Below are positions 1-64,000 of a stretch of DNA of 64,000 bases, one piece after another. How positions within the stretch are numbered: the stretch's first letter is position 1; the number at the start of each line of letters is the position of its first letter. Source of the DNA: a virus (taxonomy: Duplodnaviria; Heunggongvirae; Uroviricota; Caudoviricetes). The notes beneath the pieces are model-generated. The model was not told the DNA's origin and did no database searches. It saw only the letters and a program-made list of their open reading frames with translations. Position numbers and translations under genes: made by a program. Where the stretch lies: the IMG/VR virus record IMGVR_UViG_3300032236_001858. The stretch is one strand, 5' to 3'.

Positions 1-1
1 T

Positions 2-1027
2 TCACCAACCGGATTTGAATACGAGTTAGGTGGTCAAAAAGTTTGGATGGACTACGTTTCCAAATTTGTAAATAAAGTAGAAATTGATAACTACGGCACC
101 GCCTACGGTGTTATGGGTAATATGGACTCTAAGTTCAAAGTAGTTATTGAAGCTCACTCTGATGAAATTAGTTGGTTTGTAAACTATATTGATTCAAAAG
201 GCTACATCAAAGTAATCAAAAACGGTGGTTCTGATGCCCAAATTGCTCCTTCTATGAGAGTTAATCTTTGGGGAAGTAAAGGACCAGTTAGTGGTGTATT
301 TGGACACCCAGCAATTCACATTCATTATCGCAAAGACAAAGTAGATTTAGATTCTATCTTTATTGACGTTGGTGCTTCATCTAAAGAAGAAGTTTTAGAA
401 ATGGGTATCAATGTTGGTACCGTTGCTACTTTCCAAGACCAATTCATGAAGTTAGGTACAAGTTATTACACTGGTCGTGCTTTAGACAACCGTATTGGTG
501 GATTTATGATTGCTGAAGTAGCTCGTAGATTAAAAGAAAAAGGTAAAGAATTACCTTACCAATTATATGTTGTTAACTCAGTTCAAGAAGAAATTGGTTT
601 AAGAGGCGCTGAAATGATTGCTAACACAATCAAACCTAATGTGGCTATCGTAACGGATGTTTGTCATGAAACTTCTTCTCCTTGTTATACCGCTTCTAAA
701 GAAGGTGAACACGTTGCTGGTCAAGGTGGTGTTATCACAAGAGCACCGGCTGTTCATAACAAATTAAGACAATTAGTAATTGATACAGCAACTAAGAAAG
801 AAATTCCTTTCCAATTGGCGGCTTCTTCTCGTTCTACTGGAACCGATACAGATGCTTTTGCTTATTCAAATGGTGGAGTTCCTTCAGTTTTAATTTCACT
901 TCCTCTAAAATATATGCACACAACGTGTGAGACCGTCCACAAAGACGATGTTGAAAATGTGATTAAGTTAATCTACAATACTCTCTTAAAGATTGAAGAA
1001 AATCACAATTTTAAGTATAATGCTTAA
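2..1027 (+). CDS. M42 family metallo-aminopeptidase (5' partial)
   Basis: Frame open from base 2 (SPTGFE...); AHSDE, ALDNRIG, QEEIG, DVCH and GTDTDA metal-binding motifs. Confidence 0.88.
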   Translation, partial: SPTGFEYELGGQKVWMDYVSKFVNKVEIDNYGTAYGVMGNMDSKFKVVIEAHSDEISWFVNYIDSKGYIKVIKNGGSDAQIAPSMRVNLWGSKGPVSGVFGHPAIHIHYRKDKVDLDSIFIDVGASSKEEVLEMGINVGTVATFQDQFMKLGTSYYTGRALDNRIGGFMIAEVARRLKEKGKELPYQLYVVNSVQEEIGLRGAEMIANTIKPNVAIVTDVCHETSSPCYTASKEGEHVAGQGGVITRAPAVHNKLRQLVIDTATKKEIPFQLAASSRSTGTDTDAFAYSNGGVPSVLISLPLKYMHTTCETVHKDDVENVIKLIYNTLLKIEENHNFKYNA

Positions 1028-1031
1028 AAAG

Positions 1032-1060
1032 AAAAACCCACTCAACTGAGTGGGTTTTTT
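1032..1060. terminator. bidirectional intrinsic terminator
   Basis: AAAAACCCACTCA-AC-TGAGTGGGTTTTTT between convergent genes. Confidence 0.85.
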
Positions 1061-1061
1061 A

Positions 1062-1427
1062 TTAGTATTTAGGTATTTTCATATCTGTTGTAATTTCAAT
1101 TCTGAAACCAAATCCAGTATCATCATCTGAACTATATTTTACTTCAGAGTCGTAACCTCTATTACCATCAAAAGTCATAGGTTTTGGACCATTCATTCTA
1201 GCTTTTTTTCTCATTTCTTCTTCTCTCAACTTGGCTTCTTCTTGAGCAACCATTTCTTCAAATGTTAATCCAGGATTTGAAGGTTGTTGAGGTTCTTCTC
1301 TAGTTGAAAATTGTTGAGGTTGATGTCCATATTTACGAAGTAGTTGTTCAGCCTCCCAACTATCAATATTAACTGGTGAAGTTTGTTCTTCTTGACTTTG
1401 TATAATTCTTACTTCTGGTCTGTTCAT
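1062..1427 (-). CDS. hypothetical protein
   Basis: 121-aa ORF, Q/E-rich, no recognised motif. Confidence 0.7.
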   Translation of the reverse strand: MNRPEVRIIQSQEEQTSPVNIDSWEAEQLLRKYGHQPQQFSTREEPQQPSNPGLTFEEMVAQEEAKLREEEMRKKARMNGPKPMTFDGNRGYDSEVKYSSDDDTGFGFRIEITTDMKIPKY

Positions 1428-1431
1428 AAAA

Positions 1432-1863
1432 TTAATTTATTTTATCTAAATATATTTCATTTCCATATCTATCTAATTCCCAACCCTCTATTGGGTTGTT
1501 TTGTAAATATCGGTAATATATTTTTGTTCTTTGATGTAGTGCATCTTTTTCAGTTCCTTTACCTAAGCCTTTAATAGTTATCATCTGACACCAATCATTC
1601 TTACTAATAAAGTCGGGTAGAATACCATCAAAGATAGTTTTTAATAATCTGAATATATTTGTTTGTACTACTTTGAAAGTCCATTCTTCACCTTCTTTAA
1701 CACGATAAAGTATTTCTGCTTCACCTTCTGGTTTTCTATCTATTTCAACTCTGAATTCATTTTGACCATCTGAGAAAAAATAATAGTAGGTAGCACCTTC
1801 GTGACCACCGTATTCAAATGTGTAAAACTCAATAGATTCAAATATAGATTTGATGTATTTCAT
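1432..1863 (-). CDS. hypothetical protein with MKYIK..FE N-terminal tag
   Basis: Starts MKYIKSIFES; TAATATATA box 4 nt upstream. Confidence 0.75.
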   Translation of the reverse strand: MKYIKSIFESIEFYTFEYGGHEGATYYYFFSDGQNEFRVEIDRKPEGEAEILYRVKEGEEWTFKVVQTNIFRLLKTIFDGILPDFISKNDWCQMITIKGLGKGTEKDALHQRTKIYYRYLQNNPIEGWELDRYGNEIYLDKIN

Positions 1864-1919
1864 AGTGTATATATTAAAACTTTTGTTATTATTAAAGTAT
1901 AAAATAATAAAATATAATT

Positions 1920-2474
1920 ATGGCACATAAAGCACAACAAGATTTTTTTGAAAGCGTCAGAGTTAAATTTCCTGAGTATTTTACCGATGTTAAAGTTTTG
2001 GATATTGGTTCTTTAGATATAAATGGTAATACTAGACACTTTTTAAAACAACCTTACTACTACACTGGTTTGGATTTAGATAATGGTCCTAATGTTGATG
2101 TAGTTTGCCCAGCACATTTATATGATTGTGGATTTCAATTTGATTTAATTATGTCAGGTGAATGCTTTGAACATGATATGTTTTATCCAAAGTCAATAAA
2201 AAATCTTGTACGTCTTTTAAGAAGTGGAGGATTATTTGTTTTTACTTGTGCGTCCACAGATAGACCAGAACATGGAACTTTAAGAACATCACCAGAGAAT
2301 GCTCCATTTTTAGAAAAGTATGGAGAAGAGTGGTGTAGTTATTACAAAAACTTAACAGAGTCTGATATTAGAGAAGTGATTAATATTGAAGAAACTTTTA
2401 GTGATTTTTATTTTCAAGAATCATTTTCTGGATACATTGGTAATGACTTATACTTTTGGGGTATAAAAAAATAA
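1920..2474 (+). CDS. class I SAM-dependent methyltransferase
   Basis: VLDIGSLDING motif I, GLDL acidic motif II, ECFEH, LLRSGG. Confidence 0.85.
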   Translation: MAHKAQQDFFESVRVKFPEYFTDVKVLDIGSLDINGNTRHFLKQPYYYTGLDLDNGPNVDVVCPAHLYDCGFQFDLIMSGECFEHDMFYPKSIKNLVRLLRSGGLFVFTCASTDRPEHGTLRTSPENAPFLEKYGEEWCSYYKNLTESDIREVINIEETFSDFYFQESFSGYIGNDLYFWGIKK

Positions 2475-2482
2475 AATATTAA

Positions 2483-4171
2483 ATGATATCAGTATTAGTA
2501 GTAAACTTAAATAATTTAGAATTTACAAAAAATTGTGTTAATGATTTAATGTTACAAGATTGTGAATTCAATCTAACAATTATTGATCAAAATAGTTCAG
2601 AAGAAGGAACTAAAGAATACTTTTCAACACTACCTTCAAATATAGAATTTATACAGAATGGTCAAAACACACATCTAAATCAACTTTGGAATTGGTTTGT
2701 AATGAAATCAAATACACCATACATATGTTTATTAAACAATGATGTTAGAATTGCTCCTAATTTTTTATCATCAGCAATTCAAGTATTTGAGAAAGAACCA
2801 AATGTTGGTTTTGTTAACCATGTTTCAAATAATAAAGATTATCAAGAATGGTCTAATACGTTAGATTATAAAATAATTGAAACTCCTTATAGACAAGGAT
2901 GGGATCCAATTTTTAGAAAAGAGTGTTATAATCAAATACCTCAAGAGTTATCTTTCTTTTATGGAGATGACTACATTTATTCTAAATTATATTCATCAGG
3001 AATGAAAGGTGCTTATGTGTTAAATTCACCTATGATTCACTTTGAAAGAAGTACAACAGTTGGAAAAGGAGGACAAAGAGATGCTTCACCTGATAATTTA
3101 TATTTTCATCAATTAGATTTGGATTATAAAAATATGTCTTTTGTGGAAGAATTAAGTAAATGGAAACCTGAATTTTTAACTTTAAAAAGTAAAAACACAA
3201 GAACTTATATAACACACGTTACTAGAGATTACTTAGAAGTAGCTCTTAATTTAGCAAAATCAGTTAGATTATTTTCTAACTTACCTTTATTGGTTTATTG
3301 TATAAATTTACAAGAAGAAGATAAACAAAGATTTGATGAATATGAAAATGTTCAACTTAGAAATGTTGATTTGGATATTTCTGAACGAACATCTGAAGAT
3401 TACACATCTGTTGATTCTGGTAACTTTTATATAAATAGATATAGTGCTAGAATTTATAATATTTTATGTGCTAAGACTATTGCTATGGAAATGGCTTTAG
3501 AAGAAGGTTGGGATGAGGTTTGTTATTTAGACTCCGATTGTTTAGCAACGCCTTTAGTTGATGAATTATTTGACTGGATGTCTATTATAACTGACTATCC
3601 TATAGCTACACAGGGTATTCATGATTATATGATTTGGTTTGAAAATGGTATTGAACTTGGAAATCCTTTTGCTGGTGGATCTTGGCCTAATGTTGATAAT
3701 AAACTTTGCTTAGAATGGCCTTTGATGAGTTTCTTAGAAGTTGATGAAAATCAAAGAGGTTCTTATAGAACAACCGGTATAATGTTGATGAACCAGGACT
3801 GTTTACCTTTTATAAAAACTTGGAGAGAATTTTGTTTTATTTTACCTAAATTAGTTAATATAAGAAAGTATGCTACTTATCACGAAGAAACCATTTATAA
3901 TGTACTTTCTTGGAAAAAAACAAATCAAGGGTTTCCACTTTGTTATGTTAATATAGGCGAAGGCTTAGAAACTGTAAAACATTTTTATTCTGATGATGCG
4001 GTCGAGGGTAAATTAAGATGGGATGATAATGATAATTCAAAAAACTTTTATAAAATTCCAGATAATAAAAGAAACTCTAAAGTTTTACATGGTGAAAAAA
4101 GAACATCAGAAGTTGATTTAATTTTAGACTACCTAGTAGAATTAAAAAATAATAAATATTTTAATGATTAG
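2483..4171 (+). CDS. two-domain glycosyltransferase (GT2-like N-term plus second GT-A domain)
   Basis: ISVLVVNLN..IIDQNS..LLNND; later CYLDSD DxD motif. Confidence 0.8.
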   Translation: MISVLVVNLNNLEFTKNCVNDLMLQDCEFNLTIIDQNSSEEGTKEYFSTLPSNIEFIQNGQNTHLNQLWNWFVMKSNTPYICLLNNDVRIAPNFLSSAIQVFEKEPNVGFVNHVSNNKDYQEWSNTLDYKIIETPYRQGWDPIFRKECYNQIPQELSFFYGDDYIYSKLYSSGMKGAYVLNSPMIHFERSTTVGKGGQRDASPDNLYFHQLDLDYKNMSFVEELSKWKPEFLTLKSKNTRTYITHVTRDYLEVALNLAKSVRLFSNLPLLVYCINLQEEDKQRFDEYENVQLRNVDLDISERTSEDYTSVDSGNFYINRYSARIYNILCAKTIAMEMALEEGWDEVCYLDSDCLATPLVDELFDWMSIITDYPIATQGIHDYMIWFENGIELGNPFAGGSWPNVDNKLCLEWPLMSFLEVDENQRGSYRTTGIMLMNQDCLPFIKTWREFCFILPKLVNIRKYATYHEETIYNVLSWKKTNQGFPLCYVNIGEGLETVKHFYSDDAVEGKLRWDDNDNSKNFYKIPDNKRNSKVLHGEKRTSEVDLILDYLVELKNNKYFND

Positions 4172-5750
4172 ATTCGAGCAACCATCAAATGAAAATCCAT
4201 TTGGAAAAATCTTAGTAAATATAGATTCAAATTACGATCATTCTTTATTTAAACTACCTTTTACTTTTAAGGTGGTAAATGATATAGATAAACAAGTAAA
4301 ATGGCAGACTAATGATATGCAAAATGGTTGGTGGGCAACTTATGTAGAGCCTTGTAACTCAGAAGCCTTTTTACTTGACTCAATGGATAATATATTATAT
4401 AGTTGGAAGTGGGACACAGATAAACATGGTGATAAATCTCATAAATTCTTTTTAGATTGGTGTAAAAAAAATAAAGGGTCTAAAGGTATAGCTATTGGAA
4501 CACATAATGGTACAACAGGTGAATGGGTAGTTCCTGTTATGGATAATCTAATCGAGGCTTATTTAGTAGAAGCATCAGATAAACAATATAGCGAATTAGT
4601 TGAAAATTATAAAAGTAGTTCAAATGCTCATACTATAAAAAGCCTAATAACTTCTGATGGATCGGAAATTGAATTTTTTGAAAGTGAGGATGGATTTACA
4701 AATTCAACTTCAAAAGAACATGTTTTAAAATTTCATAATGATGTTAACTCAGTTATTAAAAAATCAATATCATTGAATGATTTAATAATTCAGTGCGGAT
4801 TACAAAATGATTTAAAATGGTTACATTTAGATGTTGAAGGTATTGATGATGAATTAATACTTAGTCTAGATGATACTAAAGTTAAATTGCCGGAAATAAT
4901 TATCTACGAAAGTCTTAATCTAAGTGATGAAAGGAAAAAGAATGTCATTGAGTGGTTAGAATCAAAAAATTACCAATGTGAAGAATCTGGATGGAATACA
5001 ATAGCTATTTTGAATAAATTAGATTTATCCTTATTAGTACATACTTGTGATTCTTATGAACAATTTTGGGGTGGTATGTTTTATACTTTAGATTCATACT
5101 GGGATTATAATATTCCTGTTTATTTTGCAAATGAAGAAAAAGAAATGTCTGATATAGTTATTGACTGCAAAGGAACACCATATAAACCAGATACAAGAAT
5201 AAAGCAAATATTAACTGGTAAAACTGATAAAAATGGATTCTCAACTAGATTTATTGAAGCAGTTAAACAAATACCAACTAAATATGTTCTTTATATACAA
5301 GAAGATATGTGGTTAAAAAGAGGAATAGATAATAAAGTATTTTCAGATATAATTTCTTTTATGGATGAAGTAAATGCTGACTCTGTTAAAATTCACGCAA
5401 AGTTATTTTATTATGATAATTATCTTTTAGAACCTACTGAACATTTTATTGATAATCAAAGACTTTTAAAATATTTAGATTGTGACGCTTTATTAACACA
5501 TAATGCTACAATATGGAGAAAAGATTATATTTTAGAACATCAAATACCCGGTGAGGATCCTTGGGTAAATGAAATATCAGGTAGTAGAAGAATGTGCTCG
5601 AAAAAACACAATCACTATCACTATAATATACATTGGTATTGTCAACCAGGAACAGTTGATAAAGGTGAACCATCTCAAGAATTTGTTGTCTATGCTCATA
5701 TAGTTGATGAAATGAAAAGTATGGAATTAAAATTAAATTTGAAAAAATAA
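4164..5750 (+). CDS. FkbM-like methyltransferase fused to a glycosyltransferase-like domain
   Basis: IAIGTHNG, VEAS, LHLDVEG (FkbM); C-terminal LVHTCDSY..YIQEDMW. Confidence 0.7.
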   Translation: MIRFEQPSNENPFGKILVNIDSNYDHSLFKLPFTFKVVNDIDKQVKWQTNDMQNGWWATYVEPCNSEAFLLDSMDNILYSWKWDTDKHGDKSHKFFLDWCKKNKGSKGIAIGTHNGTTGEWVVPVMDNLIEAYLVEASDKQYSELVENYKSSSNAHTIKSLITSDGSEIEFFESEDGFTNSTSKEHVLKFHNDVNSVIKKSISLNDLIIQCGLQNDLKWLHLDVEGIDDELILSLDDTKVKLPEIIIYESLNLSDERKKNVIEWLESKNYQCEESGWNTIAILNKLDLSLLVHTCDSYEQFWGGMFYTLDSYWDYNIPVYFANEEKEMSDIVIDCKGTPYKPDTRIKQILTGKTDKNGFSTRFIEAVKQIPTKYVLYIQEDMWLKRGIDNKVFSDIISFMDEVNADSVKIHAKLFYYDNYLLEPTEHFIDNQRLLKYLDCDALLTHNATIWRKDYILEHQIPGEDPWVNEISGSRRMCSKKHNHYHYNIHWYCQPGTVDKGEPSQEFVVYAHIVDEMKSMELKLNLKK

Positions 5751-6508
5751 TGAAACCCAAAGTTAGTGTAATAATACCTTGTTATAATTATGATAAGTAT
5801 ATTGAACAATGTCTTATGTCTGTTGTTTTGCAAAATCGAGATTTTAATATTGAGGTTTTAATAGGTGATGACAATTCAACAGATAAGAGTATTGAAATTA
5901 TTGAAAGATTTAGTAGGTATTATAGATATGATAATTTAAAATATAAAATATACTCACATGATAAAAATTTAGGTGAAATTAATAATACAAAATTTCTTTT
6001 AGATAATTGTGAAGGTGAATATATTGCTTATTTAGATGCTGATGATTACTGGACAGATCCAAATAAATTAAAAAATCAATTAGAGTTTTTAGATAATAAT
6101 AAAGACTACTCACTTTGTATAACAGGCTATATTCAATTAAAAAATGGTGTTGATTATAACCCAAATGTTAATTTTAAAAGCTGGCTTTGCCCTAAAGATA
6201 TAAATAATATGAATTCTGATGCTCTGTCTAAAGGTAATATAGTTGGTTCATCATCTTCTAGAGTATTCAGAAATTATAAAGATTTAGTTAAAGATTACTT
6301 TTATGATTTTCCTTATTCAGATTGGGTAATGAATTTTGAATTATCTCTAAAAGGTAAAATAGGTTATTTAAATTTTCCAAGTTATGTTTATCGAATGCAT
6401 GATAATTCTTTATCTACAAAAGATTTACAAGCTGAGAATAAAGAAGAACTATATAATAAAAGAGTTAGTATTTTAAAGTCTGAGCTAAATAAATATCTAA
6501 ATAATTAA
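5750..6508 (+). CDS. GT2 glycosyltransferase
   Basis: VSVIIPCYN, GDDNSTD, YIAYLDADDYW. Confidence 0.9.
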   Translation: MKPKVSVIIPCYNYDKYIEQCLMSVVLQNRDFNIEVLIGDDNSTDKSIEIIERFSRYYRYDNLKYKIYSHDKNLGEINNTKFLLDNCEGEYIAYLDADDYWTDPNKLKNQLEFLDNNKDYSLCITGYIQLKNGVDYNPNVNFKSWLCPKDINNMNSDALSKGNIVGSSSSRVFRNYKDLVKDYFYDFPYSDWVMNFELSLKGKIGYLNFPSYVYRMHDNSLSTKDLQAENKEELYNKRVSILKSELNKYLNN

Positions 6509-6519
6509 AAATTTTATTG

Positions 6520-6567
6520 TATATTTGTAAAAAATAAGAAAAGGGACTAAACTTTTTTAATATATAC
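6520..6567 (+). promoter_or_regulatory. tandem promoter block (TAnnTTTG + AAAAGGGAC..CTTTT + TAATATATA) upstream of tRNA-fMet
   Basis: Near-identical block recurs at 30967-31016 and 46548-46598. Confidence 0.7.
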
Positions 6568-6584
6568 ACATACAATAAAAACAT

Positions 6585-6656
6585 TGCGGGGTAGAGAAGA
6601 GGCATCTCGCCAGGCTCATAACCTGGAGGTCAGTGGTTCGAATCCACTCCCCGCTA
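6585..6656 (+). tRNA. tRNA-fMet (CAT)
   Basis: Cloverleaf, CCAGG-CT CAT AA-CCTGG, unpaired 1:72, A73. Confidence 0.9.
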
Positions 6657-6755
6657 CAAATAGAAAGACAGGACAAATATCTGATCAGCCCCAAGAAGGT
6701 AGGGTAGAGTACTCTGAACAAGTCTTTCTAAGGAATTAAAAAAATATTAAAAATA

Positions 6756-6787
6756 TTTGGTGAAATAAAAATTTCACCGTATATTTG
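6756..6787 (+). promoter_or_regulatory. Bacteroidota-type promoter for leader A
   Basis: TTTG at 6756, TATATTTG at 6780 (20-nt spacing). Confidence 0.7.
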
Positions 6788-6820
6788 TAAAACAATTAAG
6801 AAATTATAAAAACTAAAACA

Positions 6821-6898
6821 ATGACAACTATTACTAACATAGCGTATTATTATGAGGGAGAGCGTAGCTCAAACGTCAGACTAATGTCTATGTCGTAA
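6821..6898 (+). CDS. attenuator leader peptide A (Tyr/Glu): MTTITNIAYYYEGERSSNVRLMSMS
   Basis: TAT TAT TAT GAG GGA GAG run; GTCAGACT (6875-6882) is complementary to the terminator 5' arm. Confidence 0.85.
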   Translation: MTTITNIAYYYEGERSSNVRLMSMS

Positions 6899-6920
6899 TG
6901 GTTTCATTATGATATTTTCT

Positions 6921-6956
6921 AACCCAGTCTGACTTTCAGACTGGGTTTTTTGTTTT
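6921..6956 (+). terminator. attenuator terminator A
   Basis: AACCCAGTCTGA-CTT-TCAGACTGGGTT + T tract. Confidence 0.9.
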
Positions 6957-6966
6957 AAAATAAATT

Positions 6967-7051
6967 GGGAGTATAACGTCAGCGGTGTGTAAGCCGCCCC
7001 TAATCAAAGAGACGTATAGAGGTAACTTGTGTGCAAATCCAGGTACTCCCA
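6967..7051 (+). ncRNA. atypical tRNA-like element
   Basis: Perfect acceptor-like stem GGGAGTA/TACTCCC+A; interior does not fold as a normal cloverleaf. Confidence 0.4.
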
Positions 7052-7057
7052 CAAAAT

Positions 7058-7129
7058 GGTCCTGTCGACTAATGGTCAGGTTACAAGACTTTCAATCTTG
7101 AGATGCGGGTTCGATTCCCGTCAGGACTA
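7058..7129 (+). tRNA. tRNA-Glu (TTC)
   Basis: CAAGA-CT TTC AA-TCTTG. Confidence 0.9.
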
Positions 7130-7136
7130 CAAATAT

Positions 7137-7222
7137 GCTACGGTATGCAAACCGGAATAAGCGACCAGACTTTCAATCTGGACATCGAAAGATGTGTGCG
7201 GGTTCGAGCCCCGTCCGTAGTA
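7137..7222 (+). tRNA. tRNA with TTC anticodon and long variable arm (class II-like body)
   Basis: CCAGA-CT TTC AA-TCTGG; V-arm ACATC-GAAA-GATGT; A73. Confidence 0.75.
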
Positions 7223-7229
7223 CAAATAA

Positions 7230-7313
7230 GGGAGAGCGCCAACGTTGGAGAGTTGGGCTTGTCTGTAAAACAAGTGGCTTACGCCTGAGTGGGTTCGATT
7301 CCCACCTCTCCCA
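7230..7313 (+). tRNA. tRNA-Tyr (GTA)
   Basis: CTTGT-CT GTA AA-ACAAG, long V-arm. Confidence 0.88.
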
Positions 7314-7354
7314 CAAAAAATTAAACAAAAAAAATGAAAAGTTGAAAGTGAAAG

Positions 7355-7537
7355 ATGATAATTATGTTGGTAGTTATCTTTTTATCAAAACCAGTAATGT
7401 CACAGAACATTATTAAATACCAACAAAAAACAAAAATTGATTTGAGATTAAATAAGTCAATTGAAAACCAAAAGGTTCTTTTTAAGAAAACTAAATTAGA
7501 ATCTGATAACTTTGAAATTAAAATTAGTCACGATTAG
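7355..7537 (+). CDS. small hypothetical protein, possible signal peptide
   Basis: 60-aa ORF filling a gap in the tRNA array; hydrophobic N-terminus. Confidence 0.4.
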   Translation: MIIMLVVIFLSKPVMSQNIIKYQQKTKIDLRLNKSIENQKVLFKKTKLESDNFEIKISHD

Positions 7538-7614
7538 CTGATTAATAAAAAGTTTAGAATCAGGTTTACTTTATGTTTAGACATGAAAGAATTTTTTACC
7601 AAAGAGTAAAAAAT

Positions 7615-7687
7615 GATGCTATCGACTAATGGTTTAGGTCGCCATCCTCTCAAGGTGGAAATACGGGTTCGAATCCCGTTAGCATTA
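7615..7687 (+). tRNA. tRNA-Glu (CTC)
   Basis: CCATC-CT CTC AA-GGTGG. Confidence 0.9.
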
Positions 7688-7752
7688 CAAAAAATTAAAC
7701 AAATGTTTGGATATTAAAAAAGTATCCTTATCTTTGTAAAAGAATAAAAAAT

Positions 7753-7824
7753 GGTCCCGTCGTCTAATGGTTAGGACAATGCCCTTTCACGGCATAGATT
7801 TCGGTTCAAATCCGTGCGGGACTA
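7753..7824 (+). tRNA. tRNA-Glu (TTC)
   Basis: ATGCC-CT TTC AC-GGCAT; own TAnnTTTG promoter at 7729. Confidence 0.88.
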
Positions 7825-7913
7825 CAATAAAAACAGATAACTCCGGTATGGTCTCAATCATTACTTAGAACCGGGCTTTGGAAAGTTACAAGTTGAGATT
7901 CTGTTTTTTATAT

Positions 7914-7996
7914 TGGAAGGTGGCCGAGTGGTTAATGGCGCTTGACTGTAAATCAAGTCTCTTGCGAGTACGGGGGTTCGAATCCCTCCCTTCCAA
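7914..7996 (+). tRNA. tRNA-Tyr (GTA)
   Basis: CTTGA-CT GTA AA-TCAAG, long V-arm. Confidence 0.9.
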
Positions 7997-8061
7997 CAAA
8001 AATAAAAAAAATTAAAAGGGAAGACAAAACTTTTTATATATACATTAATATAATTAAAACG

Positions 8062-8142
8062 ATGAAAAATTTAACTAACATATCAACAGCAATCATAGGA
8101 GGCGGCGCGGGAGCGAATGTCACTGGCTGGACTATGTTATAA
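8062..8142 (+). CDS. attenuator leader peptide B (Gly/Ala/Ile): MKNLTNISTAIIGGGAGANVTGWTML
   Basis: ATC ATA GGA GGC GGC GCG GGA GCG run; TCACTGGCTGG (8120-8130) pairs 11 bp with the terminator 5' arm. Confidence 0.87.
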   Translation: MKNLTNISTAIIGGGAGANVTGWTML

Positions 8143-8166
8143 TCTTTCATCAAAAGAATTAAACGT

Positions 8167-8200
8167 AACCCAGTCAGTGAAAATTGACTGGGTTTTTTTA
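8167..8200 (+). terminator. attenuator terminator B
   Basis: AACCCAGTCA-GTGAAAAT-TGACTGGGTT + T tract. Confidence 0.9.
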
Positions 8201-8203
8201 TTT

Positions 8204-8287
8204 CGGCAGGTACCGATGGTGTCTTATACACACTATAACCGTAGCGGGAAGTTGAAAACGTGGGTTCGAATCCCACCCTGCCGACCA
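8204..8287 (+). ncRNA. D-armless tRNA-like RNA, anticodon TAT
   Basis: Acceptor CGGCAGG/CCTGCCG-A-CCA, canonical T arm, GGTGT-CT TAT AC-ACACT, only 7 nt where the D arm should be. Confidence 0.7.
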
Positions 8288-8347
8288 ACTGAGAAAACAG
8301 TAAATCGTGAGCCAACACTAAAACCATCCCACCAGGATGTAAAACTC

Positions 8348-8419
8348 GCGGGTATCGTATAGTGGCTATTACTCCTTCCTTCCAAGTAGGAGACGTCGGT
8401 TCGATTCCGGCTACCCGCT
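8348..8419 (+). tRNA. tRNA-Gly (TCC)
   Basis: CT TCC AA loop, GCGGGTA/TACCCGC, U73. Confidence 0.88.
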
Positions 8420-8427
8420 CAAATTTT

Positions 8428-8502
8428 GGGGTCACATGTACCAAGGCTAGGCGATGATGCTTTGCAAGCATCGTGTGGTGAGTTCGATTCTCACTGGCTC
8501 CA
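8428..8502 (+). tRNA. tRNA-Ala (TGC)
   Basis: GATGC-TT TGC AA-GCATC; G3:U70. Confidence 0.85.
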
Positions 8503-8521
8503 CAAAAAATGAATAGTAAAA

Positions 8522-8689
8522 ATGACTATATTCAAATATTTAGTAGATGGAAAACTTTACTTCTTGTACAATGGAGTAAATGGATATATTGCTATACCAT
8601 TTGAGCATAGTGGAAATACTATATCAAATCCAAATCTTGATGAATTTGTACCAGTGAAAATGGGCAATGGTTCTGATGGATTTGTATAA
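8522..8689 (+). CDS. small hypothetical protein (55 aa)
   Basis: ORF MTIFKYLVDG... fills the gap between tRNAs. Confidence 0.5.
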   Translation: MTIFKYLVDGKLYFLYNGVNGYIAIPFEHSGNTISNPNLDEFVPVKMGNGSDGFV

Positions 8690-8692
8690 AAT

Positions 8693-8767
8693 GCGAAAGT
8701 CGTATAGTGGCTATTATATCAGCTTGCCAAGCTGAGGACGGCAGTTCGATTCTGCTCTTTCGCTCCA
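8693..8767 (+). tRNA. tRNA-Gly (GCC)
   Basis: TCAGC-TT GCC AA-GCTGA, U73, encoded CCA. Confidence 0.9.
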
Positions 8768-8809
8768 ATATGCCGGATGATCCACCGTTGAATCGCGGTG
8801 CCGGCTCCA

Positions 8810-8883
8810 GGGGAATTAGCTCATTTGGCTAGAGCGCTTGTCTGGCAGACAAGAGGTGACGAGTTCAAATCTCGTATTCTCCA
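8810..8883 (+). tRNA. tRNA-Ala (GGC)
   Basis: CTTGT-CT GGC AG-ACAAG; G3:U70. Confidence 0.9.
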
Positions 8884-8890
8884 CTAATAA

Positions 8891-8970
8891 GCGGGTGTCG
8901 TATAGTGGCACGTAGTAGATTATGCCGGTCTTCCAAACCGGAGATGTGAGTTCGATTCTCATCACCCGCT
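8891..8970 (+). tRNA. tRNA-Gly (TCC), enlarged D loop
   Basis: CCGGT-CT TCC AA-ACCGG. Confidence 0.85.
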
Positions 8971-8977
8971 CAAAGAT

Positions 8978-9045
8978 AGTAGTAATGTACGAGTGTTACT
9001 TCGTATTTCCAACGACTAGTTCAGGTTCGAATCCTGGGTTCCGCT
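8978..9045 (+). pseudogene. degenerate tRNA-Gly (TCC)
   Basis: TT TCC AA loop, T arm and 3' GTTCCGCT kept; 5' acceptor strand lost. Confidence 0.5.
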
Positions 9046-9058
9046 CAAATGATAATAT

Positions 9059-9084
9059 GCGGGATTAGTGTAACGGTAGCACAG
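9059..9084 (+). pseudogene. 5' half of a tRNA-Gly
   Basis: GCGGGATTAGTGTAACGGTAGCACAG, then diverges. Confidence 0.5.
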
Positions 9085-9120
9085 TAAAAACACACTCAGC
9101 AAATTTTCTCTATCTTATTA

Positions 9121-9190
9121 GGGCCAGATGCCAACGGCAGGTCAACTCGCTTGCACCGAGATTGTTTGGGTTCGATTCCCACTGTGTCCA
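9121..9190 (+). tRNA. degenerate tRNA-Ala (TGC)
   Basis: CTCG-CT TGC AC-CGAG, G3:U70, bulged acceptor stem. Confidence 0.55.
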
Positions 9191-9346
9191 CTATATTTAT
9201 TTTTCATAGCTACCTAAACTTCAATATATTAATTATATATATACCATTAGATTAGATTAAAGAAAGGTTTTTAGACAGTTTAGTATTTTTAGATTAAAGA
9301 ATGACTTGAAGTTAGACAATTAACTAAAAAATAACTATGCTAAAAA

Positions 9347-12310
9347 ATGAAAAAGATCCTAAAGTTCTTACTAGTGTCATTGACTCTAGTATTTTTTGTG
9401 CCTAAACAAGCACAAGCCTCTCATTGCGCTGGAGCTGAATTATTATTCCAATGGCTTCATGACTCAACTTATCAACTTTATTACAAGTTTTACCGTGATT
9501 GTGCCGGTATTAATGAGCCAACAAATGTTACAGTTTGTTGTAGTAACAATTGTAATTCAACTACAATCAACGTAATTTTAAACAAAGTTACTACACTTAT
9601 TCCTCCTGGTGTAAATAATGGAAATGAAGTTGCTAGAGTTTGTCCTGGTATACATACCACTTGTGGTAATCCAGCCGGAACAACACCTGGCTACAGAGAA
9701 TGGTGGTATGCTAATACTGTAACTCTACCATCAAGATGTAACCACTGGACTTTTTCAGTAAGTCAGTCAGCTAGAAACTCTGGTATTACTAATTTATCTA
9801 ATCCAGGTTCTCAAAATCTTTATACAGAAGCCACACTTGATAATAGAGATGCTCAAGGTGATACCTCACCTTTCTTTTCTGTTAAGCCGGTCCCGTATAT
9901 CTGTGCTAATATACCATACACTTATAACAATGGAGCTTATGACTTAAATAACGACTCTATGGTGTTTAAAATTGTTCAACCAAATGGTGGCTCAGGTTGT
10001 CCTCCAACCACGTCAGCCATTGCTTTTGCTAATACAACACCAAGTTTAAATCTAACTGATAATCCTTTACAAACAAACAATACTTTTTCTATAAATGCTC
10101 AAAATGGATTGATGAGTTTTACTCCAGCTGGAACACAAATTGCAGTTGTAACTATTCAAGTAGATGAATATAGAAATGGTAGAAAAATTGGTTCTGTAAT
10201 GCGTGATATTCAAATTATTGTTTTGTCTTGTAATGTTCAGCAACCAGAAGTAAATATATCTGCTGCTTCTTTAAATAATGCAACTCTTGATAATAATGGA
10301 AACATTACAGCTTGTGCTGGAACACCTTTTAGTTTTTGTTTTGATGCTACAACACCAGATTCAAATGGTATTTTACTCGCATCTGATAACTCAAATATTG
10401 TAATGCCTAATTCAGTAGTATCATATACTAATCAAACTACAGATACGGTTACTGGTTGTTTTTCTTGGTGGCCTTCTGTGTATGATACAGGTTATAAAAT
10501 TTTTACAATAACTATAATGGATTCATCTTGTCGTCCTCCTGGCTTAATGTTTTCACAAACATTTACCTTACCAATTTATGTTTGGCCTGCGACTAATATT
10601 CTAAGTGATACCACAATCTGTAGAGGTGGTGCTGCAAATTTACTTGCTGTTGGTGGTGGAAATTTTATTTGGTCGGTTTTACCAGGAGGTTCTGCTTTAT
10701 CAACTTTAAACTGCACAAACTGCTCAAATCCAGTTGCTACTCCAATAATCACAACTCAGTATGTAGCTACATCTCAAATAACAAATGCTATTTGTAAAAA
10801 TAAAGATACGGTAACAGTAGCGGTTATTCAACCATTTCAGATTATACTACCTGATACAACAACATGTGTTAATAATTCTTTACAATTAAATGCAGTAGTT
10901 AATACAACAAATAATTATACTATATCCTGGACACCAAATACTTATTTAAGTAATGCTGGTATTAATAATCCAATTGTAACACCACCATCTGGTCAATCAT
11001 TGATAACTTACTATGTTAAAGTTTCTTCAATTGGTTCATCAGCTTGTTCAGTTACAGATACATTCAAATTAAAAGTTTTACAAGGATTTACTATCTATAA
11101 TCATGATACAACAATTTGTCTTGGTAAATCAGTAAATATAGCCGGCTCTGGTGATGCTTTATATAATTATACTTGGACACCAACCAGTGGTATAAGTACA
11201 ATACTTACACCATCAATAACACCAAATGTAGTTACAACAACAACGTATATTTTAACAGGTAAATATCCTGGTTGTAAAGATTCTACTAATAAAATTAAAA
11301 TCACAACAGAACCTGTACCAACTGTAGTAGCTGGTGCTGATAGACAAATATGTAGTGGTGATACTATTCATCTTACACCTTTAGTTACTCCAAGTTATCC
11401 ATATGTTTACACTTGGACACCAGGATCTTCATTAGATAATCCAAATTCTGAATTTGCTATCTTTTCAGGATTAATCACAACTCATTTATCACTAACTGTT
11501 AAATCACCAGTTGCTAATTGTTCATCAGCTGATAGTTTAATTATTAATGTAGTTAAACAATCTTTCTTAAAGGTTTCACCACAAGACACTTCAATTTGTC
11601 CATCTGATACAGTTATGATTAAATTAACCACACCTAATGATAAGTTAGTTATTTTTAATTGGAGCCCTCATAATTTTATCAGTGATTATAATTCAGTTAA
11701 TCCTTATTTATACCCACCAACATCAATGGTTTATACTGCTTGGGCTACTGATACAGCTGGTTGTAATGATACTATATCAGCTTATATTGAAATTAGACCA
11801 GGTGCTGTAATTGACATGCCTACATCAATTGGTTTATATCCTGGTGATTCTTATCAAATAACACCTCAAACTAACTGTACTAAATTTATTTGGTTTCCAT
11901 CAAGTGGTTTAAATTATGACTCATTATCAAATCCAACAGTGACCAACTTAGGAGTTAATACTAAGTATATAGTTATTGGTCAAACAGAATGGGGATGTAA
12001 AGTATCTGATTCAATAAATGTAATGGTTATTAATGATTCTTATATTGATATACCTAATGCTTTTTCACCTACAGGTGATCACAATAAAACACTAAAAGTA
12101 ATTCATTTAGGTTCTGCTACTCTTGAATATTTTAGAATATACAATAGATGGGGTAATAAAGTTTTTGAAACAAATGATATTAATGTTGGATGGGATGGTA
12201 CTTATAATGGTCAAGCTCAATCACAAGGTGTTTATGTTTATGAAGTAAAAGCAATAACATATAAAGGTAGGGTCTTTATTAAACAAGGCAATATAACTTT
12301 GATGAAATAA
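9347..12310 (+). CDS. secreted protein with T9SS type-B (gliding-motility-associated) C-terminal domain
   Basis: Signal peptide ..AQA-SHCAGAEL; Ig/PKD-like repeats; IPNAFSP..IYNRWGNKVF..GWDG..GVYVY..GNITL. Confidence 0.88.
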   Translation: MKKILKFLLVSLTLVFFVPKQAQASHCAGAELLFQWLHDSTYQLYYKFYRDCAGINEPTNVTVCCSNNCNSTTINVILNKVTTLIPPGVNNGNEVARVCPGIHTTCGNPAGTTPGYREWWYANTVTLPSRCNHWTFSVSQSARNSGITNLSNPGSQNLYTEATLDNRDAQGDTSPFFSVKPVPYICANIPYTYNNGAYDLNNDSMVFKIVQPNGGSGCPPTTSAIAFANTTPSLNLTDNPLQTNNTFSINAQNGLMSFTPAGTQIAVVTIQVDEYRNGRKIGSVMRDIQIIVLSCNVQQPEVNISAASLNNATLDNNGNITACAGTPFSFCFDATTPDSNGILLASDNSNIVMPNSVVSYTNQTTDTVTGCFSWWPSVYDTGYKIFTITIMDSSCRPPGLMFSQTFTLPIYVWPATNILSDTTICRGGAANLLAVGGGNFIWSVLPGGSALSTLNCTNCSNPVATPIITTQYVATSQITNAICKNKDTVTVAVIQPFQIILPDTTTCVNNSLQLNAVVNTTNNYTISWTPNTYLSNAGINNPIVTPPSGQSLITYYVKVSSIGSSACSVTDTFKLKVLQGFTIYNHDTTICLGKSVNIAGSGDALYNYTWTPTSGISTILTPSITPNVVTTTTYILTGKYPGCKDSTNKIKITTEPVPTVVAGADRQICSGDTIHLTPLVTPSYPYVYTWTPGSSLDNPNSEFAIFSGLITTHLSLTVKSPVANCSSADSLIINVVKQSFLKVSPQDTSICPSDTVMIKLTTPNDKLVIFNWSPHNFISDYNSVNPYLYPPTSMVYTAWATDTAGCNDTISAYIEIRPGAVIDMPTSIGLYPGDSYQITPQTNCTKFIWFPSSGLNYDSLSNPTVTNLGVNTKYIVIGQTEWGCKVSDSINVMVINDSYIDIPNAFSPTGDHNKTLKVIHLGSATLEYFRIYNRWGNKVFETNDINVGWDGTYNGQAQSQGVYVYEVKAITYKGRVFIKQGNITLMK

Positions 12311-12314
12311 AAAT

Positions 12315-12343
12315 AAAACCCATCTTAAAAAGATGGGTTTTTT
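12315..12343. terminator. bidirectional intrinsic terminator
   Basis: AAAACCCATCT-TAAAA-AGATGGGTTTTTT. Confidence 0.85.
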
Positions 12344-12374
12344 ATTTTAAAACTTTTCCAGTAATAATAATTGT

Positions 12375-12578
12375 CTATTTGTTTAAAACATAATTTTGGT
12401 ACATTGATTCGATGTCAATATCTTCTGTACCTCCAACACTAGTAACATCAAAAAAATCAAGTTCATATTTCTCTCTTTCAGCAGTAGTTAATCCATTCCA
12501 CCATTTTAGTGCCTTATCTCTAATTTTTTCAGAGTTATCACTTTTTGAAAAAAATTCAAACAATTTAATATATTTCAT
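12375..12578 (-). CDS. hypothetical protein with MKYIK..FE tag
   Basis: Starts MKYIKLFEF. Confidence 0.7.
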   Translation of the reverse strand: MKYIKLFEFFSKSDNSEKIRDKALKWWNGLTTAEREKYELDFFDVTSVGGTEDIDIESMYQNYVLNK

Positions 12579-12726
12579 AAGATAGATTTTATTTTATTTA
12601 TATATAAAATTTGTAGAATTAGAATCTTTATCGTATATTTGTAATATAATATCAACTATCATTTTTCTTTGTCAAAAGGTGGTGAAAAAATTTCAAAGAA
12701 ATTTGAATTAAAAAGAAAAATGTAGT

Positions 12727-13545
12727 ATGAAAAACAAAGACTTCGGTGATCGTATGAAAATGTACGAAAACCAAACCTGCGGAATCAGATTGATTCCCAG
12801 AATTCCGGTAATTGCTCGCCTTGATGGAAAAGGCTTTTCCAAATTCACTAAAGGTCTTAAAAGACCGTATGATGAAAGATTATCACGTTTGATGGCTGAA
12901 ACAACTAAGTATTTAGTTAAAGAAACTAATGCTAATTGTGGATATACTCAATCAGATGAAATTACTTTAATGTGGTACACTGATAAGATTGATGCTTCAA
13001 TTTACTTTGATGGTCGTCTTTTCAAAATGTTATCTGATCTTTCAGCAATGGCTTCTGTATTTTTTAACAGAAAACTTAGTGAATATCTTCCAGAAAAGTC
13101 TGACAAGATGCCAAGGTTTGACTGTAGAGTTTACAATGTACCTACTTTAGATGAGGCTATGAATTCATTCCTTTGGAGAGAACAAGATGCTACTAAGAAC
13201 TCAATTACTATGGCGGCTTCTGCTTATTACTCTCACAAAGAGTTAATGAATAAGAATGGATCTGAAAAACAAGAAATGCTTTTTCAAAAAGGTGTTAATT
13301 GGAATGATTATCCAACTTTTTTCAAAAGAGGTTCTTATGTACAAAGAAAAAGAGTTTTAACTCCTTTCACTGCTGAAGAAATTGAAAGATTACCAGCTAA
13401 ACACAATGCTAGAAAAGACCCTAGTATGTTAATTGAAAGATGGGTTATTGATGTAGTTGAACTACCTAAATTATCAAGTATTGAAAACTCAGTTGAAGTT
13501 ATTGTATTTGGTGAAGAACCTAAACTAAAAAGTCCAGTTATTTAA
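12727..13545 (+). CDS. thg1: tRNA-His guanylyltransferase Thg1-like protein
   Basis: ARLDGKGFSKFT, YTQSDEITL, PRFDCR, WREQDATKNS. Confidence 0.92.
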   Translation: MKNKDFGDRMKMYENQTCGIRLIPRIPVIARLDGKGFSKFTKGLKRPYDERLSRLMAETTKYLVKETNANCGYTQSDEITLMWYTDKIDASIYFDGRLFKMLSDLSAMASVFFNRKLSEYLPEKSDKMPRFDCRVYNVPTLDEAMNSFLWREQDATKNSITMAASAYYSHKELMNKNGSEKQEMLFQKGVNWNDYPTFFKRGSYVQRKRVLTPFTAEEIERLPAKHNARKDPSMLIERWVIDVVELPKLSSIENSVEVIVFGEEPKLKSPVI

Positions 13546-13552
13546 CTGGACT

Positions 13553-14224
13553 TTATTTTAAATCAAAGACTATAATTTCCGACTCTTCTTTTGGTGAAAT
13601 ATCTATTAAATTCTCTTCTATGTAACTTAAACCATCACCTTCGATTAGTTCTAATCCATTTATAGTAACTGAACCAGTTACAATGTATAAATAGTATTTT
13701 CTATTATTATTAATTTCAAAAGTAAAATCTTCAGTAAAAATACCTGCTAATAGTTTAGCATCTTGTTTAATTGGTAACTTTTCTGTTATATCACAGAATT
13801 TATTTAATTTATCTTCTCTTGTGAATTGATACCAATCGTGATAAGAATCTGTATTAAATTCATTTGGTCTAATCCATAGTTGTAAATAACGATTTGGTTT
13901 ATCAGAAGCATTACCTTCAGTGTGCCAGATACTTTTACCAGCGCTCATTCTTTGTACAGCACCTGCCGGTATATCTAAAACTTTACCATGACTATCTGTG
14001 TGACGACAAGTTCCTTCCACAACATATCCAAATATTTCCATATTTTGGTGTTCGTGCCAAGGAACGTGTCCATTAGGTTGAACTCTATCATCGTTGATAG
14101 TTTGAAGGTCACTAAAGTTCATATAACGAGCATCATAATAAGCTGGAAAACTAAAAGTTCTATATGAATTAATCCAACTAGCTCTAGGGTTACCTCTTGT
14201 ATTATATGGTCTATGTACTATCAT
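13553..14224 (-). CDS. pirin family protein
   Basis: HEHQNMEI, HTDSHG, QRMSAGKSIWHTE, YLQLWI. Confidence 0.92.
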   Translation of the reverse strand: MIVHRPYNTRGNPRASWINSYRTFSFPAYYDARYMNFSDLQTINDDRVQPNGHVPWHEHQNMEIFGYVVEGTCRHTDSHGKVLDIPAGAVQRMSAGKSIWHTEGNASDKPNRYLQLWIRPNEFNTDSYHDWYQFTREDKLNKFCDITEKLPIKQDAKLLAGIFTEDFTFEINNNRKYYLYIVTGSVTINGLELIEGDGLSYIEENLIDISPKEESEIIVFDLK

Positions 14225-14234
14225 AAATTATATA

Positions 14235-15044
14235 TTAACACCAGTTATTACCCTCTGATGATACTAAAGGTGTGTAAATTGTAAATGTAGCAGGGAAGTA
14301 AAATGTTCCGGCTAAACTAGGGTTTACCGGATAACCTGGTCCACTATTTAAGTACCAATCATTATAAGCGGTATCAACCGCGCTAATAAGAAATTGATTA
14401 TAACTAGAATTTACTCCAATTCTAACAAGTCCAGTACTTATAGAACTACCAGCACCCCAAGTTACGTTAAATATATAACCATCAGCATTTGTTCCTAAAC
14501 TATTAGTGTTAAATATATTTGTAATTTCTGATAATTTTTGAGATGTTAATGCGTAATTAACAATTTGAAATATTATATTATCATTACCAGCTGAAATATA
14601 TCCTAATAATCCATTAGTAGTAATTCCGCTACCAGTACCCAAAAGATTTGCGATGTCTGCTGTAGCTATTGTAAATGTAACTAAACCCCAAGAAGTCCAG
14701 TAACCATTATTATTTAACCAAGTTTTAGCATCATCACCAGTTGTGAAATTTTGACCAGTAAGGTTATTTGCTTCTTCAAGAAAAGAAGCTTCTGTTAAAG
14801 TTGCTGATCTGCGAAAAGCAACATAAGCAAAAACACCATAAACCGGTGTGTGTTGGTCACCATTTAAATTAGGCTTAGCGATTACATATCCTATTGATTC
14901 ATCTGGTCCATTCCACCATTGTAATCCGGTTGAATCAAATCCAGCAATTGGTGTTCCAATTGCTAAACTTCCAACTTGGTCAGTTCCGGATATTGGCGCA
15001 CCGGTGTTATATGCGAAGGGTCTACTTACTTGAGGTCTTGACAT
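14235..15044 (-). CDS. hypothetical (possibly virion) protein
   Basis: N-terminal PFAYNTGAPISGTDQVGSLAIG domain resembles the N-terminus of 35880-38111. Confidence 0.65.
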   Translation of the reverse strand: MSRPQVSRPFAYNTGAPISGTDQVGSLAIGTPIAGFDSTGLQWWNGPDESIGYVIAKPNLNGDQHTPVYGVFAYVAFRRSATLTEASFLEEANNLTGQNFTTGDDAKTWLNNNGYWTSWGLVTFTIATADIANLLGTGSGITTNGLLGYISAGNDNIIFQIVNYALTSQKLSEITNIFNTNSLGTNADGYIFNVTWGAGSSISTGLVRIGVNSSYNQFLISAVDTAYNDWYLNSGPGYPVNPSLAGTFYFPATFTIYTPLVSSEGNNWC

Positions 15045-15660
15045 CTTTATTAAATATTTTTTCTAAATACAAGTAAATGTATTTTTTGTATCTATTAATT
15101 GTTTTTTCATCACAGAAACGTTTAATATCAGCCCAAAGGTGACCAGCTTGTCCACCAACACCTCTTTGTAATTTCTCCATACCTTTTTCCACACTTTTTG
15201 TAACTTTAGCAAGTTCATTAGCAATTGTAAAAGAGAAAGCCATAACTTCTTCTTTATTAGAAAAATAAGATTTTCTATCAAGAGGGCTTGGTAGATTATA
15301 ATCTATTTTACCTTTTCTTAAACTTTGTTCAGCGTGAACTCTTTCGTGACTAATGATATCTAACATAATTTCCTTGAAGTTAGGAATAAATCTAGCAGCA
15401 TTTACATCTACTAAAACAAACATAGGTTTTTTTCTAACTGGATTGAAAAGAGCAAAGAAAGGAACACCCATTCTTGGCGGTGCTGATTTTTTATTTTCTT
15501 CACTTAATGAATTAAAGAACTCATCATAACCAACAACATCAAAGCCATTTCTTTCACCGAATTCTTTAGCTGATTCAAAAGAATTAACAGGTGCTTTATC
15601 CTCAATTGGTGTTGGCATAATAACTGCTTCAAATATGTTAAAAGGTTTTAGATGTTTCAT
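15022..15660 (-). CDS. hypothetical protein with MKHLK..FE tag
   Basis: Start moved to MKHLKPFNIFEA, 5 nt below a TAATATATA box; HERVH resembles HExxH. Confidence 0.7.
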   Translation of the reverse strand: MKHLKPFNIFEAVIMPTPIEDKAPVNSFESAKEFGERNGFDVVGYDEFFNSLSEENKKSAPPRMGVPFFALFNPVRKKPMFVLVDVNAARFIPNFKEIMLDIISHERVHAEQSLRKGKIDYNLPSPLDRKSYFSNKEEVMAFSFTIANELAKVTKSVEKGMEKLQRGVGGQAGHLWADIKRFCDEKTINRYKKYIYLYLEKIFNKDVKTSSK

Positions 15661-15710
15661 AAAAGTATATATTAAAATAAACAAGTTGATAATTTTAAAT
15701 TATAAGATTT

Positions 15711-16370
15711 ATGGAATTATTTCACTTTGATATTGAAACTGCGGGAAATTATAAAGATTATGATTCCTTCTTAGATAATGATGAAAGAGGAGCTAAACTC
15801 TTTGCTGGTAAGTATGAAAAAATGAACTGGTCAGAAAAATACACTGATATCAATGAGGCTTATCTCGAAAATGCTGGTATCATTTCTACTTATGGTAGAA
15901 TCGTTTGTATTTCTTTTGGGTATATTGATAATGAAGGTAATAATAAAATATCATCTTTTTATGGAGATGATGAAGAGGATATTGTTAATTCATTTAACAA
16001 CTTGTTGAAGAAGATTGAAACTAAGAGTTTTAATCTTAGTGGGTTCAGAATCAATTATTTCGACCTGCCTTGGTTGCTCCACAAACTACATAAATACGGC
16101 ATTGAACCAGCAAATATGATTTACTTATATGATAAAAAGCCTTGGGACTTGCGTGTTGTTGATATGTCGGATGATTGGAAAGGTAAGTTTGCTTGGGCAT
16201 TCTCGTTTGACGAAATGTGTTATGAATTAGGCGTGGTATCACCAAAAGATATTATCAATGGTTCTGATGTTCATAAGTATTACTGGTCTGGTAAGATTGA
16301 ACAAATTAAGACTTACTGTGAGAAAGACGTTCATTCATCAATTGAAGTTTCTAAAAAATTGTATAAGTAG
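15711..16370 (+). CDS. PolB-type 3'-5' exonuclease-like protein
   Basis: FDIET (ExoI), FDLPWL (ExoII), YCEKD (ExoIII). Confidence 0.85.
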   Translation: MELFHFDIETAGNYKDYDSFLDNDERGAKLFAGKYEKMNWSEKYTDINEAYLENAGIISTYGRIVCISFGYIDNEGNNKISSFYGDDEEDIVNSFNNLLKKIETKSFNLSGFRINYFDLPWLLHKLHKYGIEPANMIYLYDKKPWDLRVVDMSDDWKGKFAWAFSFDEMCYELGVVSPKDIINGSDVHKYYWSGKIEQIKTYCEKDVHSSIEVSKKLYK

Positions 16371-16735
16371 TGAATAGAATAATACTATACATTGACCGTG
16401 ATTGGAATTATATAGATTTAATAATATCAGATAGAGACTTTGAGACTCTTAAAGAATTACATACGATTAATTTTGATGTAGAGTTTGATATTTCATTTGA
16501 TAATAAAACTCTTGATGAATCGTTAAATCATGAAAATCTTAAATATAGAAGAGATTATTTATTTGATAGTCTTTTACAAAATGGAGTTGATAAAATATTT
16601 ATTGAAAAATCACTTAGTTTAGGTTTGCCAATACCTGGTCATCTTTATAGAAACAATCATCCATTTGATATTGATAAAGCTTGGAGAGTTTCTTATAATA
16701 GAGACCAAAAAATAAATAAAATATTAAAAAATTAA
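16370..16735 (+). CDS. hypothetical protein with C-terminal RDxKI motif
   Basis: Ends NRDQKINKILKN. Confidence 0.65.
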   Translation: MNRIILYIDRDWNYIDLIISDRDFETLKELHTINFDVEFDISFDNKTLDESLNHENLKYRRDYLFDSLLQNGVDKIFIEKSLSLGLPIPGHLYRNNHPFDIDKAWRVSYNRDQKINKILKN

Positions 16736-16810
16736 TTTTTTTCAGATATTTATGATTTTGAACATTGTTAAGTCAATTAACTTCCTTATCTTTGTAAAAA
16801 TAAACACCAA

Positions 16811-19800
16811 ATGAAGGAAATCATATACGTCTATACAACAGATACTTACAAAAGTAAAAATTGGTTTAAAATTGGAATGACTAATCAAGAGTCAGGCTCA
16901 GTTCGTATTTCTCAACAGGATGGAACATCAAATCCAGAGAGATTAGAAAAAAAATATGAAATGGACATTTCGGGAGAAACCGAATTATCTGCTTATGAGG
17001 TTGAACAAAAAATTCACAGGTATTATGATAGACTTGGTAAAAGAGTTCGTGATAATCGTGAATGGTTTGAGGTTGAAGGTGGTGTTGATGAAATTAAAAA
17101 AGTTATTGAATCTATTTTAGATAATTCGGACTTACATAAATCTCAAATTAAATTAAAGCCACATCAAATTGAAGCAAACATTAAAATTAATGAATGTTTT
17201 AATTCTGATGATAAAAAATGTCTCTTGGCGCACAAACCAAGATCTGGTAAAACATTTACAACAATCTTTAATATTAAAGAAAATAACTACAAAAATGTTG
17301 TTATTTTAACTTCATATCCTATCTTAAATTATCAATGGGAGGAAGTTATAACTAGTTTTAAAGGATTTTCTAATACTGAAATTATTATTGGATCTGGCTT
17401 ATCTAAAATTGAATTAAATTCAGAAAAAAATTCTATTGTTCTTCTTTCATTACAAGATGTTAAAGGTGGTGAAGAAGTTTTTGAAAAAGAAAAGTTTGAC
17501 CTAATTAAGGATATTGAGTTTGATTTACTCGTTATTGATGAGGTTCACTATGGAGTTGAGACGGAGAAAACACAAAATTTCCTTAACAAGATTAAATTTA
17601 CAAGAATGTTGGGTTTATCAGCAACACCAACAAGAAATCTATTATGTGGTAGATTCTCTAAAGATCAAATTCACAATTATACATTAGTTGAAGAGGTTCA
17701 ATTAAAGAAACAATATCCAGATTTATATCCTTATGCTGATATTAATTTTCTTATTTGGAATTTATCTAATAATGAAAAGTCCGAGTTGAAATATTTTTCA
17801 GATGAAGAGCAATTCAAGTTTGATAAGTTTTTCAGAATTGAAGGTGGTGAATTCTATTACAAATCAGATATTATATTTCTATTTAAGAAATTAATTGGTG
17901 ATAAGGATATTTGTCGTAGAGATAAGCTAGGAACATCATATCCATTTAAAAATAATGGCGAGTTTTCTGTTATAAAGTCAATTTTATTATTTGTTCCGGG
18001 TATAGATGTTCAATATAAATTGAAATCACTTCTGGAAGAATTAGAATCATATGATGATTTTAATATTCATATTACAAATAGTAATGAGTATTCCTCCAAG
18101 AAATTAATAAGTAAGATTAAGAGAGACTTCAAGTCCGGTGATAAAAGAAGTCTAATTTTAGCAGTAGACCAATTAACAACAGGCATCACTTTGGATGATT
18201 GTGATATGTCAGCTTTAATGAATGATTGGAGATCAGTTGATAAATATGTTCAATCATCATTTAGGTGCCAATCACCAAGAGAAGGTAAGAATAATTGTTT
18301 TGTATTGGACTTCAATGCTGCTAGAAGTTTTGAATTGATGTGGGAATATCAAAATATCATTTCAAAAAATAATGGTAAACAATTGACTGAAAATATTTTG
18401 GACTGGGTGGAATGTGTCAATATTTTCAATAGAGTTGACGGTGAACTTAAAAGAGTTGATTTTGATGGTTTTAATAGTGAGTACAACAAGGCTGTTTTAG
18501 AGAGACCAAGGTTTAATTATCAATCTGTTATTTTATCTGAGAAATTATCAGATGTTGAAGTTGGAAAGGCTTTACAAGCAATTGGTGTAAAAGGTGGTTC
18601 ATCTTCTTCTGATGAATATTTAAATGATGATGGTATTGAACGTGGTAAGAGTAAGGAAGGTGTCAAAGGTGGTAGTAAAAAGACTGATAAGAAAGACGAA
18701 ATAAGTCAAGTTAAATTAATGGAGATTGCTAAAGCATTAGTTGATAAAACTATGTTGTTAAGTATATTTACTTACTTTAAACATGATAATGTTGATGATT
18801 GCTTTAAGGCATTGTTGGAAGATAATACGATAGTTGAAGGAATTGGAGAATTGGGAAGAAAGATGTATTTAGAGACATTATTACTAGGAATGAATGATGT
18901 TGACAATATTAATTTAGGTGTTATTAAGTTCATTTATGATAATATTTTTGACAAGGATGTAATCAATAAAAAGTTATATCTATTCAACCAAAACGTAAAT
19001 TTAATATATAATAGTATCGGGGAAAATCCTGGTGATATTAGTACTATGTTAGTAAATTTAATGGAATTGGTGGATAGTTATTTGAAGCCCTCAAATACAG
19101 AGAAGAAAATGCTTGGTGAAGTTTTCACCAGTTTAGAATTAGTTGAAGAAATGTTGAATAAACTTCCAGTTGAAGTTTGGTCTAATCCTGATTTAAAATT
19201 TTTGGATCCATCAAATGGAATTGGAAATTTTCCAGTTATTCTTGTTAAGAAGTTAATGGTTGGATTGAAAGAATGGCAACCTGACTCAGAATTGAGATTA
19301 AAACATATCTTAGAAAATCAAATTTATGTTTGTGAATTACAATCTAAGAATATGTTTATTTACTTACAATTATTTGATTCAGAAAATCAATATAAGCTAA
19401 ATTTTCATAGAGGATCTTTCCTAGATGAAAATTTTACAGAAGTTATGAAGAAATGGGGAGTTGATAAATTTGATGTTGTTGTCGGTAATCCTCCTTATAA
19501 CAATGACCAAAAAGCGGAAGGTAAAAGAGGCGGTGGTGATACTTTGTGGGATAAATTTGTTATAAAAATCATTAATTCATTTTTAAAGGAAAATGGATAT
19601 TTGGTTTTTGTTCACCCTACTCTTTGGAGAAAACCTCAATCTGATAGAAGTACATCAAAAGATGTAAGTGAATTAATGATGAAAAAACAAATTCATTATT
19701 TAGAGTGCCATGACTCAAATGATGGAATGAAAGTTTTCAATGCTGGAACAAGATATGATTTTTACGTTTTGGAAAATTGTTCTATATATAAAGAAACATT

Positions 19801-20320
19801 AATAAATGGTGAGGATAGAAAAGATGTTTTAGTTAATCTTAAAAATTATGATTTTATTCCAAATTATAATCTTCAACTATTTGATAAAATAATAGCCAAA
19901 GATGGTGATGAAAAATGTCCTATACTTTTCAATGTTTCAAATTATGAGACTCGTAAATCATGGGTATCTGATGAAAAAAATGAAGAGTATAAATATACAC
20001 TGATACACTCTACTCCAAAAGGAGGAACAAGGTATAAATATTCATCAAAAAATGATAATGGTCATTTTGGTATATCAAAGGTTATATTTGGTGAGAGTGG
20101 AATAGGAGATGTTATAATTGATATGAATGGTGATTATGGTATGACGCAAGGTGCTATGTCAATAATAATATCTTCATTAGAAGAGGCCAACAATATTAAA
20201 AAAGCATTGATGAGTGGTAAATTTAATGAATTTTTAAAGACAGTAATGTGGTCAAACTTTCGTATAGACTGGAGATTATTTAGTTATCTTAAAAAAGACT
20301 TTTGGAAGGAATTTATATGA
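16811..20320 (+). CDS. single-chain nuclease-helicase-methyltransferase (Type ISP/IIG-like R-M)
   Basis: GIY-YIG/T5orf172-like N-term (KIGMT..REWF), RSGKT, DEVH, SATP, then GEVFT, FLDPSNGIG, GNPPY. Confidence 0.82.
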   Translation: MKEIIYVYTTDTYKSKNWFKIGMTNQESGSVRISQQDGTSNPERLEKKYEMDISGETELSAYEVEQKIHRYYDRLGKRVRDNREWFEVEGGVDEIKKVIESILDNSDLHKSQIKLKPHQIEANIKINECFNSDDKKCLLAHKPRSGKTFTTIFNIKENNYKNVVILTSYPILNYQWEEVITSFKGFSNTEIIIGSGLSKIELNSEKNSIVLLSLQDVKGGEEVFEKEKFDLIKDIEFDLLVIDEVHYGVETEKTQNFLNKIKFTRMLGLSATPTRNLLCGRFSKDQIHNYTLVEEVQLKKQYPDLYPYADINFLIWNLSNNEKSELKYFSDEEQFKFDKFFRIEGGEFYYKSDIIFLFKKLIGDKDICRRDKLGTSYPFKNNGEFSVIKSILLFVPGIDVQYKLKSLLEELESYDDFNIHITNSNEYSSKKLISKIKRDFKSGDKRSLILAVDQLTTGITLDDCDMSALMNDWRSVDKYVQSSFRCQSPREGKNNCFVLDFNAARSFELMWEYQNIISKNNGKQLTENILDWVECVNIFNRVDGELKRVDFDGFNSEYNKAVLERPRFNYQSVILSEKLSDVEVGKALQAIGVKGGSSSSDEYLNDDGIERGKSKEGVKGGSKKTDKKDEISQVKLMEIAKALVDKTMLLSIFTYFKHDNVDDCFKALLEDNTIVEGIGELGRKMYLETLLLGMNDVDNINLGVIKFIYDNIFDKDVINKKLYLFNQNVNLIYNSIGENPGDISTMLVNLMELVDSYLKPSNTEKKMLGEVFTSLELVEEMLNKLPVEVWSNPDLKFLDPSNGIGNFPVILVKKLMVGLKEWQPDSELRLKHILENQIYVCELQSKNMFIYLQLFDSENQYKLNFHRGSFLDENFTEVMKKWGVDKFDVVVGNPPYNNDQKAEGKRGGGDTLWDKFVIKIINSFLKENGYLVFVHPTLWRKPQSDRSTSKDVSELMMKKQIHYLECHDSNDGMKVFNAGTRYDFYVLENCSIYKETLINGEDRKDVLVNLKNYDFIPNYNLQLFDKIIAKDGDEKCPILFNVSNYETRKSWVSDEKNEEYKYTLIHSTPKGGTRYKYSSKNDNGHFGISKVIFGESGIGDVIIDMNGDYGMTQGAMSIIISSLEEANNIKKALMSGKFNEFLKTVMWSNFRIDWRLFSYLKKDFWKEFI

Positions 20321-20889
20321 TACTAACTAATATTGAGTATAAAATAAGATTAGATGATAATCTAATAGTTATAGATAAATTAGATGGTAATACTTATATA
20401 AGTATTTCACTTCCTTTATATTGGACACAACATGTTGATGATTGTGATGATTGTAAATCATTTTATTCTAAATTAAAAAATGAATCAAAGGATGACTGGT
20501 TTGTAAATTACAATGATGAATATTATAAATTGGAATTTTTAGACAACCAATATATTGGAAATGGACATAATACTATTATGGATTCTAAAATAGACTTAAA
20601 AAAAGTTGACATATCAAATATTAACCATACTGAGTATTATAAAATACAAAATATTAAATTAATAAGTGTTAATAAATATGAAAGTATTGAAATTAATAGA
20701 AATGATAAGTTGGATCACTTAATTCCATCAGAATATAATGATACAGATAAAGTTATTTATAAAAATATGTTCTTCACTCCTATATCAAAAGAATTTTCAG
20801 AAGATATTACAAATAATGAACAAACTATTAAAATAGAATTAGATAAATTAGAATCATTTGATTTTAAAATCCTAATTTCTAAAAAATAA
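20317..20889 (+). CDS. hypothetical protein
   Basis: ORF; ATGA overlap with the upstream gene favours the 20317 start. Confidence 0.65.
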   Translation: MILTNIEYKIRLDDNLIVIDKLDGNTYISISLPLYWTQHVDDCDDCKSFYSKLKNESKDDWFVNYNDEYYKLEFLDNQYIGNGHNTIMDSKIDLKKVDISNINHTEYYKIQNIKLISVNKYESIEINRNDKLDHLIPSEYNDTDKVIYKNMFFTPISKEFSEDITNNEQTIKIELDKLESFDFKILISKK

Positions 20890-20898
20890 CCCTATGAA

Positions 20899-21168
20899 AT
20901 GGATATCCAACAATATTACCTAATAATTAAACAAAAGCTAGAATCGGGCGACTACACAACAACCAATCAAAGAGAAATAAATACTCATTTAGAAGCGATA
21001 AACTATCTACAATGGGAATTTATGTCTGATAGAAAAGATCCAAGAATAAATAGAGTTTTCTCAGATATTTGTATTCCAAATAATATCAATCAGGGAGAAC
21101 TTGATGTTGATTTTTCTAAATATTCTGTTGAGGAATTTCTAAGAGATATCATGACCTTGAAAGATTAA
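20899..21168 (+). CDS. hypothetical protein
   Basis: 89-aa ORF. Confidence 0.65.
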   Translation: MDIQQYYLIIKQKLESGDYTTTNQREINTHLEAINYLQWEFMSDRKDPRINRVFSDICIPNNINQGELDVDFSKYSVEEFLRDIMTLKD

Positions 21169-21218
21169 TTTCTAATTCAAATTATTTTCCTTATCTTTGT
21201 ATTCTAAACAAAATCACT

Positions 21219-21356
21219 ATGGGAAGAGTAAAAGAAATCTATATGGAAATCCAAGAAAAACTTGGAGAAGACGTTGAAGTAACTGAAGAAGTATTTACTC
21301 AACATCTAATTGAAAAAGGAATTTACAAAGAAGACAATTCCGACGAAGAAGAATAA
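21219..21356 (+). CDS. small acidic protein (45 aa)
   Basis: MGRVKEIYMEIQEK...DEEE between a TATCTTTG promoter (21192) and a terminator. Confidence 0.65.
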   Translation: MGRVKEIYMEIQEKLGEDVEVTEEVFTQHLIEKGIYKEDNSDEEE

Positions 21357-21378
21357 ATTTGTTAGACATAAAATAAAG

Positions 21379-21410
21379 AAACCCATCTAATTTTTTAGAT
21401 GGGTTTTTTT
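21379..21410 (+). terminator. intrinsic terminator
   Basis: AAACCCATCTAA-TTTT-TTAGATGGGTTTTTTT. Confidence 0.85.
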
Positions 21411-21422
21411 ATATATAGTATA

Positions 21423-21884
21423 ATGAAATATTTAAAAACATATAAAATATTTGAGGCTAAGTTAAAAACTATTCAGTATAAAGATATGACTGACTGGGGA
21501 AGTACTGAACCACAAAAGGTTAATAAGCAAATAGAACCTGAATATTTTAATTTAGTATTTGCTGATTTTATTGATGATGGCGCTGAAGTTGAATCTAATA
21601 CAACCGAAGACCATATAGAAGATTATTGGGAAATAATTATTAAAGAGCCAGTATTAAGAGGTTCAAGAGCAGTATCAAGAGATTCAATAGATATTGATAA
21701 TCATATTAAAACTATTGAAAAGTTAAATGAGTTATACTTAGATATTAAATCTTGTATAAATAAAATAAAGGATGAATACCCTAATATCAATGTAGAATTT
21801 TCTATTGAAGAATTTGGAGAGAATAATGCTTGGGAAAATAAAATTGAAAGAAATATACACTTAATATTTAATTACAAACAATGA
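21423..21884 (+). CDS. tagged hypothetical protein
   Basis: MKYLKTYKIFEA. Confidence 0.78.
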   Translation: MKYLKTYKIFEAKLKTIQYKDMTDWGSTEPQKVNKQIEPEYFNLVFADFIDDGAEVESNTTEDHIEDYWEIIIKEPVLRGSRAVSRDSIDIDNHIKTIEKLNELYLDIKSCINKIKDEYPNINVEFSIEEFGENNAWENKIERNIHLIFNYKQ

Positions 21885-22390
21885 GATATTTAAAAACATA
21901 TAAAATATTTGAATCTTCAGATGATATACAATCTGAGATTATAGATATATTTCAACCGCTTATAGATATAAGTAATGTGAAGATGAGACATCATCCGAGC
22001 TTACCAGAACTTGGTAATAAGAAAACTTTAGAAATATCTATTAACTTCGACCGTTTAGCTGAACCTACTTCAATAAAAAGTGAGTATGATGTAGATTACA
22101 GACCGGTTAAAGATGGTAATTCTATAGCTACTGAGTTAGCAGATGCCATTGATAGATGTGTTAATATTTTAGGAATAGAATTAAAAAGAGCCGAAGTTGG
22201 TTGGATAAATGCTGGCGAATGGTCTCAATGTGCTAATAACGGATCACTAGGTAAGATATTTACATCTGATGGTGTAGTTGGACCTTTAGATAAATTAACT
22301 AAAGGCGAATATTCTACTGATTTATTACCGGAGTTTATTGTTCAGAAAGGTGATAGAATAAGAAATATTAAATTAACATTTAGATACTAA
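21881..22390 (+). CDS. tagged hypothetical protein
   Basis: MRYLKTYKIFES. Confidence 0.78.
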   Translation: MRYLKTYKIFESSDDIQSEIIDIFQPLIDISNVKMRHHPSLPELGNKKTLEISINFDRLAEPTSIKSEYDVDYRPVKDGNSIATELADAIDRCVNILGIELKRAEVGWINAGEWSQCANNGSLGKIFTSDGVVGPLDKLTKGEYSTDLLPEFIVQKGDRIRNIKLTFRY

Positions 22391-23634
22391 TGAGACACTT
22401 AGAAACATATAAAATATTTGAATCACTAGTTGATAAAAAGATACAACTACTAAAGGACCTTGCTATTGAATTACAAGATGCTGGTCTTCAAGTAGAAGTG
22501 ATTAATGGTTCTCATTCTCATTTACTTAGAGACCCAAGGGTTTCTATTCACACCGGTTCAAGATATACTAATGATTATAAGAAGTTTATAGTTATGAAAG
22601 TAACTGACGATGATAATAAGTTTAATGCTGATTTATATTTTACTGATACTATACAAGATTTTATAGAAACATTGAAGTCATATGGTATGAATCCAAGAGG
22701 AATGTCTGGTGGTAATCATTTTACCGTATTCAAATTTGATAAACATGGTAGTATGACCAACTCACCAATTGTTAGAGAGTCAAAGATATTTGAGGCTAAG
22801 AAGTCTTTAGTAGATGATTATCTTTCTAAGATAGACGCAACTCGTCAAGATGTGATTGATGTCTTTCAAGGTATTATAGACTTAGGTTTTAATCCAAAGT
22901 TTAAGTTATCTTACATAGATAAGAATGGTAGAGCAAAAGAAGAGAAAACAAGTGGTCAAGAAACGCCATTATTGACTATTAAGTTTGAATCATCTCGTGA
23001 AAAGTATATTGGTGGCTCTGTTAGATTTGATAACTTAGATTACTTAGAAAATCTTTATCATAGTTTAGCTATGTTTATGTCAATGTATAAAGACAAGTGT
23101 AATATTGAATATGATTTAGATAATATGATTGAATTAAAATTAAGATTACAATTTGATACTGAGTATGATGAGAATAAATTATCTATAAGTAGAGATGATG
23201 TTTATGATGCTTTAGAATCGGCTCTTCAAATTATACCACAAGATTATTCAAATAGTCTAAGATCAGATTATCGTACAATTAGTTTAGATATAGAACCAAC
23301 TGATGATGTGACTGAAGAATTAGCTAAAGAATTAGAAAGTTCTAAGGATAAGAAAGAGGTTGATAATTCTACTGAGGTTAATAAGATAGCTAAAGATGTT
23401 GTTAATGAAGTGGCAAAGATAATGTCAGTTAATCTTAAAAAAGATATTAAATATGAATCCAAATATCGTGCCAAATCAGGTCTTTATTGTGGTGAGCAAC
23501 TACTTTGTAATGTATCTATAGATGAAAGTGATGATTCTAAGAAATATTCATATCATGTTAAAAGAGGATTTTTAAGAACTGATAAATGTTATATTAAGAT
23601 AGCCCCTATAAGAATAGAAATTCAATTAGCATAA
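22390..23634 (+). CDS. tagged hypothetical protein with an internal second tag
   Basis: MRHLETYKIFES and internal RESKIFEA. Confidence 0.78.
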   Translation: MRHLETYKIFESLVDKKIQLLKDLAIELQDAGLQVEVINGSHSHLLRDPRVSIHTGSRYTNDYKKFIVMKVTDDDNKFNADLYFTDTIQDFIETLKSYGMNPRGMSGGNHFTVFKFDKHGSMTNSPIVRESKIFEAKKSLVDDYLSKIDATRQDVIDVFQGIIDLGFNPKFKLSYIDKNGRAKEEKTSGQETPLLTIKFESSREKYIGGSVRFDNLDYLENLYHSLAMFMSMYKDKCNIEYDLDNMIELKLRLQFDTEYDENKLSISRDDVYDALESALQIIPQDYSNSLRSDYRTISLDIEPTDDVTEELAKELESSKDKKEVDNSTEVNKIAKDVVNEVAKIMSVNLKKDIKYESKYRAKSGLYCGEQLLCNVSIDESDDSKKYSYHVKRGFLRTDKCYIKIAPIRIEIQLA

Positions 23635-24158
23635 TGAAACATATAAAGACATATAAACTATTTGAAAGTATTGATACTGATAAAATTTATAATAACATAG
23701 ATACTTCTGATAATGATGTTTATTATCAAATACCATTCCAATGGTTTTATGACGGTAAAGAATTTGGTGATGACTTTAAGTTATTTCTTGGTGAAAGATT
23801 TATTTATGATTACATAAAAGATGAAGAAATAACAAAAGAATTAGAATCTGATTTAAGTAATGTTGATTTAAGTAAAGGGTGGGAATCTGATACATTTCAT
23901 TCTGGTGATAATAAAGATAACATACACACTAAAAGGATTGCTAAATTAGTTCAGTCATTACAAAATAATGAGCCACTAAGACCTATATCTTTTTGGGTAT
24001 CAGAAAATAGTTATATGCATGATTGTTATAATTTCATAGAAGATGGAAATCATAGGTTAAGAGCTTTACAGTATTTAGGTTATGATTATTTCCCAGCTTA
24101 TGTTTATGGTTCTCATGAGAAGTTTATTTTAGAAGAATTAAAAAAATTAAATAGTTAA
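23634..24158 (+). CDS. tagged protein with ParB/Srx-like domain
   Basis: MKHIKTYKLFES; IEDGNHRLRAL. Confidence 0.72.
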   Translation: MKHIKTYKLFESIDTDKIYNNIDTSDNDVYYQIPFQWFYDGKEFGDDFKLFLGERFIYDYIKDEEITKELESDLSNVDLSKGWESDTFHSGDNKDNIHTKRIAKLVQSLQNNEPLRPISFWVSENSYMHDCYNFIEDGNHRLRALQYLGYDYFPAYVYGSHEKFILEELKKLNS

Positions 24159-24169
24159 TATATACTATA

Positions 24170-24643
24170 ATGAAACATCTAAAGACATACAAGATATTTG
24201 AAAATATTGATACGATAATAAATGATCTTAAAGATATCTTATTAGAGTTACAAGATAAGAACTTTAACATACGAATTGCGAGTATTGAACATCATGCTGG
24301 TGAAAATGCCTTAGATATAACTATATCTAAAGATGGTGGTAATTTTGATTTCTGGACAGAAAGTAATATAGGTGAACTCACACCTTTCAATTTTATTGAG
24401 GTTAAAGAGGATCTAATAAGATTATTAGAATATGCTAATAGTGAAGGATGGTATGACTTTAACTTTGAAATTATTACACCATCAAACACATTAAATGGTA
24501 GTAAAAAATTTAATGATGGTACATACCAAGCTTCGGTGGAAGTTAAAGGTGATGAGATTGTAACTAATTACAGTTGGAATCAAGGTGAACCAATTAAAGA
24601 TGATGAAAAGATCCTTTGTGTTTATATTGGATTGTTGAAATAA
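24170..24643 (+). CDS. tagged hypothetical protein
   Basis: MKHLKTYKIFEN; TAATATATA at 24156. Confidence 0.78.
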   Translation: MKHLKTYKIFENIDTIINDLKDILLELQDKNFNIRIASIEHHAGENALDITISKDGGNFDFWTESNIGELTPFNFIEVKEDLIRLLEYANSEGWYDFNFEIITPSNTLNGSKKFNDGTYQASVEVKGDEIVTNYSWNQGEPIKDDEKILCVYIGLLK

Positions 24644-24654
24644 TATATACTCTA

Positions 24655-25047
24655 ATGAAACATCTAAAATCATATAAAGTATTTGAGTCAACTGAGACAG
24701 AGCAAGACTTAAAAGATATCCTACTTGAGCTACAAGATGAAGGATATAAAGTTATACATAATGATGATGTTATGTTAGGGGTTACTGGTGAACCAGGAAA
24801 TATTAAAGCTATCTGGGTAAGAGATGTTAATAATCCAAGTTATAGTGAAGGTAAAGATTGGGAAGAGTTAAGAGATTACGCTTTAAGAATTAAAGATTAC
24901 TTAGGTGATAAGTATTTGAGCTTTGCTTGGAGACCTATTCTTTTAGGAAGTCAAGGTAAAGAAAATCCTTATCATACTGTTAAGTTAAATGAAGATACCC
25001 AAATAGATGAAAAAATATACTCATTCGTAATAAAATACAAAGAATAA
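24655..25047 (+). CDS. tagged hypothetical protein
   Basis: MKHLKSYKVFES; TAATATATA at 24641. Confidence 0.78.
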   Translation: MKHLKSYKVFESTETEQDLKDILLELQDEGYKVIHNDDVMLGVTGEPGNIKAIWVRDVNNPSYSEGKDWEELRDYALRIKDYLGDKYLSFAWRPILLGSQGKENPYHTVKLNEDTQIDEKIYSFVIKYKE

Positions 25048-25077
25048 AAAAGCCCTCTTAATGAGGGCTTTCTTTTT
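25046..25077. terminator. bidirectional terminator
   Basis: AAAAAGCCCTC-TTAAT-GAGGGCTTT. Confidence 0.8.
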
Positions 25078-28012
25078 ATCTTAATAAAGTGATATTACCT
25101 TTCTTATAGAATCTCTTACCTTTATATGAATAAGCTTCTGCTTCATAAACATAAACACCAATCGGACAAGGCTCACCTTTAAATCTACCATCCCAGCCTT
25201 CATCTATATTCTTTGTTTCAAATACCATCTGACCCCATCTATTGAATATTCTAAAATGATCCAATGTAGCAATACCATGATGTTGTACTTTAATTATATC
25301 ATTAGGTGAAGAACCCGGTGAAAAAGCATTAGCCACATCAATATAAGAATCATCTTCTACAATCACAACAACTGTATCAGTTACTTCACAACCATATTCT
25401 GTTTTAGCATTGACAGTATAAATAATACTAGATTGTACTGAAGTAATAGGTGATGATATACAAGGATTACTTAAACCATTAAGCGGAAACCAATTAAAGT
25501 ATAAACAATTACCACCTGGTGTAAATTGATATGATTCACCTGGATATAATCTAATCGTATCTGGTAGATTAATACTTGCTAAGTTTTTAATCTCTACATT
25601 TACAAGAGTAGAATCTATACAACCTGTTACTTCTTGTGCCACGACTAAATAAGTAAAATTACCTGGAGGCCATACTGTTGGCTCTTGAGCCGTATCACTA
25701 CTAATATATAAATTAGGGTACCAATGAATCCAAGTTAAAGGAGCGGCAAAAGTACTTAATAACTTAGTAGAATCTCCAGGACACAATGGTTTTATTCCTA
25801 AAGGTTGGAAAAAATTACTTGCAATTACCGTATAAGTCGCATCATCACTTCCATTACATCCGATTGGTGTTGTTACCGTTAAGTTAACATTTTGACTCAA
25901 TACACTATTAAAGATTGGATTCGCTATTGATGGGTTATTAAACGCACCTGAAGGTGTCCAAGTGTAAGTGTAAAAAGGATATGTTCCTGGTGTTATTATT
26001 GGATCACATTGAATTGTATCACCATTACATATTGTTCTGTCCGCCCCAATAAACACAGTTGGATTTGGTTGAACATCAATATAGATTGTCTTAATTGAAT
26101 CTTTACATCCTGTCTTGGTTGCTTTGATTGTATATAACCTTGAGGTGTCAGGTGTAATCGTTGGTGACATTATGTTTGGATTACTCACAAATAAATTAGG
26201 TGTCCATTTATAAGTATAACGATTATCACCAGTTACATTTATGTTAACCGTATTACCCTTACAAATCGCAGTATCTTTATTGTTTAGTTTGAACCCTTGT
26301 AATACTTTTATTTTCAATGTATCATAACGAGCACATTGATTTAATCCATTTGGAGTTATCTTAACAATATAAGTCGTATCTTTTGTAGGAGTACAAATTG
26401 GATTATTAATAGTATCCTTATTCAAAAAAGTTGAAGGAAACCATTTAACACTAAAAATTGTGTTAGCACTTGGAATTAAATTAGTATTCAATAATAACGA
26501 GTTATTGATACAAGTTACAGTATCTGGTCCCAAATTGAATATCGGTATTGGTGATACTGTTACGGTAGTCGTATCTTTGTATTTATCACAAACACCCATC
26601 AAATTACTTGTAACCACATATTGAGTTGTTACAGTTGGATTAGCAAATGGAGCAGGACAATTAGTACAAGTTAATGAAGTCACAGGCGAACCACCAGGTA
26701 AAACTGACCAAGTGAATTGGGTACCACCAGCAACTTGCAACATAGCATAATCACCAATACATATTATTGGATATGTGGTGATATGAGTTTGTTGCCAAAT
26801 ATAAATTGGTACAATAAATGTTTGTGATACAGGAATACCAGGAGGTGTACAAGTAGAATCTTTAATAGTAAATGTTAATATCCTTAAACCTGTATCAATT
26901 AATGAAGGAGACCAATTAAAACAAGTTCTAACTGAATCTGTAAATGGATGAGTTGTAGTAAGTGTTGAACCAGGAGTGGTAATGCTATTATTAGATGATA
27001 CAACTAATATAGCATTTGAATTAGTTGATTTGGCATCAAAACAAAATGATATTGTATGACCACCACATCCTTCTATTCTACCATTGTTCCAAGTACCACC
27101 TACAATAGATACTGTATCTAAATTCAAGGTTGGTGGAGGGATGGTACAAGCTTTAACAATAATTTGTATATCTCTCATCACAGAACCTATTAACACACCA
27201 TTTCTCCATTCTTTTACAAAAACAGTAACAACTGCAACTTGTTGAATGTTAGGTGTAAATGATATCTGTCCTGTTGTTGGACTAATAGTAAATGTATTGT
27301 TTGTACTTAATGGGTTATTAGTTAAGTTATAGGTTACGGGTGGTGAAGTTGTGTTTGTAAATCCTATGTCTGAACCCGCAATAACATTACAACCGGCTGA
27401 ACTTGTTTTTGGTTGAATTATAGAAAATGACATTGAATCGTTATTAGGGTCAACAGCGCCATTATTATAGTTGTATGGCATATTAACACAAAGATAAGGT
27501 ACTGGTTTTACGGTAAAATAAGGTGATGAATTACCTTGAGCATATTGATTGTTAAGCATTGCTTCAACATACATATTCTGAGTACCAGGTTGATATAAAT
27601 TAGTAATGGCATTATTTCTAGCACCTTCAGAAATATAAAATTTCCATGAATTACATCTTGAAGGCAGTGTGATTGTGTTTTCATATATCCACTCTCTATA
27701 ACCAGGGAAGGTACCACCGTTACAAGTACTTGGGTAACCAGGACAACCGGTACTTACTTCTTGTCCATTGGTTGGACTTGTAATTTTACTGAGTGTTATG
27801 TTAGTACACCAATTAGTACAAGGATTAAAACAATAACATAAAACATCACTGGGTTCTGGAATACCAGTACAATCTCTATAAAATTTGAATGTAATTTTAT
27901 ATGTTGAATCTGATATCCAACTATAAAGTAGTTCACCGCCAGCGCAGTGAGATGCTTTGCTCACGTTAGCAAAGGAAAGTAGCATAATTAATGCTAAGAG
28001 TAATCGTTTCAT
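25076..28012 (-). CDS. second secreted protein with T9SS type-B C-terminal domain, paralog of 9347-12310
   Basis: SKA-SHCAGGEL; ends VANAFSP..IFNRWGQMVF..GWDG..GNITLLR. Confidence 0.88.
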   Translation of the reverse strand: MKRLLLALIMLLSFANVSKASHCAGGELLYSWISDSTYKITFKFYRDCTGIPEPSDVLCYCFNPCTNWCTNITLSKITSPTNGQEVSTGCPGYPSTCNGGTFPGYREWIYENTITLPSRCNSWKFYISEGARNNAITNLYQPGTQNMYVEAMLNNQYAQGNSSPYFTVKPVPYLCVNMPYNYNNGAVDPNNDSMSFSIIQPKTSSAGCNVIAGSDIGFTNTTSPPVTYNLTNNPLSTNNTFTISPTTGQISFTPNIQQVAVVTVFVKEWRNGVLIGSVMRDIQIIVKACTIPPPTLNLDTVSIVGGTWNNGRIEGCGGHTISFCFDAKSTNSNAILVVSSNNSITTPGSTLTTTHPFTDSVRTCFNWSPSLIDTGLRILTFTIKDSTCTPPGIPVSQTFIVPIYIWQQTHITTYPIICIGDYAMLQVAGGTQFTWSVLPGGSPVTSLTCTNCPAPFANPTVTTQYVVTSNLMGVCDKYKDTTTVTVSPIPIFNLGPDTVTCINNSLLLNTNLIPSANTIFSVKWFPSTFLNKDTINNPICTPTKDTTYIVKITPNGLNQCARYDTLKIKVLQGFKLNNKDTAICKGNTVNINVTGDNRYTYKWTPNLFVSNPNIMSPTITPDTSRLYTIKATKTGCKDSIKTIYIDVQPNPTVFIGADRTICNGDTIQCDPIITPGTYPFYTYTWTPSGAFNNPSIANPIFNSVLSQNVNLTVTTPIGCNGSDDATYTVIASNFFQPLGIKPLCPGDSTKLLSTFAAPLTWIHWYPNLYISSDTAQEPTVWPPGNFTYLVVAQEVTGCIDSTLVNVEIKNLASINLPDTIRLYPGESYQFTPGGNCLYFNWFPLNGLSNPCISSPITSVQSSIIYTVNAKTEYGCEVTDTVVVIVEDDSYIDVANAFSPGSSPNDIIKVQHHGIATLDHFRIFNRWGQMVFETKNIDEGWDGRFKGEPCPIGVYVYEAEAYSYKGKRFYKKGNITLLR

Positions 28013-28088
28013 ATTTAAGGTTTTACATAAAGTTATGACACTACCATGACAATTCCAAAAATTATTTTTTTATTTAATATATACTTTA

Positions 28089-28490
28089 ATGAAACACTTA
28101 AAGAAATATAATGAATCTGATCAAGAATTCACATTCATAGACATTATTGATATCCTACAAGATATCATTGATGAAGGTCATGATATTGTTATTTATTCAG
28201 CTACAGGTAATTATTATACACCTGAAGATATTAATAAAAGAGGTGTAGAAACTGAATTCAGGTTTCAGAGATATGCTAATGAAAATAAAAAGTCATTTAA
28301 GATTCAAATCAACTTCAAGATGAGTTTAGAGTATAGTTATCTTGTTGATTTCTTTGATGAGATGAAAGTACCTATCGCCAGATTTGAAGATACTGGATTT
28401 TATCTAAGCCATATGGAACCAAAAGTAACTGACGAATCGGATCTCTATCGTTGTTATGGGGTTTACTACAATTTTGAATCAGATAATTAA
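28089..28490 (+). CDS. tagged hypothetical protein
   Basis: MKHLKKYNES; TAATATATA at 28075. Confidence 0.75.
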   Translation: MKHLKKYNESDQEFTFIDIIDILQDIIDEGHDIVIYSATGNYYTPEDINKRGVETEFRFQRYANENKKSFKIQINFKMSLEYSYLVDFFDEMKVPIARFEDTGFYLSHMEPKVTDESDLYRCYGVYYNFESDN

Positions 28491-28494
28491 TAAG

Positions 28495-29088
28495 CTATAA
28501 TCCAGATTTTTCTAAACAATCCTTTAAGAAAACCTTTGCTTCTTCTGGTGTTAAATCATTAGCATCTTTTCCACTTGGTACGGTATAAGCAAAATCACCA
28601 GCTTTAATTAGTCTTCTACCAGCCGCATCATTATCATAAATAACAATCTTCTTTTGTATTAAAGTTTTTAACCAAGATTTTAGTGAATCACTTGGGTTAT
28701 TACAAAGAACAGCTATAGCCGGATAACCAGCTTCTTGAATTCTAGCCGCATCAAATATACCTTCAGTTATAAATACAAACTCATCACTCATAACATCTAA
28801 AGATTCTAATCCCCAAACAGCAATCTTTTTACCTTTACCTTCATCAGAAACCCAAGTGAAATATTTAGCCATTCTTGGATCTTCTAAATTGGATTGACCT
28901 GTTTTTTGATAATCAGGATTGTATTTTTGATAACCCACCATTTGACCAGACAGGTTGTAAAGAAAGAAATAAGAATCTCCAGTATCTTCATCCATAATGA
29001 CTCTAGTCTTCGTAGGATCAACGCCACGACCTTTTAGATGGTCTGTTAGACTACCTTCAAATTCTTCATATAGTTTTAAATATCTCAT
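28495..29088 (-). CDS. Toprim-domain (primase-like) protein with N-terminal tag
   Basis: FITEGIFDA, YDNDAAG, GKDAND; starts MRYLKLYEEFE. Confidence 0.8.
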   Translation of the reverse strand: MRYLKLYEEFEGSLTDHLKGRGVDPTKTRVIMDEDTGDSYFFLYNLSGQMVGYQKYNPDYQKTGQSNLEDPRMAKYFTWVSDEGKGKKIAVWGLESLDVMSDEFVFITEGIFDAARIQEAGYPAIAVLCNNPSDSLKSWLKTLIQKKIVIYDNDAAGRRLIKAGDFAYTVPSGKDANDLTPEEAKVFLKDCLEKSGL

Positions 29089-29165
29089 AGTGTATATATT
29101 AATTTTAAATTAATACAAACTGGATGTATATACATTTATATATACTAAAAATATAATCTTACGAT

Positions 29166-29360
29166 ATGGCAGCACCTAAAGACAAAATGTTCTCACTACG
29201 AATTCCTGAAAAACTCTTAAATGAATATAGAGAGTTTTGTGAAGAAAATTCTATTAACATTTCTATGAGATTAAGAAAATTTATTGAAAGAGACCTTGAG
29301 GGTTATAGGGCTAAAAAGCTTCAACAACAAATACAAAGAAAAAATAATAATCAATCTTAA
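29166..29360 (+). CDS. ribbon-helix-helix DNA-binding protein
   Basis: MFSLRIPEKLLNEY..C....INIS..LRKFIE pattern. Confidence 0.65.
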   Translation: MAAPKDKMFSLRIPEKLLNEYREFCEENSINISMRLRKFIERDLEGYRAKKLQQQIQRKNNNQS

Positions 29361-29370
29361 TATATAGATT

Positions 29371-30414
29371 ATGAGATATATTAAAACATACGAGTCATAT
29401 AAAACTAACAAACTTCTTCAAGAAGATTTTGACAGAAAGATAACTATTCTACATAATGTAGAATTAGATGGTACAGATGAAGAACTTTTTAGAAGAATTT
29501 TTGACAAAGTTGTTGAATCTATCAAAGATGAATCTATTAAACAAGAAATCAAGAATTATGTTTCTGAAAATCAATTACTAAATGAAGGATTTTTTGATAA
29601 ATTAAAAGAAAGATTTCCTAAAGCGGCTCAAGTTTCTAAATCACTTTCGGATAAAGCTGAAGGTATTTTAAGTAATATCTTACAAAAGGTTAAAGATGCT
29701 GTTTCTTTTGTTAAAAAGATTACTGAAGGTATATCAGAGTTTTTCAAAATGGCTATTGAAAAAGGTAAAGCTTTTTATATTGAGCAATTGAAAACTGGTC
29801 AGTTAAAATCAAAAGTAGATGAATTAGTTAAAACTAAAAAAGAAGGTCTGAAGACTGATTTATTTACAATTGAAAGTGTTCTTAATTTTTATAGAGTAGA
29901 TTTTATGGGTAAGATTAATAATACTATTACAACCAATCTTACTAACTTCTTAAATAAAGAACAAACTCCAATTGCAGAATCTATGTTAAATGAAGGTGGT
30001 AATGTTATTTCTACTTTAGTTCATGGTATTGAAGCTATTCCACCATTCTCTTGGTTGGAAGCCCTTGCTAAATCTGGTGAAAAGGGTGCTGCCGCAGTTA
30101 TTGCTGCTTTAAGCTCTTTAACTCAAAAATTAGGTGGTCATGCTTTTCAACTTCCAGTTGTTGCTATTTTAATTGGTTTACTTATAGAACAAATCATTAA
30201 AGGCCAAGCAGGTCACTGGTTATTAGAATTAGCTGGTCCTACTCCACTAGGAATGGCAATTAAAGGTATTAAAATGACAGCTTCTATAATAGCACTTATT
30301 GTTGCCATTGATTCTGTTGTTGGTGGTCAATTGGGTATTGTTAATAATCATCACGATGACCACACCGAACACGGTGAACATGCAGAAACTGAGACTACTG
30401 AAAACACAGCATAA
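29371..30414 (+). CDS. tagged protein with C-terminal hydrophobic helices
   Basis: MRYIKTYESY; LLQE/LLNE/MLNE sites; Gly/Ala-rich hydrophobic C-terminus. Confidence 0.7.
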   Translation: MRYIKTYESYKTNKLLQEDFDRKITILHNVELDGTDEELFRRIFDKVVESIKDESIKQEIKNYVSENQLLNEGFFDKLKERFPKAAQVSKSLSDKAEGILSNILQKVKDAVSFVKKITEGISEFFKMAIEKGKAFYIEQLKTGQLKSKVDELVKTKKEGLKTDLFTIESVLNFYRVDFMGKINNTITTNLTNFLNKEQTPIAESMLNEGGNVISTLVHGIEAIPPFSWLEALAKSGEKGAAAVIAALSSLTQKLGGHAFQLPVVAILIGLLIEQIIKGQAGHWLLELAGPTPLGMAIKGIKMTASIIALIVAIDSVVGGQLGIVNNHHDDHTEHGEHAETETTENTA

Positions 30415-30416
30415 AT

Positions 30417-30448
30417 AAAAAGAGGAAGTTAAAAACTTCCTCTTTTTT
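30417..30448. terminator. bidirectional terminator
   Basis: AAAAAGAGGAAGT-TAAAA-ACTTCCTCTTTTTT. Confidence 0.85.
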
Positions 30449-30782
30449 ATCTTATTAAAGTAACATAACCTTTTTGAGCCATCATAGTTCCATCACAATC
30501 ATATGTGATATACCAGTTATAAATTCCTAAATCTTGAACAACTCCATTAAAAGTTCCATCCCATCTTTTATCATTTAATTGAGATTCAAAAACGGTTTGA
30601 CCCCATTTATTTTTAATTATAAAATTTAATATTTTATAATGATTACCAATTGGTCCAAAGGAATCGTTTTTACCATCATTATTTGGTGTAAAAGCGGATG
30701 GTAATGATAAAACACAAGATTGAGATCTACCTAAATTAATAACACCTATTAAAAGCGCTATCATAAGCAATGTTTTTTTCAT
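30447..30782 (-). CDS. stand-alone T9SS type-B C-terminal domain with signal peptide
   Basis: Signal peptide followed directly by LPSAFTPNNDGKND..WGQTVF..WDG..GYVTLIR. Confidence 0.82.
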   Translation of the reverse strand: MKKTLLMIALLIGVINLGRSQSCVLSLPSAFTPNNDGKNDSFGPIGNHYKILNFIIKNKWGQTVFESQLNDKRWDGTFNGVVQDLGIYNWYITYDCDGTMMAQKGYVTLIR

Positions 30783-30966
30783 AAATTATAACGTTATTTT
30801 CTTTATATATAATACTGATAATCAAATGTTTTTATATTTTTTTAAAACAAATTAGGTTATTTAAAATAAACATCCTATCTTTGTATAACAAAACGAAAAA
30901 ATAAATTACAAATTAAAAAAAGATTAAAAAAGATTAAAAAAATTAGGTAGAATTAAAACTTTTTCT

Positions 30967-31016
30967 TAATTTTGTATAAAATAAGTCAAAAGGGACAAAA
31001 ACTTTTTAATATATAC
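30967..31016 (+). promoter_or_regulatory. tandem promoter block upstream of leader C
   Basis: TAATTTTG...AAAAGGGACAAAAACTTTTTAATATATAC. Confidence 0.7.
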
Positions 31017-31020
31017 AACA

Positions 31021-31128
31021 ATGACAACAATGAATTTAAATATGAATATGAATCTAACGGTGGTGCTTAATACATTATGTATTAGACGCTCTGAGGGCTT
31101 CGTCATATCTAAACGATTTGTTGACTAA
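31021..31128 (+). CDS. attenuator leader peptide C: MTTMNLNMNMNLTVVLNTLCIRRSEGFVISKRFVD
   Basis: First 21 codons are all M/T/N/L/V/C/I; TCTGAGGGCTTCG (31090-31102) is complementary to CGAAACCCTCAGA. Confidence 0.87.
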   Translation: MTTMNLNMNMNLTVVLNTLCIRRSEGFVISKRFVD

Positions 31129-31160
31129 ATGTATAACAAATTTTATAAAGGATAAAATCG

Positions 31161-31193
31161 AAACCCTCAGACAAAAAATCTGAGGGTTTTTTT
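31161..31193 (+). terminator. attenuator terminator C
   Basis: AAACCCTCAGA-CAAAAAA-TCTGAGGGTTT + T tract. Confidence 0.9.
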
Positions 31194-31208
31194 ATATGTA
31201 ATAAATTT

Positions 31209-31280
31209 GGGGTGGTAGCTTAATGGTGAAGCAATCGGCTGTTAACCGATAGATTATAGGTTCGAATCCTATCCACCCCG
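31209..31280 (+). tRNA. tRNA-Asn (GTT)
   Basis: ATCGG-CT GTT AA-CCGAT, G73. Confidence 0.9.
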
Positions 31281-31291
31281 CAAAAATAAAC

Positions 31292-31376
31292 TGGTAGGTA
31301 CCCGAGCGGTCTTCAGGGACTAGTCTGATATACTAGGTGAGAAATCACGACGTGGGTTCAAATCCCACCCTACCAA
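31292..31376 (+). tRNA. tRNA-Ile (GAT) with long variable arm
   Basis: CTAGT-CT GAT AT-ACTAG; V-arm GTGA-GAAA-TCAC. Confidence 0.8.
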
Positions 31377-31382
31377 CAACAT

Positions 31383-31454
31383 TCACTGGTAGCTCAGAGG
31401 CAGAGCAACCGCCTGTTAAGCGGTAGGTCGGGATATCGTAATTCACCCAGTGAG
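31383..31454 (+). tRNA. tRNA-Asn (GTT), weak T arm
   Basis: ACCGC-CT GTT AA-GCGGT; T loop ATCGTAA. Confidence 0.75.
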
Positions 31455-31460
31455 CAAAAC

Positions 31461-31539
31461 GCCTCAGTAGCCGAGGTCGCCTTCTAAGCGACTAATCGTA
31501 ACGGAACTGAAAATGTAGGTTCGAATCCTACCTGGGGTA
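31461..31539 (+). ncRNA. D-armless tRNA-like RNA, anticodon TCT
   Basis: GCCTCAG/CTGGGGT-A, GTCGC-CT TCT AA-GCGAC, canonical T arm, 8 nt in place of the D arm. Confidence 0.7.
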
Positions 31540-31594
31540 CAAAAAAAAGGGACACTAGTCTTATTAATATATAAGTAAAATGTAGGTTTGTATT

Positions 31595-32425
31595 ATGTTA
31601 GACTTTGAAAATATTCAAAAAGACTTTGAAAGTGGTCTTTTTTATCAAAAAGATATACTAATTAAGTATAGTATATCAATTAAAAAATTAAGAACTTTTG
31701 TAAAAAAAGGTTTATTGAATAAAGAAAATTGGAAATTAAAAAAATATGAAGTAAAAAGAGAAACAAAAAAGTTAATATCAGAAGGTAGAAAAAAATGGTT
31801 GAAAGAAAATACATCTAAACATCCTTGGAGAAATGGAAATAAATCTAAGCCTTGTGAGGAGTTTAAGAAATTCTTAAAAAGTAGGAATATTTTCTTTTTG
31901 GAAGAGGTTATGATTTCAAAAGAAAGATTCTATTCGGTTGATATTTTAATACCTGAGTTCACTTCGGTTGTAGAAATTAATGGTAATCAACATTATAAAT
32001 CTAATGGAGAACTTAAAGATTACTATAGTGAAAGAAATAGTTTTATAAAAAATAAAGGATGGTCGATATATGAAGTACACTACTCAATTGTTTATAATTT
32101 AGAAATGTGTGATTCTATTTTAGAAAATATTAAAAATAATAATAAAATCGATATACCATTTTATATAAAAAATAAGAAAGAAAAAAAATATAAGAATAGG
32201 GAAGAGTACTGGAATAAAAGAAAAATTAATAAATTGAATAGTTATAGTGAAAGATTAAATGAATTAAAAAACAGTAGTATAGATTTTAAAAAGATTGGAT
32301 GGGTTAAACTAGCATCTGAGATATTAAAAGTTAAAAATGTAAATAAACTATTAAAAGAAATCGATCCAGAATTTTATAAAAATTGTTATAAAAGAAAACA
32401 AAATGCCGAGGTGGTGGAATGGTAG
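31595..32425 (+). CDS. free-standing DUF559/Vsr-like endonuclease inserted in the tRNA array (probable homing endonuclease)
   Basis: YSVDILIPE..VVEINGNQHY; Lys-rich; stop codon lies inside the tRNA-Leu D loop. Confidence 0.75.
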   Translation: MLDFENIQKDFESGLFYQKDILIKYSISIKKLRTFVKKGLLNKENWKLKKYEVKRETKKLISEGRKKWLKENTSKHPWRNGNKSKPCEEFKKFLKSRNIFFLEEVMISKERFYSVDILIPEFTSVVEINGNQHYKSNGELKDYYSERNSFIKNKGWSIYEVHYSIVYNLEMCDSILENIKNNNKIDIPFYIKNKKEKKYKNREEYWNKRKINKLNSYSERLNELKNSSIDFKKIGWVKLASEILKVKNVNKLLKEIDPEFYKNCYKRKQNAEVVEW

Positions 32426-32487
32426 ACACGCTAGCCTTAGAAGCTAGTACCCGCAAGGGTGTGTGGGTTCGAGTCCCACCCTCGGTA
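32405..32487 (+). tRNA. tRNA-Leu (TAG)
   Basis: CTAGC-CT TAG AA-GCTAG, long V-arm. Confidence 0.92.
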
Positions 32488-32512
32488 CTGAAGTGAAACG
32501 AAAGTTCACTAC
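32487..32512 (+). repeat. 26-nt hairpin repeat after tRNA-Leu (copy 1)
   Basis: ACTGAAGTGAAACGAAAGTTCACTAC, identical at 33320. Confidence 0.8.
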
Positions 32513-32521
32513 AAAAAAAAT

Positions 32522-32607
32522 TGATAGGTTGCCGTAGTGGCCGAACGGTCCGGACTGTTAATCCGGTGACGAATAGTCCATCGTGGGTTCGAATCCCACC
32601 CTGTCAG
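32522..32607 (+). tRNA. tRNA-Asn (GTT) with long variable arm
   Basis: CCGGA-CT GTT AA-TCCGG; V-arm GAC-GAATA-GTC; U1:A72, G73. Confidence 0.82.
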
Positions 32608-32614
32608 CAAATAT

Positions 32615-32686
32615 AGTCCTGTAGCTTAATGGGAAAGCGCTTGCCTTACATGCAAGAGAGAGTCGGATCGTTACCGACCAGGACTA
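32615..32686 (+). tRNA. tRNA-Val (TAC)
   Basis: CTTGC-CT TAC AT-GCAAG; T loop ATCGTTA. Confidence 0.88.
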
Positions 32687-32692
32687 CAAAAT

Positions 32693-32766
32693 TGGACTGT
32701 AGCTCATTTGGTTAGAGCGCCACGCTGATACCGTGGAGGTGGTCGGATCGTAACCGACCAGTCCAA
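32693..32766 (+). tRNA. tRNA-Ile (GAT)
   Basis: CCACG-CT GAT AC-CGTGG; T loop ATCGTAA. Confidence 0.88.
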
Positions 32767-32772
32767 CAACAA

Positions 32773-32856
32773 GGTACTATGGCCGAGTGGAGTCTTTAAG
32801 ACGGGAGGCAGTGGTCTGCAAAACTTCTCACACTGGTTCGAATCCAGTTAGTACCT
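32773..32856 (+). tRNA. tRNA-Cys (GCA) with hairpin inserted in the D loop
   Basis: CT GCA AA loop, U73, D-loop insert GTCT-TTA-AGAC. Confidence 0.8.
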
Positions 32857-32861
32857 CAAAC

Positions 32862-32933
32862 GCTTCTTAAGCATTAATGGTGATGCACTAGTCTTGTAAA
32901 CTAGAGAAATCGGATCGTTACCGGTAAGAAGCT
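32862..32933 (+). tRNA. tRNA-Thr (TGT)
   Basis: CTAGT-CT TGT AA-ACTAG; T loop ATCGTTA. Confidence 0.88.
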
Positions 32934-32939
32934 CTAAAT

Positions 32940-33011
32940 TGTTCTGTAGCTCAATGGTAGAGCGCTTCTGTGACATGGAAGAGGTAGTCGGATCGTTACC
33001 GACCAGGACAA
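32940..33011 (+). tRNA. tRNA-Val (GAC)
   Basis: CTTCT-GT GAC AT-GGAAG; T loop ATCGTTA. Confidence 0.85.
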
Positions 33012-33025
33012 CAAAATAATGGATG

Positions 33026-33111
33026 GTGATTAAGAGTGTTACTTCGTGAAATGGTATACACATTTGTCTTAAAAACAAACTTTTGAGGGTTCAAGTCCCT
33101 CAGTAAAATCA
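33026..33111 (+). pseudogene. degenerate tRNA-Leu (TAA)-like element
   Basis: Leu-type D arm, TTTGT-CT TAA AA-ACAAA and T arm, but no V-arm and an interrupted acceptor stem. Confidence 0.5.
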
Positions 33112-33136
33112 CTCTTTGAACTTTCCTCCATTATAT

Positions 33137-33220
33137 GCCGATGTGGCTCAGTGGCGACAGCACTGGTTTTGTAAACCAGAGACGAATAGTCCAACGGGGG
33201 TTCGAGTCCCTCCATCGGCT
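33137..33220 (+). tRNA. tRNA-Thr (TGT) with long variable arm
   Basis: CTGGT-TT TGT AA-ACCAG; V-arm GAC-GAATA-GTC. Confidence 0.82.
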
Positions 33221-33235
33221 CAAAATAAATCACCT

Positions 33236-33320
33236 GCCTGGGTGGTGGAACGGTAGACACGCTGGACTTAAAATCCAGTGGGCAGTAATGCCCGTGAGGG
33301 TTCGAGTCCCTCTCCAGGTA
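33236..33320 (+). tRNA. tRNA-Leu (TAA)
   Basis: CTGGA-CT TAA AA-TCCAG, long V-arm. Confidence 0.92.
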
Positions 33321-33345
33321 CTGAAGTGAAACGAAAGTTCACTAC
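33320..33345 (+). repeat. 26-nt hairpin repeat after tRNA-Leu (copy 2)
   Basis: Identical to 32487-32512. Confidence 0.8.
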
Positions 33346-33351
33346 TAAATT

Positions 33352-33422
33352 ATTGGGATAGTTTAATGGTAAATCGTGGGCCTGATATGCCCGTGTTCTT
33401 GGTTCGATTCCAGGTCTCAATA
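33352..33422 (+). tRNA. tRNA-Ile (GAT)
   Basis: GGGC-CT GAT AT-GCCC. Confidence 0.8.
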
Positions 33423-33427
33423 CAAAC

Positions 33428-33499
33428 TTCGATATGGCCTATTGGTAGGGTGCAGGGGGACATGTTCCTGAGGACTTGGTTCGATTCCAGGTATCGATA
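33428..33499 (+). pseudogene. tRNA with aberrant 8-nt anticodon loop (Val GAC- or Met-derived)
   Basis: Intact acceptor and T arms; CAGGG-GGACATGT-TCCTG. Confidence 0.5.
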
Positions 33500-33506
33500 C
33501 AAACAT

Positions 33507-33593
33507 CGCGGGGTAGAGTAGAGGTCAAACTCACTGGGCTCATAACCCAGGGTTGCGCAAGTGACACGTCAGGTTCGAATCCTGCCCCCGCTA
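33507..33593 (+). tRNA. initiator-type tRNA-Met (CAT) with long variable arm
   Basis: C1:U72 mismatch, CTGGG-CT CAT AA-CCCAG with three G:C pairs, extended V region. Confidence 0.8.
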
Positions 33594-33599
33594 CAACAA

Positions 33600-33672
33600 G
33601 CAGTCATCGTATAGTAGGTGATTACACCACCTTGGTACGGTGGAGATTCCGGTTCGAATCCGGGTGATTGCT
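33600..33672 (+). tRNA. tRNA-Thr (GGT)
   Basis: CCACC-TT GGT AC-GGTGG. Confidence 0.88.
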
Positions 33673-33677
33673 CAAAT

Positions 33678-33758
33678 GCCCAGATGGTGGAATGGTATAC
33701 ACGCCAGTCTAAGAAGCTGGTTCCTTCGGGATTGAGAGTTCGAGTCTCTCTCTGGGCA
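33678..33758 (+). tRNA. tRNA-Leu (AAG)
   Basis: CCAGT-CT AAG AA-GCTGG, Leu-type D and V arms. Confidence 0.88.
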
Positions 33759-33766
33759 CAACATAC

Positions 33767-33851
33767 GCCGGTGTGATCCGATGTGGTAATGGAGTTCGGC
33801 TCATATCCGAATTGGTTTATCCTATTGCTGGTTCGACTCCAGCCACCGGTA
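33767..33851 (+). tRNA. tRNA-Met or Ile2 (CAT) with extended variable region
   Basis: TTCGG-CT CAT AT-CCGAA; identity not resolvable by eye. Confidence 0.72.
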
Positions 33852-33856
33852 CAAAT

Positions 33857-33937
33857 GTCAGAATGGTGGAATGGTATACACGCTAGTTTCAAAAACTAGT
33901 GCCGAAAGGTATGAGAGTTCAAATCTCTCTTCTGATA
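33857..33937 (+). tRNA. tRNA-Leu (CAA)
   Basis: CTAGT-TT CAA AA-ACTAG, V-arm GCC-GAAA-GGT. Confidence 0.9.
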
Positions 33938-33959
33938 CTCGATAAAATAAAAAATAAAA

Positions 33960-34241
33960 ATGGAAAAGATTATCGACATCGTTAGAGATAACGTTGCAAG
34001 ATTCGACTGGGCTTCTGAAGGAGTCCTCTACTACAAAGTAGAAACTGAAAAATATATCTATCACTTCCCAGTAGATATGAATAACAAAGAAGATGTGGGA
34101 ACAGCTAATTTTGAATCAGAACATAAGGCTATAAATCTTATGAGATATTTAAGAAAAGCATCAGAAAACTTAGAAAAAATTAAAAACGATTCAGGTACGC
34201 CTGATTGGAAAAAGACATTAAGAGTTACACAAAAAGTATGA
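33960..34241 (+). CDS. hypothetical protein
   Basis: 93-aa ORF coupled (ATGA) to LeuRS. Confidence 0.7.
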   Translation: MEKIIDIVRDNVARFDWASEGVLYYKVETEKYIYHFPVDMNNKEDVGTANFESEHKAINLMRYLRKASENLEKIKNDSGTPDWKKTLRVTQKV

Positions 34242-35503
34242 AAGATGAAAAGTATATATGCGTTATGTTTCCTTACCCAAGTGGTTCGGGATTGCATGTA
34301 GGTCACTTTTATAATTATGCTATAATTGATTCTTATTGTAGATACTTTAAATACAAAGGTCAACAAGTTTTTCAACCTTTTGGTTATGATGCCTTTGGTT
34401 TGCCGGCTGAAAACTATGCTAGAAAAGTAGGTCGTGATGCTAAAGATGTTACCTATGAAAACATCAGTCAATTTAGAAAACAGATGGAAAAGATGGATAC
34501 CAACTATCAAGAAATGTTGGTAACATCTGATCCTTCTTATCAAAAATGGACACAATGGTTGTTTTTGAAATTGAAAGAACATGGCTTGGCTTATAAAAAA
34601 GATGGTGAAGTAAATTGGTGTCCTTCTTGTGAAACCGTATTGGCTCGTGAACAAGTTAAATCTGATTGTTGTGAAAGATGTTCAACTAAGGTAGAAATGA
34701 AAACAATGAATCAGTGGTACTTTAAGATTACTGATTATAAAGAACGTTTGATTAAAAACTTGGATTGGATAGATTATCCAAAATCAACTATTAACGCGCA
34801 AAGAATGTGGTTGGAAAACTTGCACGATTGGTGTGTTTCTCGTCAAAGAAAATGGGGCTGTCCAATTCCAATAGAAGGTGAAACCGATACAATGGATACA
34901 TTTGTAGATTCTTCATTTTACTATGTTAGATATTGTGATGCTACTAATGATAATGAATTGTGTGCTAAAGATAAATATAAACAAGTAGATGTTTATGTTG
35001 GTGGTAATGAACACGCTTGTATGCACTTGATTTATGCTCGTTTTATTAATATGTTTTTGTATGATATTGGTGTTGTTTCAGAGGAAGAACCATTTAAGAA
35101 AGTTATACATCAAGGTATAATTTTGAACGAAGGTGAAAAAATGTCTAAAACAAAAGGTAATGTTATTAATCCAGATGATTATGACTCTGATGAATTGAGA
35201 TTTTATATGATGTTTATTGGTCATTATTTTGATGGTGGTTCTTGGTCTGACCAAAATATAGCTGGTATTAAAAGATTTATTAGTCGTTTTAAGGAGTGGA
35301 TGTCAAGAGAAGGTTCTGATACTTTTGATATTGAATCATTTAAGAAAAAAATATTTAACTACACTGAGAGTTTTAAGTTTAATAAAGTTGTTAGTGAGTT
35401 TATGACAATAGTTAATCAAAATAGAACTAAAAACATAACACCTGAGATAAAAAAAGAATTGATTGAATTGATTAAGGTGTATATGCCTGGAATTAAAATT
35501 TAA
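34238..35503 (+). CDS. leuS: minimal leucyl-tRNA synthetase (421 aa)
   Basis: MFPYPSG..LHVGH, GYDAFGLPAEN, Zn knuckle CPSC/CERC, DWCVSRQRKWG, MDTFVDSSFY, GGNEHA, KMSKT. Confidence 0.9.
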   Translation: MKDEKYICVMFPYPSGSGLHVGHFYNYAIIDSYCRYFKYKGQQVFQPFGYDAFGLPAENYARKVGRDAKDVTYENISQFRKQMEKMDTNYQEMLVTSDPSYQKWTQWLFLKLKEHGLAYKKDGEVNWCPSCETVLAREQVKSDCCERCSTKVEMKTMNQWYFKITDYKERLIKNLDWIDYPKSTINAQRMWLENLHDWCVSRQRKWGCPIPIEGETDTMDTFVDSSFYYVRYCDATNDNELCAKDKYKQVDVYVGGNEHACMHLIYARFINMFLYDIGVVSEEEPFKKVIHQGIILNEGEKMSKTKGNVINPDDYDSDELRFYMMFIGHYFDGGSWSDQNIAGIKRFISRFKEWMSREGSDTFDIESFKKKIFNYTESFKFNKVVSEFMTIVNQNRTKNITPEIKKELIELIKVYMPGIKI

Positions 35504-35506
35504 ATT

Positions 35507-35535
35507 AAAAAAGTCCTCTATTTTAGAGGACTTTT
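35507..35535. terminator. bidirectional terminator
   Basis: AAAAAAGTCCTCTA-TTT-TAGAGGACTTTT. Confidence 0.85.
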
Positions 35536-35588
35536 AATTTATTTAAGATTTTAAATATACACAATAAATGTTTATCACTATCATATCT

Positions 35589-35858
35589 TTATTTATCAGC
35601 TATAGTTAGTTTTAATCTTATTGTTGTATTTTCATCTGTGATATTACCAGTAGTTACTCTAACACCTTTTACCCAAACTTCTGACTCATTTACTTTAAAA
35701 GCATTAGTAAGATTTAATCTACTAATTGATTGAGTTAAAAAATCGGCTACTGATAAGTCAGTATCTAACTTCATATCAAATGAAGGTGATGGGTAAGAAC
35801 TTTTATTGCTCTTTGAATCTACATAAGTAATATCTGATTTAACGTGAAATAGTTTCAT
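35589..35858 (-). CDS. hypothetical protein
   Basis: 89-aa ORF. Confidence 0.6.
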   Translation of the reverse strand: MKLFHVKSDITYVDSKSNKSSYPSPSFDMKLDTDLSVADFLTQSISRLNLTNAFKVNESEVWVKGVRVTTGNITDENTTIRLKLTIADK

Positions 35859-35879
35859 ATTTATTTTTATTATTTTTTA

Positions 35880-38111
35880 TTACCAAGTTATATCATTAAT
35901 TTGATAATTAATACTACCTAAGCCAGAACCTGTAGTAAATGTTTTAAGGGTATTACCTGAACCAAGAACATAAGTGTAGTTATTTGAATTATCGTGGAAT
36001 GATGCAATTAAACGACCATTGTAATAATCATAACTATCATTGTGTTCAAATCCATTAATAATATCTAAAGTGTTACCACTAAAGTCTAAAAGTTTAACAC
36101 TCCAACTACCAGAATATGTTCCACTTGTATTGCTATATATACCCATAATCCTATCCAAACCAATTATAAAATAACTAGAGTTCATTGAATCACTACTTAC
36201 TTCAAACTTACTAGACATGCTATTTTTATTAACAAGTCTGTAATAAGGACTACCTGAGTTATAAATAATAGTAGTATTATCAGTGTAATCAAAATCTGAA
36301 CCTTGTTGTGTTTCGGTCCAACCATAAGCAACATTGTCAAAAGTACTAAATGATCCACTTAATTTATTACTATACCAATCATTACCATCACCATCGGTGA
36401 ACATAAATACATCCCCAAGAGAATAGCCTATATTACTTGGTGATGTTCCATTCATAGTTTGTTCATCTAATTTAGTACCACTTGAATTAAAAGTTAAAGC
36501 AGTTGTACCACCTGAGTTATTAACATAAACAGCATAGTATTTATCATCACCACCTGATAGATATTGAAAAGAAGAAAAATCTGTTAATGCAAAGTCTATA
36601 TTACTTGTGCGTGATAAATACTTAATACTATAAACATCACCAGAACCATCATTAGTTCTAACTGATAAATATATACCATCTTTAGTTATTCTATTACTCC
36701 ACTCATAATAGTTATTGTTACCACTATTAGAAAGTGCAACCGTTGTAAAATCATGACCTGGATATTTCATTAATGCTGTCCAGTTGGCTGAATAATCTGT
36801 TAATAAAATAAATAAGTTTTCAGTAGATACCGGATCATCAGGATCGGTAGCATCTATATAATCCGCAAAAGCATATTGATCATTAAATAAAGAACTATCA
36901 TAGGTATGATAATCAAAAGTATCTGCATCACCATCATACACAACATAAGTATTTTGACTACCTGTATATGGACTATATAATTTGTAATAAAATTTATTAT
37001 TACCATAAAAGTCGAAATTATGATTACCATATTGATAATCTGATGTTGATCCTAAATCAGCATAAACATTTATTCTTCTAATAGATGTACCACTAGTACT
37101 ATAAACATCAATATAATCTAAATAGCTATATGTAGTATCATAGTTAAAGAAAGCGATAACGTTTGATCTATAACCAACAACATAAGAACCGTGTCTATCT
37201 GATGTGTAAACTAAACTCACAGCACCTGTATTAGTGTCAATTAAATAAGTATCATGATAACTAGATTGATAAACTCTAAAAAGAACGACATTACCGCTTC
37301 TTGAATAGTAATCATAAGAGCCACCAAACCAATAAGTTTGAGAGTTAGGAACATTAAAAGTAGTTTTTTCTGACAAACCTGTATAAGTTATATAATCATA
37401 ACCACCAGATAAATCATCTACAACAAATGTTATACCTTTTTTATAATTATGATAATCCCAACTGGCTACATTACTATCATAAGTATCTGAATATTGAATC
37501 ACCCCATCAGGACCAACAAATACCATTTTATACATATTACTATCACTATCATTAGTAAAGGTATACATTATATATCTTCCATCAACGGTATCATAGTATT
37601 GATAATTCCAGTCACTAGATGATAATCCAGAATCAATATCAGATATTAAAGTATCAGTTGTATAATTCATAACTGAAAATCCAAAATTTCCACTATTCAT
37701 TACATAGTTAAAGAAAATTGCATCTCCTGAATTAAAATTACTAATGATGGTTCCATAGTTAGGAGAACTATTAAGCCAAGTTTTAGCATCATCAACATTT
37801 GAAAAAGTACCAGGACTTCCAGGTAATCTATTAATTAAGTGTAAAAGATCTGAATTTGTTTTTGTTGGAGTTTTCCAAAATGTCGGTTTATTAGGATCTG
37901 CGATACCTTTACCACCAGCAGTTGTTCTACCTGCTAAGTTTGTTGAAGTTGTATCTGAATAAATAACATACCCTGATACATCATCAAGACCTGCTATCCA
38001 ACCACCTGTTGTGTAATCAACTGCACCAGTTGCAACTGCTAAATTTCCTATTTGAGTAGCACCAGTAATTGGTGTTTTACTTGGATTGTACTTTACATCA
38101 TATTTTGCCAT
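35880..38111 (-). CDS. large beta-rich hypothetical (possibly virion) protein
   Basis: Y/S/N/D-rich 743 aa; N-terminal domain shared with 14235-15044. Confidence 0.65.
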   Translation of the reverse strand: MAKYDVKYNPSKTPITGATQIGNLAVATGAVDYTTGGWIAGLDDVSGYVIYSDTTSTNLAGRTTAGGKGIADPNKPTFWKTPTKTNSDLLHLINRLPGSPGTFSNVDDAKTWLNSSPNYGTIISNFNSGDAIFFNYVMNSGNFGFSVMNYTTDTLISDIDSGLSSSDWNYQYYDTVDGRYIMYTFTNDSDSNMYKMVFVGPDGVIQYSDTYDSNVASWDYHNYKKGITFVVDDLSGGYDYITYTGLSEKTTFNVPNSQTYWFGGSYDYYSRSGNVVLFRVYQSSYHDTYLIDTNTGAVSLVYTSDRHGSYVVGYRSNVIAFFNYDTTYSYLDYIDVYSTSGTSIRRINVYADLGSTSDYQYGNHNFDFYGNNKFYYKLYSPYTGSQNTYVVYDGDADTFDYHTYDSSLFNDQYAFADYIDATDPDDPVSTENLFILLTDYSANWTALMKYPGHDFTTVALSNSGNNNYYEWSNRITKDGIYLSVRTNDGSGDVYSIKYLSRTSNIDFALTDFSSFQYLSGGDDKYYAVYVNNSGGTTALTFNSSGTKLDEQTMNGTSPSNIGYSLGDVFMFTDGDGNDWYSNKLSGSFSTFDNVAYGWTETQQGSDFDYTDNTTIIYNSGSPYYRLVNKNSMSSKFEVSSDSMNSSYFIIGLDRIMGIYSNTSGTYSGSWSVKLLDFSGNTLDIINGFEHNDSYDYYNGRLIASFHDNSNNYTYVLGSGNTLKTFTTGSGLGSINYQINDITW

Positions 38112-38207
38112 AGTGATTAAAATTTTTTATTTTATAGATTATATATTAAAATACCAAATAAACATTTTACAATCTCAGTTTTTTTCCATAAATTTGTAAT
38201 CTAATTA

Positions 38208-38345
38208 ATGAGTATTTGTACAAAACTACAAACAATAACAGGTATACATAGATATCTTTTCAGACTACTATTTGTGATATGGTTCATCAATAGCGCATGG
38301 GCTTTATTTTGGTATATAGTGATTGGATTAATTATAGAAGATTAA
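38208..38345 (+). CDS. small membrane protein (45 aa)
   Basis: Follows a TAAATTTG promoter at 38189; long hydrophobic stretch. Confidence 0.5.
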   Translation: MSICTKLQTITGIHRYLFRLLFVIWFINSAWALFWYIVIGLIIED

Positions 38346-38377
38346 TAAATTTATATTAAAAAATAATATATATGGAC

Positions 38378-39997
38378 ATGAAATACATTAAAACTAGAAA
38401 TAGATTTCTTGCTGAATCAAAAGGTGAAATGAGCGACAACGCTCTTCATACACTTGCGACTCATGATGATGGACAATCTCCTGATGTTCAAAAAAGTTTG
38501 GATGCACTTGACGAGGTTTCTCCTAAAGGTAAAGTGGTAACTCGTTTTGCTCCTTCACCAACAGGATTTTTACATATCGGAGGTGTTCGTACAGCTCTTT
38601 ACAACTACTTGTTTGCTAAAAAACACGGTGGTATCTTTTATGTTCGTATTGAAGATACTGACCAAAAACGTTTTGTAGGCGATGCTGAAAAATATATTCA
38701 AGACGCTTTAGAATGGTGTGGTATTGACCCAGATTATGCACCTTGGAAAGGTGGTCCTAATGGACCTTACCGCCAATCGGAAAGAGATTATTCTGGTCAT
38801 ATTCAAACTCTTTTAGATAAGGGTATGGCTTACTATGCTTTTGATACAGAAGATGATATGGTTAAAGTAAGAGCTGAAAATGCTCACTTTGCTTACGATA
38901 CTAAAACTCGTATGTCAATGAAGAACTCACTCTCTTTATCTAAAGAAGAAGTTGATGCACTTCTTGCTGCTAATACTCCATTTGTAATTCGCTTCAAAAC
39001 ACCAGAAAATAGAACTATCACCGTTAATGATGTAATTCGTGGTGAAGTTAGTTTGAATACAAATCAAACTGATGATAAAGTTTTGGTTAAATCAAATGGT
39101 ATTCCTACATATCATATGGCTAACGTATGTGACGACCACGATATGGGAACTACTCACGTTATTCGTGGTGAAGAATGGTTGCCTTCAACTCCACTTCACT
39201 TAATGTTATATGAAGCATTTGGTTGGGAAGCTCCTACATTTGCTCACCTACCTCTAATTTTGAATCCTGATGGTAAAGGTAAGTTGTCTAAACGTAAAGC
39301 TTTAGCTTTAGGTATTCCAGCTTTCCCAATGGGTGGTGAAGGTGAAGATGATAAAGGTCAAAAAGTAAAGTATCTTGGTTTCAAAGATGAAGGTTTTGAA
39401 CCACAAGCTATGTTGAATTTCTTGGTGCTTTTAGGTTGGTCCCCAACAGATACTCAAGAACTTATGACTATGGCTGACATGATTTCTAAATTTGACTTAG
39501 CTCATGTTCATAAGGCTGGTGCTCGTTTTGATGTTGAAAAAGCTAAACACTTTAATGCTCAACACTTGAACACTTATAGAAGTGATGAAGAAATTCTTTC
39601 ACATATTGATATGGGTGATACCTATCATTACTCACCAGAAAATCTTTCTAAGATTGTGGATATCTGTAAAAAGAGAGCAGTCTTTACTAAAGATTTACAA
39701 GCTGTTGCTGATATCTTCTTTAAGCCAATTGTGATTAAAGAAACAGATGTTAAGTTATTAACTGATGATTACAAAAAAGTATTCTCAGTTTTTGTAACTA
39801 AGTCAATTGATTGGACGGCTGAAACTATTAAACAAACAATTCACGACATTTGTCAAGAAATAGGTGTTAAAATGGGTAAGATAATGCCTGCTTTAAGATT
39901 GGCTATTGCTGGTGGATTACCAGGTCCAGATTTGGCAACAACAATGGAAATAATTGGTAGGGATGAAACCTTAATAAGAATTAAAAACACTTTATAA
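38378..39997 (+). CDS. gltX: glutamyl-tRNA synthetase with N-terminal tag extension
   Basis: TRFAPSPTGFLHIGG, RIEDTD, PTYH, HVIRGEEW, KLSKR; start at MKYIKT is 5 nt after a TAATATATA box. Confidence 0.93.
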   Translation: MKYIKTRNRFLAESKGEMSDNALHTLATHDDGQSPDVQKSLDALDEVSPKGKVVTRFAPSPTGFLHIGGVRTALYNYLFAKKHGGIFYVRIEDTDQKRFVGDAEKYIQDALEWCGIDPDYAPWKGGPNGPYRQSERDYSGHIQTLLDKGMAYYAFDTEDDMVKVRAENAHFAYDTKTRMSMKNSLSLSKEEVDALLAANTPFVIRFKTPENRTITVNDVIRGEVSLNTNQTDDKVLVKSNGIPTYHMANVCDDHDMGTTHVIRGEEWLPSTPLHLMLYEAFGWEAPTFAHLPLILNPDGKGKLSKRKALALGIPAFPMGGEGEDDKGQKVKYLGFKDEGFEPQAMLNFLVLLGWSPTDTQELMTMADMISKFDLAHVHKAGARFDVEKAKHFNAQHLNTYRSDEEILSHIDMGDTYHYSPENLSKIVDICKKRAVFTKDLQAVADIFFKPIVIKETDVKLLTDDYKKVFSVFVTKSIDWTAETIKQTIHDICQEIGVKMGKIMPALRLAIAGGLPGPDLATTMEIIGRDETLIRIKNTL

Positions 39998-40028
39998 AAA
40001 AAGCCTCTGATTTTTCAGAGGCTTTTTT
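39996..40028. terminator. bidirectional terminator
   Basis: AAAAAAGCCTCTGA-TTTT-TCAGAGGCTTTTTT. Confidence 0.85.
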
Positions 40029-40029
40029 A

Positions 40030-42309
40030 CTATTCAAATAGTGGGAATTTTGGCAAATATAGTCTCGTAGTGGCGTTATCTGCAAATATCATATATTTAG
40101 AATCATCTCTAATAACATATTGATTAAGTATTTTATTATGAACATCAGATGGTATAATATCTGTAAACATTCTAATATTAGTTATTCTCATATCAGAAGC
40201 AAGTATATCAAGATTTGTATTTTCAAGTTGATATTCAATTGGTATAATATTTTGAGTACTATTATACTCTAATCTAAGTATAGTTGATGTTAAATTAGGA
40301 GCATCACTTTCCTCTTCTACATTTCTCTTATAGATGAATTGACTCATAGTTCTTTGTCTTTGGTCTATATTAAGAACATAACAATACCAAACATCTTCTT
40401 GAAGTGCTGTATTATCACTTGATGCATGTCCTAATAGATCATAGTTATAAGTATTTGAATTTAAAGTAACTTGTATAGCATCATTTACCAAATTAACTTT
40501 CCAACCTAGTGAGTTAGTAACATCATAATAGTTCATAAAGTTATAAACCTCATCTGTTATATAATTATTAATCTTAAACCAAAGCATATATCCAATATTA
40601 TCAGATACTTTAAGAATTGGATCAAAGTTTTGATAGGTAACTGCAACTTGCTGATAATTTACGGTAGACAAGTCATAATTAGCCTTACTAATAATAGTTG
40701 AAGAGTTTTCAATTAATTCTTTATCAATTGTTGCATTATAACTTAATCTAATAGGATCGGATGATAATGGTGTAAATTGTTGCTTATTAGCAATTGAAGC
40801 TTTATCTTGAGCATTCTCAATGCCAAATAACTCATCAATAGTAGAGTTCTTGGTAAGTTGTTGTAACTTGTCTTTGATTTCCTGAGTACCAGCTTTGACA
40901 TTTGCTTTTTGAGTGTATTTCTTCAATATCAATTTATAGTAAATAGCTGAGTTATTGAAGTTTCTAAATTGCTGAGCATGGTCAACTTGAAACATTCTAT
41001 TAACATCACAGAAATACAAGAAATCTTCTTTTGAAGGTCTTCTTTGAGGTCCAAAAATTTCTTTGAATTGCTTTTTAGTTATATGAACCGTCATGTTTTC
41101 AAATAAACTTAAATCAAATTGATTCATTACTATTTGAGAATCTGGGAAATTATTACCATCAACTGCTACTTTTAAGTTACCTTCACATACTACATTATAT
41201 AATTGATACTCATGCATTGTATGGTCTTGACCTCTTTTATCTGGATCAGTAACAAAGTAAATAACTCTATGTCCAAACATTTGCTCAGAATCAGCACTTA
41301 ATTTATTCAATAAATCCATAGCAGTGTTTTGCTTGTAAGGATTAAATAAGTTAGCTTTATCTTGAGAATTCAATTGTGGTAAAGTTGAACCATTACCAGT
41401 TGTATCACAAGCACCAGAAGAATTTGAAATACCACCACCAACACCAGTACCTGAACCATTTGTATTATCAGCAGGTATAAAATTACCACTTGGATCCACA
41501 TAACCTACTAAGTTAGATTGACAACACTCTCTAATACCATAAAGATTAGTTTTGAAATAATCTTGACTGACATTTTGAAAATCACCAATTAAATTAATAT
41601 CTTGAATACTTTTAACTGATTGAGAGTTATTTGTTATTGAGTATTCTATTTGGAAAAATCTAATAGGATTAATTCTAACCGTTGTTATATTTTCTTTAGT
41701 AAATGGTTCCCAATTAGACCAAGTTCTTGAATTATCTTGTGAGAATCTATATTTAATATCAACATCAACCGTTCCTGTTGCTGATATAATTTCTAAGTCA
41801 CTTATATTAAAAACTTTATAAATAAATGGAGCTTTCCAAATAATATTATCACCAGGCACTAAACTAATAGTACTAACACCATCACCAGCATTTTCAGCAA
41901 CAACTCTTTCGAGTTTACCGCCAATTGAGTATTCTAAAATTCTAATAGCACCAACAGCAGATGAACCAGATCTAACCCATTTAATATCTAAATAAAGTGG
42001 GTCTTTGGTATCAATAGTTGGGAAGTTATCAATAGCTCTTTTTAGATCAAACCAATCAGTCCAAGCATTACCATCTCTTGATATGCGATAATAGTTTTTC
42101 AAAAATCTAGTATCAGTCATACCTAAAGTATCATACTTAAATGTTGTTAATTCTTTAACATTTTGTAAATTAACAAAACTTATTGTATATTCGGATCCGA
42201 TTGAATTGAAATATGGCGTCGCATCAACTGAATTGACTTGAGCATTTATATCAAATTTATCAGATATATCAATGGTGCCGTTTTCTAAGTTTGAAACTAT
42301 TTGTTGCAT
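40030..42309 (-). CDS. T4 gp14-like neck/head-completion domain within a larger virion protein
   Basis: Central segment EQMFGH.V.YF..HEY..F......ITK..F..FG..RP...D.LYF..MF.V.H resembles T4-like gp14; LamG-like C-terminus. Confidence 0.6.
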   Translation of the reverse strand: MQQIVSNLENGTIDISDKFDINAQVNSVDATPYFNSIGSEYTISFVNLQNVKELTTFKYDTLGMTDTRFLKNYYRISRDGNAWTDWFDLKRAIDNFPTIDTKDPLYLDIKWVRSGSSAVGAIRILEYSIGGKLERVVAENAGDGVSTISLVPGDNIIWKAPFIYKVFNISDLEIISATGTVDVDIKYRFSQDNSRTWSNWEPFTKENITTVRINPIRFFQIEYSITNNSQSVKSIQDINLIGDFQNVSQDYFKTNLYGIRECCQSNLVGYVDPSGNFIPADNTNGSGTGVGGGISNSSGACDTTGNGSTLPQLNSQDKANLFNPYKQNTAMDLLNKLSADSEQMFGHRVIYFVTDPDKRGQDHTMHEYQLYNVVCEGNLKVAVDGNNFPDSQIVMNQFDLSLFENMTVHITKKQFKEIFGPQRRPSKEDFLYFCDVNRMFQVDHAQQFRNFNNSAIYYKLILKKYTQKANVKAGTQEIKDKLQQLTKNSTIDELFGIENAQDKASIANKQQFTPLSSDPIRLSYNATIDKELIENSSTIISKANYDLSTVNYQQVAVTYQNFDPILKVSDNIGYMLWFKINNYITDEVYNFMNYYDVTNSLGWKVNLVNDAIQVTLNSNTYNYDLLGHASSDNTALQEDVWYCYVLNIDQRQRTMSQFIYKRNVEEESDAPNLTSTILRLEYNSTQNIIPIEYQLENTNLDILASDMRITNIRMFTDIIPSDVHNKILNQYVIRDDSKYMIFADNATTRLYLPKFPLFE

Positions 42310-42421
42310 GACTTATATATTAAAAAAGCAATTCCGGATATTAATTAAAATAATTCTATATAAATTTGGATATTGTGGATAAGTAATGTATATTTGTATT
42401 TAGAAAAATCATAACCCTAAA

Positions 42422-43657
42422 ATGATGAATATAAAAGACAAGTTTATTGAGTTAACAAGTAGAACATATCCTCACGGAACTGAGGAAGATGTTTTTCCTT
42501 TGTTAAACCCTGAACTACAAAAAGATGAGTTTAATAACCTTTTTATTAAAATTGGTGAAAGTGATGTTATGTTTACATCGCACTTAGATACTGCAACATC
42601 TGCACTTACCTCTGTTAGTCACGTTTTTGATGGTAACATAATTAAGACAGATGGTAAATCTATTTTAGGTGCTGATGATAAAGCAGGTGTTACTATTATG
42701 CTTTATATGATTGAAAATAAAATCCCAGGACTTTATTACTTTTTCTTAGGTGAAGAAGTAGGTTGTATTGGTTCTAAGAAAGTTTCTAATAAATATAAAA
42801 CTGAAAAACTTGAAGGTATCAATAAAGTAATTTCATTTGACCGTAGAGGTACCGACTCTGTTATTACTTTTCAATCTAGTCAAAGATGTTGCTCTGATAA
42901 ATTTGGTGAAGAATTATCTAAACAATTAAATTTAGCAAATGATACTTTTTCATATAAGAATGACCCAACTGGTATCTTAACTGACTCTATTCAATTTATT
43001 AGCATTTATCCAGAGTGTACTAACATTTCTGTTGGTTATCGTTCAGAACACACATTTGCTGAACAACAAGATATTGAACACTTGACTAAATTAGCTGAGG
43101 CTTGTTTGAAAGTAGATTGGAATGGTTTACCTGTTGAAAGAGATCCTTCTAAAACTGAATACAAATCATACGGTGGTTACGGTGGATATGGTTGGAGTGA
43201 TTGGGATGATTATGACTACGGTTATAAAACAACTACCAATAACACTTCAAAGTGGAATTGGAATAAAAATGTAACACCAAAGACTGATAAAATTTGGTTC
43301 CACGATAAGAAATATAACTATGTTTCTAATGTAGAACTTGATTCTTTAACTAAAAAAGTTATATCAGTTGATTTGTGTAAAGAACGTGTTGAGTATGAAA
43401 AGATGATAGTTGAAGATTTATTAATGTCATTGGATTTAAGTTATAAAGATTTTACTTGGGATGGTTTTAAGTTGAAAGTATTCTATAAGCAAAATGCTGG
43501 TGACCACACAACAGAGTGTGATCGTAATGACTTGTTAGAATATTTACCTGAACTTGACTATTCAAATGGTGATGATTTAGGTGATTATAAGAGTAACACA
43601 AATGAATTTGATGATTTTACTGATTCTTCAGAATTTAATTACTCAGAATTTGACTAA
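42422..43657 (+). CDS. M28/M20-like metallopeptidase
   Basis: SHLDT, GADDKAG, GEEVG, SFDR, HT. Confidence 0.82.
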   Translation: MMNIKDKFIELTSRTYPHGTEEDVFPLLNPELQKDEFNNLFIKIGESDVMFTSHLDTATSALTSVSHVFDGNIIKTDGKSILGADDKAGVTIMLYMIENKIPGLYYFFLGEEVGCIGSKKVSNKYKTEKLEGINKVISFDRRGTDSVITFQSSQRCCSDKFGEELSKQLNLANDTFSYKNDPTGILTDSIQFISIYPECTNISVGYRSEHTFAEQQDIEHLTKLAEACLKVDWNGLPVERDPSKTEYKSYGGYGGYGWSDWDDYDYGYKTTTNNTSKWNWNKNVTPKTDKIWFHDKKYNYVSNVELDSLTKKVISVDLCKERVEYEKMIVEDLLMSLDLSYKDFTWDGFKLKVFYKQNAGDHTTECDRNDLLEYLPELDYSNGDDLGDYKSNTNEFDDFTDSSEFNYSEFD

Positions 43658-43658
43658 T

Positions 43659-43684
43659 AAAGAGCCAGAAAACTGGCTCTTTTT
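43659..43684 (+). terminator. intrinsic terminator
   Basis: AAAGAGCCAG-AAAA-CTGGCTCTTTTT. Confidence 0.8.
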
Positions 43685-43696
43685 AAATATTATATT

Positions 43697-44146
43697 ATGA
43701 AAACAATAGCAATCTACGCTGGAAGTTTTAACCCATTTCACATCGGACATCTTAATATAGTTGAGAAAGCCGAAAAAATATTTGGTAGTGGTAATGTTGT
43801 TATCGCTATAGGAGTTAACCCAGAAAAGCCAAAATCTGATATTGAAATCAGATGTCAAGAAATCAGTAAAAAGATTAATCGTCAAGTTATTTACTATACT
43901 AAATTTCTTCATGAACTAATTGAAGATTATGAAAAATCTGGTTATAGTGTTGTACTTATAAGAGGTTTAAGAAATGGTGACGACTTAGCTTATGAAGATA
44001 ACCAACTTAAATTTATCAATGATTTCAAAAAAGATATCAATGTTGTTTTCTTTCGCTGTGATGAAGAATTTAAACACATTAGTTCTTCTGCTATTAGAAA
44101 TCTACAATCTTTCCGACCAGGTTCCGGTGATAAATATTTAGTATAA
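43697..44146 (+). CDS. coaD: phosphopantetheine adenylyltransferase-like nucleotidyltransferase
   Basis: AIYAGSFNPFHIGH, IRGLRN..D..YE, ISSSAIR. Confidence 0.8.
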   Translation: MKTIAIYAGSFNPFHIGHLNIVEKAEKIFGSGNVVIAIGVNPEKPKSDIEIRCQEISKKINRQVIYYTKFLHELIEDYEKSGYSVVLIRGLRNGDDLAYEDNQLKFINDFKKDINVVFFRCDEEFKHISSSAIRNLQSFRPGSGDKYLV

Positions 44147-44394
44147 TGAGGGATATTGAGGGTAGATATTTATCTGATAATGAAATTGAAGCAATTAATT
44201 CTTATTTATTACAAAATGGTTGCTCAACTATTAATGGCACACCAAATATAACAAATATACACTTTACTAATGGTTTTTATAAAACCGAATTTTCAGAGGC
44301 TAACAAAGCAACATTAAGTTACCTTGAAGTACCTGAAAACTGGGTTAAGTCATTTATAAGAGATAAGAAAATAAATAAAATAATAAATGGATAA
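44146..44394 (+). CDS. hypothetical protein with C-terminal RDxKI motif
   Basis: Ends IRDKKINKIING. Confidence 0.65.
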   Translation: MRDIEGRYLSDNEIEAINSYLLQNGCSTINGTPNITNIHFTNGFYKTEFSEANKATLSYLEVPENWVKSFIRDKKINKIING

Positions 44395-44797
44395 GCAAAG
44401 ATACTTCAATGTAATAAAAAACTATAAGAAAATGTGTTCAAACCTTATAGCAAGTATTTCATCATATAATTGGTCTGACGAATTTTGTAGAAAAGAAGTT
44501 AAAGAACTTTATGCAAAACTAATTAAAGAATTTGAAAATGTTGACTTCACTCAATTCACACTTGAAGAACTAAAGCAACTTGATTTTAATATGTTGGATG
44601 ATGATACAATCTTAATGCCAGTTTGGGCAATTGATTGTTTACCAGATGGTGCTATTGTAATGAGTATTAATGGTGATGAAATCACTTTTGATAAATCTAA
44701 AGGTTTAGATAAAGATGTAAGATTTGGATGTACCGCCTATGGATTTTCTAAATCTCAATTAAGAGATTCTGCTATTGAGCAAGTTTTAGGTAAGTAG
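44387..44797 (+). CDS. hypothetical protein with C-terminal RD motif
   Basis: Ends LRDSAIEQVLGK. Confidence 0.7.
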   Translation: MDKQRYFNVIKNYKKMCSNLIASISSYNWSDEFCRKEVKELYAKLIKEFENVDFTQFTLEELKQLDFNMLDDDTILMPVWAIDCLPDGAIVMSINGDEITFDKSKGLDKDVRFGCTAYGFSKSQLRDSAIEQVLGK

Positions 44798-44798
44798 T

Positions 44799-45203
44799 AT
44801 GAAAGAAGTAGAATTGCTAAAATTAGGGTACATAGTACATGCCGTTAGACAAGATAAAAAAAATCTTATAATGGTTGCTTTCAATGGTGGTCCATTATTT
44901 GACTATTATATTTCAATTTTAACTAGTCAATGTGATGATTACGAATATCTAAAAACTGATAAGTCTATTATTGGTGGTATAAATTTAAACTTGATGAATC
45001 GAAAAGATTTAGAAACATTCAAGTGTGTACCAGATGATAATCCAATTGTAGGTAAAAACTTTACAGTAAATAATCATTATTGGAGTACATCAGAAGTTAA
45101 AAAGATAATAAATAATAATATTATAATAACTAAAAACTCAGTCTATGCCATTCATGATATTTCTGAGTTAAGAGATAAAAAAATAAATGATTTAGGTATA
45201 TGA
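44799..45203 (+). CDS. hypothetical protein with C-terminal RDxKI motif
   Basis: Ends LRDKKINDLGI. Confidence 0.7.
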   Translation: MKEVELLKLGYIVHAVRQDKKNLIMVAFNGGPLFDYYISILTSQCDDYEYLKTDKSIIGGINLNLMNRKDLETFKCVPDDNPIVGKNFTVNNHYWSTSEVKKIINNNIIITKNSVYAIHDISELRDKKINDLGI

Positions 45204-45754
45204 TTAATTATATTCCAACAAATAGAAACAATCCAAGATTAGCAAATGTAGGTAGTGCTTGGGGTAATATTCCTACAATAATAAAAGACATAATTGATAG
45301 GTTTAATTTAAAACAAGATTTAGCTCTTGAATTTGGCGTTGAGTATGGTTATTCAACTTCAGCGTTAGCTAACTATTTTAATAATGTAATTGGTGTTGAT
45401 ACTTTTGAAGGAGATCCACACTCTGGATTTAAAATAAATCATCTTGAAACAACTACTGAAAATCTTAAAGATTTTAGTAATATTCAATTAGTTAAATCAG
45501 ATTACAGAGATTATATTAAAGATAATAATAATATGTATGATATGATTCATATTGATATTATACACACTTACAATGAAACATTTGAATGCGGTGAGTGGGC
45601 AATAAATCACTCAAAGTGTGTTGTTTTTCATGATACACTTTCATTTTATGAAATAATGAGAGTTTGTGAAGATCTATCAGCAAAACACAACCTTGATTTT
45701 TACAATTATGAGGAATCTTATGGTTTAGGTATTTTAATTAATAATAATCTATAA
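45200..45754 (+). CDS. class I SAM-dependent methyltransferase
   Basis: ALEFGVEYGYST, GVDTF, YDMIHID, VVFHD. Confidence 0.82.
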   Translation: MINYIPTNRNNPRLANVGSAWGNIPTIIKDIIDRFNLKQDLALEFGVEYGYSTSALANYFNNVIGVDTFEGDPHSGFKINHLETTTENLKDFSNIQLVKSDYRDYIKDNNNMYDMIHIDIIHTYNETFECGEWAINHSKCVVFHDTLSFYEIMRVCEDLSAKHNLDFYNYEESYGLGILINNNL

Positions 45755-45821
45755 ACTAAATAAAGAATAAAAGTATAACAAATGGCAATAATGCCATAAT
45801 TAAAAATAAACAAGAATAAAA

Positions 45822-46013
45822 ATGAAAACAGGAACAGTAAAGTTCTACAATGAGGCTAAAGGATTTGGTTTCATCACAGACGAAAACGGAACTGACGTGT
45901 TTGTACACGCTACAGGACTAAAAGATGAAATCAGAGAAAATGATTCAGTTAGCTTTGAAGTAACAGAAGGTAAAAAAGGATTAAATGCAATTAATGTAAC
46001 AGTTAATGCTTAA
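45822..46013 (+). CDS. cold-shock domain protein
   Basis: GTVKFYNEAKGFGFI (RNP1), VFVH (RNP2). Confidence 0.95.
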   Translation: MKTGTVKFYNEAKGFGFITDENGTDVFVHATGLKDEIRENDSVSFEVTEGKKGLNAINVTVNA

Positions 46014-46032
46014 TATATTTTTAGTACTAATT

Positions 46033-46062
46033 AAAACCCTTAGATTTATCTGAGGGTTTTTT
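46033..46062 (+). terminator. intrinsic terminator
   Basis: AAAACCCTTAGA-TTTA-TCTGAGGGTTTTTT. Confidence 0.85.
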
Positions 46063-46087
46063 GTTTATAAAAATTAATATATAATGT

Positions 46088-46462
46088 ATGAAATATTTAC
46101 AAACAATAAACGAATATCAAAGAACTGTAGGTTTTAGATATTCTGAACCAAAAGAAAAATATAAAGTATCTTTATTATGTAAAGGTCAAGATATCAATGA
46201 AGATAAGATAAATGAAGGTTTATCAAAAGTTAGTGAATTGACTTATGACTCAAAGTCTATTGAAGTAAATTTACTTGATGAAGGTATGATTGCTGAACTA
46301 CCAGAAATTGGATCTGTAGAGATTAGCGCAATTGTTAGTTTTAATGTAACTCTTTACAATGAGAAAGAAGTAAATGGTGTTGTTAGTGAATTAGGTCAAA
46401 AGTTATCAAAATTTGATATTGAAATATTAGATTTTAAATCAAAAGAAAATTTGGAAGATTAA
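46088..46462 (+). CDS. tagged hypothetical protein
   Basis: MKYLQTINEY; TAATATATA at 46075. Confidence 0.72.
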   Translation: MKYLQTINEYQRTVGFRYSEPKEKYKVSLLCKGQDINEDKINEGLSKVSELTYDSKSIEVNLLDEGMIAELPEIGSVEISAIVSFNVTLYNEKEVNGVVSELGQKLSKFDIEILDFKSKENLED

Positions 46463-46547
46463 AATATTATTTCTATCTTTGTATTCACAAAACAAAAAAG
46501 AATTAAAAAAAAATTAAAAAAATATTTGACAAATTAAAACTTTGTTG

Positions 46548-46598
46548 TATATTTGTATAAAATAAGAACAAAAGGAACAAAAACTTTTTAATATATAC
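46548..46598 (+). promoter_or_regulatory. tandem promoter block upstream of leader D
   Basis: TTTG(46525)..TATATTTG...AAAAGGAACAAAAACTTTTTAATATATAC. Confidence 0.72.
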
Positions 46599-46602
46599 AG
46601 AA

Positions 46603-46701
46603 ATGAAAAACTTAAACTTAAATATCGTTAACCCTCAACCGCAAGTTGTAATCGATCAGGATCCTGGTTCGAAAGGGGCTAACTATGTGGTTTTAAGTTA
46701 A
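46603..46701 (+). CDS. attenuator leader peptide D (Pro/Gln/Asp): MKNLNLNIVNPQPQVVIDQDPGSKGANYVVLS
   Basis: CCT CAA CCG CAA .. GAT CAG GAT CCT; GGCTAACT (46677-46684) pairs with AGTTAGTC of the terminator. Confidence 0.83.
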   Translation: MKNLNLNIVNPQPQVVIDQDPGSKGANYVVLS

Positions 46702-46724
46702 AGATATTATAACTATGAAACATT

Positions 46725-46757
46725 ACCCAGTTAGTCGAAAGATTAACTGGGTTTTTT
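46725..46757 (+). terminator. attenuator terminator D
   Basis: ACCCAGTTAGTC-GAAA-GATTAACTGGGT + T tract. Confidence 0.9.
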
Positions 46758-46768
46758 GTTTTAGATAC

Positions 46769-46840
46769 AGTCCGTGGGTATGTTGGTATGAATAACCTCC
46801 TGTCACGGGGAAGAAGCCGGTTCGATTCCGGTACGGACTG
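46769..46840 (+). tRNA. tRNA-Asp (GTC)
   Basis: CT GTC AC loop, G73. Confidence 0.85.
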
Positions 46841-46845
46841 CAAAA

Positions 46846-46919
46846 CGAGAAGTGACTAAGGTTTTAAGCACGCGCCGTCTGGAGCGGTGAGTTAGCAGGT
46901 TCGATTCCTGTCTTCTCGA
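46846..46919 (+). tRNA. tRNA-Pro (TGG) with C33
   Basis: CGCCG-TC TGG AG-CGGTG; C1:G72, A73. Confidence 0.72.
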
Positions 46920-46982
46920 CAACAAGTAGCTTTTGAGGCGAAAAATACTCTTTAGAGAATAGAGTAAAACAATTCTCAAAAT

Positions 46983-47055
46983 GGTCTCGTGGTTGAATGG
47001 TTACAATACCACCCTGTCACGGTGCGAGATGCCGGTTCGATTCCGGTCGAGACCG
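46983..47055 (+). tRNA. tRNA-Asp (GTC)
   Basis: CACC-CT GTC AC-GGTG, G73. Confidence 0.88.
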
Positions 47056-47060
47056 CAAAA

Positions 47061-47131
47061 GGACATATAGCTTAAAAGGAAAGAGTACCTCCAGTGGGAG
47101 GGGAGTCTTGGTTCAAGTCCAGGTATGTCCG
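47061..47131 (+). ncRNA. tRNA body with non-canonical anticodon arm
   Basis: GGACATA/TATGTCC-G and normal T arm; arm CCTCC-AGTG-GGAGG (4-nt loop) or AG TGG GA in a weaker register. Confidence 0.55.
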
Positions 47132-47137
47132 CAAAAA

Positions 47138-47209
47138 GGTCTATTAGGGTAGTGGTTATCCTTCCCGACTGTCTATCGGGAGACACCGGTTCGAATCCGG
47201 TATAGACCG
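47138..47209 (+). tRNA. tRNA-Asp (GTC)
   Basis: CCCGA-CT GTC TA-TCGGG. Confidence 0.9.
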
Positions 47210-47256
47210 CAAATGGGCTTTTCAAGACAAAAAGTTTGTAGATTACTTAATGAAAC

Positions 47257-47331
47257 GGTCTAGTGGTGAAGTGGCTATCATATCTGCCTGTCACGCAGAA
47301 GTAGAGGGATCGAAACCCTTCTAGACCGCCA
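47257..47331 (+). tRNA. tRNA-Asp (GTC)
   Basis: TCTGC-CT GTC AC-GCAGA; T loop ATCGAAA; encoded CCA. Confidence 0.88.
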
Positions 47332-47337
47332 AAAATT

Positions 47338-47412
47338 CGGGGTGTAGCGTAGTCCGGTTATCGCGCATGCTTTGGGAGCATGAAATCGTAGGTTCGAATC
47401 CTGCCACCCCGA
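47338..47412 (+). tRNA. tRNA-Pro (TGG)
   Basis: CATGC-TT TGG GA-GCATG; C1:G72. Confidence 0.92.
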
Positions 47413-47443
47413 CAAAGAAACAAAATATTAATAAATAGAAATT

Positions 47444-47497
47444 ATGAGAACAACAACACAATACCAGCAACAACAACAAATTAATCCAACGGATTGA
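47444..47497 (+). CDS. attenuator leader peptide E (Gln): MRTTTQYQQQQQINPTD
   Basis: CAA TAC CAG CAA CAA CAA CAA; GGATTGA over the stop codon pairs with TCAATCT of the terminator. Confidence 0.88.
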   Translation: MRTTTQYQQQQQINPTD

Positions 47498-47525
47498 TAA
47501 CGGTATCGTATTGTCTAAACTTTAC

Positions 47526-47559
47526 AAACCCTATTCAATCTGATTGAGTAGGGTTTTTT
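47526..47559 (+). terminator. attenuator terminator E
   Basis: AAACCCTATTCAAT-CTG-ATTGAGTAGGGTTT + T tract. Confidence 0.9.
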
Positions 47560-47561
47560 AT

Positions 47562-47632
47562 TGTCTGATGGTGTAGTGGTAGCACAAGGGTCTTTGATCC
47601 CCTTAGTTCAGGTCCGATTCCTGATCAGACAA
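47562..47632 (+). tRNA. tRNA-Gln (TTG)
   Basis: CT TTG AT loop, U1:A72. Confidence 0.85.
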
Positions 47633-47639
47633 CAAATAT

Positions 47640-47721
47640 TGAGGAATAGAATAATGGCAGTTCACCCGCCTTTGAAGCGGAGAGAGAAATCTCAGTGTAG
47701 GTTCGAGTCCTACTTCCTCAA
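47640..47721 (+). tRNA. tRNA-Gln (TTG) with long variable arm
   Basis: CCGC-CT TTG AA-GCGG; V-arm GAGA-GAAA-TCTC. Confidence 0.82.
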
Positions 47722-47727
47722 CAAAAT

Positions 47728-47799
47728 TGCTTTATAGTATATGGGTTAACATATCTGTCTTTGAAACAGATGAACTTGGTTCGAGTCCAAGTGGAGCAA
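47728..47799 (+). tRNA. tRNA-Gln (TTG)
   Basis: TCTGT-CT TTG AA-ACAGA. Confidence 0.88.
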
Positions 47800-47817
47800 C
47801 AAAAAATAATAACTACT

Positions 47818-49422
47818 ATGAATTTCATTGAAGAAAAAATAATTGAAAAAGGTAATCTTGATAAACTAACATTGAGATTTCCACCAGAACCAAATGGCTA
47901 TTTACATATTGGTCACGCTAAATCCATTATCTTAAATTTTGGTTTAGCTGAAAAATATAATAGACCTTGTAACTTGAGATTTGATGATACTAACCCAACT
48001 ACCGAAGATACTCACTTTGTTGAGTCAATTATAAAAGATATAGAATGGTTAGGTTACAAACCCGCCAATATTTTCTATACATCTGATTATTTTGATTTTC
48101 TTTATGAATGTGCTATTACTTTAATTAAAAAAGGATTAGCTTATGTTGATGATTCAACATCAGAAGAAATTGCTAACTTAAAAGGAACACCAACTTCACC
48201 TGGTAAAGATTCACCTTATAAGTCAAGAAGTGTTGATGAAAATTTAGACCTATTTAATAGAATGAGATTAGGTGAATTTGTAGAAGGTTCTAAAATTCTT
48301 AGAGCTAATATTGATATGACTTCTCCTAATATGATTTTAAGAGATCCAGTTCTTTATAGAATAATATCTAAGTCACACCACAGAACTGGTGATACTTGGA
48401 AGATTTATCCAATGTATGACTTTGCTCATCCACTTTCAGATTATAAAGAAGGTATTACCGATTCTTTATGTACTTTAGAATTTGAAGTTCACAGACCTTT
48501 ATATATGTGGGTTTTAGAAAATTGTGATTTAGAAAATCCGCTTCCAGAAGAAACTGAGTTTGCTCGTTTGAACATTGACTATACGGTTATGTCAAAGAGA
48601 AAATTAAAAAGATTAGTTGAAGAAGGATTTGTAGATGGTTGGGATGATCCAAGAATGCCAACTATTTCTGGTTTAAGAAGAAGAGGTTTTACTCCAAATG
48701 CTATTAAAGATTTTTGTGATAGAATTTCTGTTACAAGAAAAGATGGTATTGTTTCTTATTTACTTTTAGAAGAATGTTTAAGAACTGATTTGAACATAGT
48801 TACCAATAGATTAATGGGTGTTATGGATCCAGTTAAGTTAGTTATTACTAATTGGGATAGCGGAACTGAAATGGTTGAAGTTGAAAATAATCCTGGTGAT
48901 GAAAGTGCTGGTACAAGAATGATTCCTTTTAGTGGTGAACTATTTATTGAAAGAGAAGATTTCAGAGAAGAAGCTAATAATAAATTTCATAGATTGAAAT
49001 TAGGTGGTGAAGTAAGATTAAAAGGCGCTTATGTTATTATGGCTAACGAAGTTATCAAAGATGAATTTGGAGAAATCACTGAGATTAGATGTACTTACGA
49101 TCCTTTAACAAGATCAGGTATGTCTATTGAAAGAAAGATTAAAGGAACTATTCACTGGGTATCTGCTGAACACGGAGTTAGAATGAATGTAAATGAATAT
49201 GATAGATTATTTAATGATGGATCACCAGATAAAAATGAAGATGATTTTATCAATTATATCAACCCAGATTCACTTATAATTAATGATAAGGCAATCTTTG
49301 AACCTCACGTTTTAAACGTCAAGGAACCAGTTCAAATGATGAGAAAAGGGTATTATATTTTAGATACTGATGGTAAAAGTTTCAATAAAACGGTAAGTTT
49401 AAAAGAAGGTTGGGTAGGTTAA
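47818..49422 (+). CDS. glnS: glutaminyl-tRNA synthetase (534 aa)
   Basis: RFPPEPNGYLHIGHAK, RFDDTNP, YPMYDFAH, CTLEF, MSKRKL, GWDDPRMPT. Confidence 0.95.
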   Translation: MNFIEEKIIEKGNLDKLTLRFPPEPNGYLHIGHAKSIILNFGLAEKYNRPCNLRFDDTNPTTEDTHFVESIIKDIEWLGYKPANIFYTSDYFDFLYECAITLIKKGLAYVDDSTSEEIANLKGTPTSPGKDSPYKSRSVDENLDLFNRMRLGEFVEGSKILRANIDMTSPNMILRDPVLYRIISKSHHRTGDTWKIYPMYDFAHPLSDYKEGITDSLCTLEFEVHRPLYMWVLENCDLENPLPEETEFARLNIDYTVMSKRKLKRLVEEGFVDGWDDPRMPTISGLRRRGFTPNAIKDFCDRISVTRKDGIVSYLLLEECLRTDLNIVTNRLMGVMDPVKLVITNWDSGTEMVEVENNPGDESAGTRMIPFSGELFIEREDFREEANNKFHRLKLGGEVRLKGAYVIMANEVIKDEFGEITEIRCTYDPLTRSGMSIERKIKGTIHWVSAEHGVRMNVNEYDRLFNDGSPDKNEDDFINYINPDSLIINDKAIFEPHVLNVKEPVQMMRKGYYILDTDGKSFNKTVSLKEGWVG

Positions 49423-49799
49423 ACTGCCTCCCATCTACCATCTGATAAAAATCTATATGAACCAATAAACTCAAATTTTGCCCATTGTTCCGGTGATATT
49501 AAAGAAAGAAATTCTTCTCCATTTTTGGAGTAAAGATGATAAACTTCACCAGATATTGGTTCAAAATTATGCTTTGCTTTATAAAGTCTTTCATTTATTT
49601 TAATTTCAAGCATTAGTGATTCGTATTCTTTAGCCATTTCTTCAAAACGAGCAGAGTAATATTTTTTTACTTTGCTTGTTTTTTCCAGCCTAAAAAGGTC
49701 GATGTTATCCGGTGAAAATTTTTGCGAGCCGATTTCCGTTGGATAGGTTTTAACCATTCTATCCACAACATAACTCATTGGTAATTTCTTATCTTGCAT
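49419..49799 (-). CDS. DUF2452-like protein
   Basis: FEPISGEVYHLY..FLSLISPEQW pattern. Confidence 0.6.
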   Translation of the reverse strand: MQDKKLPMSYVVDRMVKTYPTEIGSQKFSPDNIDLFRLEKTSKVKKYYSARFEEMAKEYESLMLEIKINERLYKAKHNFEPISGEVYHLYSKNGEEFLSLISPEQWAKFEFIGSYRFLSDGRWEAV

Positions 49800-49908
49800 A
49801 CAATTATATTAATAATAACTATAATGTTTTTATAAGGTTATCATGATGTTTCATGAATTTAAATTTCCTATATTGTAAAATTATTATTATATTTGTGAAT
49901 ATATACAA

Positions 49909-50364
49909 TTGATGCTCTGCGTTTATAAAATTAAATTTAATAAGTCACCTTTTGACCTTAATGATGACTATGAAAGACTTTCTGACATAGATAAGGAAAA
50001 GATTGCTGATATGGAAGCAGAGTCATTTTTGGATTACGAGGAAGATGGTAGATATGCTTTCTTTATCATTGCTGAGCCAACTGAAGTTAAAAAATATACA
50101 AATGTTCTTAGTGAAAATTTAGTTCAATTTGAATTAAATAATATGTCTGATGATATATTAAAGGGAAATTTTAATATTGAAGACTCGGTTGGAAGTAAAG
50201 TAAAAACAATCAACTCGATGAAATATTCATTTTTTGTTGACGATTTGAAAGATTGGATATACAACAATTTAGATATTGATACTATATTAGATAGAATATC
50301 TTCTGTTGGAATGGCATCTTTAACAGACGTAGAAAAGAAATTTTTAAAGAATTATAACTTATGA
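49909..50364 (+). CDS. hypothetical protein
   Basis: 151-aa ORF after promoter at 49888. Confidence 0.7.
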   Translation: MMLCVYKIKFNKSPFDLNDDYERLSDIDKEKIADMEAESFLDYEEDGRYAFFIIAEPTEVKKYTNVLSENLVQFELNNMSDDILKGNFNIEDSVGSKVKTINSMKYSFFVDDLKDWIYNNLDIDTILDRISSVGMASLTDVEKKFLKNYNL

Positions 50365-50774
50365 ACTTATTTTTAGATGATATTAGAATTCCTGGAATGG
50401 CACACAATGCTAAGAAAGGATTAGGTCTTGACTATCTACCTACTAATAAATGGGTTATTGCTCGTGATTATTTTGAATTTGTTAATATAGTTGATAAACA
50501 CTTTGACGAAATTGAATTAGTTTCATTTGACCATGATTTGGCTTGTGTTAAAGATGGTATAGAATATACTGGTAAAACTGCTGTTGATTATTTAATCAAC
50601 TATTGCTTAGAACATAGTAAACAATTTCCTGATTGGTATGCTCATACTGATAACACTTCTGGTCGTCAAAACATCATTGGTGCTATTACCAACTATTTAA
50701 AAGTAGTTGAAGGCAAAGACCTTTCAGATTTTAGATATTATCATAATGGTATTGTTAATGGAAAATTTGTATGA
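50361..50774 (+). CDS. cyclic-phosphate-processing receiver-like domain protein
   Basis: LFLDDIR, VSFDHDL, GKTAVDYL, HTDN..G. Confidence 0.7.
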   Translation: MNLFLDDIRIPGMAHNAKKGLGLDYLPTNKWVIARDYFEFVNIVDKHFDEIELVSFDHDLACVKDGIEYTGKTAVDYLINYCLEHSKQFPDWYAHTDNTSGRQNIIGAITNYLKVVEGKDLSDFRYYHNGIVNGKFV

Positions 50775-51082
50775 ACTTTATCACAAAACACTTAATTGAA
50801 AAAATTGGCGAACAGATTAGACAAAAACAATCTATTCTAAAACATAACCACTTTTATTACTTTGATGAACCTATTAAAGATGGTAAAAAGCATAAAAGAG
50901 TTATAGATAGAGTTGATAGGTCTTATCCTTACGTTAAGAATGAAATTTTACCAATTACTTGGTATGCTTTAGATGCTTCTTCTTTAAGAGAGCTTTACAT
51001 GAAATTAAAATATAACCAGTTTTACATCTATAAAAAATTAGAAGATGGTAAAAGCTATAAAACAAGAATTAAAAACAAATGA
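50771..51082 (+). CDS. hypothetical protein
   Basis: 103-aa basic ORF. Confidence 0.65.
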   Translation: MNFITKHLIEKIGEQIRQKQSILKHNHFYYFDEPIKDGKKHKRVIDRVDRSYPYVKNEILPITWYALDASSLRELYMKLKYNQFYIYKKLEDGKSYKTRIKNK

Positions 51083-51789
51083 TAGTAGGAAAAAGCTTTA
51101 AATATTGCACTGATTATGATTACAACACATATCGTGATTGTAGTAATCATGGGTGTGATGATGAAGGAATTTGTCGTTGTGGAACTATTGAAAATGCTCA
51201 TATCATTTCAGTAAACATACCTTCAATGGTTGATGAAATATATTCAGAATATTTTGATAATAGTTTAGCTTCTAAAAGAAACTCTACTATCAATAATATA
51301 TTAGGTGGTGTTTCTAAAGAAATTGATATTTATACCATTGATAGGATTTTAAGAATCAATGGTGCCTATGAACCATCTAATTGGGATATTCAAATTTGTG
51401 GTGGATATTATGGTCAAGAAATTGACGATATTCTTTTAGAAGATAGTATTGCTAGAAAAGTTGAGGACCAAATCAATGAAGCTTTTTCAATTATTGATTT
51501 AACATCAAGAGTTGAATATCTTTTAACTTTGGAATATGGAGAGGTTTTACCTGCTTTAAAAGGTCGTCAATATTCAATTGAAATGGTTGAAAGAGATAGT
51601 ATCATTTTTGGTTCAGATGAACATTATAGAAAAGTAAATACTAAAAACCTTGACCATTATTCTGATAAGAATTATGAAGGTATTAGAGGTATTGCTTTAG
51701 TTAAAGACAATAAATTCAGATTGATTGATGGTTATCACCGTTGTTCAACATCTGAGAACATTAAGATTAAACTTTTAATCGCAAAATAA
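51079..51789 (+). CDS. hypothetical protein with C-terminal ParB/Srx-like motif
   Basis: FRLIDGYHR; Cys cluster near the N-terminus. Confidence 0.6.
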   Translation: MIVGKSFKYCTDYDYNTYRDCSNHGCDDEGICRCGTIENAHIISVNIPSMVDEIYSEYFDNSLASKRNSTINNILGGVSKEIDIYTIDRILRINGAYEPSNWDIQICGGYYGQEIDDILLEDSIARKVEDQINEAFSIIDLTSRVEYLLTLEYGEVLPALKGRQYSIEMVERDSIIFGSDEHYRKVNTKNLDHYSDKNYEGIRGIALVKDNKFRLIDGYHRCSTSENIKIKLLIAK

Positions 51790-52232
51790 TGATTGATTTT
51801 TTTCATAGTGGAAGTCAAGTAGGATTTGTAATCAACGGTGTTGGTGGTGCAATCCTACTTTTTTATATATTGATAGAACTATCTATGGTGGTTGTAACTG
51901 GTACATTTTTATGGCGTAAGTTATTAATTGCTTTTAATGTTCATAGACAAGTAAAGTCAACTATCCCAAGGTGGTGGAAGATTGATAGAATATCAATTAT
52001 AACAATTGTTAAGAAAAAGAATAATCTTTTATCTTGGGATTACGAATGTTATGTTCATGTTAGTTCTAATTATATTGAGGGAGTTTGGACAAATGACCAT
52101 GTAAAAACTAATAGTTGGGGAAAAATTTTAAAGTGTGACCTTTTTGATGATATTAAAACTATTGATTCAAGACACGGTGATAAAGTAAAACAGTATAATA
52201 GAGATAATACATTAGATAAACTTGGAATTTAG
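51789..52232 (+). CDS. membrane protein with C-terminal RD motif
   Basis: N-terminal transmembrane segment; ends NRDNTLDKLGI. Confidence 0.65.
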   Translation: MIDFFHSGSQVGFVINGVGGAILLFYILIELSMVVVTGTFLWRKLLIAFNVHRQVKSTIPRWWKIDRISIITIVKKKNNLLSWDYECYVHVSSNYIEGVWTNDHVKTNSWGKILKCDLFDDIKTIDSRHGDKVKQYNRDNTLDKLGI

Positions 52233-54124
52233 TTCCAAGTTTCATTATCTAAGTCTTCTTTTCTATCTTCACACTTAGCTCTTAACATAGAAATTCTATC
52301 TCTATATTCTTGTTCTTCTTTATTGTCAAACTTGATTCTTAACTGACCTTTATCATTTAAGATATCGTCATACTTATTATATAATTTATCAACTCTTTCA
52401 ATAAGAACATCTAAGAACTCACTAATACTTTCAGTATAAGTAAACCAATCAATTACTCTTTTCTCTTCACCATCAACAGATTGTTCTATTAAAGCATAAC
52501 CTAAAGCTTTAGCATCTATTTCAGTTAGATATTCAACTCCTGTTATATCAACAGCATTACTATCTTTAGCTTCTTCTATCTTATAAACCTCAGTTGCGAA
52601 TTTCTTAGGAATGTAATTACCTTTATAATCAACAACTAATAAATCTTGACTTATGTAACTATAGCTAGACCAGTCGCTAAATTTATCAGATATTTTATCA
52701 AACCAAAACCAATCAGTGTCTATTAGAGTAATATTGTTATCACCTTCATACATATATTTATCACCAGGACTTGGTACATCACCATCACTATAAATCTCAG
52801 TAACTACTCTTACAGCGGTTTGATCGTATAACATTCTACGTTCAATATCAGACCAAACACCATCATCTACATGGAAATATTCATCATGATCTTCATCATA
52901 GAATATATCATCATAGTCTTCTGGGTACCAACCTTGTCTTCTTCTACTACTTGCTCTTCTAACTTCAACCGATCTATCCAGGATTAAATAATCATCAAGA
53001 GGGTCTGACCAAATAGCATCATCTTCAGAAATTCTTCTATCATACCATTCAGAGTAAACACCACCTTCAATTTCTTGATATCCACCACCAGTATCTTCTA
53101 AAATATACTGACCTTCATAGTCTTTATCTTGTTCATCATCATTGTGTAAAATGCCATTACTAACATCATATCTTCTAAAAGTATCCATATAAGGGTATCT
53201 GTTGTAATCTTTATCTTTAACCTTAACCGTCATCTGAACATTTTTAACTTCATCATTTATAGTAACCGTTGAATAACTATGATGGTTATTATATGATTTA
53301 TAACACCAACCTTGTTCTTTAGCATAGTTTTTGAATTTTTGAACATCAGAGTCTTTAATAGTATATTGTCTATCCATAAAATACTCAACACCTTCAATAA
53401 CATCACTACCTCTTTTTATAGATGATAATTTCCAAACCAAAGCTCTGCCTAATATTTTATCATCTTCTTTAAGTATTAATAATTTACAAACATCTTGGTT
53501 TTGAGTATAGATTCCAAATAAACCTCTTTTTTTAGCCATACAAGATGAACCTAATGTACCACCTTCTTCTTTATAATTCTCATACCAGTACCAATATTCA
53601 ATATCTTCGCCTTCAACTAAATCAAAATGCTCTCCAGTTTTTTCTAAAGAAGCTTTAAATGAATTTACAAAATCTTGTCTTTGTTTATCATTATATTTTC
53701 CGGGAAATAGTTTATTAACAAACTTACCTAATGCTACTTCGTTTCTTGATTTAGTAAATACTCCAGAAGCGTCAGGTGTTTTATTCATATCAAACTCATG
53801 TAAGTCATTTGAATAAGTCTGAGGATCTGGCATTGCCTTGTTATCAATGTTTATAGACCAATCTATATCAGGATATTTAGCATTAATCAACGGCTTAGCA
53901 TTTCTCATTGTTATAAAAGAAAGATAACCTTCTTTACCTAAATCAATAAAAGTCATATCAGGCTTTACATCGGTACCTTCTGAATTTAATAATTCAGCCG
54001 CAATATCATTATTCTTTATTCTACTAAGAGCTTTTCTAACATTTGGTGAGTAATACAAAAAAGACTCATTGATAGCCTTTTCTAATAATAAATCTTCAAT
54101 AAAACTATTATAATTTGAAATCAT
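52229..54124 (-). CDS. large hypothetical protein
   Basis: 631 aa; GTLGSSCM, GRALVW, YFMDRQY, YPYMDTF; TAATATATA box upstream. Confidence 0.7.
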   Translation of the reverse strand: MISNYNSFIEDLLLEKAINESFLYYSPNVRKALSRIKNNDIAAELLNSEGTDVKPDMTFIDLGKEGYLSFITMRNAKPLINAKYPDIDWSINIDNKAMPDPQTYSNDLHEFDMNKTPDASGVFTKSRNEVALGKFVNKLFPGKYNDKQRQDFVNSFKASLEKTGEHFDLVEGEDIEYWYWYENYKEEGGTLGSSCMAKKRGLFGIYTQNQDVCKLLILKEDDKILGRALVWKLSSIKRGSDVIEGVEYFMDRQYTIKDSDVQKFKNYAKEQGWCYKSYNNHHSYSTVTINDEVKNVQMTVKVKDKDYNRYPYMDTFRRYDVSNGILHNDDEQDKDYEGQYILEDTGGGYQEIEGGVYSEWYDRRISEDDAIWSDPLDDYLILDRSVEVRRASSRRRQGWYPEDYDDIFYDEDHDEYFHVDDGVWSDIERRMLYDQTAVRVVTEIYSDGDVPSPGDKYMYEGDNNITLIDTDWFWFDKISDKFSDWSSYSYISQDLLVVDYKGNYIPKKFATEVYKIEEAKDSNAVDITGVEYLTEIDAKALGYALIEQSVDGEEKRVIDWFTYTESISEFLDVLIERVDKLYNKYDDILNDKGQLRIKFDNKEEQEYRDRISMLRAKCEDRKEDLDNETWN

Positions 54125-54203
54125 ACAAACTATATATTAATTTTATATTGGTAAATTAATAAATATATCATATCTTTGTAAGACAAAAAATTATACACAA
54201 TTA

Positions 54204-54809
54204 ATGGCAACTATAAAAAAGTTCAACCAATTTAACACATCTGAATGGATAGGACCTTTAACAATCCTCGATATTAAGGATAATATCGTTTATACTAACT
54301 TTGGTAATTTCTCTAATAAGTCAGAAAATAAATTAACTATAGGCTACTCTTATATTTTAAGAGTTGTAGGTAATGATATTGTTGATACAGGAATGTCCTG
54401 TGTTGACTTAGTTGTTTTAGTAGATACTGGAACAAATTATAAAATTCTTTCTATTAAGCGTGGTAAAGAACCATTCAAAGGAATGTGGGCTAATCCAGGT
54501 GGTAACATTGATGAAGGTGAGATACCTTTAGATGCCGCAATCCGTGAGTTAGAAGAAGAAACAGGACTTCTTATACATCCTAGAGACTTTACTTACGTTG
54601 GTGCCTTTGATAAGCCTTATCGTGACCCTAGAAATAAAAACTGTGTTAGTCATGCTTTTGCTACTGTCTTAGATGAAATCCCAGAAGTTGTAGCTGGTGA
54701 TGATGCTACAGAATGTACTTGGAATGATGTTAGTTATGACGGTGATGTAACCGTTGATATGGCATTTGACCACGCAGAAATAATTAAAAAATCAATTCAA
54801 TCAATTTAA
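54204..54809 (+). CDS. NUDIX hydrolase
   Basis: GGNIDEGE...AAIRELEEETG Nudix box; RDPR, AGDDA. Confidence 0.9.
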   Translation: MATIKKFNQFNTSEWIGPLTILDIKDNIVYTNFGNFSNKSENKLTIGYSYILRVVGNDIVDTGMSCVDLVVLVDTGTNYKILSIKRGKEPFKGMWANPGGNIDEGEIPLDAAIRELEEETGLLIHPRDFTYVGAFDKPYRDPRNKNCVSHAFATVLDEIPEVVAGDDATECTWNDVSYDGDVTVDMAFDHAEIIKKSIQSI

Positions 54810-54810
54810 T

Positions 54811-55299
54811 ATGAATTTAAAATACTTAAAAGAACCATTTGTTATTATCCTTATCGGACCACCTCTTTCGGGTAAATCAACTTGGATTAGAGAAAACTTT
54901 CCAACGACTGAAGTAATTAGTCGTGATGAAACCGTTATGGAAGTATATGGTTCAAGAAACTATACAGAAGCATTTAACAATGTTGATCAAAAAGAAGTAG
55001 ATAGAGTTTTAACTCAAAAGTTTATTGATGCTAATGAGGCTAAGAAAAATGTGATTGTTGATATGACTCATATGGCTTCTAAACGTAGAAAGCAAAATCT
55101 AAACTATTTTTCTGATGATTACTATAAGTTGGGTGTTATCTTTCCTATTTTATCAGATGAAGAATATGAAAGAAGAAACAAAAAAAGAATTGAAGAGGAA
55201 AACAAAGATCTTCCAATGAGAATTGTAAAGAATATGATTTCTTCTTATCAACCAATTCAACCAGATGAAGATTTTAACAAAGTAATAACATTAAAATAA
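54811..55299 (+). CDS. P-loop polynucleotide-kinase-like protein (AAA_33)
   Basis: IGPPLSGKSTW, ISRD, VIVDMTH..KRR. Confidence 0.8.
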   Translation: MNLKYLKEPFVIILIGPPLSGKSTWIRENFPTTEVISRDETVMEVYGSRNYTEAFNNVDQKEVDRVLTQKFIDANEAKKNVIVDMTHMASKRRKQNLNYFSDDYYKLGVIFPILSDEEYERRNKKRIEEENKDLPMRIVKNMISSYQPIQPDEDFNKVITLK

Positions 55300-55304
55300 A
55301 ATAT

Positions 55305-55631
55305 ATGTCAAGTACATTCGACGCATTGGTAGAAGCTATACAGGCTTCTGGTAAAAAATTTAACGAGATTGGTAAAGAATCTATTTTTGCTTATCTTCAA
55401 AAACAAGGTGAACCTAAAAGCACATGGGATTCTACTTATCAAAAACTAAATGATATGTTTACTCCAACTAAAAAGAAATCTAACTTATCAAGTGCTGGAA
55501 ATTCTGGAACTTCTATGATGGTAGATACACATGTGTCTGTTGTTGATTATTCAGACTCATCACACAATGATGTTAAGACTAGACAACCAAGGAAGTCAAT
55601 TTTTTCTGAGATAAAGAAAGTAGCTGGGTAA
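55305..55631 (+). CDS. hypothetical protein
   Basis: 108-aa ORF. Confidence 0.65.
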   Translation: MSSTFDALVEAIQASGKKFNEIGKESIFAYLQKQGEPKSTWDSTYQKLNDMFTPTKKKSNLSSAGNSGTSMMVDTHVSVVDYSDSSHNDVKTRQPRKSIFSEIKKVAG

Positions 55632-55643
55632 AAGAAATTATTT

Positions 55644-55679
55644 AATCATAGGCATACTATAAGTGTGCCTATGATTTTG
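55644..55679 (+). terminator. hairpin/terminator
   Basis: AATCATAGGCATAC-TATAA-GTGTGCCTATGATT. Confidence 0.7.
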
Positions 55680-55727
55680 TATTTTAAAAAGTATTTATTA
55701 TATTTGTATTTCAAATAAAATATATAC

Positions 55728-56090
55728 ATGACTGATTTTATCTCTACATACTCTCTGAACACTAATGAAATTAACAAATTGGTTGATTTTGATTGTGTAA
55801 AATCAGATAGATGGATTGATTTAGTACTTGAAAATGAAGGTCAATTTAGTAGAACTGGTGAGTTCATGGCATTCGATATAGATGGTGTGGAATTAGTTAT
55901 ATTTTATAATTTATCTGTATATGGTAAAATAGAATATGATAGAGGTGATTATTGGACACCACCATATTGTGATGTTGATATCACTGGTGAATCTATTGAT
56001 GTGAATCAAGTTATCTTAGATAACTATGATATTGAGTTAACAAAAGAACTCAAAGATTCATTTTCAAAAGTAATTAAAAATAATTTATAA
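55728..56090 (+). CDS. hypothetical protein
   Basis: Acidic 120-aa ORF after promoter at 55699. Confidence 0.7.
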   Translation: MTDFISTYSLNTNEINKLVDFDCVKSDRWIDLVLENEGQFSRTGEFMAFDIDGVELVIFYNLSVYGKIEYDRGDYWTPPYCDVDITGESIDVNQVILDNYDIELTKELKDSFSKVIKNNL

Positions 56091-56092
56091 TT

Positions 56093-56419
56093 ATGGCAAA
56101 TGTTTATTTTGATAAGGAAAATTACGGTAACTGGGTAGTTTATGAATTAGAAGACTACTATAATTTTAAAGCCGTTAACTATCAAACAAATGAAGAATCA
56201 AATCATATTTTATCTTGGTCTAGAAATTATGATGAATCTGATTTAAGTGATAATGTAGATAGAATCTATGATGTAGAAATAGATGAAGTAAAATATTATT
56301 TTCTTTTTTGTAAAAATAATAAAGGCTGGGATTTAATCTCAGAAGATCCAAGTAAATTAGAACTACTTATAAAAGAAAAAGGTTTATTTTTTACTGGTGA
56401 GACTAAGATAGTTGAGTAA
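56093..56419 (+). CDS. hypothetical protein
   Basis: 108-aa ORF. Confidence 0.65.
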   Translation: MANVYFDKENYGNWVVYELEDYYNFKAVNYQTNEESNHILSWSRNYDESDLSDNVDRIYDVEIDEVKYYFLFCKNNKGWDLISEDPSKLELLIKEKGLFFTGETKIVE

Positions 56420-57241
56420 GTTATCCATCAATTGGTCAGCTCTTTCAAAAAATTCTTTATTCTTTAATACTTTTATATTCGCTGTATAATAGTCAACTCC
56501 TTTATTTACATAAAATGATTGTACCAATTCATCAGGTACATAAACACCGGAATACTTTAATTGATTTATAAAAGGCATAACAACATTTTTAGGATTGTGT
56601 GAAAAGCCATCATCCATAATATCATATGAATCCGGTAATTCTCTATCGTGATAATCATCGGCACCATCATCACCATGTACATAAAACCCCGCAACTTTAC
56701 CTTCTAAATGATTTCTTAAAAGACTATCAAATTTTCTAGACTTTGATAGTTTACCAGTCACCTCGGCATTTTTAATATTCTCTCTACCCAATACATTAAT
56801 AGCATCCCAAACATTCATAGTTAAGTTAGAACAAACTAAACGATCAAACATTGTTTTAACTTGAGCTGATAAAGAATGCCAATGAACAGGTGAAACAATT
56901 ATAAAAGCATCACATTCTTGTAATAGATTATAAACATCTAATTCGTGTAGTAAGTCAGGTACTTTTTGGTCACCTTTGTTATAACAAGAACAAGGAAAGT
57001 GACAATGATAACCACCCGCAGTTGAAACACAACCTTTACAAGGTTGAATAGTTGGCTTCTTATATTGATTAACAGAAAGGTCTATAAGTTTGAAGTTAAT
57101 AAAAGGAGACCACTCTTCTAAAATATAATCAACAATAACATGACTTTTAGAGTCCATGCCAGGACAAGTATCTTTATCTCTTGGAGAACCTTGAAATAAA
57201 ACGACATTTGGTTTTTTGTCACCGAGCTTTCTAATAATCAT
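56384..57241 (-). CDS. iron-sulfur flavoprotein / NADPH-dependent FMN reductase family
   Basis: QGSPR, PCKGC..CH.PCSC, SPVHW, MFDRL. Confidence 0.8.
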   Translation of the reverse strand: MIIRKLGDKKPNVVLFQGSPRDKDTCPGMDSKSHVIVDYILEEWSPFINFKLIDLSVNQYKKPTIQPCKGCVSTAGGYHCHFPCSCYNKGDQKVPDLLHELDVYNLLQECDAFIIVSPVHWHSLSAQVKTMFDRLVCSNLTMNVWDAINVLGRENIKNAEVTGKLSKSRKFDSLLRNHLEGKVAGFYVHGDDGADDYHDRELPDSYDIMDDGFSHNPKNVVMPFINQLKYSGVYVPDELVQSFYVNKGVDYYTANIKVLKNKEFFERADQLMDNLLNYLSLTSKK

Positions 57242-57278
57242 ATTTGTATATATTAATTATTTTTACTATCTTTGCCTT

Positions 57279-57707
57279 ATGAAAGTTAGTTTTGATTTTG
57301 ATAATACGTTATCTCGAAAGGATGTTCAAGAGTTTGCCAAAGAGTTGGTGAATGAAGGGCACGAAGTTTGGATTGTTACTTCTAGGTTTGATGATGAAAC
57401 TGCTGAAAAAAACCTTAATAAATCTGGTCTTTTTGCCGGTGTTGTTAATCAAAACCAAAAACTTTTTAAGGTTGCTGAACAATGTGGCATTAAAAAAGAG
57501 AATATTCAATTTACTTGTATGGAATCTAAATCTTTATTTTTAGAAGGTAAAGGATTTATATTTCATTTAGATGATGATGATATTGAGTTGATGGATATTC
57601 ATGAAAATAATAAATTTACTGGTTATAAATGTTTTCCAGTTCATGTTGACCATTTTGAGTGGAAAGAAACTTGTAAAGATATTTTGAAAAAAAGTTTGGC
57701 GGAATAA
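57279..57707 (+). CDS. HAD-superfamily phosphatase
   Basis: SFDFDNTL (DxDxT), IVTSR, HLDDD. Confidence 0.8.
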   Translation: MKVSFDFDNTLSRKDVQEFAKELVNEGHEVWIVTSRFDDETAEKNLNKSGLFAGVVNQNQKLFKVAEQCGIKKENIQFTCMESKSLFLEGKGFIFHLDDDDIELMDIHENNKFTGYKCFPVHVDHFEWKETCKDILKKSLAE

Positions 57708-57967
57708 AAAATTGTTGTATCTTTGTGTAACAAAAAGAGAACACAATGATTAAATAATAAATGAAAACAATTTTCGTAATTAAATTATTTGTAATTCTAG
57801 GAATTACAAGTATGGGTCCGAAAAACTATTCTTACTCTATAACATTGGCGACACGGTGCCGATAATGGAAGAAAAACAAATTAGAGTGGATATTTATCCA
57901 AATTCTAAAAAGTGATAAAAATTTGCGGTTTTTTACAACTTTTGAAAATCGTAAAGTATAACATAAA

Positions 57968-58118
57968 GAGTTTTCGTAGTGGTTAACTCTTAATTCCTCC
58001 AACTGAGGGGTCTGTTTTTACAGGGTGGGTACTAAACCCCACGCAAAGTTTTCGTAGTGGTTAACTTACCTCTGAACAGAGGGGTCTGTTTTTACAGGGT
58101 GGATACCTAACTCCACAC
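57968..58118 (+). ncRNA. tandem pair of about 75-nt four-hairpin structured elements
   Basis: Two copies (57968-58043, 58046-58118) with compensatory stem changes. Confidence 0.65.
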
Positions 58119-58131
58119 TAAAATTAATTCT

Positions 58132-58242
58132 ATGAATGACACGGAAATGTATGCTTTAATAGCAACTCCTGTTATATTGTTTGGTTCAATAGCAATCGCA
58201 GTGTATAAGGAAAAGAGAGCCAAGAGAAAGAAAGGCGTTTAA
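58132..58242 (+). CDS. small single-pass membrane protein (36 aa)
   Basis: Hydrophobic helix with basic tail KRAKRKK, followed by a terminator. Confidence 0.55.
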   Translation: MNDTEMYALIATPVILFGSIAIAVYKEKRAKRKKGV

Positions 58243-58267
58243 TCCCATCTAAGATGGGATTTTTTTT
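58241..58267 (+). terminator. intrinsic terminator
   Basis: AATCCCATCT-A-AGATGGGATT + T tract. Confidence 0.75.
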
Positions 58268-58302
58268 GTAAAACTTTTTAATAATTTTTAATATTAACAT
58301 TA

Positions 58303-58752
58303 ATGGATTTACTAACATCAGAAATAGATATTTTACTTCTTATATTACCTAGAATTTTAGTAGCCACAATATGTGGATTTCTTGTAGGTTGGGATAGAGA
58401 AAAGAAAAAGAAAGTAGCCGGTTTAAGAACAATGGTTCTTATTAGCGTTGGTACTTGTATATTTGTTTTATCAGCTCTTGTTTGTTCAAAAATGTATAAT
58501 ATATCAGACCCATCCAGAATTATATCAACTATTATAACTGGTATAGGATTTTTAGGTGCTGGTGTTATTATGAAACATGATGATAAAATTGTTGGTGTAA
58601 CAACCGCTTCTTTTATATGGGTAATCGCGGGTATAGGTATTATGGCTGGTCTTGGAATAATTATTATGCCAATTGTTTTGACTTTTGGACTTTTATTCAT
58701 ATCTTCGTATTTCGAAAAATTAGAAAAGTACATACAAAGAAAAAATCAATAG
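58303..58752 (+). CDS. MgtC/SapB family membrane protein
   Basis: GWDRE..AGLRT, DPSRIISTIITGIGFLGAG, GVTTAS. Confidence 0.9.
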   Translation: MDLLTSEIDILLLILPRILVATICGFLVGWDREKKKKVAGLRTMVLISVGTCIFVLSALVCSKMYNISDPSRIISTIITGIGFLGAGVIMKHDDKIVGVTTASFIWVIAGIGIMAGLGIIIMPIVLTFGLLFISSYFEKLEKYIQRKNQ

Positions 58753-59241
58753 ATGAAATTAGAAATCGAACGCAAATTTCTATTGAAGGCTATGCCTGAT
58801 ATAGATCCTACCGAGGTTGTTAAAATTGACCAATACTATTTTAAAAATTCAAAAGGTGTTTGGGAACGAGCTCGATCATGGGAGTCTAATAAGAATGGTA
58901 AAAAATATATTCACACGGTTAAAAAAAGCATTTCTAAAGGTGTAAACCTTGAAGATGAAAAAGCATTAACTGATGTTGAGTTTGTTGATTTTAAAAATAA
59001 GTGTTTATCAAAAACACTTGAGTCTAAATTCATTTCCAAAGAAAGATGGATTTATCCAGATGGTAAACTTTATTGGGAAGTTGATATTTTTAATAGTGGT
59101 CACCATTTAATTGTAGCAGAGATTGAAATACCTACAAAAAGCTATAAATTGACTATTCCGGATTTTATTAAAGATAAAATGCTGTTAGAAGTAACAGGAT
59201 TAAAACAATTCAGTAATAGAAACCTTTCTAATAAAATCTAA
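58753..59241 (+). CDS. CYTH-domain protein
   Basis: EIERKFL, KERW, WEVDIF, VAEIE. Confidence 0.88.
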   Translation: MKLEIERKFLLKAMPDIDPTEVVKIDQYYFKNSKGVWERARSWESNKNGKKYIHTVKKSISKGVNLEDEKALTDVEFVDFKNKCLSKTLESKFISKERWIYPDGKLYWEVDIFNSGHHLIVAEIEIPTKSYKLTIPDFIKDKMLLEVTGLKQFSNRNLSNKI

Positions 59242-59251
59242 TATAAAAAAC

Positions 59252-59785
59252 ATGAGTAATAAATTAGAATTAAGAATGTATGGTCTTGTACCATATAATA
59301 TTTCACCAATTCAACAAGCTATCCAATTTGGACACGCTGTTGTTGAGTATGGTCAAAAAATGAAATACTTAGGTGAACATAAGCAGTCACTGAATACTCA
59401 GTACAATGATTGGGCTGATAACTGGAAAACATTTATCATCTTAAATGGTGGTACGACAAATCATAAAACTTCCTTAGAAAATGGATTACCATTTGGTAGT
59501 CTGAATAACCACTTACTTACTTTATCTGAAAATGATGTTGAGCTTGCTCATTTTAGTGAGCCAGATTTGGGTGACCAATTAACTGCGGTTGTTTTCATTG
59601 TTGATGAAAGAGTATTTAATAAAAAGAAATATCCGGATTTTGGATTTGACTATGATGAAATAAATGAATGCTTTGTTAGAAATACTAATTTTGGTCTAAA
59701 GCCAGACTCTGCTTGGAAAGAAAGTATAGGTGGTGCTAAAAATGTCTTCCTAAGAGACTTTTTGAAAAACTTTAGATTAGCTTAA
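59252..59785 (+). CDS. Pth2-like peptidyl-tRNA hydrolase fold protein
   Basis: ISPIQQAIQFGHA, FIILNGG, FSEPDLGDQLTAV. Confidence 0.6.
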   Translation: MSNKLELRMYGLVPYNISPIQQAIQFGHAVVEYGQKMKYLGEHKQSLNTQYNDWADNWKTFIILNGGTTNHKTSLENGLPFGSLNNHLLTLSENDVELAHFSEPDLGDQLTAVVFIVDERVFNKKKYPDFGFDYDEINECFVRNTNFGLKPDSAWKESIGGAKNVFLRDFLKNFRLA

Positions 59786-59787
59786 CT

Positions 59788-60135
59788 ATGGCTGAAAGTT
59801 GGATAAAGATTAATGATGAAATATTTTACACTAAAGATATATCAATTCAATTAAGTATTGGATCACATGCTTCTTTATCATTGACATTTGATATTAATAA
59901 ATATCCAAGCTATTCAAATATATTTTTTACTAAATATGATGGTCGTGAAAAATTTAATATTGTAGGTAAAGATTTTGAAGCAAAAGGAACTATAATTAAA
60001 ACAATTGATATTGATAAAAGTACAATGATTGTATCTGTTAGATGTGATTTGCTTAATCATAAAGATATTTCAGAAAGAAGAGAAGAAATTCTTGATAAAG
60101 TACTAAACAACCCTGAAAATAATAATATAAAATAA
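59788..60135 (+). CDS. hypothetical protein with RREE variant of the C-terminal motif
   Basis: ERREEILDKVLN near the C-terminus. Confidence 0.65.
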   Translation: MAESWIKINDEIFYTKDISIQLSIGSHASLSLTFDINKYPSYSNIFFTKYDGREKFNIVGKDFEAKGTIIKTIDIDKSTMIVSVRCDLLNHKDISERREEILDKVLNNPENNNIK

Positions 60136-60153
60136 ACAAGTAAAATTTAAAAT

Positions 60154-62286
<2,133 letters not shown>

Positions 62287-62311
62287 ACTTCCTTCTGTTC
62301 ATATCAAAGAT

Positions 62312-62340
62312 AAGAGAGAGTTGAAAAACTCTCTCTTTTT
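62312..62340 (+). terminator. intrinsic terminator
   Basis: AAGAGAGAGT-TGAAAA-ACTCTCTCTTTTT. Confidence 0.85.
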
Positions 62341-62377
62341 ATTTTAAACAATTATTATAATAATCAGTATAAACAAT

Positions 62378-62962
62378 ATGGTACTTTACATTTTTATAAC
62401 ACATCAGAAAAACATAAATAACTGCTATAATAGAATCTTTAATATGATGAAGGATGATTTTATAGTCGTTCAGGGTGGATTTGCTAAAGATGAATATGAT
62501 GAGGACAAAAAAATACTGAAATTGAATTGTAATGATTTATATGTAGGTCTGCCGGAAAAAGTTATGAAAACATTTCATTATTTAATTAGTGATGATAGAT
62601 TTAGTAAATATACACACTTTTGTAAATTGGATGATGATATGATAGTTACTAAAAGATTTGAAAATTTAACTGATGATTATTTAGGTAATGTTTCTTATCA
62701 AGAGGGTAATAGAAATTGGCACATTGGTAGATGTGGTAATTTTTGGGATAAGATTCCATATTTAGGTAAATTTGTACCTTGGTGTATGGGTGGGTTTGGT
62801 TATGTTGTTTCAAGAAAAGCTTTGCAAAAAGTATTACCAAATTTTAACTATTTAGATCATATTTATGAAGATCTATACATGGGTATTATTTTAAATAATT
62901 CAGGCATACTACCTAAAATGATAAATACAAAAGAATATCTGATAAGCCCAGACCATAAATAA
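62378..62962 (+). CDS. galactosyltransferase-like (GT31-type) protein
   Basis: YVGLPEKV, FCKLDDD, GGFGYVVSR, YEDLYMG. Confidence 0.72.
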   Translation: MVLYIFITHQKNINNCYNRIFNMMKDDFIVVQGGFAKDEYDEDKKILKLNCNDLYVGLPEKVMKTFHYLISDDRFSKYTHFCKLDDDMIVTKRFENLTDDYLGNVSYQEGNRNWHIGRCGNFWDKIPYLGKFVPWCMGGFGYVVSRKALQKVLPNFNYLDHIYEDLYMGIILNNSGILPKMINTKEYLISPDHK

Positions 62963-62973
62963 GTAAAATAGTA

Positions 62974-63996
62974 ATGATTAAAATTTATACCTATGCTCAT
63001 AAAAGACCAGATTTTATCGCAATTCAATTTGACTCTATTTCTAAATACCTTAAAGACGACTATGAATATGTTGTTTTTAACAACGCTATAGATGATGAAA
63101 ATTTAAGTTCTCAAATAGAAAAAGAATGTCAAAAGATTAATATAAAATGTATAAAAGTACAGCTACAAGAAGATATTAATAATCAAAATTTTATTGATGG
63201 TTCTGAGATACAATTTATAAATAACAATGGTAATTACAAATACGCTAATCCAAATGTTGCTTGTTCTTACCCTCTTATTTGGTCTTTTAAAAATATTATA
63301 TCTAAAGATGATAATGAAAATATAATTGTTATCATTGATTCTGATATGTTTTTTAGTAGAGATATCTCTATTAAAGATTTAATGACCGGTTATGATATAG
63401 CCTTTATTCCTCAATATAGAAATAATGATGTTCACTATATGTGGAATGGGTTTGTTATTATAGATGGTAGTAAAAATAATTTAAATGAAATAAACTGGTT
63501 TTGTGGAAGAGTTAATGGCCAACCTGTTGATGTTGGTGGACAAACTCATTTTTATCTTAAAAATAATCCTCAATTAAAAATAATGTATTTAGAGTTTTGG
63601 AATCTAAATGAATTTAATAATGATGAATATAGATCACATCTAAATGGTAATATGTGCGTTCTTTTTTCTTTGAAAGACAATGAAGTTGTAGATTTTACTC
63701 CAATAGATAGTAGGTTTACTGATAATAATAAATTATTTGATTACGAAATAGATAAAGATAGTTTTGATGAGTATATAAAATACTATACAGATAATATTAA
63801 ATATATTAAAAACTCTGTAGAATCATTTAACTTTCCAAAACCAGAGCATATAGATTTTATAAAATGTTATAATAAAAAAATAGAAGACTCTTTTATTTTT
63901 CATTACAAGAGTGGTAGTAACTATCTAAACTTCCAAGATAATAATTATAATAAGTTAAAGACTAATGCTCTTAAAAAATTAATTGAATCACTATGA
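62974..63996 (+). CDS. glycosyltransferase-like protein
   Basis: RPDFI..Q, IIDSDMFF DxD motif, DVGG, FHYKSGSNY. Confidence 0.65.
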   Translation: MIKIYTYAHKRPDFIAIQFDSISKYLKDDYEYVVFNNAIDDENLSSQIEKECQKINIKCIKVQLQEDINNQNFIDGSEIQFINNNGNYKYANPNVACSYPLIWSFKNIISKDDNENIIVIIDSDMFFSRDISIKDLMTGYDIAFIPQYRNNDVHYMWNGFVIIDGSKNNLNEINWFCGRVNGQPVDVGGQTHFYLKNNPQLKIMYLEFWNLNEFNNDEYRSHLNGNMCVLFSLKDNEVVDFTPIDSRFTDNNKLFDYEIDKDSFDEYIKYYTDNIKYIKNSVESFNFPKPEHIDFIKCYNKKIEDSFIFHYKSGSNYLNFQDNNYNKLKTNALKKLIESL

Positions 63997-64000
63997 TATT

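Follow-up and report, generated by a model that had tools for sequence, protein, structure and literature searches.

The 64,000-nucleotide stretch of DNA analysed here (the window) belongs to the 476-kb genome of an uncultured phage, where a short ORF (a "test" gene) and a stop signal precede every tRNA block. In the window, the initial annotation had described five copies of one architecture, and in each of them a promoter, short ORF, antiterminator strand, hairpin with T tract and tRNA array are indeed present (Table 1); as a count for the genome, five fell short of the total of seven, since two further units, Phe/His/Trp/Lys and Arg/Ser, lie outside the window, a short way upstream of it (genome positions 218458 and 221282). 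A scan of the + strand of the genome returned exactly seven terminators with a tRNA within 150 nt, each with a matching leader (7/7), and no further look-alike was found when both strands were scanned for units of a short ORF plus terminator. The tRNAs were called with ARAGORN and Rfam, duplex energies were computed with RNAduplex, and protein domains were assigned with Pfam and NCBIfam.

Table 1. Coordinates in the window of the five leader/terminator/tRNA units and associated synthetase genes.
Feature	Position	Strand	Evidence or energy
Bacteroidota-type -7 promoter element (TAnnTTTG), Glu/Tyr leader	6780..6787	+	read in the sequence
Leader ORF 1, 25 aa, control run YYYEGE at 6845-6862	6821..6898	+	
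Antiterminator strand ("2") of attenuator 1, complementary to terminator 5' arm	6875..6883	+	RNAduplex -9.2 kcal/mol
Intrinsic terminator 1, 12-bp hairpin, T tract	6921..6953	+	-18.7 kcal/mol
Array 1: tRNA-like gene, Glu, Glu, Tyr, Glu, Glu, Tyr	6966..7997	+	ARAGORN, Rfam
Phage-type promoter-like motif, Gly/Ala leader	8030..8043	+	
Leader ORF 2, 26 aa, GGGAGA at 8098-8115 preceded by Ile-Ile	8062..8142	+	
Antiterminator strand of attenuator 2	8121..8131	+	RNAduplex -15.1 kcal/mol; cognate arm best of seven
Intrinsic terminator 2	8167..8199	+	-18.0 kcal/mol
Array 2: Ile(UAU)-like, Gly(TCC), Cys(GCA)-like, Gly(GCC), Ala(GGC), Gly(TCC) with D-arm insert, Ala(TGC)	8203..9190	+	
TAnnTTTG promoter element, leader 3	30967..30974	+	
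Phage-type motif, leader 3	30990-31016	+	
Leader ORF 3, 35 aa, control run Asn/Leu/Met/Thr/Val/Cys/Ile at 31030-31083, then Arg (AGA)	31021..31128	+	
Antiterminator strand of attenuator 3	31089..31098	+	RNAduplex -14.3 kcal/mol; cognate arm best of seven
Intrinsic terminator 3	31162..31194	+	-14.4 kcal/mol
Array 3: ~20 tRNAs (Asn, Ile, Arg(TCT), Leu, Val, Thr, Met), 276-aa ORF inside	31209..33938	+	
Truncated LeuRS-like class I synthetase, 432 aa, 3' of array 3	34205..35503	+	Pfam tRNA-synt_1
TAnnTTTG promoter element, leader 4	46548..46555	+	
Phage-type motif, leader 4	46572-46598	+	
Leader ORF 4, 32 aa, control run PQPQVVIDQDP at 46633-46665	46603..46701	+	
Antiterminator strand of attenuator 4	46676..46692	+	RNAduplex -9.8 kcal/mol
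Intrinsic terminator 4	46725..46757	+	-18.0 kcal/mol
Array 4: Asp, Pro(TGG), Asp, one odd-loop tRNA, Asp, Asp, Pro	46769..47413	+	
Leader ORF 5, 17 aa, QYQQQQQ at 47459-47479	47444..47497	+	
Antiterminator strand of attenuator 5, overlapping stop codon	47492..47505	+	RNAduplex -5.9 kcal/mol
Intrinsic terminator 5, tRNA-Gln 2 nt past T tract	47527..47559	+	-15.2 kcal/mol
Array 5: three tRNA-Gln(TTG)	47562..47800	+	
Glutaminyl-tRNA synthetase	47818..49422	+	Pfam tRNA-synt_1c 2e-97 and both C-terminal domains

The leader ORFs all start with ATG, extend over 17-35 codons in the window's five, and in each of these five end 23-34 nt before an AACCC...GGGTT hairpin (-14 to -19 kcal/mol) that is followed by 6-7 T. 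The first tRNA or tRNA-like gene begins a mere 2-16 nt past the T tract, which leaves no space for a separate promoter, and promoter elements are instead found upstream of the leaders. TAnnTTTG, a Bacteroidota-type -7 element, lies 33-55 nt 5' of the ATG in 5/7 leaders of the genome, and no host-type promoter was found before the other two (Gly/Ala and Gln); the genome also has 34 copies of a phage-type promoter-like motif, TTTTTA(A)TATATAC, most of which sit 5-25 nt ahead of a start codon. Leader 5 has no promoter of its own and begins 30 nt after tRNA-Pro, and between the last tRNA-Gln and the GlnRS gene there are 17 nt and no terminator. The array contents are those originally reported (Glu/Tyr; Gly/Ala; Asn/Ile/Leu/Val/Thr/Met; Asp/Pro; Gln followed by GlnRS), and the first element of array 1 folds as a non-canonical tRNA-like structure whose anticodon-like loop contains GUA. 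The "LeuRS" placed behind array 3 needs qualification: a LeuRS-like ORF is present ~270 nt past the last tRNA of that array, with a 93-aa ORF between, but it is truncated, and its best NCBIfam match, leuS_bact (3e-119), falls under the equivalog cut-off. RNA-library contigs from three studies span leader, terminator and downstream tRNA; because their identity is only 90-95% they come from relatives, and they are a weak hint, with DNA carry-over not excluded.

Leader composition has been claimed to match the array in each unit, and in six related huge-phage genomes the true leader/array pairing is the single best permutation (1/5040, 1/5040, 1/720, 1/720, 1/120 and 1/720; combined z 10.5), ranking first among 5040 in this genome. 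Leader/terminator/array triplets recur in related genomes, and leader composition also follows array content through rearrangements, such that where arrays have been merged, split or reshuffled the leader is altered correspondingly. One such example is a merged Glu/Tyr/Gly/Ile/Ala array in a relative, which is preceded by a single Y/I/G/A/E leader (...IYIGYIAEGGYEAG...). Elsewhere a KKKKK leader stands in front of five Lys tRNAs in one array, W is missing from the leader of an array that lacks Trp, and a W/P/V/M/T/G/A/I/D/Y/R leader precedes an array that holds exactly those tRNAs. Array-matching residues make up 41% of the ATG frame, and their share in the two remaining frames is 18% and 15%. 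The correspondence extends to codons: CGC and CGA, which account for 1.3% and 1.8% of Arg codons in the genome, are used in the Arg/Ser leaders together with tRNA-Arg(ACG), while the multi-amino-acid leader (leader ORF 3, 31021-31128; NLNMNMNLTVVLNTLCI) carries AGA before an array with tRNA-Arg(TCT), leader AGT is met by Ser(GCT), and GGA, GGC and GCG in leader 2 are met by anticodons TCC, GCC and TGC (GCG with Ala(TGC)) in array 2. Control codons are rarer than predicted from genome usage (z -4.6), and in the homologues of leader 1 from five relatives the Y/E runs are kept with synonymous changes (TAT/TAC, GAA/GAG). Counting against the match, certain residues are enriched in a leader although the array behind it lacks the corresponding tRNA, such as Lys in the Arg/Ser leader, and the Asp/Pro leader is enriched in Gln, whose tRNAs sit behind the next attenuator.

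Folding of the leaders agrees with the attenuation geometry proposed in the initial annotation, in that terminator and antiterminator are predicted to be mutually exclusive and each antiterminator strand is specific to its own terminator, whose arm is preferred over other arms (RNAduplex, combined z -6.6; p ~6e-4 within 11 Gln leaders). Across 13 Gln leaders the antiterminator strand co-varies with the terminator arm, so that unrelated arm sequences are met by changed upstream strands. In a ribosome-mask model, where the RNA downstream of a stalled ribosome folds ahead of synthesis of the 3' arm, the 5' arm is predicted to be highly sequestered as long as the stall is no later than the last control codon, and with later stalls this sequestration collapses, in 7/7 leaders with all three footprint sizes, placing the switch from antiterminator to terminator immediately past that codon in 7/7 leaders; for attenuator 1 the modelled strand becomes masked once the ribosome passes codon 15. 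In the six genomes 66% of the residues in the 10 codons before the switch boundary match the array, as opposed to 26% of those after it. Several features count against a simple switch. Antiterminator strength equals that of the terminator in attenuator 3, yet antiterminator helices are weaker overall (-5.9 to -15.1 versus -14.4 to -18.7 kcal/mol), the weakest being Gln and Arg/Ser at about -6 and -7 kcal/mol; the antiterminator is predicted by default for naked RNA in 4/7 leaders; and the two longest leaders have their stop codon 30-36 nt past the antiterminator strand, which a terminating ribosome therefore leaves uncovered, so that termination there needs kinetics or a 1:2 hairpin. Such a hairpin is clearly predicted in only 3/7 leaders.

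The in silico tests proposed with the initial annotation were all favourable, and the tRNA operons are best read as controlled by ribosome-mediated (leader-peptide) transcription attenuators that form an on-demand supply loop for specific tRNAs, to which a probability of about 0.8 is assigned. What is observed here is how the units are built and conserved, that leaders match arrays, and where the antiterminators lie and how specific they are, as opposed to leader translation, the direction of the response and the physiological trigger, which are all inferred in the absence of transcription or translation data from an infected host. As causes of the shortage, starvation and anticodon nucleases are both speculative. 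Transcription would start just upstream of the 17-35 codon leader from a host-type promoter, a phage-type promoter or both, and a ribosome running through the control codons would cover the antiterminator strand, which lies towards the 3' end of the leader. With the strand covered, the hairpin and U tract would form and transcription would stop 2-16 nt before the first tRNA, although the polymerase involved and its obedience to intrinsic terminators are not established. When a charged tRNA is scarce, the ribosome would stall on a control codon, the free strand would pair with the 5' arm of the terminator, and polymerase would enter the array and, where present, the GlnRS or LeuRS-like gene. 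The tRNA blocks are thus probably transcribed only while ribosomes stall from a shortage of those same tRNAs, for which there is no experimental evidence. As each unit yields the same tRNAs by which its control codons are read, it would work as a negative-feedback loop, which, if true, holds the supplies of particular tRNAs at a set point. Extra tRNA cannot relieve amino-acid starvation, so the loop is sensible only if tRNA and not the amino acid is limiting, and there are no data on which of the two is.

It is possible, if unlikely, that the same architecture senses host amino-acid starvation, the phage reading the nutritional state of its host and answering with a general translation boost of tRNAs and synthetases. 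The geometry is that of classical amino-acid attenuators, GlnRS and the LeuRS-like gene would be co-transcribed with the arrays (no transcription data exist), and in one relative an Asn/Arg-rich leader and terminator precede a class IIb synthetase gene with no tRNA. However, added tRNA is useless when the amino acid itself is missing, and the leaders separate isoacceptor codon boxes (Arg CGN versus AGA; Ser AGT with Ser(GCT)) in step with array anticodons, a discrimination that fits sensing at the level of tRNA.

The default antitermination predicted for four untranslated leaders, together with the strand re-exposed behind a terminating ribosome in two, could also suggest a reversed or only kinetic logic, where efficient translation gives read-through (e.g. 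by a ribosome pacing the polymerase) and stalling lowers tRNA output. This is improbable, as the leader ORFs all end too far before the hairpin for a ribosome to block it directly, and both the fold-model boundary past the last control codon (7/7 leaders) and the matching of control codons to arrays would be purposeless there. Most doubtful of all is that each short ORF, with a terminator of its own, either encodes an independent small protein or is not translated, that the arrays are constitutive through leaky read-through or unrecognised promoters, and that the leader/array match has no regulatory meaning. Expression data are absent and the Gly/Ala and Gln leaders have no host-type promoter, as such a view would allow, but the short distance from T tract to first tRNA speaks against it, and the permutations, tracking of rearrangements, frame specificity and co-varying antiterminators would be highly improbable unless selection had acted on a codon-to-tRNA link.

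The two closest public genomes to that of the phage, LR745206.1 and LR756502.1 (634,780 and 642,428 bp; ~75% nucleotide identity), were published with the Mahaphage-clade huge phages, in which tRNAs number up to 67 and synthetases up to 15, and for which Bacteroidetes hosts are predicted (Al-Shayeb et al., 2020; PMC7162821). The words leader, attenuat- and terminator are absent from that text and array regulation is not described there; as leader-peptide attenuation of tRNA genes was also not found described in full-text literature searches, the earlier statement that no description was known has held in these sources. Mahaphage-clade phages likewise combine tRNA arrays with synthetases. The E. 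coli tRNA-Phe gene pheV was considered as a cellular precedent and rejected, having no leader ORF.

T-box riboswitches of Gram-positive bacteria bind uncharged tRNA directly, with no translation involved. They share with the proposed phage units the sensing of the state of specific tRNAs, a terminator/antiterminator switch and translation-related targets, but the phage units have ATG-initiated ORFs with many control codons, and no T-box or other cis-regulatory family reached threshold in an Rfam search of the window. In E. coli pheST (pheM leader) and other leader-controlled synthetase genes, the synthetase is attenuated via its own amino acid, an arrangement resembled by the phage Gln unit, with its Gln leader and GlnRS, and by the relative's Asn/Arg leader and class IIb synthetase. 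The phage differs in that tRNA genes lie between terminator and synthetase and most units contain tRNAs only.

Enterobacterial attenuators (trp, his, leu, thr, ilvGMEDA, pheA) combine a short ORF close to the promoter, whose control codons are clustered, with 2:3 and 3:4 helices as alternatives and a terminator of hairpin and U tract. These elements are common to the phage units. Several phage leaders have codons of two or more amino acids, as in thr and ilv, and the use of rare control codons recalls leu. This comparison rests in part on the description of the pheL leader in PMC3082878. In contrast to the enterobacterial systems, only some of the phage units are predicted to form a clear 1:2 hairpin, the phage leaders are "barcodes" of up to ~11 different amino acids, and seven units are found in one genome. 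While enterobacterial attenuators regulate biosynthetic enzymes, those proposed in the phage regulate tRNA genes, so that their output would be the very molecule that is sensed.

Seven tRNA arrays in this phage genome each stand behind a unit that consists of a short leader ORF, an antiterminator strand and a terminator hairpin with a T tract. Five of these units had been described in the initial annotation as leader-peptide attenuators; their coordinates proved exact and their parts could be read at every site, so that the observation is confirmed and the count is raised from five to seven. The window occupies positions 224490-288489 of a 476,236-bp virus genome, whose nearest public relatives, LR745206.1 (634,780 bp) and LR756502.1 (642,428 bp), are uncultured phages with ~75% nucleotide identity. 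Bacteroidetes are the predicted hosts of the 634-kb and 642-kb Mahaphage-clade genomes (Al-Shayeb et al., 2020; PMC7162821). At the five sites in the window the order of parts is identical, starting with an ATG-initiated ORF of 17-35 codons, the 3' part of which contains a short strand that duplicates the 3' arm of the downstream hairpin and is therefore able to pair with its 5' arm. An AACCC...GGGTT hairpin and 6-7 T follow, and the first tRNA or tRNA-like gene begins 2-16 nt after the T tract. The terminators between leader ORF and array are GC-rich, 10-13 bp long, and fold at -14.4 to -18.7 kcal/mol. Exactly seven terminators on the + strand of the whole genome have a tRNA within 150 nt downstream, and a matching leader was found for 7/7, with the two additional units located 3-6 kb upstream of the window. 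A scan of both strands of the genome for other sORF-plus-terminator units returned nothing similar. All seven terminators are immediately followed by tRNA genes, and synthetases appear further on in only two units.

ARAGORN identified 37 tRNAs in the window, and several additional non-canonical tRNAs were obtained by an Rfam search, in which no family other than tRNA reached its gathering score in the window; sub-threshold matches to L10_leader, tmRNA and sRNA, seen in E-value mode, were rejected as being at chance level or due to a tRNA-like shape. The N-termini of the five window leaders, already noticed to be related, have a common M-(K/T/R)-(T/N)-x-x-N-(I/L) pattern with those of the relatives, encoded by A/T-rich codons and independent of the control run. 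This may represent a shared translation-initiation region, suited to a host in which Shine-Dalgarno pairing plays no part, or may reflect an origin of the leaders by duplication.

Features of the tRNA region, its upstream units and a related phage (window positions unless a locus is named)
Feature	Position	Description
Leader	6821	Glu/Tyr
Leader	8062	Gly/Ala
Leader	31021	multi-amino-acid
Leader	46603	Asp/Pro
Leader	47444	Gln (+GlnRS)
Upstream unit		leader run H-K-H-F-S-K-S-N-K-W-F, then tRNAs Phe, His, Phe, Trp, 4 Lys
Upstream unit		leader run S-K-S-S-S-S-R-S-S, then Arg(ACG) + Ser tRNAs
Eighth unit, in a relative	L005:3676-3778 (LR745206.1, ~390.4 kb)	TAnnTTTG promoter, leader MKTMTINNRNRLTDII, terminator, class IIb (Asp/Lys/Asn) synthetase gene; no tRNA
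TTTTTAATATATA(C/A) motif sites	6541-6567, 8030-8043, 30990-31016, 46572-46598	30 further sites genome-wide
tRNA-Met	6585-6657	ungated
Ala(TGC) tRNA	9122-9190	reads GCG and GCA; missed by ARAGORN
tRNA-like genes with extra/enlarged arms	6966-7053, 8203-8288, 8426-8505, 8891-8970, 31383-31539	missed by ARAGORN and/or Rfam; anticodon-like loops GUA (Tyr), UAU (Ile), GCA (Cys), UCC (Gly), GUU (Asn), UCU (Arg)
ARAGORN tRNA	33428-33500	4-base anticodon loop 'acat'
ARAGORN tRNA	47061-47131	2-base anticodon loop 'gt'
LeuRS-like protein	34205-35503	432 aa
ORFs between tRNA genes	7335-7540, 8513-8689, 31595-32425	within arrays

The claim that leader composition follows array content was borne out by permutation in the present genome and in related phages. 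The match was scored as the fraction of leader residues with a tRNA for their amino acid in the array, after subtraction of the value expected from the proteome for the same set of amino acids, and was maximised over candidate ORFs alike for true and permuted pairings. The true assignment of leaders to arrays was the single best permutation in the present genome (1/5040) and also in each of five relatives (1/5040, 1/720, 1/720, 1/120 and 1/720), giving a combined z of 10.5 for the six genomes, which are akin, so that the tests are not independent. The automated tests exclude one unit, the multi-amino-acid attenuator of LR756502, in which more than 200 nt separate the terminator from the first tRNA called by ARAGORN. 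The informative cases are relatives with rearranged arrays. One such relative has a single ...I-Y-I-G-Y-I-A-E-G-G-Y-E-A-G... leader ahead of a merged Glu/Tyr/Gly/Ile/Ala array, where the present genome has two leaders and two arrays. In another, five Lys tRNAs are found behind a K-K-K-K-K leader; the same genome has a His/Phe/Asn/Ser/Thr leader without Trp, followed by an array that also lacks tRNA-Trp, and a further, long leader that combines W, P, V, M, T, G, A, I, D, Y and R, followed by an array of just those tRNAs. The match to the array amounts to 41% in the ATG frame and to 18% and 15% in the other frames, and control positions vary synonymously among genomes, including switches between Ser AGY and TCN; together, these observations support a coding link.

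The match extends to individual codons. CGC, CGA and CGT, which are rare genome-wide (AGA makes up 80% of Arg codons), are present in the Arg/Ser leaders, with tRNA-Arg(ACG) in the array, and the multi-amino-acid leaders use AGA, paired with tRNA-Arg(TCT). With ARAGORN calls alone, 371 of 416 codons were matched vs 343 expected, an excess that is only modest because ARAGORN misses non-canonical tRNAs. Readers for seemingly unmatched codons were found among these missed genes by eye and with Rfam, namely a Ser(GCT) tRNA within the Arg/Ser array, the Ala(TGC) tRNA listed in the table and, for the ATA codon, an Ile(UAU)-like gene directly 3' of the Gly/Ala terminator. Leader codons matched by the array are also less frequent than would be predicted from genome usage (z -4.6 in the present genome and -8.6 in six genomes, with the usage of the present genome as proxy for all), for which structural constraints could be a partial cause. 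Several of the tRNA-like genes with extra arms are the first gene of their array, immediately behind the terminator. Two tRNAs called by ARAGORN have abnormal anticodon loops, the one with two bases having a counterpart in LR745206 that was called 'gtag', and these could be frameshift-type or otherwise unusual decoders.

The complementarity between leader and terminator seen in the initial annotation holds up when the RNA is folded. The best upstream partner of each terminator 5' arm is the 3' part of its own leader (-5.9 to -15.1 kcal/mol; the search covered 100 nt upstream, since 60 nt missed the strand in two long leaders), and this helix, which uses the terminator 5' arm, is mutually exclusive with the terminator. 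Cognate duplexes beat non-cognate ones in every genome, with a combined z of -6.6 across six. The 13 Gln leaders compared, which come from different phages, have widely divergent terminator arms, with upstream strands altered in step. In the permutation test of this family, from which the near-identical related-phage loci L014 and L017 were excluded, the cognate energies sum to -97.6 vs -75.0 ± 6.4 in permutations. Stalling was modelled by removing the RNA as far as 12 nt beyond the first base of the A site, folding the rest without the 3' arm and scoring the pairing of the 5' arm. In 7/7 leaders the predicted pairing probability is high for stalls through the last control codon and falls sharply thereafter, with the structural boundary 0-2 codons past that codon for footprints of +9, +12 and +15 nt; a footprint change of ±3 nt shifts the boundary by one codon only. 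When 37 leaders from six genomes are combined, the share of array-matching residues is 66% in the 10 codons ahead of the boundary, as compared with 26% after and 30% before; under the boundary rule applied, the boundary falls early in two complex leaders of one relative (in L045 and L046). In these simulated stalls, the placement of control codons is thus that expected if stalling were to cause read-through. The minimum free energy folds are less uniform, with a 1:2 hairpin, the pause or anti-antiterminator element by which untranslated RNA would terminate, outcompeting the 2:3 antiterminator helix in 3/7 leaders and the untranslated RNA favouring the antiterminator in 4/7. The antiterminators are weaker than the terminators. 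In two long leaders the strand is no longer covered by a ribosome at the stop codon, so that either a kinetic contribution or a 1:2 hairpin has to be invoked.

A TAnnTTTG and/or TTTTTAATATATA motif is present upstream of 6/7 leaders, the Bacteroidota-type TAnnTTTG element lying 33-55 nt upstream of five and TTTTTAATATATA preceding four, as well as tRNA-Met. The TTTTTAATATATA(C/A) form has 34 matches genome-wide (at most two mismatches, both strands), mostly 5-25 nt ahead of a start codon. It probably represents a promoter specific to the phage, possibly middle or late, giving very short 5' UTRs; it is frequently found downstream of a host-type TAnnTTTG element. The Gln leader has neither element and begins 30 nt after tRNA-Pro, and therefore looks like an internal second gate of the Asp/Pro operon. 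In all units the gap between T tract and first tRNA is too short for a promoter. The tRNA-Met gene, with both promoter types upstream and neither leader nor terminator, is the sole ungated tRNA of the region. Contigs of relatives from RNA libraries span leader, terminator and tRNA in three studies, which is a hint only, as a DNA origin is possible; small shares of the public RNA runs were used, stored as contigs, and 3' ends at U tracts could not be resolved.

The eighth unit, found in LR745206, has an Asn/Arg-rich leader, and no homologue of its class IIb (AsnRS-like) synthetase was found in the present genome. As this unit precedes a synthetase gene and no tRNA, the clade uses the device in its classical form too. 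No such leader was seen in phages that are more remote, neither in those whose GlnRS homologue has 43-54% identity nor at the phage locus L021, with 65%. The LeuRS-like protein is about half the normal length and matches the leuS profile in part, with its best stretch at residues 6-203 (profile 21-221), which suggests that the editing and C-terminal domains are missing. The ORFs between tRNA genes may be mobile, homing-endonuclease-like insertions; the 276-aa ORF had no Pfam or NCBIfam match.

Taken together, ribosome-mediated attenuation of the tRNA arrays, as proposed in the initial annotation, is supported by every computational test available, while translation of the leaders and regulated termination have not been shown. 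No earlier case is known to us of tRNA genes controlled by ribosomes that stall at codons read by their own products. Each unit takes ~150 nt and would act independently, covering up to ~11 amino acids, and such compact, independent units make the leaders candidate sensors of tRNA availability as well. If true, attenuation would form a loop that balances supply and demand of tRNAs instead of amino acids, the large tRNA complements of huge phages would gain a concrete, testable rationale, and sequence alone would indicate which tRNAs a phage expects to be scarce. Leaders have changed along with rearranged arrays during evolution, which allows a case for selection on the link between codon and tRNA to be made for an uncultivated phage. 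More tentatively, with a probability of roughly one in four, the seven units may form a modular, isoacceptor-resolved tRNA homeostat that replaces exactly the host tRNAs lost during infection, where the loss would be due to host anticodon nucleases of the PrrC, RloC, PARIS or retron type or to destruction by the phage itself. The leaders would then be sensors of a state of defence or counter-defence, and their barcode would reveal which tRNAs are attacked by hosts.

No description of such control was known to the initial annotation, and a full-text literature search likewise found no account of tRNA genes under leader-peptide control; leaders and attenuation go unmentioned in the paper that covers the closest genomes (PMC7162821). 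No T-box (Rfam RF00230, with its stem I specifier loop and conserved T-box sequence) reaches threshold in the window. E. coli pheV, a tRNA-Phe gene considered as a cellular precedent that might have an attenuator-like leader, was rejected, the 105-nt upstream region in MG1655 having a plain promoter and no leader ORF. The mechanism class of the phage units is classical leader-peptide attenuation, and in function they come closest to synthetase attenuators of the pheST type and to the multi-amino-acid leaders of thr and ilv. Classical leader-peptide attenuators regulate enzymes of amino-acid biosynthesis or synthetases. The phage units differ from known leaders in carrying composite barcodes and, as the point of novelty, in targeting tRNA genes, by which the device would become a feedback loop that acts on the molecule it senses.

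Follow-up and report, generated by a model that had tools for sequence, protein, structure and literature searches.

We wanted to understand why, in a huge phage, six tyrosine and glutamate tRNA genes lie behind a promoter, a short Tyr- and Glu-rich ORF and a terminator, in that order. The locus, called unit A below, belongs to a 476-kb genome of 30% GC whose kin are Mahaphage-clade genomes of 635-642 kb; positions are those of the window, i.e., the whole stretch of 64,000 nucleotides that was analysed. Control of bacterial tRNA genes is generally regarded as global, exerted through growth rate and the stringent response rather than on each tRNA species separately. When and why phages express tRNAs of their own is debated, the main ideas being codon compensation and escape from tRNA-cleaving defences. 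The analysis points to ribosome-mediated leader-peptide attenuation, which had been proposed in an initial annotation and which we regard as likely: the leader would sense how fast Tyr and Glu codons are decoded and gate the phage tRNA genes, the six tRNAs probably being made only while ribosomes read these codons slowly.

Architecture of the leader and of the tRNA array

The elements of unit A are the following.

6756-6787, + strand: putative Bacteroidota-type promoter, recognised by its match to the consensus (-33 element TTTG at 6756-6759, 20-nt spacer, -7 element TATATTTG at 6780-6787)
6821-6898, + strand: leader ORF of 25 codons, which reads MTTITNIAYYYEGERSSNVRLMSMS and ends with the stop codon TAA
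6821-6907, + strand: protector (1:2) hairpin, in which 6821-6849 (with a conserved ACATAG) pairs with 6882-6907 (CTATGT); MFE and centroid structures agree
6845-6862, + strand: control codons TAT TAT TAT GAG GGA GAG, i.e., YYYEGE
6875-6882, + strand: antiterminator 5' strand GTCAGACT, pairing with 6926-6933
6890-6915, + strand: inner hairpin, 6890-6900 with 6905-6915, spanning the stop codon and nested in the antiterminator helix
6921-6956, + strand: intrinsic terminator, 6921-6932 with 6936-6947 (12 bp, 6 GC, 3-nt loop CTT), followed by T6GT4
6967-7053, + strand: non-canonical tRNA-Tyr-like element with acceptor stem GGGAGTA/TACTCCC, U-GUA-A in the loop and no D arm
7058-7130, + strand: tRNA-Glu (UUC) (ARAGORN; Rfam, 66 bits)
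7137-7223, + strand: tRNA-Glu (UUC), an 87-nt form with an extra arm (ARAGORN; Rfam, 47 bits; fold)
7230-7314, + strand: tRNA-Tyr (GUA) (ARAGORN; the best Rfam match is a sub-threshold tRNA-Sec, 40.1 bits vs a gathering score of 47)
7615-7688, + strand: tRNA-Glu (CUC), cognate to both GAG codons of the leader (ARAGORN, Rfam)
7706-7736, + strand: internal promoter-like site, a consensus match with TTTG at 7706-7709, N19 and TATCTTTG at 7729-7736
7753-7825, + strand: tRNA-Glu (UUC), an isodecoder unlike the gene at 7058 (ARAGORN, Rfam)
7914-7997, + strand: tRNA-Tyr (GUA) (ARAGORN, Rfam)

The leader ORF precedes every tRNA gene of the unit, and downstream of it only tRNA genes and one small ORF are found, with no amino-acid biosynthesis or synthetase gene among them. 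Its ATG lies 33 nt 3' of the -7 box (33-35 nt in five homologous units), behind an A-rich region without a Shine-Dalgarno sequence. The spacer of the promoter holds the inverted repeat GGTGAAAT/ATTTCACC, and the pattern TTTG-N17-21-TAnnTTTG has 14 matches in the window vs 3.6 expected. With a promoter of host type, a polymerase that obeys intrinsic terminators is to be expected. The control block consists of three TAT codons (6845-6853) and two GAG codons (6854-6856 and 6860-6862) with GGA between the latter, exactly where the initial annotation had placed them, and every statement that it made about the sequence was confirmed at its coordinates. Since Tyr and Glu account for 11.6% of the phage codons, five Y/E codons among six consecutive ones represent an event of about 2e-3 by a binomial estimate. 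ORFs with a Y/E cluster homologous to this leader were found at nine other phage loci.

The array was described as holding two tRNA-Tyr genes and four tRNA genes with Glu anticodons, and ARAGORN and Rfam agree: two Tyr(GUA), three Glu(UUC) and one Glu(CUC) genes were called, with no anticodon other than GTA, TTC and CTC. The Tyr-like element at 6967-7053, uncalled by both ARAGORN and Rfam, has a long variable region and a degenerate T loop (fold z = -2.7), and such an element is also the first one after the terminator in five relatives (L063, L015, L014, L067, and L002). The correspondence drawn earlier between the leader GAG codons and the CUC tRNA holds in unit A but not as a conserved rule: L015 and L059 have GAG in the leader with no CUC tRNA detected, while L065 and L040 possess a CUC tRNA and leaders that use GAA only. 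A general rule coupling leader GAG to an array CUC tRNA was therefore rejected. As for the promoter proposed at 7729, its TAnnTTTG sequence is a good consensus match with TTTG 19 nt upstream, and its spacer carries an inverted repeat, GGATA/TATCC, common to the spacer of the leader promoter. This site heads a module made of the last Glu and Tyr genes, which is missing from the close relative L063; these two genes are probably also transcribed from 7706-7736 without regulation.

Alternative folds and the predicted geometry of a stalled ribosome

The entire leader folds at -44.9 kcal/mol (z = -5.8). When left untranslated, it forms the protector hairpin, which hides part of the antiterminator strand. 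Because the MFE fold also pairs the start codon, ribosomes must initiate while the RNA is still being transcribed. The terminator (-19.2 kcal/mol), recovered by two independent scans, is the sole strong one between the promoter and the tRNA genes. An 8-bp pairing of 6875-6882 with its arm had been claimed, and GTCAGACT is indeed the exact complement of AGTCTGAC at 6926-6933, which comprises seven nt of the terminator 5' arm and the first loop base. A perfect 8-nt complement to the arm occurred in 59 of 20,000 shuffles and in 71 of 20,000 random genomic 58-mers (p about 0.003). For unit A by itself, the antiterminator was not significant in an energy-gain shuffle test (z = -0.64, p = 0.25), and the simple duplex energy of the leader with the 5' arm was weak (p = 0.22).

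To place a ribosome on this RNA, two positions were folded. With a ribosome stalled on the control codons, the RNA being free from 13 nt past the A site and the 3' arm still absent, the MFE structure is the antiterminator with the nested hairpin (-21.2 kcal/mol). With a ribosome placed at the stop codon, the terminator alone forms. Once the RNA is complete, enforcing the antiterminator costs about 10 kcal/mol relative to the terminator state, and the switch must therefore be kinetic. The last control codon and the antiterminator strand are separated by 12 nt in unit A and by 7-12 nt across the full set of 12 A-type and related units, while the distance to the stop codon varies. Unit A presents the features of a leader attenuator: a short ORF, clustered codons, a terminator, an antiterminator exclusive with it and a geometry suited to stalling.

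We infer translation of the leader, a working terminator and read-through that depends on the supply of Tyr- and Glu-tRNA, as follows. Host RNA polymerase would start at the 6756-6787 promoter and transcribe the 25-codon leader, a ribosome translating it as the polymerase advances. With ample charged tRNA-Tyr and tRNA-Glu, the ribosome would reach the stop codon at 6896, melt the inner hairpin (6890-6915) and crowd the antiterminator strand; the 5' half of the leader could also re-pair with 6882-6907. In this non-stalled state, the 12-bp terminator (6921-6947) would form and transcription would end before the tRNA genes. When TAT or GAG codons are decoded slowly, possibly because host tRNA-Tyr or tRNA-Glu is scarce, uncharged or cleaved, the ribosome would stall at 6845-6862, holding the 5' half of the protector and ending about 12 nt short of GTCAGACT. 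The latter would then pair with the terminator 5' arm (6926-6933) before the 3' arm exists, and the polymerase would read into the Tyr-like element, three Glu genes and one Tyr gene, then the rest of the array. The new tRNAs would relieve the stall, closing a negative feedback loop. Upstream tRNA-Met promoters and the internal promoter may bypass or dilute this control.

Translation of the leader could also have another output, be it pre-tRNA processing or stability, Rho-type polarity, or a reverse logic in which stalling lowers tRNA synthesis in starvation. Such outputs gain some weight from the off state of unit A, whose geometry is less direct than in trp: the antiterminator strand lies within the ORF, the stop codon is 14 nt beyond it, and a ribosome at the stop covers only the last two antiterminator bases, so the off state relies on the protector and inner hairpins. 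Moreover, the sensor cannot distinguish a shortage of amino acid from a shortage of tRNA, extra tRNA being useless in the former, and in some relatives the leader is found inside a tRNA precursor, right after tRNA-Met, without a promoter of its own. However, a strong terminator with a competing helix at the edge of the stalled ribosome is what the classical logic requires, and the reverse logic needs a stalled ribosome that favours the terminator, of which the folds show nothing. We consider this family of outputs unlikely.

Sibling units and relatives of unit A

To see whether leader and array go together elsewhere, we looked at the whole genome and at other phages. In the whole genome, the strong terminators that have a tRNA gene less than 250 nt downstream number exactly seven, and all seven are preceded by a short ORF, unit A having six sibling units. 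The seven leaders together represent Phe/His/Trp/Lys, Arg/Ser, Tyr/Glu, Ile/Gly/Ala, Asn/Ile/Leu/Val/Thr/Met, Asp/Pro, and Gln. The true pairing of leaders with arrays is the unique best of 5,040 permutations, with 69 matched residues vs a mean of 26.7. On other phage contigs, 25 distinct units, chosen solely by terminator sequence and a downstream tRNA, gave a composition match of 0.28 vs 0.163 +/- 0.02, a value reached in none of 20,000 permutations (p <= 5e-5), although these units are mutually related and the permutation p-values overstate their independence. For instance, L071 combines a Y/K leader with a Lys-Lys-Tyr array, L059 a fused E/A/I/G/Y leader with a Tyr-Glu-Ile-Gly-Ala array, and L019 contains Tyr and Glu only. 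Sibling unit E precedes a GlnRS-family gene and would gate it by leader-peptide attenuation; the second class Ic synthetase gene (window position 38372) has no attenuator before it.

The pairing itself was then compared across units. Over 16 independent units, the terminator 5' arm and the leader pair more strongly than in dinucleotide shuffles (Fisher p = 3e-15, Stouffer z = -13.3). RNAalifold applied to 12 whole units recovered the terminator alone, the leaders being too divergent to align, and per-sequence folds and a six-sequence sub-alignment were used in its place. Among six homologues of unit A, the antiterminator and inner hairpin are 85% paired vs 26-47% in slid controls, and four pairs have both partners altered. 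Of the cells in the antiterminator core, one in L015 and two in L019 are altered in this way, and pairing is kept in five relatives with compensatory changes. For the inner hairpin, 88.7% of cells are paired in the six homologues, one pair being changed on both sides, and every homologue shows the nested hairpin in its own fold. Outside the cognate residues, the leader peptide is poorly conserved: the near-duplicates L014 and L065 differ in N-terminal residues, whereas in the control block only a synonymous GAG-to-GAA change separates them.

These results bear on whether the terminator could be fixed, perhaps leaky, or an insulator, the ORF being incidental or encoding a micropeptide with a function of its own and the tRNAs arising by constitutive read-through or from unrecognised promoters. 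Stem terminators of the ACCCAGTC...GACTGGGT kind are indeed common and generic in phage and bacterial DNA, the energy test on unit A was not significant, and a promoter-like site exists inside the array at 7706-7736. Yet none was found between the terminator and the first tRNA, each of the seven pre-tRNA terminators follows a short ORF that matches the array in composition, the match tracks array content across other phages, the peptide is poorly conserved apart from its cognate residues, and the complementarity of arm and leader is significant family-wide. A fixed terminator is thus very unlikely, and the attenuator reading is supported by the architecture and alternative folds, the geometry, the leader-array match in siblings and relatives, and the compensatory changes. 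In bacteria, the terminator pattern of unit A, searched with one terminator sequence, gave at least 142 matches at no fewer than 120 loci; among the matches listed, three were followed by a tRNA, none of them with a leader ORF. Bacterial origin or bacterial counterparts, considered on the basis of these matches, were rejected.

Significance and comparison with known systems

In full-text searches of the literature on leader peptides, attenuation, tRNA genes or operons, and phages, we found no description of such a control of tRNA genes. Leader-peptide attenuation as a kind is known, and its proposed application to tRNA genes would be the new aspect. If the attenuator reading is true, unit A is a simple Tyr/Glu decoding sensor with Bacteroidota-type expression signals and establishes a direct, tRNA-specific feedback loop, in which slow decoding of a codon turns on the genes of the tRNAs reading that codon. 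Huge phages would then measure the translation capacity of the infected cell and answer in a modular way. Some host anticodon nucleases hit tRNA-Tyr or tRNA-Lys (PMC11555353, PMC12409363, PMC10264068), and a shortage of tRNA during infection could come from such nucleases or from host shut-off. It is tempting, though speculative, to see the seven leaders as a panel of codon-specific sensors of decoding speed, which would follow the usable tRNAs of the host separately for each amino acid, replacements being released only for the species in short supply during infection; this possible circuit would serve counter-defence and supply on demand, not nutrient regulation. The composition of a leader predicts the content of its array, which provides an annotation rule for phage tRNA arrays, including non-canonical tRNA-like genes that standard tools miss.

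T-box elements, known from Firmicutes, have no leader ORF; a specifier codon and the T-box sequence make direct contact with uncharged tRNA. Like unit A, the T-box (RF00230) provides tRNA-dependent antitermination upstream of translation-related genes through a choice between terminator and antiterminator. That the leader triplets pair, without translation, with the anticodons of uncharged tRNAs and so stabilise the antiterminator is hardly credible: the regulated genes are tRNA genes whose cognate triplets are displayed in a highly structured leader, but no match to the T-box (Stem I specifier loop, T-box sequence, Rfam model) or to another riboswitch family was found at the gathering score or at E up to 5, the triplets always keep the reading frame of an ORF that runs from ATG to stop, occur 3 to 8 in a row and serve as many as six amino acids in one leader, a pattern that suits a ribosome more than one specifier site, and the distance to the antiterminator strand, constant at 7-12 nt, corresponds to the leading edge of a ribosome. 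In Rfam, at gathering and permissive thresholds, the tRNAs alone pass. The sub-threshold matches of the leader (rli38, 32 bits; trpB motif, 30 bits; PyrR; L10 leader) are non-specific and due to its hairpin plus terminator. The trpB ncRNA motif (RF04312) likewise has a large-loop hairpin (ACAUAG...CUAUGU here), a spacer and an intrinsic terminator, and membership was rejected (30 bits vs a gathering score of 59, E = 0.011 on 173 bases).

The closest likeness is with the huge Mahaphage-clade phages LR756502 and LR745206, for which Al-Shayeb et al. (2020) reported tRNAs and synthetases (PMC7162821) in a text where the words "attenuat-" and "leader" are absent. Their records are unannotated. They contain the same modules of promoter, leader, terminator and tRNA array, with direct homologues of unit A (MNRFTNIETIGYTGYEGAYSE... 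and MNTITNIASYESYYEEG...) that each precede a Glu/Tyr array.

Among cellular systems, the phenylalanyl-tRNA synthetase operon of E. coli, pheST, is controlled by an attenuator with the pheM leader. As proposed for unit A, leader-peptide attenuation there acts on a gene of the translation apparatus and responds to charged tRNA; unlike unit A, pheST is a cellular gene that encodes a synthetase, with a single amino-acid specificity. The trpL, hisL, pheL, thrL, leuL, and ilvL leaders of E. coli and Salmonella are attenuators of amino-acid biosynthetic operons. They share with the model of unit A a short translated ORF, clustered cognate codons, mutually exclusive protector, antiterminator and terminator, an antiterminator strand freed by the stalled ribosome, and an antiterminator weaker than the terminator; the multivalent thr and ilv leaders parallel the Tyr and Glu codons of leader A. 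In contrast to them, unit A is viral, has a Bacteroidota-type promoter and no Shine-Dalgarno sequence, and carries its antiterminator strand within the ORF, with 14 nt between this strand and the stop codon. Finally, the biosynthetic attenuators regulate enzymes whereas unit A would regulate tRNA genes, whose product would relieve the stall directly, by raising the tRNA and not the amino acid.

Organization and predicted folding of unit A

Unit A is made up of the following parts, in 5' to 3' order.

6756-6787, + strand: predicted Bacteroidota-type promoter, TTTG (6756-6759), a 20-nt spacer and TATATTTG (6780-6787); from the sequence pattern
6821-6898, + strand: leader ORF of 25 codons, peptide MTTITNIAYYYEGERSSNVRLMSMS; from reading the sequence
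6845-6862, + strand: control codons TAT x3, GAG, GGA, GAG; from reading the sequence
6875-6882, + strand: antiterminator strand GTCAGACT, with its 8-nt complement AGTCTGAC at 6926-6933; from reading the sequence
6921-6947, + strand: GC-rich terminator hairpin of 12 bp, then T6GT4; from the sequence and a terminator scan
6967-7053, + strand: tRNA-like element, first after the terminator
Array, + strand: Glu-UUC, Glu-UUC (87-nt form), Tyr-GUA, Glu-CUC, Glu-UUC, Tyr-GUA

The three TAT and two GAG control codons and the 8-nt pairing with the terminator arm read exactly as the initial annotation had claimed. In the predicted fold of the untranslated RNA, the terminator is present and the 5' half of the leader (6821-6849) is base-paired to 6882-6907. 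A stall was modelled with the A site at any control codon, mRNA accessible from 13 nt beyond the A site onwards, and the 3' arm not yet made. The minimum free energy structure of this state is the 8-bp antiterminator around a nested 11-bp hairpin (6890-6900/6905-6915) that straddles the leader stop codon (-21.2 kcal/mol). If the ribosome instead sits on the stop codon, the terminator is the only structure predicted to be able to form. In the complete RNA, the terminator state is favoured by about 10 kcal/mol, so the choice must be kinetic. The antiterminator strand starts 12 nt past the end of the last control codon, which is the reach of the ribosome's leading edge; this gap is 7-12 nt in 12 A-type and related units, although the stop codon lies at varying distances.

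We compared these features with chance. For the whole leader (6821-6953), the folding energy is -44.9 kcal/mol (z = -5.8), a stability that none of 200 shuffles equalled. Among shuffles, 0.3% contained an exact 8-nt complement to the terminator 5' arm; among random genomic 58-mers, the figure was 0.35%. Tyr and Glu account for 11.6% of phage codons, and finding five of six consecutive codons for the array's two amino acids is, by a rough binomial estimate, a ~2e-3 event. In unit A alone, the energy gained by adding the 5' arm to the upstream RNA was not above that of dinucleotide shuffles (z = -0.64); over 16 non-duplicate units the gain exceeded them (Fisher p = 3e-15, Stouffer z = -13.3). 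In 18 of 18 units, the fold before the 3' arm is made has the terminator 5' arm paired to a stretch close to where the leader ORF ends, enclosing a nested hairpin. When six A homologues were aligned, the antiterminator and inner hairpin were 85% paired, against 26-47% with partners slid by 1-3 columns. Four pairs are altered on both sides in this alignment; G-C becomes A-U in L015, and two adjacent pairs are swapped in L019 (both homologous units on other phage contigs). Drawn from six related sequences with the structure taken from one of them, this result supports the antiterminator and is not decisive.

Leaders and tRNA arrays in this phage and its relatives

The whole genome was scanned for strong hairpins followed by a T-run with a tRNA gene at most 250 nt downstream. 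Exactly seven sites were found, and a short ORF ends just 5' of the hairpin in all seven.

Leader motifs of the seven units and the genes that follow them
HKHF..KWF: Phe, His, Phe, Trp, Lys x4
SKSSSSRSS: Arg, Ser x3
YYYEGE (unit A): Glu, Tyr
IIGGGAGA: Gly, Ala
MNLNMNMNLTVVLNTL: Asn, Ile, Leu, Val, Thr, Met
PQPQ..DQDP: Asp, Pro
QYQQQQQ: Gln x3, then a class Ic (GlnRS-family) synthetase gene

Leader-array pairing was scored over whole peptides, with ARAGORN-called tRNAs only. The true pairing gave 69 matched residues against a permutation mean of 26.7 and outscored every other one of the 5,040 permutations. No terminator was detected by the scan between that of unit A and leader B at 8062, so read-through transcripts would reach leader B and the two units stand in series. 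The first element after the leader B terminator is a tRNA-like gene (8204-8287) without a D arm, whose UAU anticodon matches the ATA codons of leader B. A second class Ic (Glu/Gln-type) aminoacyl-tRNA synthetase gene (38372-39997) has no attenuator upstream, and no PF00579 (TyrRS/TrpRS) gene was found in the phage genome.

For homologous units, IMG/VR was queried with the terminator core ACCCAGTC...GACTGGGTTTTT, blind to the leader, and matches with a tRNA gene downstream were kept. With two GenBank loci added and units with duplicate leaders taken out, the set held 25 distinct units.

Homologues of unit A and units with other arrays
L014 (A homologue): MATFETYYYEAYEEH
L015 (A homologue): MNTTTNILSYYYEEK
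L019 (A homologue): ..IEYYYEESE; array of Tyr and Glu only
L067 (A homologue): ..SSYEGYEYE
L063 (A homologue): peptide one residue different from the window's
LR756502, LR745206: one A homologue apiece
L071: AYYKQYYYK; Lys, Lys, Tyr
L059: IEAIGYAYEAG; Tyr-Glu-Ile-Gly-Ala, gap-free
L040: IGYIAEGGYEAG; Glu, Tyr, Gly
L005, L017: Y/Q/K/P/G/T leaders; arrays start with Pro, Gln, tRNAs for the remaining residues at most 1.5 kb on

Where arrays differ (L071, L059, L040, L005, L017), the leader changes along with them. On average, a fraction of 0.28 of a unit's leader residues was cognate to its own array, against 0.163 +/- 0.02 when pairings were permuted; none of 20,000 permutations reached 0.28, with an effective sample below 25 since the units belong to few related classes. 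Among the matches listed for the same terminator pattern at 120 bacterial genome loci, there was no leader-plus-tRNA unit. In L001 (2796), L019 (7739) and L067 (4464, - strand), leader A lacks its own promoter, coming directly after tRNA-Met; in this arrangement, the ORF would be translated from within the tRNA precursor transcript.

Promoters and other elements around the array

The proposal that the CUC tRNA matches the leader GAG codons is true of both GAG codons in unit A, but among relatives there are exceptions in both directions; in this phage, GAG is the minor Glu codon (22%). The TAnnTTTG site at 7729, suggested as an internal promoter, was confirmed as promoter-like: 7706-7736 is of the same class as the leader promoter, spacer inverted repeat included. 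It is a predicted promoter that could plausibly give an unregulated second Glu and Tyr copy, and no copy of the module that it heads occurs in the close relative L063. The inverted repeat surrounds TTAAAAA in the -33/-7 spacer (6758-6779, 7709-7727, and the L063 and L014 promoters). Its arms vary among phages with complementarity kept (GGTGAAAT/ATTTCACC, GGATA/TATCC, GTAGA/TCTAC, AGATTT/AAATCT), and it may be the operator of a dimeric regulator. A second conserved motif, AAGGGA..AAACTTTTTAATATATACA (6541-6570, 8017-8047, 30990-31019, 46570-46600 and genome position 218430), lies just 5' of tRNA-Met and of leaders B, C, D and H1 and is absent before leader A. Its core has seven matches against 0.86 expected, and the motif could represent a phage-specific promoter from a different temporal class.

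The tRNA-Met gene (6585-6657) has both promoter types upstream and neither leader nor terminator. By eye it looks initiator-like, which is consistent with a sensor acting on elongation only. The 6967-7053 element is tRNA-Tyr-like, with a 7-bp acceptor stem, a U-GUA-A loop, a long variable region and no D arm. This conserved element comes first after the A terminator in six phages (the window, L063 at 5811-5896, L015, L014, L067 and L002), with a T loop that is canonical in four of them and degenerate in the remaining two, the window and L063; ARAGORN and Rfam miss the element. Within the array, the 87-nt tRNA-Glu(UUC) with an extra arm (7137-7223) adjoins a 73-nt canonical copy, and the 73-nt Glu-UUC genes at 7058 and 7753 are distinct isodecoders that differ in anticodon stem and loop. 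The array also contains a 60-codon ORF (7355-7537) with a hydrophobic N-terminus, which is absent from L063. Between Glu-UUC and the last Tyr gene, 7826-7913 holds a perfect 9-bp stem (AAAAACAGA/TCTGTTTTT) around ~60 nt, then a T-run; its overall fold is not significant (z = -1.0).

Genomic setting and relation to known attenuators

The AT-rich window carries about 40 tRNA genes, which are clustered by amino acid and all share the + strand. It belongs to a single IMG/VR virus contig of 476,236 bp (29.9% GC, 97% complete by CheckV) with 53 tRNA genes (ARAGORN) on one strand only. Its nearest public DNA is from the uncultured phages LR756502 (642 kb) and LR745206 (635 kb). Al-Shayeb et al. 2020 (PMC7162821) placed their largest genomes in the Mahaphage clade and predicted replication in Bacteroidetes; neither 'attenuat' nor 'leader' occurs in their text. 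The promoter pattern TTTG-N17-21-TAnnTTTG has 14 matches in the window against 3.6 expected, an excess that fits a Bacteroidetes-type host.

Unit A is probably a case of classical ribosome-mediated attenuation applied to tRNA genes. When Tyr or Glu codons are decoded slowly, the terminator would be read through and more tRNA-Tyr and tRNA-Glu made. The data are fitted worse by translation-dependent control with a different output, by direct tRNA binding of the T-box type, and by a fixed terminator preceded by an incidental ORF. Since a ribosome-mediated sensor reads usable tRNA whatever its source, it would react when phage codon use and the host pool do not match, during host shut-off, or when tRNA-cleaving defences act. 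Phage tRNAs counter tRNA-cleaving host defences (PMC10264068, PMC11555353, PMC12409363); that the sensor responds to them in the infected cell is speculation. Full-text literature searches found no account of leader-peptide attenuation of tRNA genes. The mechanism itself is already known in kind, and the choice in the trp attenuator is likewise kinetic; the new features are the regulated gene class (tRNA genes), the viral setting and leaders that act as a 'barcode' for the content of their arrays.

Follow-up and report, generated by a model that had tools for sequence, protein, structure and literature searches.

The textbook rule restricts long variable arms in bacteria to the tRNAs for Leu, Ser, Tyr and Sec, and a large, conserved family of phage tRNAs breaks it. 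We show that long-arm tRNA genes with other anticodons, seven of which lie in the 64,000-nucleotide stretch of phage DNA analysed here (the window), are real, conserved, covarying and widespread in phages, and that they are not found in the sampled hosts. About evenly balanced, in our judgement, is the further proposal that they are functional phage tRNAs, which would read normal codons and deliver the normal amino acid on a phage-specific five-arm scaffold, the variety of tRNA bodies protecting the supply. A search of the literature returned no description of the long-arm design on phage tRNAs other than those for Leu, Ser or Tyr, and a search within a 2023 review of tRNA identity showed no mention of a phage exception.

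Long-arm tRNA genes in the window

All seven genes were called by both ARAGORN and the Rfam model RF00005, the latter with scores of 41.6–60.5 bits (gathering score 29) and model positions 1–71 fully matched. They are 82–87 nt long, with acceptor and T stems of 7 and 5 bp, all 7/7 acceptor pairs and conserved anticodon loops, and their variable regions measure 15–18 nt versus 3–5 nt in the short paralogs.

7137..7222, + strand: tRNA-Glu(TTC), long arm (ARAGORN, RF00005, fold); variable region 7182–7197: A, stem CATC, loop GAAA, stem GATG, tail TGT
31292..31376, + strand: tRNA-Ile(GAT), long arm (ARAGORN, RF00005, fold); variable region 31337–31351: G, stem TGA, loop GAAA, stem TCA, tail CGAC
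32522..32607, + strand: tRNA-Asn(GTT), long arm (ARAGORN, RF00005, RNAalifold consensus); variable region 32567–32582: T, stem GAC, loop GAATA, stem GTC, tail CATC; G73
33137..33220, + strand: tRNA-Thr(TGT), long arm (ARAGORN, RF00005, fold); variable region 33180–33195: A, stem GAC, loop GAATA, stem GTC, tail CAAC
33507..33593, + strand: initiator-type tRNA-Met(CAT), long arm (RF00005, fold); variable region 33551–33568: G, stem GTTGC, loop GCAA, stem GTGAC, tail ACG
33767..33851, + strand: tRNA(CAT), elongator Met or lysidine-type Ile2 (ARAGORN, RF00005)
47640..47721, + strand: tRNA-Gln(TTG), long arm (ARAGORN, RF00005, fold); variable region 47682–47696: stem GAGA, loop GAAA, stem TCTC, tail AGT

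The sequence-only reading had described long variable arms with anticodons TTC, GAT, GTT, TGT, CAT (twice) and TTG, each beside short-arm versions. All seven regions are indeed long, and every gene has at least one short-arm gene of the same anticodon in the window; a hairpin of 3–5 bp is clear in six, which therefore have class II architecture (a variable region of at least 10 nt plus a stem-loop). This extra hairpin appears in the minimum-free-energy folds of the Glu, Ile, Thr, initiator Met and Gln genes and, for Asn, in the RNAalifold consensus of nine homologues. Gene 33767 has a long region with no clear stem: its 15 nt (33812–33826) gave no convincing stem on folding, and its homologues in relatives L015 and L037 form clear hairpins. 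The D arm is of type II (3-bp stem, enlarged loop) in the long Glu, Ile, Asn and Thr genes and of type I, with a 4-bp stem, in long Gln. The long-arm genes in the window are beyond chance, as a loop-to-T-arm pattern that picks up the Glu and Gln genes had no match in 100 shuffles of the window. Three further long-arm genes, for Lys (TTT, TTT and CTT), lie 4.4–4.6 kb upstream of the window, making ten in total in the 476-kb phage genome. Aberrant tRNA-like genes are also present in the same arrays.

Long Glu(TTC) has G1:U72 and A73, the same as the short Glu copies, with a copy of 86% identity in LR756502. Long Ile(GAT), with a 3-bp D stem, U1:A72 and A73, has its closest bodies within the genome in the Tyr gene at 7914 and in long Asn, and its acceptor and D arm are similar to those of phiKZ tRNA-Asn. 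Long Thr(TGT) carries G1:C72, C2:G71 and U73, while long Gln(TTG) carries U1:A72 and G2:C71 and has homologues in L005, L009, L012, L013 and L015. As read from the sequence, gene 33507–33593 shows the features of a bacterial initiator (C1 × U72 mismatch, A11:U24, G29–G31:C39–C41); its body is closest to the short initiator-type gene at 6585, and an identical copy exists in relative L003.

Conservation and exchange of the arm

A stem of 3 bp or more forms in one fixed register in 82% of 74 distinct Asn variable regions, versus 14% when the regions are shuffled. The sequence of the stem is free to vary: the listed Asn matches contain 34 different stems, and their loops are GAAA, GCAA or GTAA in 27/61. 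RNAalifold analysis of the nine Asn homologues found double changes at 19 of 24 pairs, with covariation in all arms, and compensated arm stems occur among relatives in the Glu (TTTC/GAAA in L008), Asn and Gln (GCC/GGC in L005 and L009) families. The anticodon is constant inside each long-arm family across phages. It should be noted that conservation of the stem could mean only that a long insert must stay folded.

The arm, or the entire D/anticodon/variable core, is swapped between tRNA genes. After the first base, the Asn and Thr arms of the window agree at 14 of 15 positions, and the Thr arm is an exact match to the Asn arm of relative L006. The variable region of the syntenic Thr gene measures 4 nt in L002, 12 unpaired nt in L001 and L006, and 16 nt in the window, and both gain and loss of the arm are seen among close relatives in the syntenic Thr and Gln genes. 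Module exchange, proposed earlier from the arm common to Asn and Thr, is thus borne out by the shared bases, the exact Asn match in L006 and the variability of the syntenic Thr gene.

Occurrence in phages and hosts

A pattern scan of IMG/VR returned at least 118 loci for the Asn form alone, and 116 of 118 among the matches listed are long tRNA-Asn of 84–93 nt; for UUN anticodons, about 40 true long tRNAs were present among the first 118 viral stretches listed. As the survey sets were gathered by sequence patterns, their frequencies are biased and these counts are lower bounds. The design is present in related huge phages as well as in phiKZ (Asn), phiCbK (both Lys genes), XacN1 (Lys) and Cellulophaga phage phi4:1, whose long-arm Asn gene is labelled 'tRNA-Pseudo' in GenBank. 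Within the loci fetched, the sole copy of an anticodon is often a long one; no short Asn gene lies nearby at 81 of 113 IMG/VR loci with long Asn, and the Asn gene of phiKZ and both Lys genes of phiCbK are long. The sequence-only reading had asked whether such copies are common in host genomes, and in the 251–401 Bacteroidota genomes sampled they are not: the Asn pattern had no match in 251 genomes, and none of the 31 fetched matches to the UUN pattern, from 401 genomes, is a tRNA.

Amino acid identity and phage synthetases

The discriminator equals the majority base of short tRNAs of the same anticodon class in 76 of 94 long forms, including G in Asn (7/7), Trp (4/4) and Asp (2/2) and U in Cys (4/4) and Thr (4/4), and G73 is found in 98 of the 116 long tRNA-Asn among the IMG/VR matches listed. 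The 1:72 pair is U1:A72 in 8/9 long Gln forms and G1:U72 in 9/15 long Glu forms, the latter as in short Glu copies. Since discriminators and 1:72 pairs follow the anticodon, the residue delivered by a long-arm tRNA is most likely the cognate one and neither Leu, Ser nor Tyr. The codons read by the long forms (AAA, AAT, GAA, ATT, CAA and ACA) are among the commonest of the phage, whose genome has a G+C content of 29.9%.

Known class II identities were also considered. The arm has a 3–4 bp stem and a 3′ spacer of 3–4 nt, versus 5–7 bp and 0–2 nt in Ser and a spacer of 1–2 nt in Leu; a Leu, Ser or Tyr identity was rejected on the anticodons (TTC, GAT, GTT, TGT, CAT, TTG), the cognate discriminators and a geometry unlike Ser and Leu. 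Allo-tRNAs were rejected on the 7-bp acceptor and 5-bp T stem, which are not 8/4 or 9/3. As regards Leu charging of the nev-tRNA kind, the discriminators and D arms are not Leu-like by sequence comparison. The D arms of the 94 long forms best match type I in 61 cases and type II in 31.

The synthetases encoded in the genome are only a mini-LeuRS, a GluRS, a GlnRS and a mini-HisRS, three of which lie in the window:

34205..35503, + strand: LeuRS-like class I synthetase, 432 aa (leuS_bact, 399 bits, under the 548-bit cut-off)
38372..39997, + strand: phage GluRS (TIGR00464, 436 bits)
47761..49422, + strand: phage GlnRS (TIGR00440, 668 bits)

The LeuRS-like protein is about half of the 843-position leuS model, its gene being downstream of an Ile/Asn/Val/Thr/Leu/Met array, and the GlnRS gene is directly downstream of three Gln tRNA genes. 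No phage LysRS, AsnRS, ThrRS, IleRS or MetRS was found in the phage genome. The suggestion that long-arm tRNAs are reserved for phage synthetases therefore fails for long-arm Lys, Asn, Thr, Ile and Met, which have no matching phage enzyme, and relatives in which the phage GlnRS is retained are often without long Gln in the region fetched.

A proposed phage-specific scaffold and its alternatives

The proposed scaffold would place a short, stable hairpin in the variable region of an ordinary 7/5 acceptor–T body, the region being laid out as 1–2 unpaired nt, a 3–5 bp stem, usually a GNRA loop and a 3–4 nt spacer, often CAYC. Host synthetases that rely mainly on anticodon and discriminator would tolerate the arm, as would EF-Tu and the ribosome, since class II tRNAs are already handled. 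Class II synthetases such as those for Lys, Asn and Thr approach the tRNA from the variable-loop side, so that tolerance of the arm is an assumption. For each anticodon the phage would keep bodies of several kinds (short, long-arm and with a swapped T loop), and no single factor recognizing the host-type tRNA body could remove the supply for the commonest codons. Candidate factors would include toxins that modify tRNAs, shut-off enzymes made by the phage itself or by a rival, and a defence nuclease cutting near the junction of anticodon stem and variable loop.

By analogy, it is plausible that the arm evades tRNA-targeting defences. Many known anticodon nucleases need the anticodon stem-loop only, and against these an extra arm is not obviously a shield. 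Changes in the tRNA body act as counter-defence in T5 tRNA-Lys versus PARIS (PMC11464382), the distinctive variable loop of T5 tRNA-Tyr resists Retron-Eco7 (PMC13096335 citing PMC11555353), and anticodon-loop changes are known in phage tRNAs (PMC10264068). Defence evasion fits this phage biology (PMC11464382, PMC11555353, PMC10264068) and the rapid turnover of arms. As a group, phiKZ tRNAs are expressed and sediment with ribosomal fractions (PMC8545117). More tentatively, and with the balance of probability against it, one may envisage a five-arm class of phage tRNAs covering a dozen or more amino acids, in which the swappable hairpin would act as a module of general counter-defence, sterically hindering immune nucleases or toxins that dock on the anticodon-stem/variable-loop face of host-type tRNAs, and would spread by gene conversion in arrays.

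The arm may instead be a tolerated passenger, inserted in the variable region, the only part of a tRNA open to insertions, within redundant arrays and spread by gene conversion without benefit, with selection only for folding. We find this doubtful but credible: arm gain and loss among close relatives, the 12-nt unpaired form, the compatibility of engineered variable-arm hairpins with translation (PMC7590224) and the heterogeneous origins implied by D arms that are two thirds type-I-like and one third type-II-like are all in its favour, yet the design, together with its fixed register, GNRA loops and conserved CAYC spacer, is kept in phages of Pseudomonas, Caulobacter, Xanthomonas and Cellulophaga and in uncultured huge phages, and a useless insert should disappear where it sits on the only copy of an anticodon. 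The spacer and loops could be recognition elements for a phage-encoded partner, be it a synthetase, a modification or repair enzyme or an RNA-binding protein, that marks phage tRNAs, and the GluRS and the placement of GlnRS after the Gln tRNAs would suit such a handle. It is nevertheless unlikely, given the five absent synthetases, the frequent absence of long Gln beside phage GlnRS and the free variation of the stems; we know of no partner common to the unrelated phages phiKZ, phiCbK and the 476-kb phage.

A reading of the genes as duplicates in decay, or as tRNA-like RNAs that act outside translation, could be argued from the 'tRNA-Pseudo' label of the phi4:1 homologue, the missing clean arm of gene 33767 and the truly aberrant neighbours in the arrays, but intact cloverleaves with complete acceptor pairing, conserved anticodon loops, covariation in all arms and the frequency with which the long form is the only copy found make this very improbable. 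We attach hardly any probability to miscoding, in which tRNAs of Leu, Ser or Tyr type would have changed their anticodons and would insert an incorrect amino acid, as nematode nev-tRNAs and allo-tRNAs may do, perhaps after charging by the mini-LeuRS. The class II shape, A73 in the Glu, Ile, Lys and Gln forms, the similarity of long Ile and Asn to a Tyr gene, their nearest within this genome, and the half-length LeuRS-like gene would agree with miscoding; however, the discriminators track the anticodon rather than any single class II identity, no long-arm gene shares the invariant Leu-type D arm found in this phage, neither the geometry nor the 7/5 branch fits, the anticodon does not change within a family, and misreading of the commonest phage codons would be harmful.

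Implications and relation to known tRNAs

If the long-arm tRNAs are functional, host synthetases, LysRS and AsnRS among them, have to accept tRNAs with an extra arm, which bears on tRNA identity and on orthogonal tRNA design. Annotation pipelines mislabel real genes, as in phi4:1, and the arm offers a testable structural handle on why phages carry tRNAs in phiKZ/Pseudomonas, phiCbK/Caulobacter and phi4:1/Cellulophaga.

Like canonical bacterial class II tRNAs (Leu, Ser, Tyr, Sec), the phage forms have a five-arm cloverleaf and a variable-arm hairpin, frequently with a GNRA loop, and some share the 3-bp D stem and a GAGYGG-type D loop; tRNA-Tyr, with a 3–4 bp stem and 3 nt spacer, has the closest arm geometry. 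Unlike them, the phage forms have anticodons and discriminators of class I amino acids, a 3–4 nt spacer, often CAYC, and in about two thirds of cases a type-I-like D arm. Nematode nev-tRNAs likewise combine class II bodies with anticodons that are neither Leu nor Ser (Gly, Ile) (PMC3333845, PMC4300185), but they are eukaryotic and charged with Leu in vitro, whereas the identity elements of the phage forms follow the anticodon across many amino acids. Allo-tRNAs (Mukai et al., PMC5389517) also combine a long variable arm with an unexpected anticodon and come from metagenomes and some phages, but with an 8/4 or 9/3 branch and Ser-type identity, in contrast to the 7/5 branch and cognate discriminators seen here. 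Defence-resistant phage tRNAs (T5 Lys with PARIS, T5 Tyr with Retron-Eco7, and anticodon-loop variants) are similarly isoacceptors that differ from those of the host near the anticodon stem or variable loop and are kept beside or instead of the host supply; they differ in being base substitutions with shown resistance, while the long-arm forms have a whole extra arm. The short-arm Leu genes in these phages (33037–33110) mirror the type I tRNA-Leu of Streptomyces coelicolor. In that case, too, the class I/II boundary was crossed within one family and the synthetase accepts both forms (PMC6614811), but there the arm was lost, and the long-arm phage tRNAs represent the opposite direction.

Genome and tRNA complement

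The window spans bases 224490-288489 of a single virus record (476,236 bp) with a G+C content of 29.9%. Of the 53 tRNA genes that ARAGORN calls genome-wide, 37 lie within the window, arranged as three arrays; a few extra aberrant tRNAs are contributed by Rfam. Encoded CCA is missing from nearly every tRNA gene of the window, where CAAA or CTAA follows the discriminator. The phage glutaminyl-tRNA synthetase (GlnRS) is most similar to Bacteroidota enzymes (52-58% identity), two proteins carry a CHU_C type IX secretion domain, and the nearest GenBank relatives are LR756502 and LR745206, uncultured phages of 635-642 kb.

Seven tRNAs with long variable regions

The sequence-only reading had singled out seven tRNA genes with long variable regions on anticodons outside Leu, Ser and Tyr. 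These are real, and both ARAGORN and Rfam call them at the following window positions:

7137-7222, tRNA-Glu(TTC)
31292-31376, tRNA-Ile(GAT)
32522-32607, tRNA-Asn(GTT)
33137-33220, tRNA-Thr(TGT)
33507-33593, initiator-type tRNA with anticodon CAT
33767-33851, second tRNA with anticodon CAT
47640-47721, tRNA-Gln(TTG)

All seven have an acceptor stem of 7 bp, a T stem of 5 bp, a standard anticodon loop of 7 nt and a variable region of 15-18 nt, as against 3-5 nt in their short paralogs. The claim that ordinary versions accompany them also held, as every long gene is matched by a short gene of the same anticodon within the window. Genome-wide, ARAGORN finds ten long-arm genes, the remaining three being Lys genes just upstream of the window. 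The minimum-free-energy fold includes the variable hairpin in Glu, Ile, Thr, initiator Met and Gln, and for Asn the hairpin is seen in the RNAalifold consensus of nine homologues, with double compensatory changes at 19 of 24 pairs. In the CAT gene at 33767 the region is long but shows no clear stem, though homologues elsewhere have one. The gene at 33507-33593 carries the complete initiator signature, namely a C1 x U72 mismatch, A11:U24 and three G:C pairs.

Conservation and spread among phages

Among relatives, compared at the loci surrounding the phage GlnRS and in the two GenBank genomes, the long-arm design recurs for Gln in five, Asn in three, Thr in three, Met in two and Glu in one, and long Asp, Pro, Val, Cys and Arg forms occur additionally; the fetched regions of phages with a GlnRS at most 54% identical contained none. 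Between relatives the stems are compensated in Glu (CATC/GATG vs TTTC/GAAA), Asn (GAC/GTC vs GAATT/AATTC) and Gln (GAGA/TCTC vs GCC/GGC).

A pattern spanning the anticodon loop to the T arm of UUN anticodons matched at least 118 stretches in IMG/VR; among the matches listed, about 40 are tRNA-Lys, Glu or Gln of 82-92 nt by ARAGORN, and these sit in tRNA-rich loci that also contain long Met, Trp, Cys, Val, Asn, Phe, Asp, Pro, Gly, Thr and His forms. An Asn-specific pattern likewise matched at least 118 loci, and 116 of the 118 matches listed are tRNA-Asn(GTT) of 84-93 nt, with G73 in 98 of the 116. Counting hairpins crudely across all long forms (86% vs 65% in shuffles) was too weak a measure, and a fixed-register test was used on the Asn family instead: of the 74 distinct variable regions among the matches listed, 82% form a stem of 3 bp or more, compared with 14% when shuffled. 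These regions comprise 34 different stems, and the loop is GAAA, GCAA or GTAA in 27 of 61. Cultured phages share the design, including phiKZ, whose long-arm tRNA-Asn has an annotated length of 89 nt, phiCbK (both Lys genes) and XacN1 (tRNA-Lys(CTT)). Cellulophaga phage phi4:1 has a long-arm gene labelled "tRNA-Pseudo", the body of which is almost the same as that of the window Asn gene, with a compensated stem (GAGA/TCTC). Our literature search, run outside subscription journals, found no description of phage long-arm tRNAs beyond Leu, Ser and Tyr.

Whether such tRNAs are common in host genomes, a point raised by the earlier reading, was checked in Bacteroidota genomes reached via GlnRS loci. 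The UUN pattern gave 61 matches in 401 genomes against 24 for the reversed control, and none of the 31 matches fetched was a tRNA; the Asn pattern had no match in 251 genomes. As these sets are samples, the result means that long-arm tRNAs were not found in the genomes searched.

Origin and exchange of the arm

The suggestion that Asn and Thr genes exchange modules was borne out, as the window Thr arm is exactly identical to the Asn arm of L006, one of the phage loci fetched for comparison. The syntenic Thr(TGT) gene that follows Val(GAC) has a variable region of 4 nt in L002, 12 unpaired nt in L001 and L006, and a hairpin of 16 nt in both L003 and the window; L002 and L006 have identical acceptor and T arms but are unlike in the D arm and the anticodon stem. 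The Gln variable region differs likewise (5 nt in L006 vs a 13-nt hairpin in L009). Given the shared Thr/Asn arm and these syntenic differences, what tRNA genes exchange is either just the arm or the whole central core (D/anticodon/variable).

The short initiator has the body closest to that of the long initiator, an indication that the arm was inserted. The long-arm Ile and Asn genes have each other and Tyr at 7914 as their closest bodies, and phiKZ tRNA-Asn resembles the long Ile form, a possible sign that anticodons have shifted within the long-arm family. An origin from tRNA-Tyr by anticodon shift is not claimed, since 114 long Asn genes have indistinguishable mean D-region identities (0.52-0.55) to the bodies of Tyr, Ser, Leu and short Asn tRNAs.

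A second long variable region also recurs, 12 nt in length, unpaired and rich in A and C (type WAYAYAAACAYC). It occurs in Thr and Lys tRNAs from different phages, at L001:6537 and L006:1409 and in Lys genes of five further loci (L030, L082, L102, L122 and L138); like the hairpin type, it terminates in CAYC.

Other unusual tRNAs in the arrays

The mirror case is tRNA-Leu(TAA) at 33037-33110, which has the phage's Leu-type D arm, U73, a single mismatched acceptor pair and a variable region of only 5 nt. Leu genes with a short arm also occur in the relatives L001, L002 and L015 and in phi4:1; the survey described below holds 16 short-arm and 45 long-arm Leu genes.

Two tRNA-like genes at 8204-8287 and 31461-31539, with anticodons TAT (Ile, AUA) and TCT (Arg, AGA), have about 7-8 nt in place of the D arm and a variable region of 22-25 nt holding a D-loop-like CGTA(A/G)CGG segment. 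Their D stem may arise from pairing over a long distance. Neither is called by ARAGORN; Rfam gives 36.6 bits to 31461-31539, and L002:5664 is a similar Arg(TCT) gene.

In another body type (32615-33012, 31383-31454 and 47257-47331) the T loop reads ATCGTTA, ATCGTAA or ATCGAAA instead of TTCGAAT, which looks like an exchange of T54:A58 for A54:T58; Val, Ile, Thr, Asn and Asp copies lie in the window, and Phe and His copies upstream of it. An 80-nt tRNA-Gly(TCC)-like gene at 8891-8970 has a D loop about 9 nt longer (Rfam 54 bits, missed by ARAGORN). The gene at 33428-33500 has a loop of 8 nt to which ARAGORN assigns an anticodon of four bases, ACAT; its syntenic counterpart in L002 (7037) is an ordinary tRNA-Ile(TAT). 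The ATA codon is frequent in the phage (26.7 per 1000).

Charging and possible function

A survey of 589 distinct phage tRNAs contained 94 long forms other than Leu, Ser or Tyr, and in 76 of the 94 the discriminator is the majority base of short tRNAs of the same anticodon class. Informative cases are G in Asn (7/7), Trp (4/4) and Asp (2/2), U in Cys (4/4), Thr (4/4) and Gly, and C in His. U1:A72 is kept in eight of nine long Gln forms, the unusual G1:U72 of short Glu is also kept by long Glu, and long Thr has G1:C72 (4/4) and C2:G71 in all aligned copies. None of these long forms outside Leu, Ser and Tyr has the Leu-type D arm that is invariant in this phage. Mischarging with Leu through A73 and A15:U48 was considered for the long Glu form, which has both features; the short Glu at 7058 has them equally, so they are a Glu-family trait. 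Under the tRNA identity rules used for this analysis (PMC9976931), cognate charging appears far more likely than mischarging with Leu, Ser or Tyr.

The proposal that these tRNAs are reserved for phage synthetases fails as a general account, because the phage encodes only a LeuRS-like enzyme (432 aa), GluRS, GlnRS and a mini-HisRS; a search of the genome for class I and class II synthetase families found none for Lys, Asn, Thr, Ile or Met. By this gene content, most of the long-arm tRNAs must be charged by host enzymes. The LeuRS-like region itself (34205-35503) matched the leuS model in four separate stretches with a score under the cut-off, and appears as two overlapping frames in the genome search.

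The codons read by the long forms (AAA, AAT, GAA, ATT, CAA and ACA) are among the commonest of the phage. As the long form is often the sole phage copy of its anticodon in the fetched loci, these tRNAs are very likely working decoders. A decoy anticodon in the arm is inapplicable, as the arm loops are of 4-5 nt and GNRA-type, without an anticodon copy. Two readings of the arm are thus weighed. The main rival holds that it is a tolerated, merely structural insert. We prefer the reading in which tRNA bodies would be diversified against factors recognising host-type bodies, the long arm being one such diversification. This preference is based on the presence of two or three body types per anticodon in the window (short, long-arm and swapped T-loop) and on known escapes, in which an altered anticodon stem or variable loop lets phage tRNAs evade PARIS (PMC11464382) and Retron-Eco7 (PMC13096335).

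In its geometry, the phage arm, with a stem of 3-4 bp and a 3' spacer of 3-4 nt, is unlike that of Ser tRNAs (stem 5-7 bp, spacer 0-2 nt) and of Leu tRNAs (spacer 1-2 nt), and it is tRNA-Tyr that comes closest.
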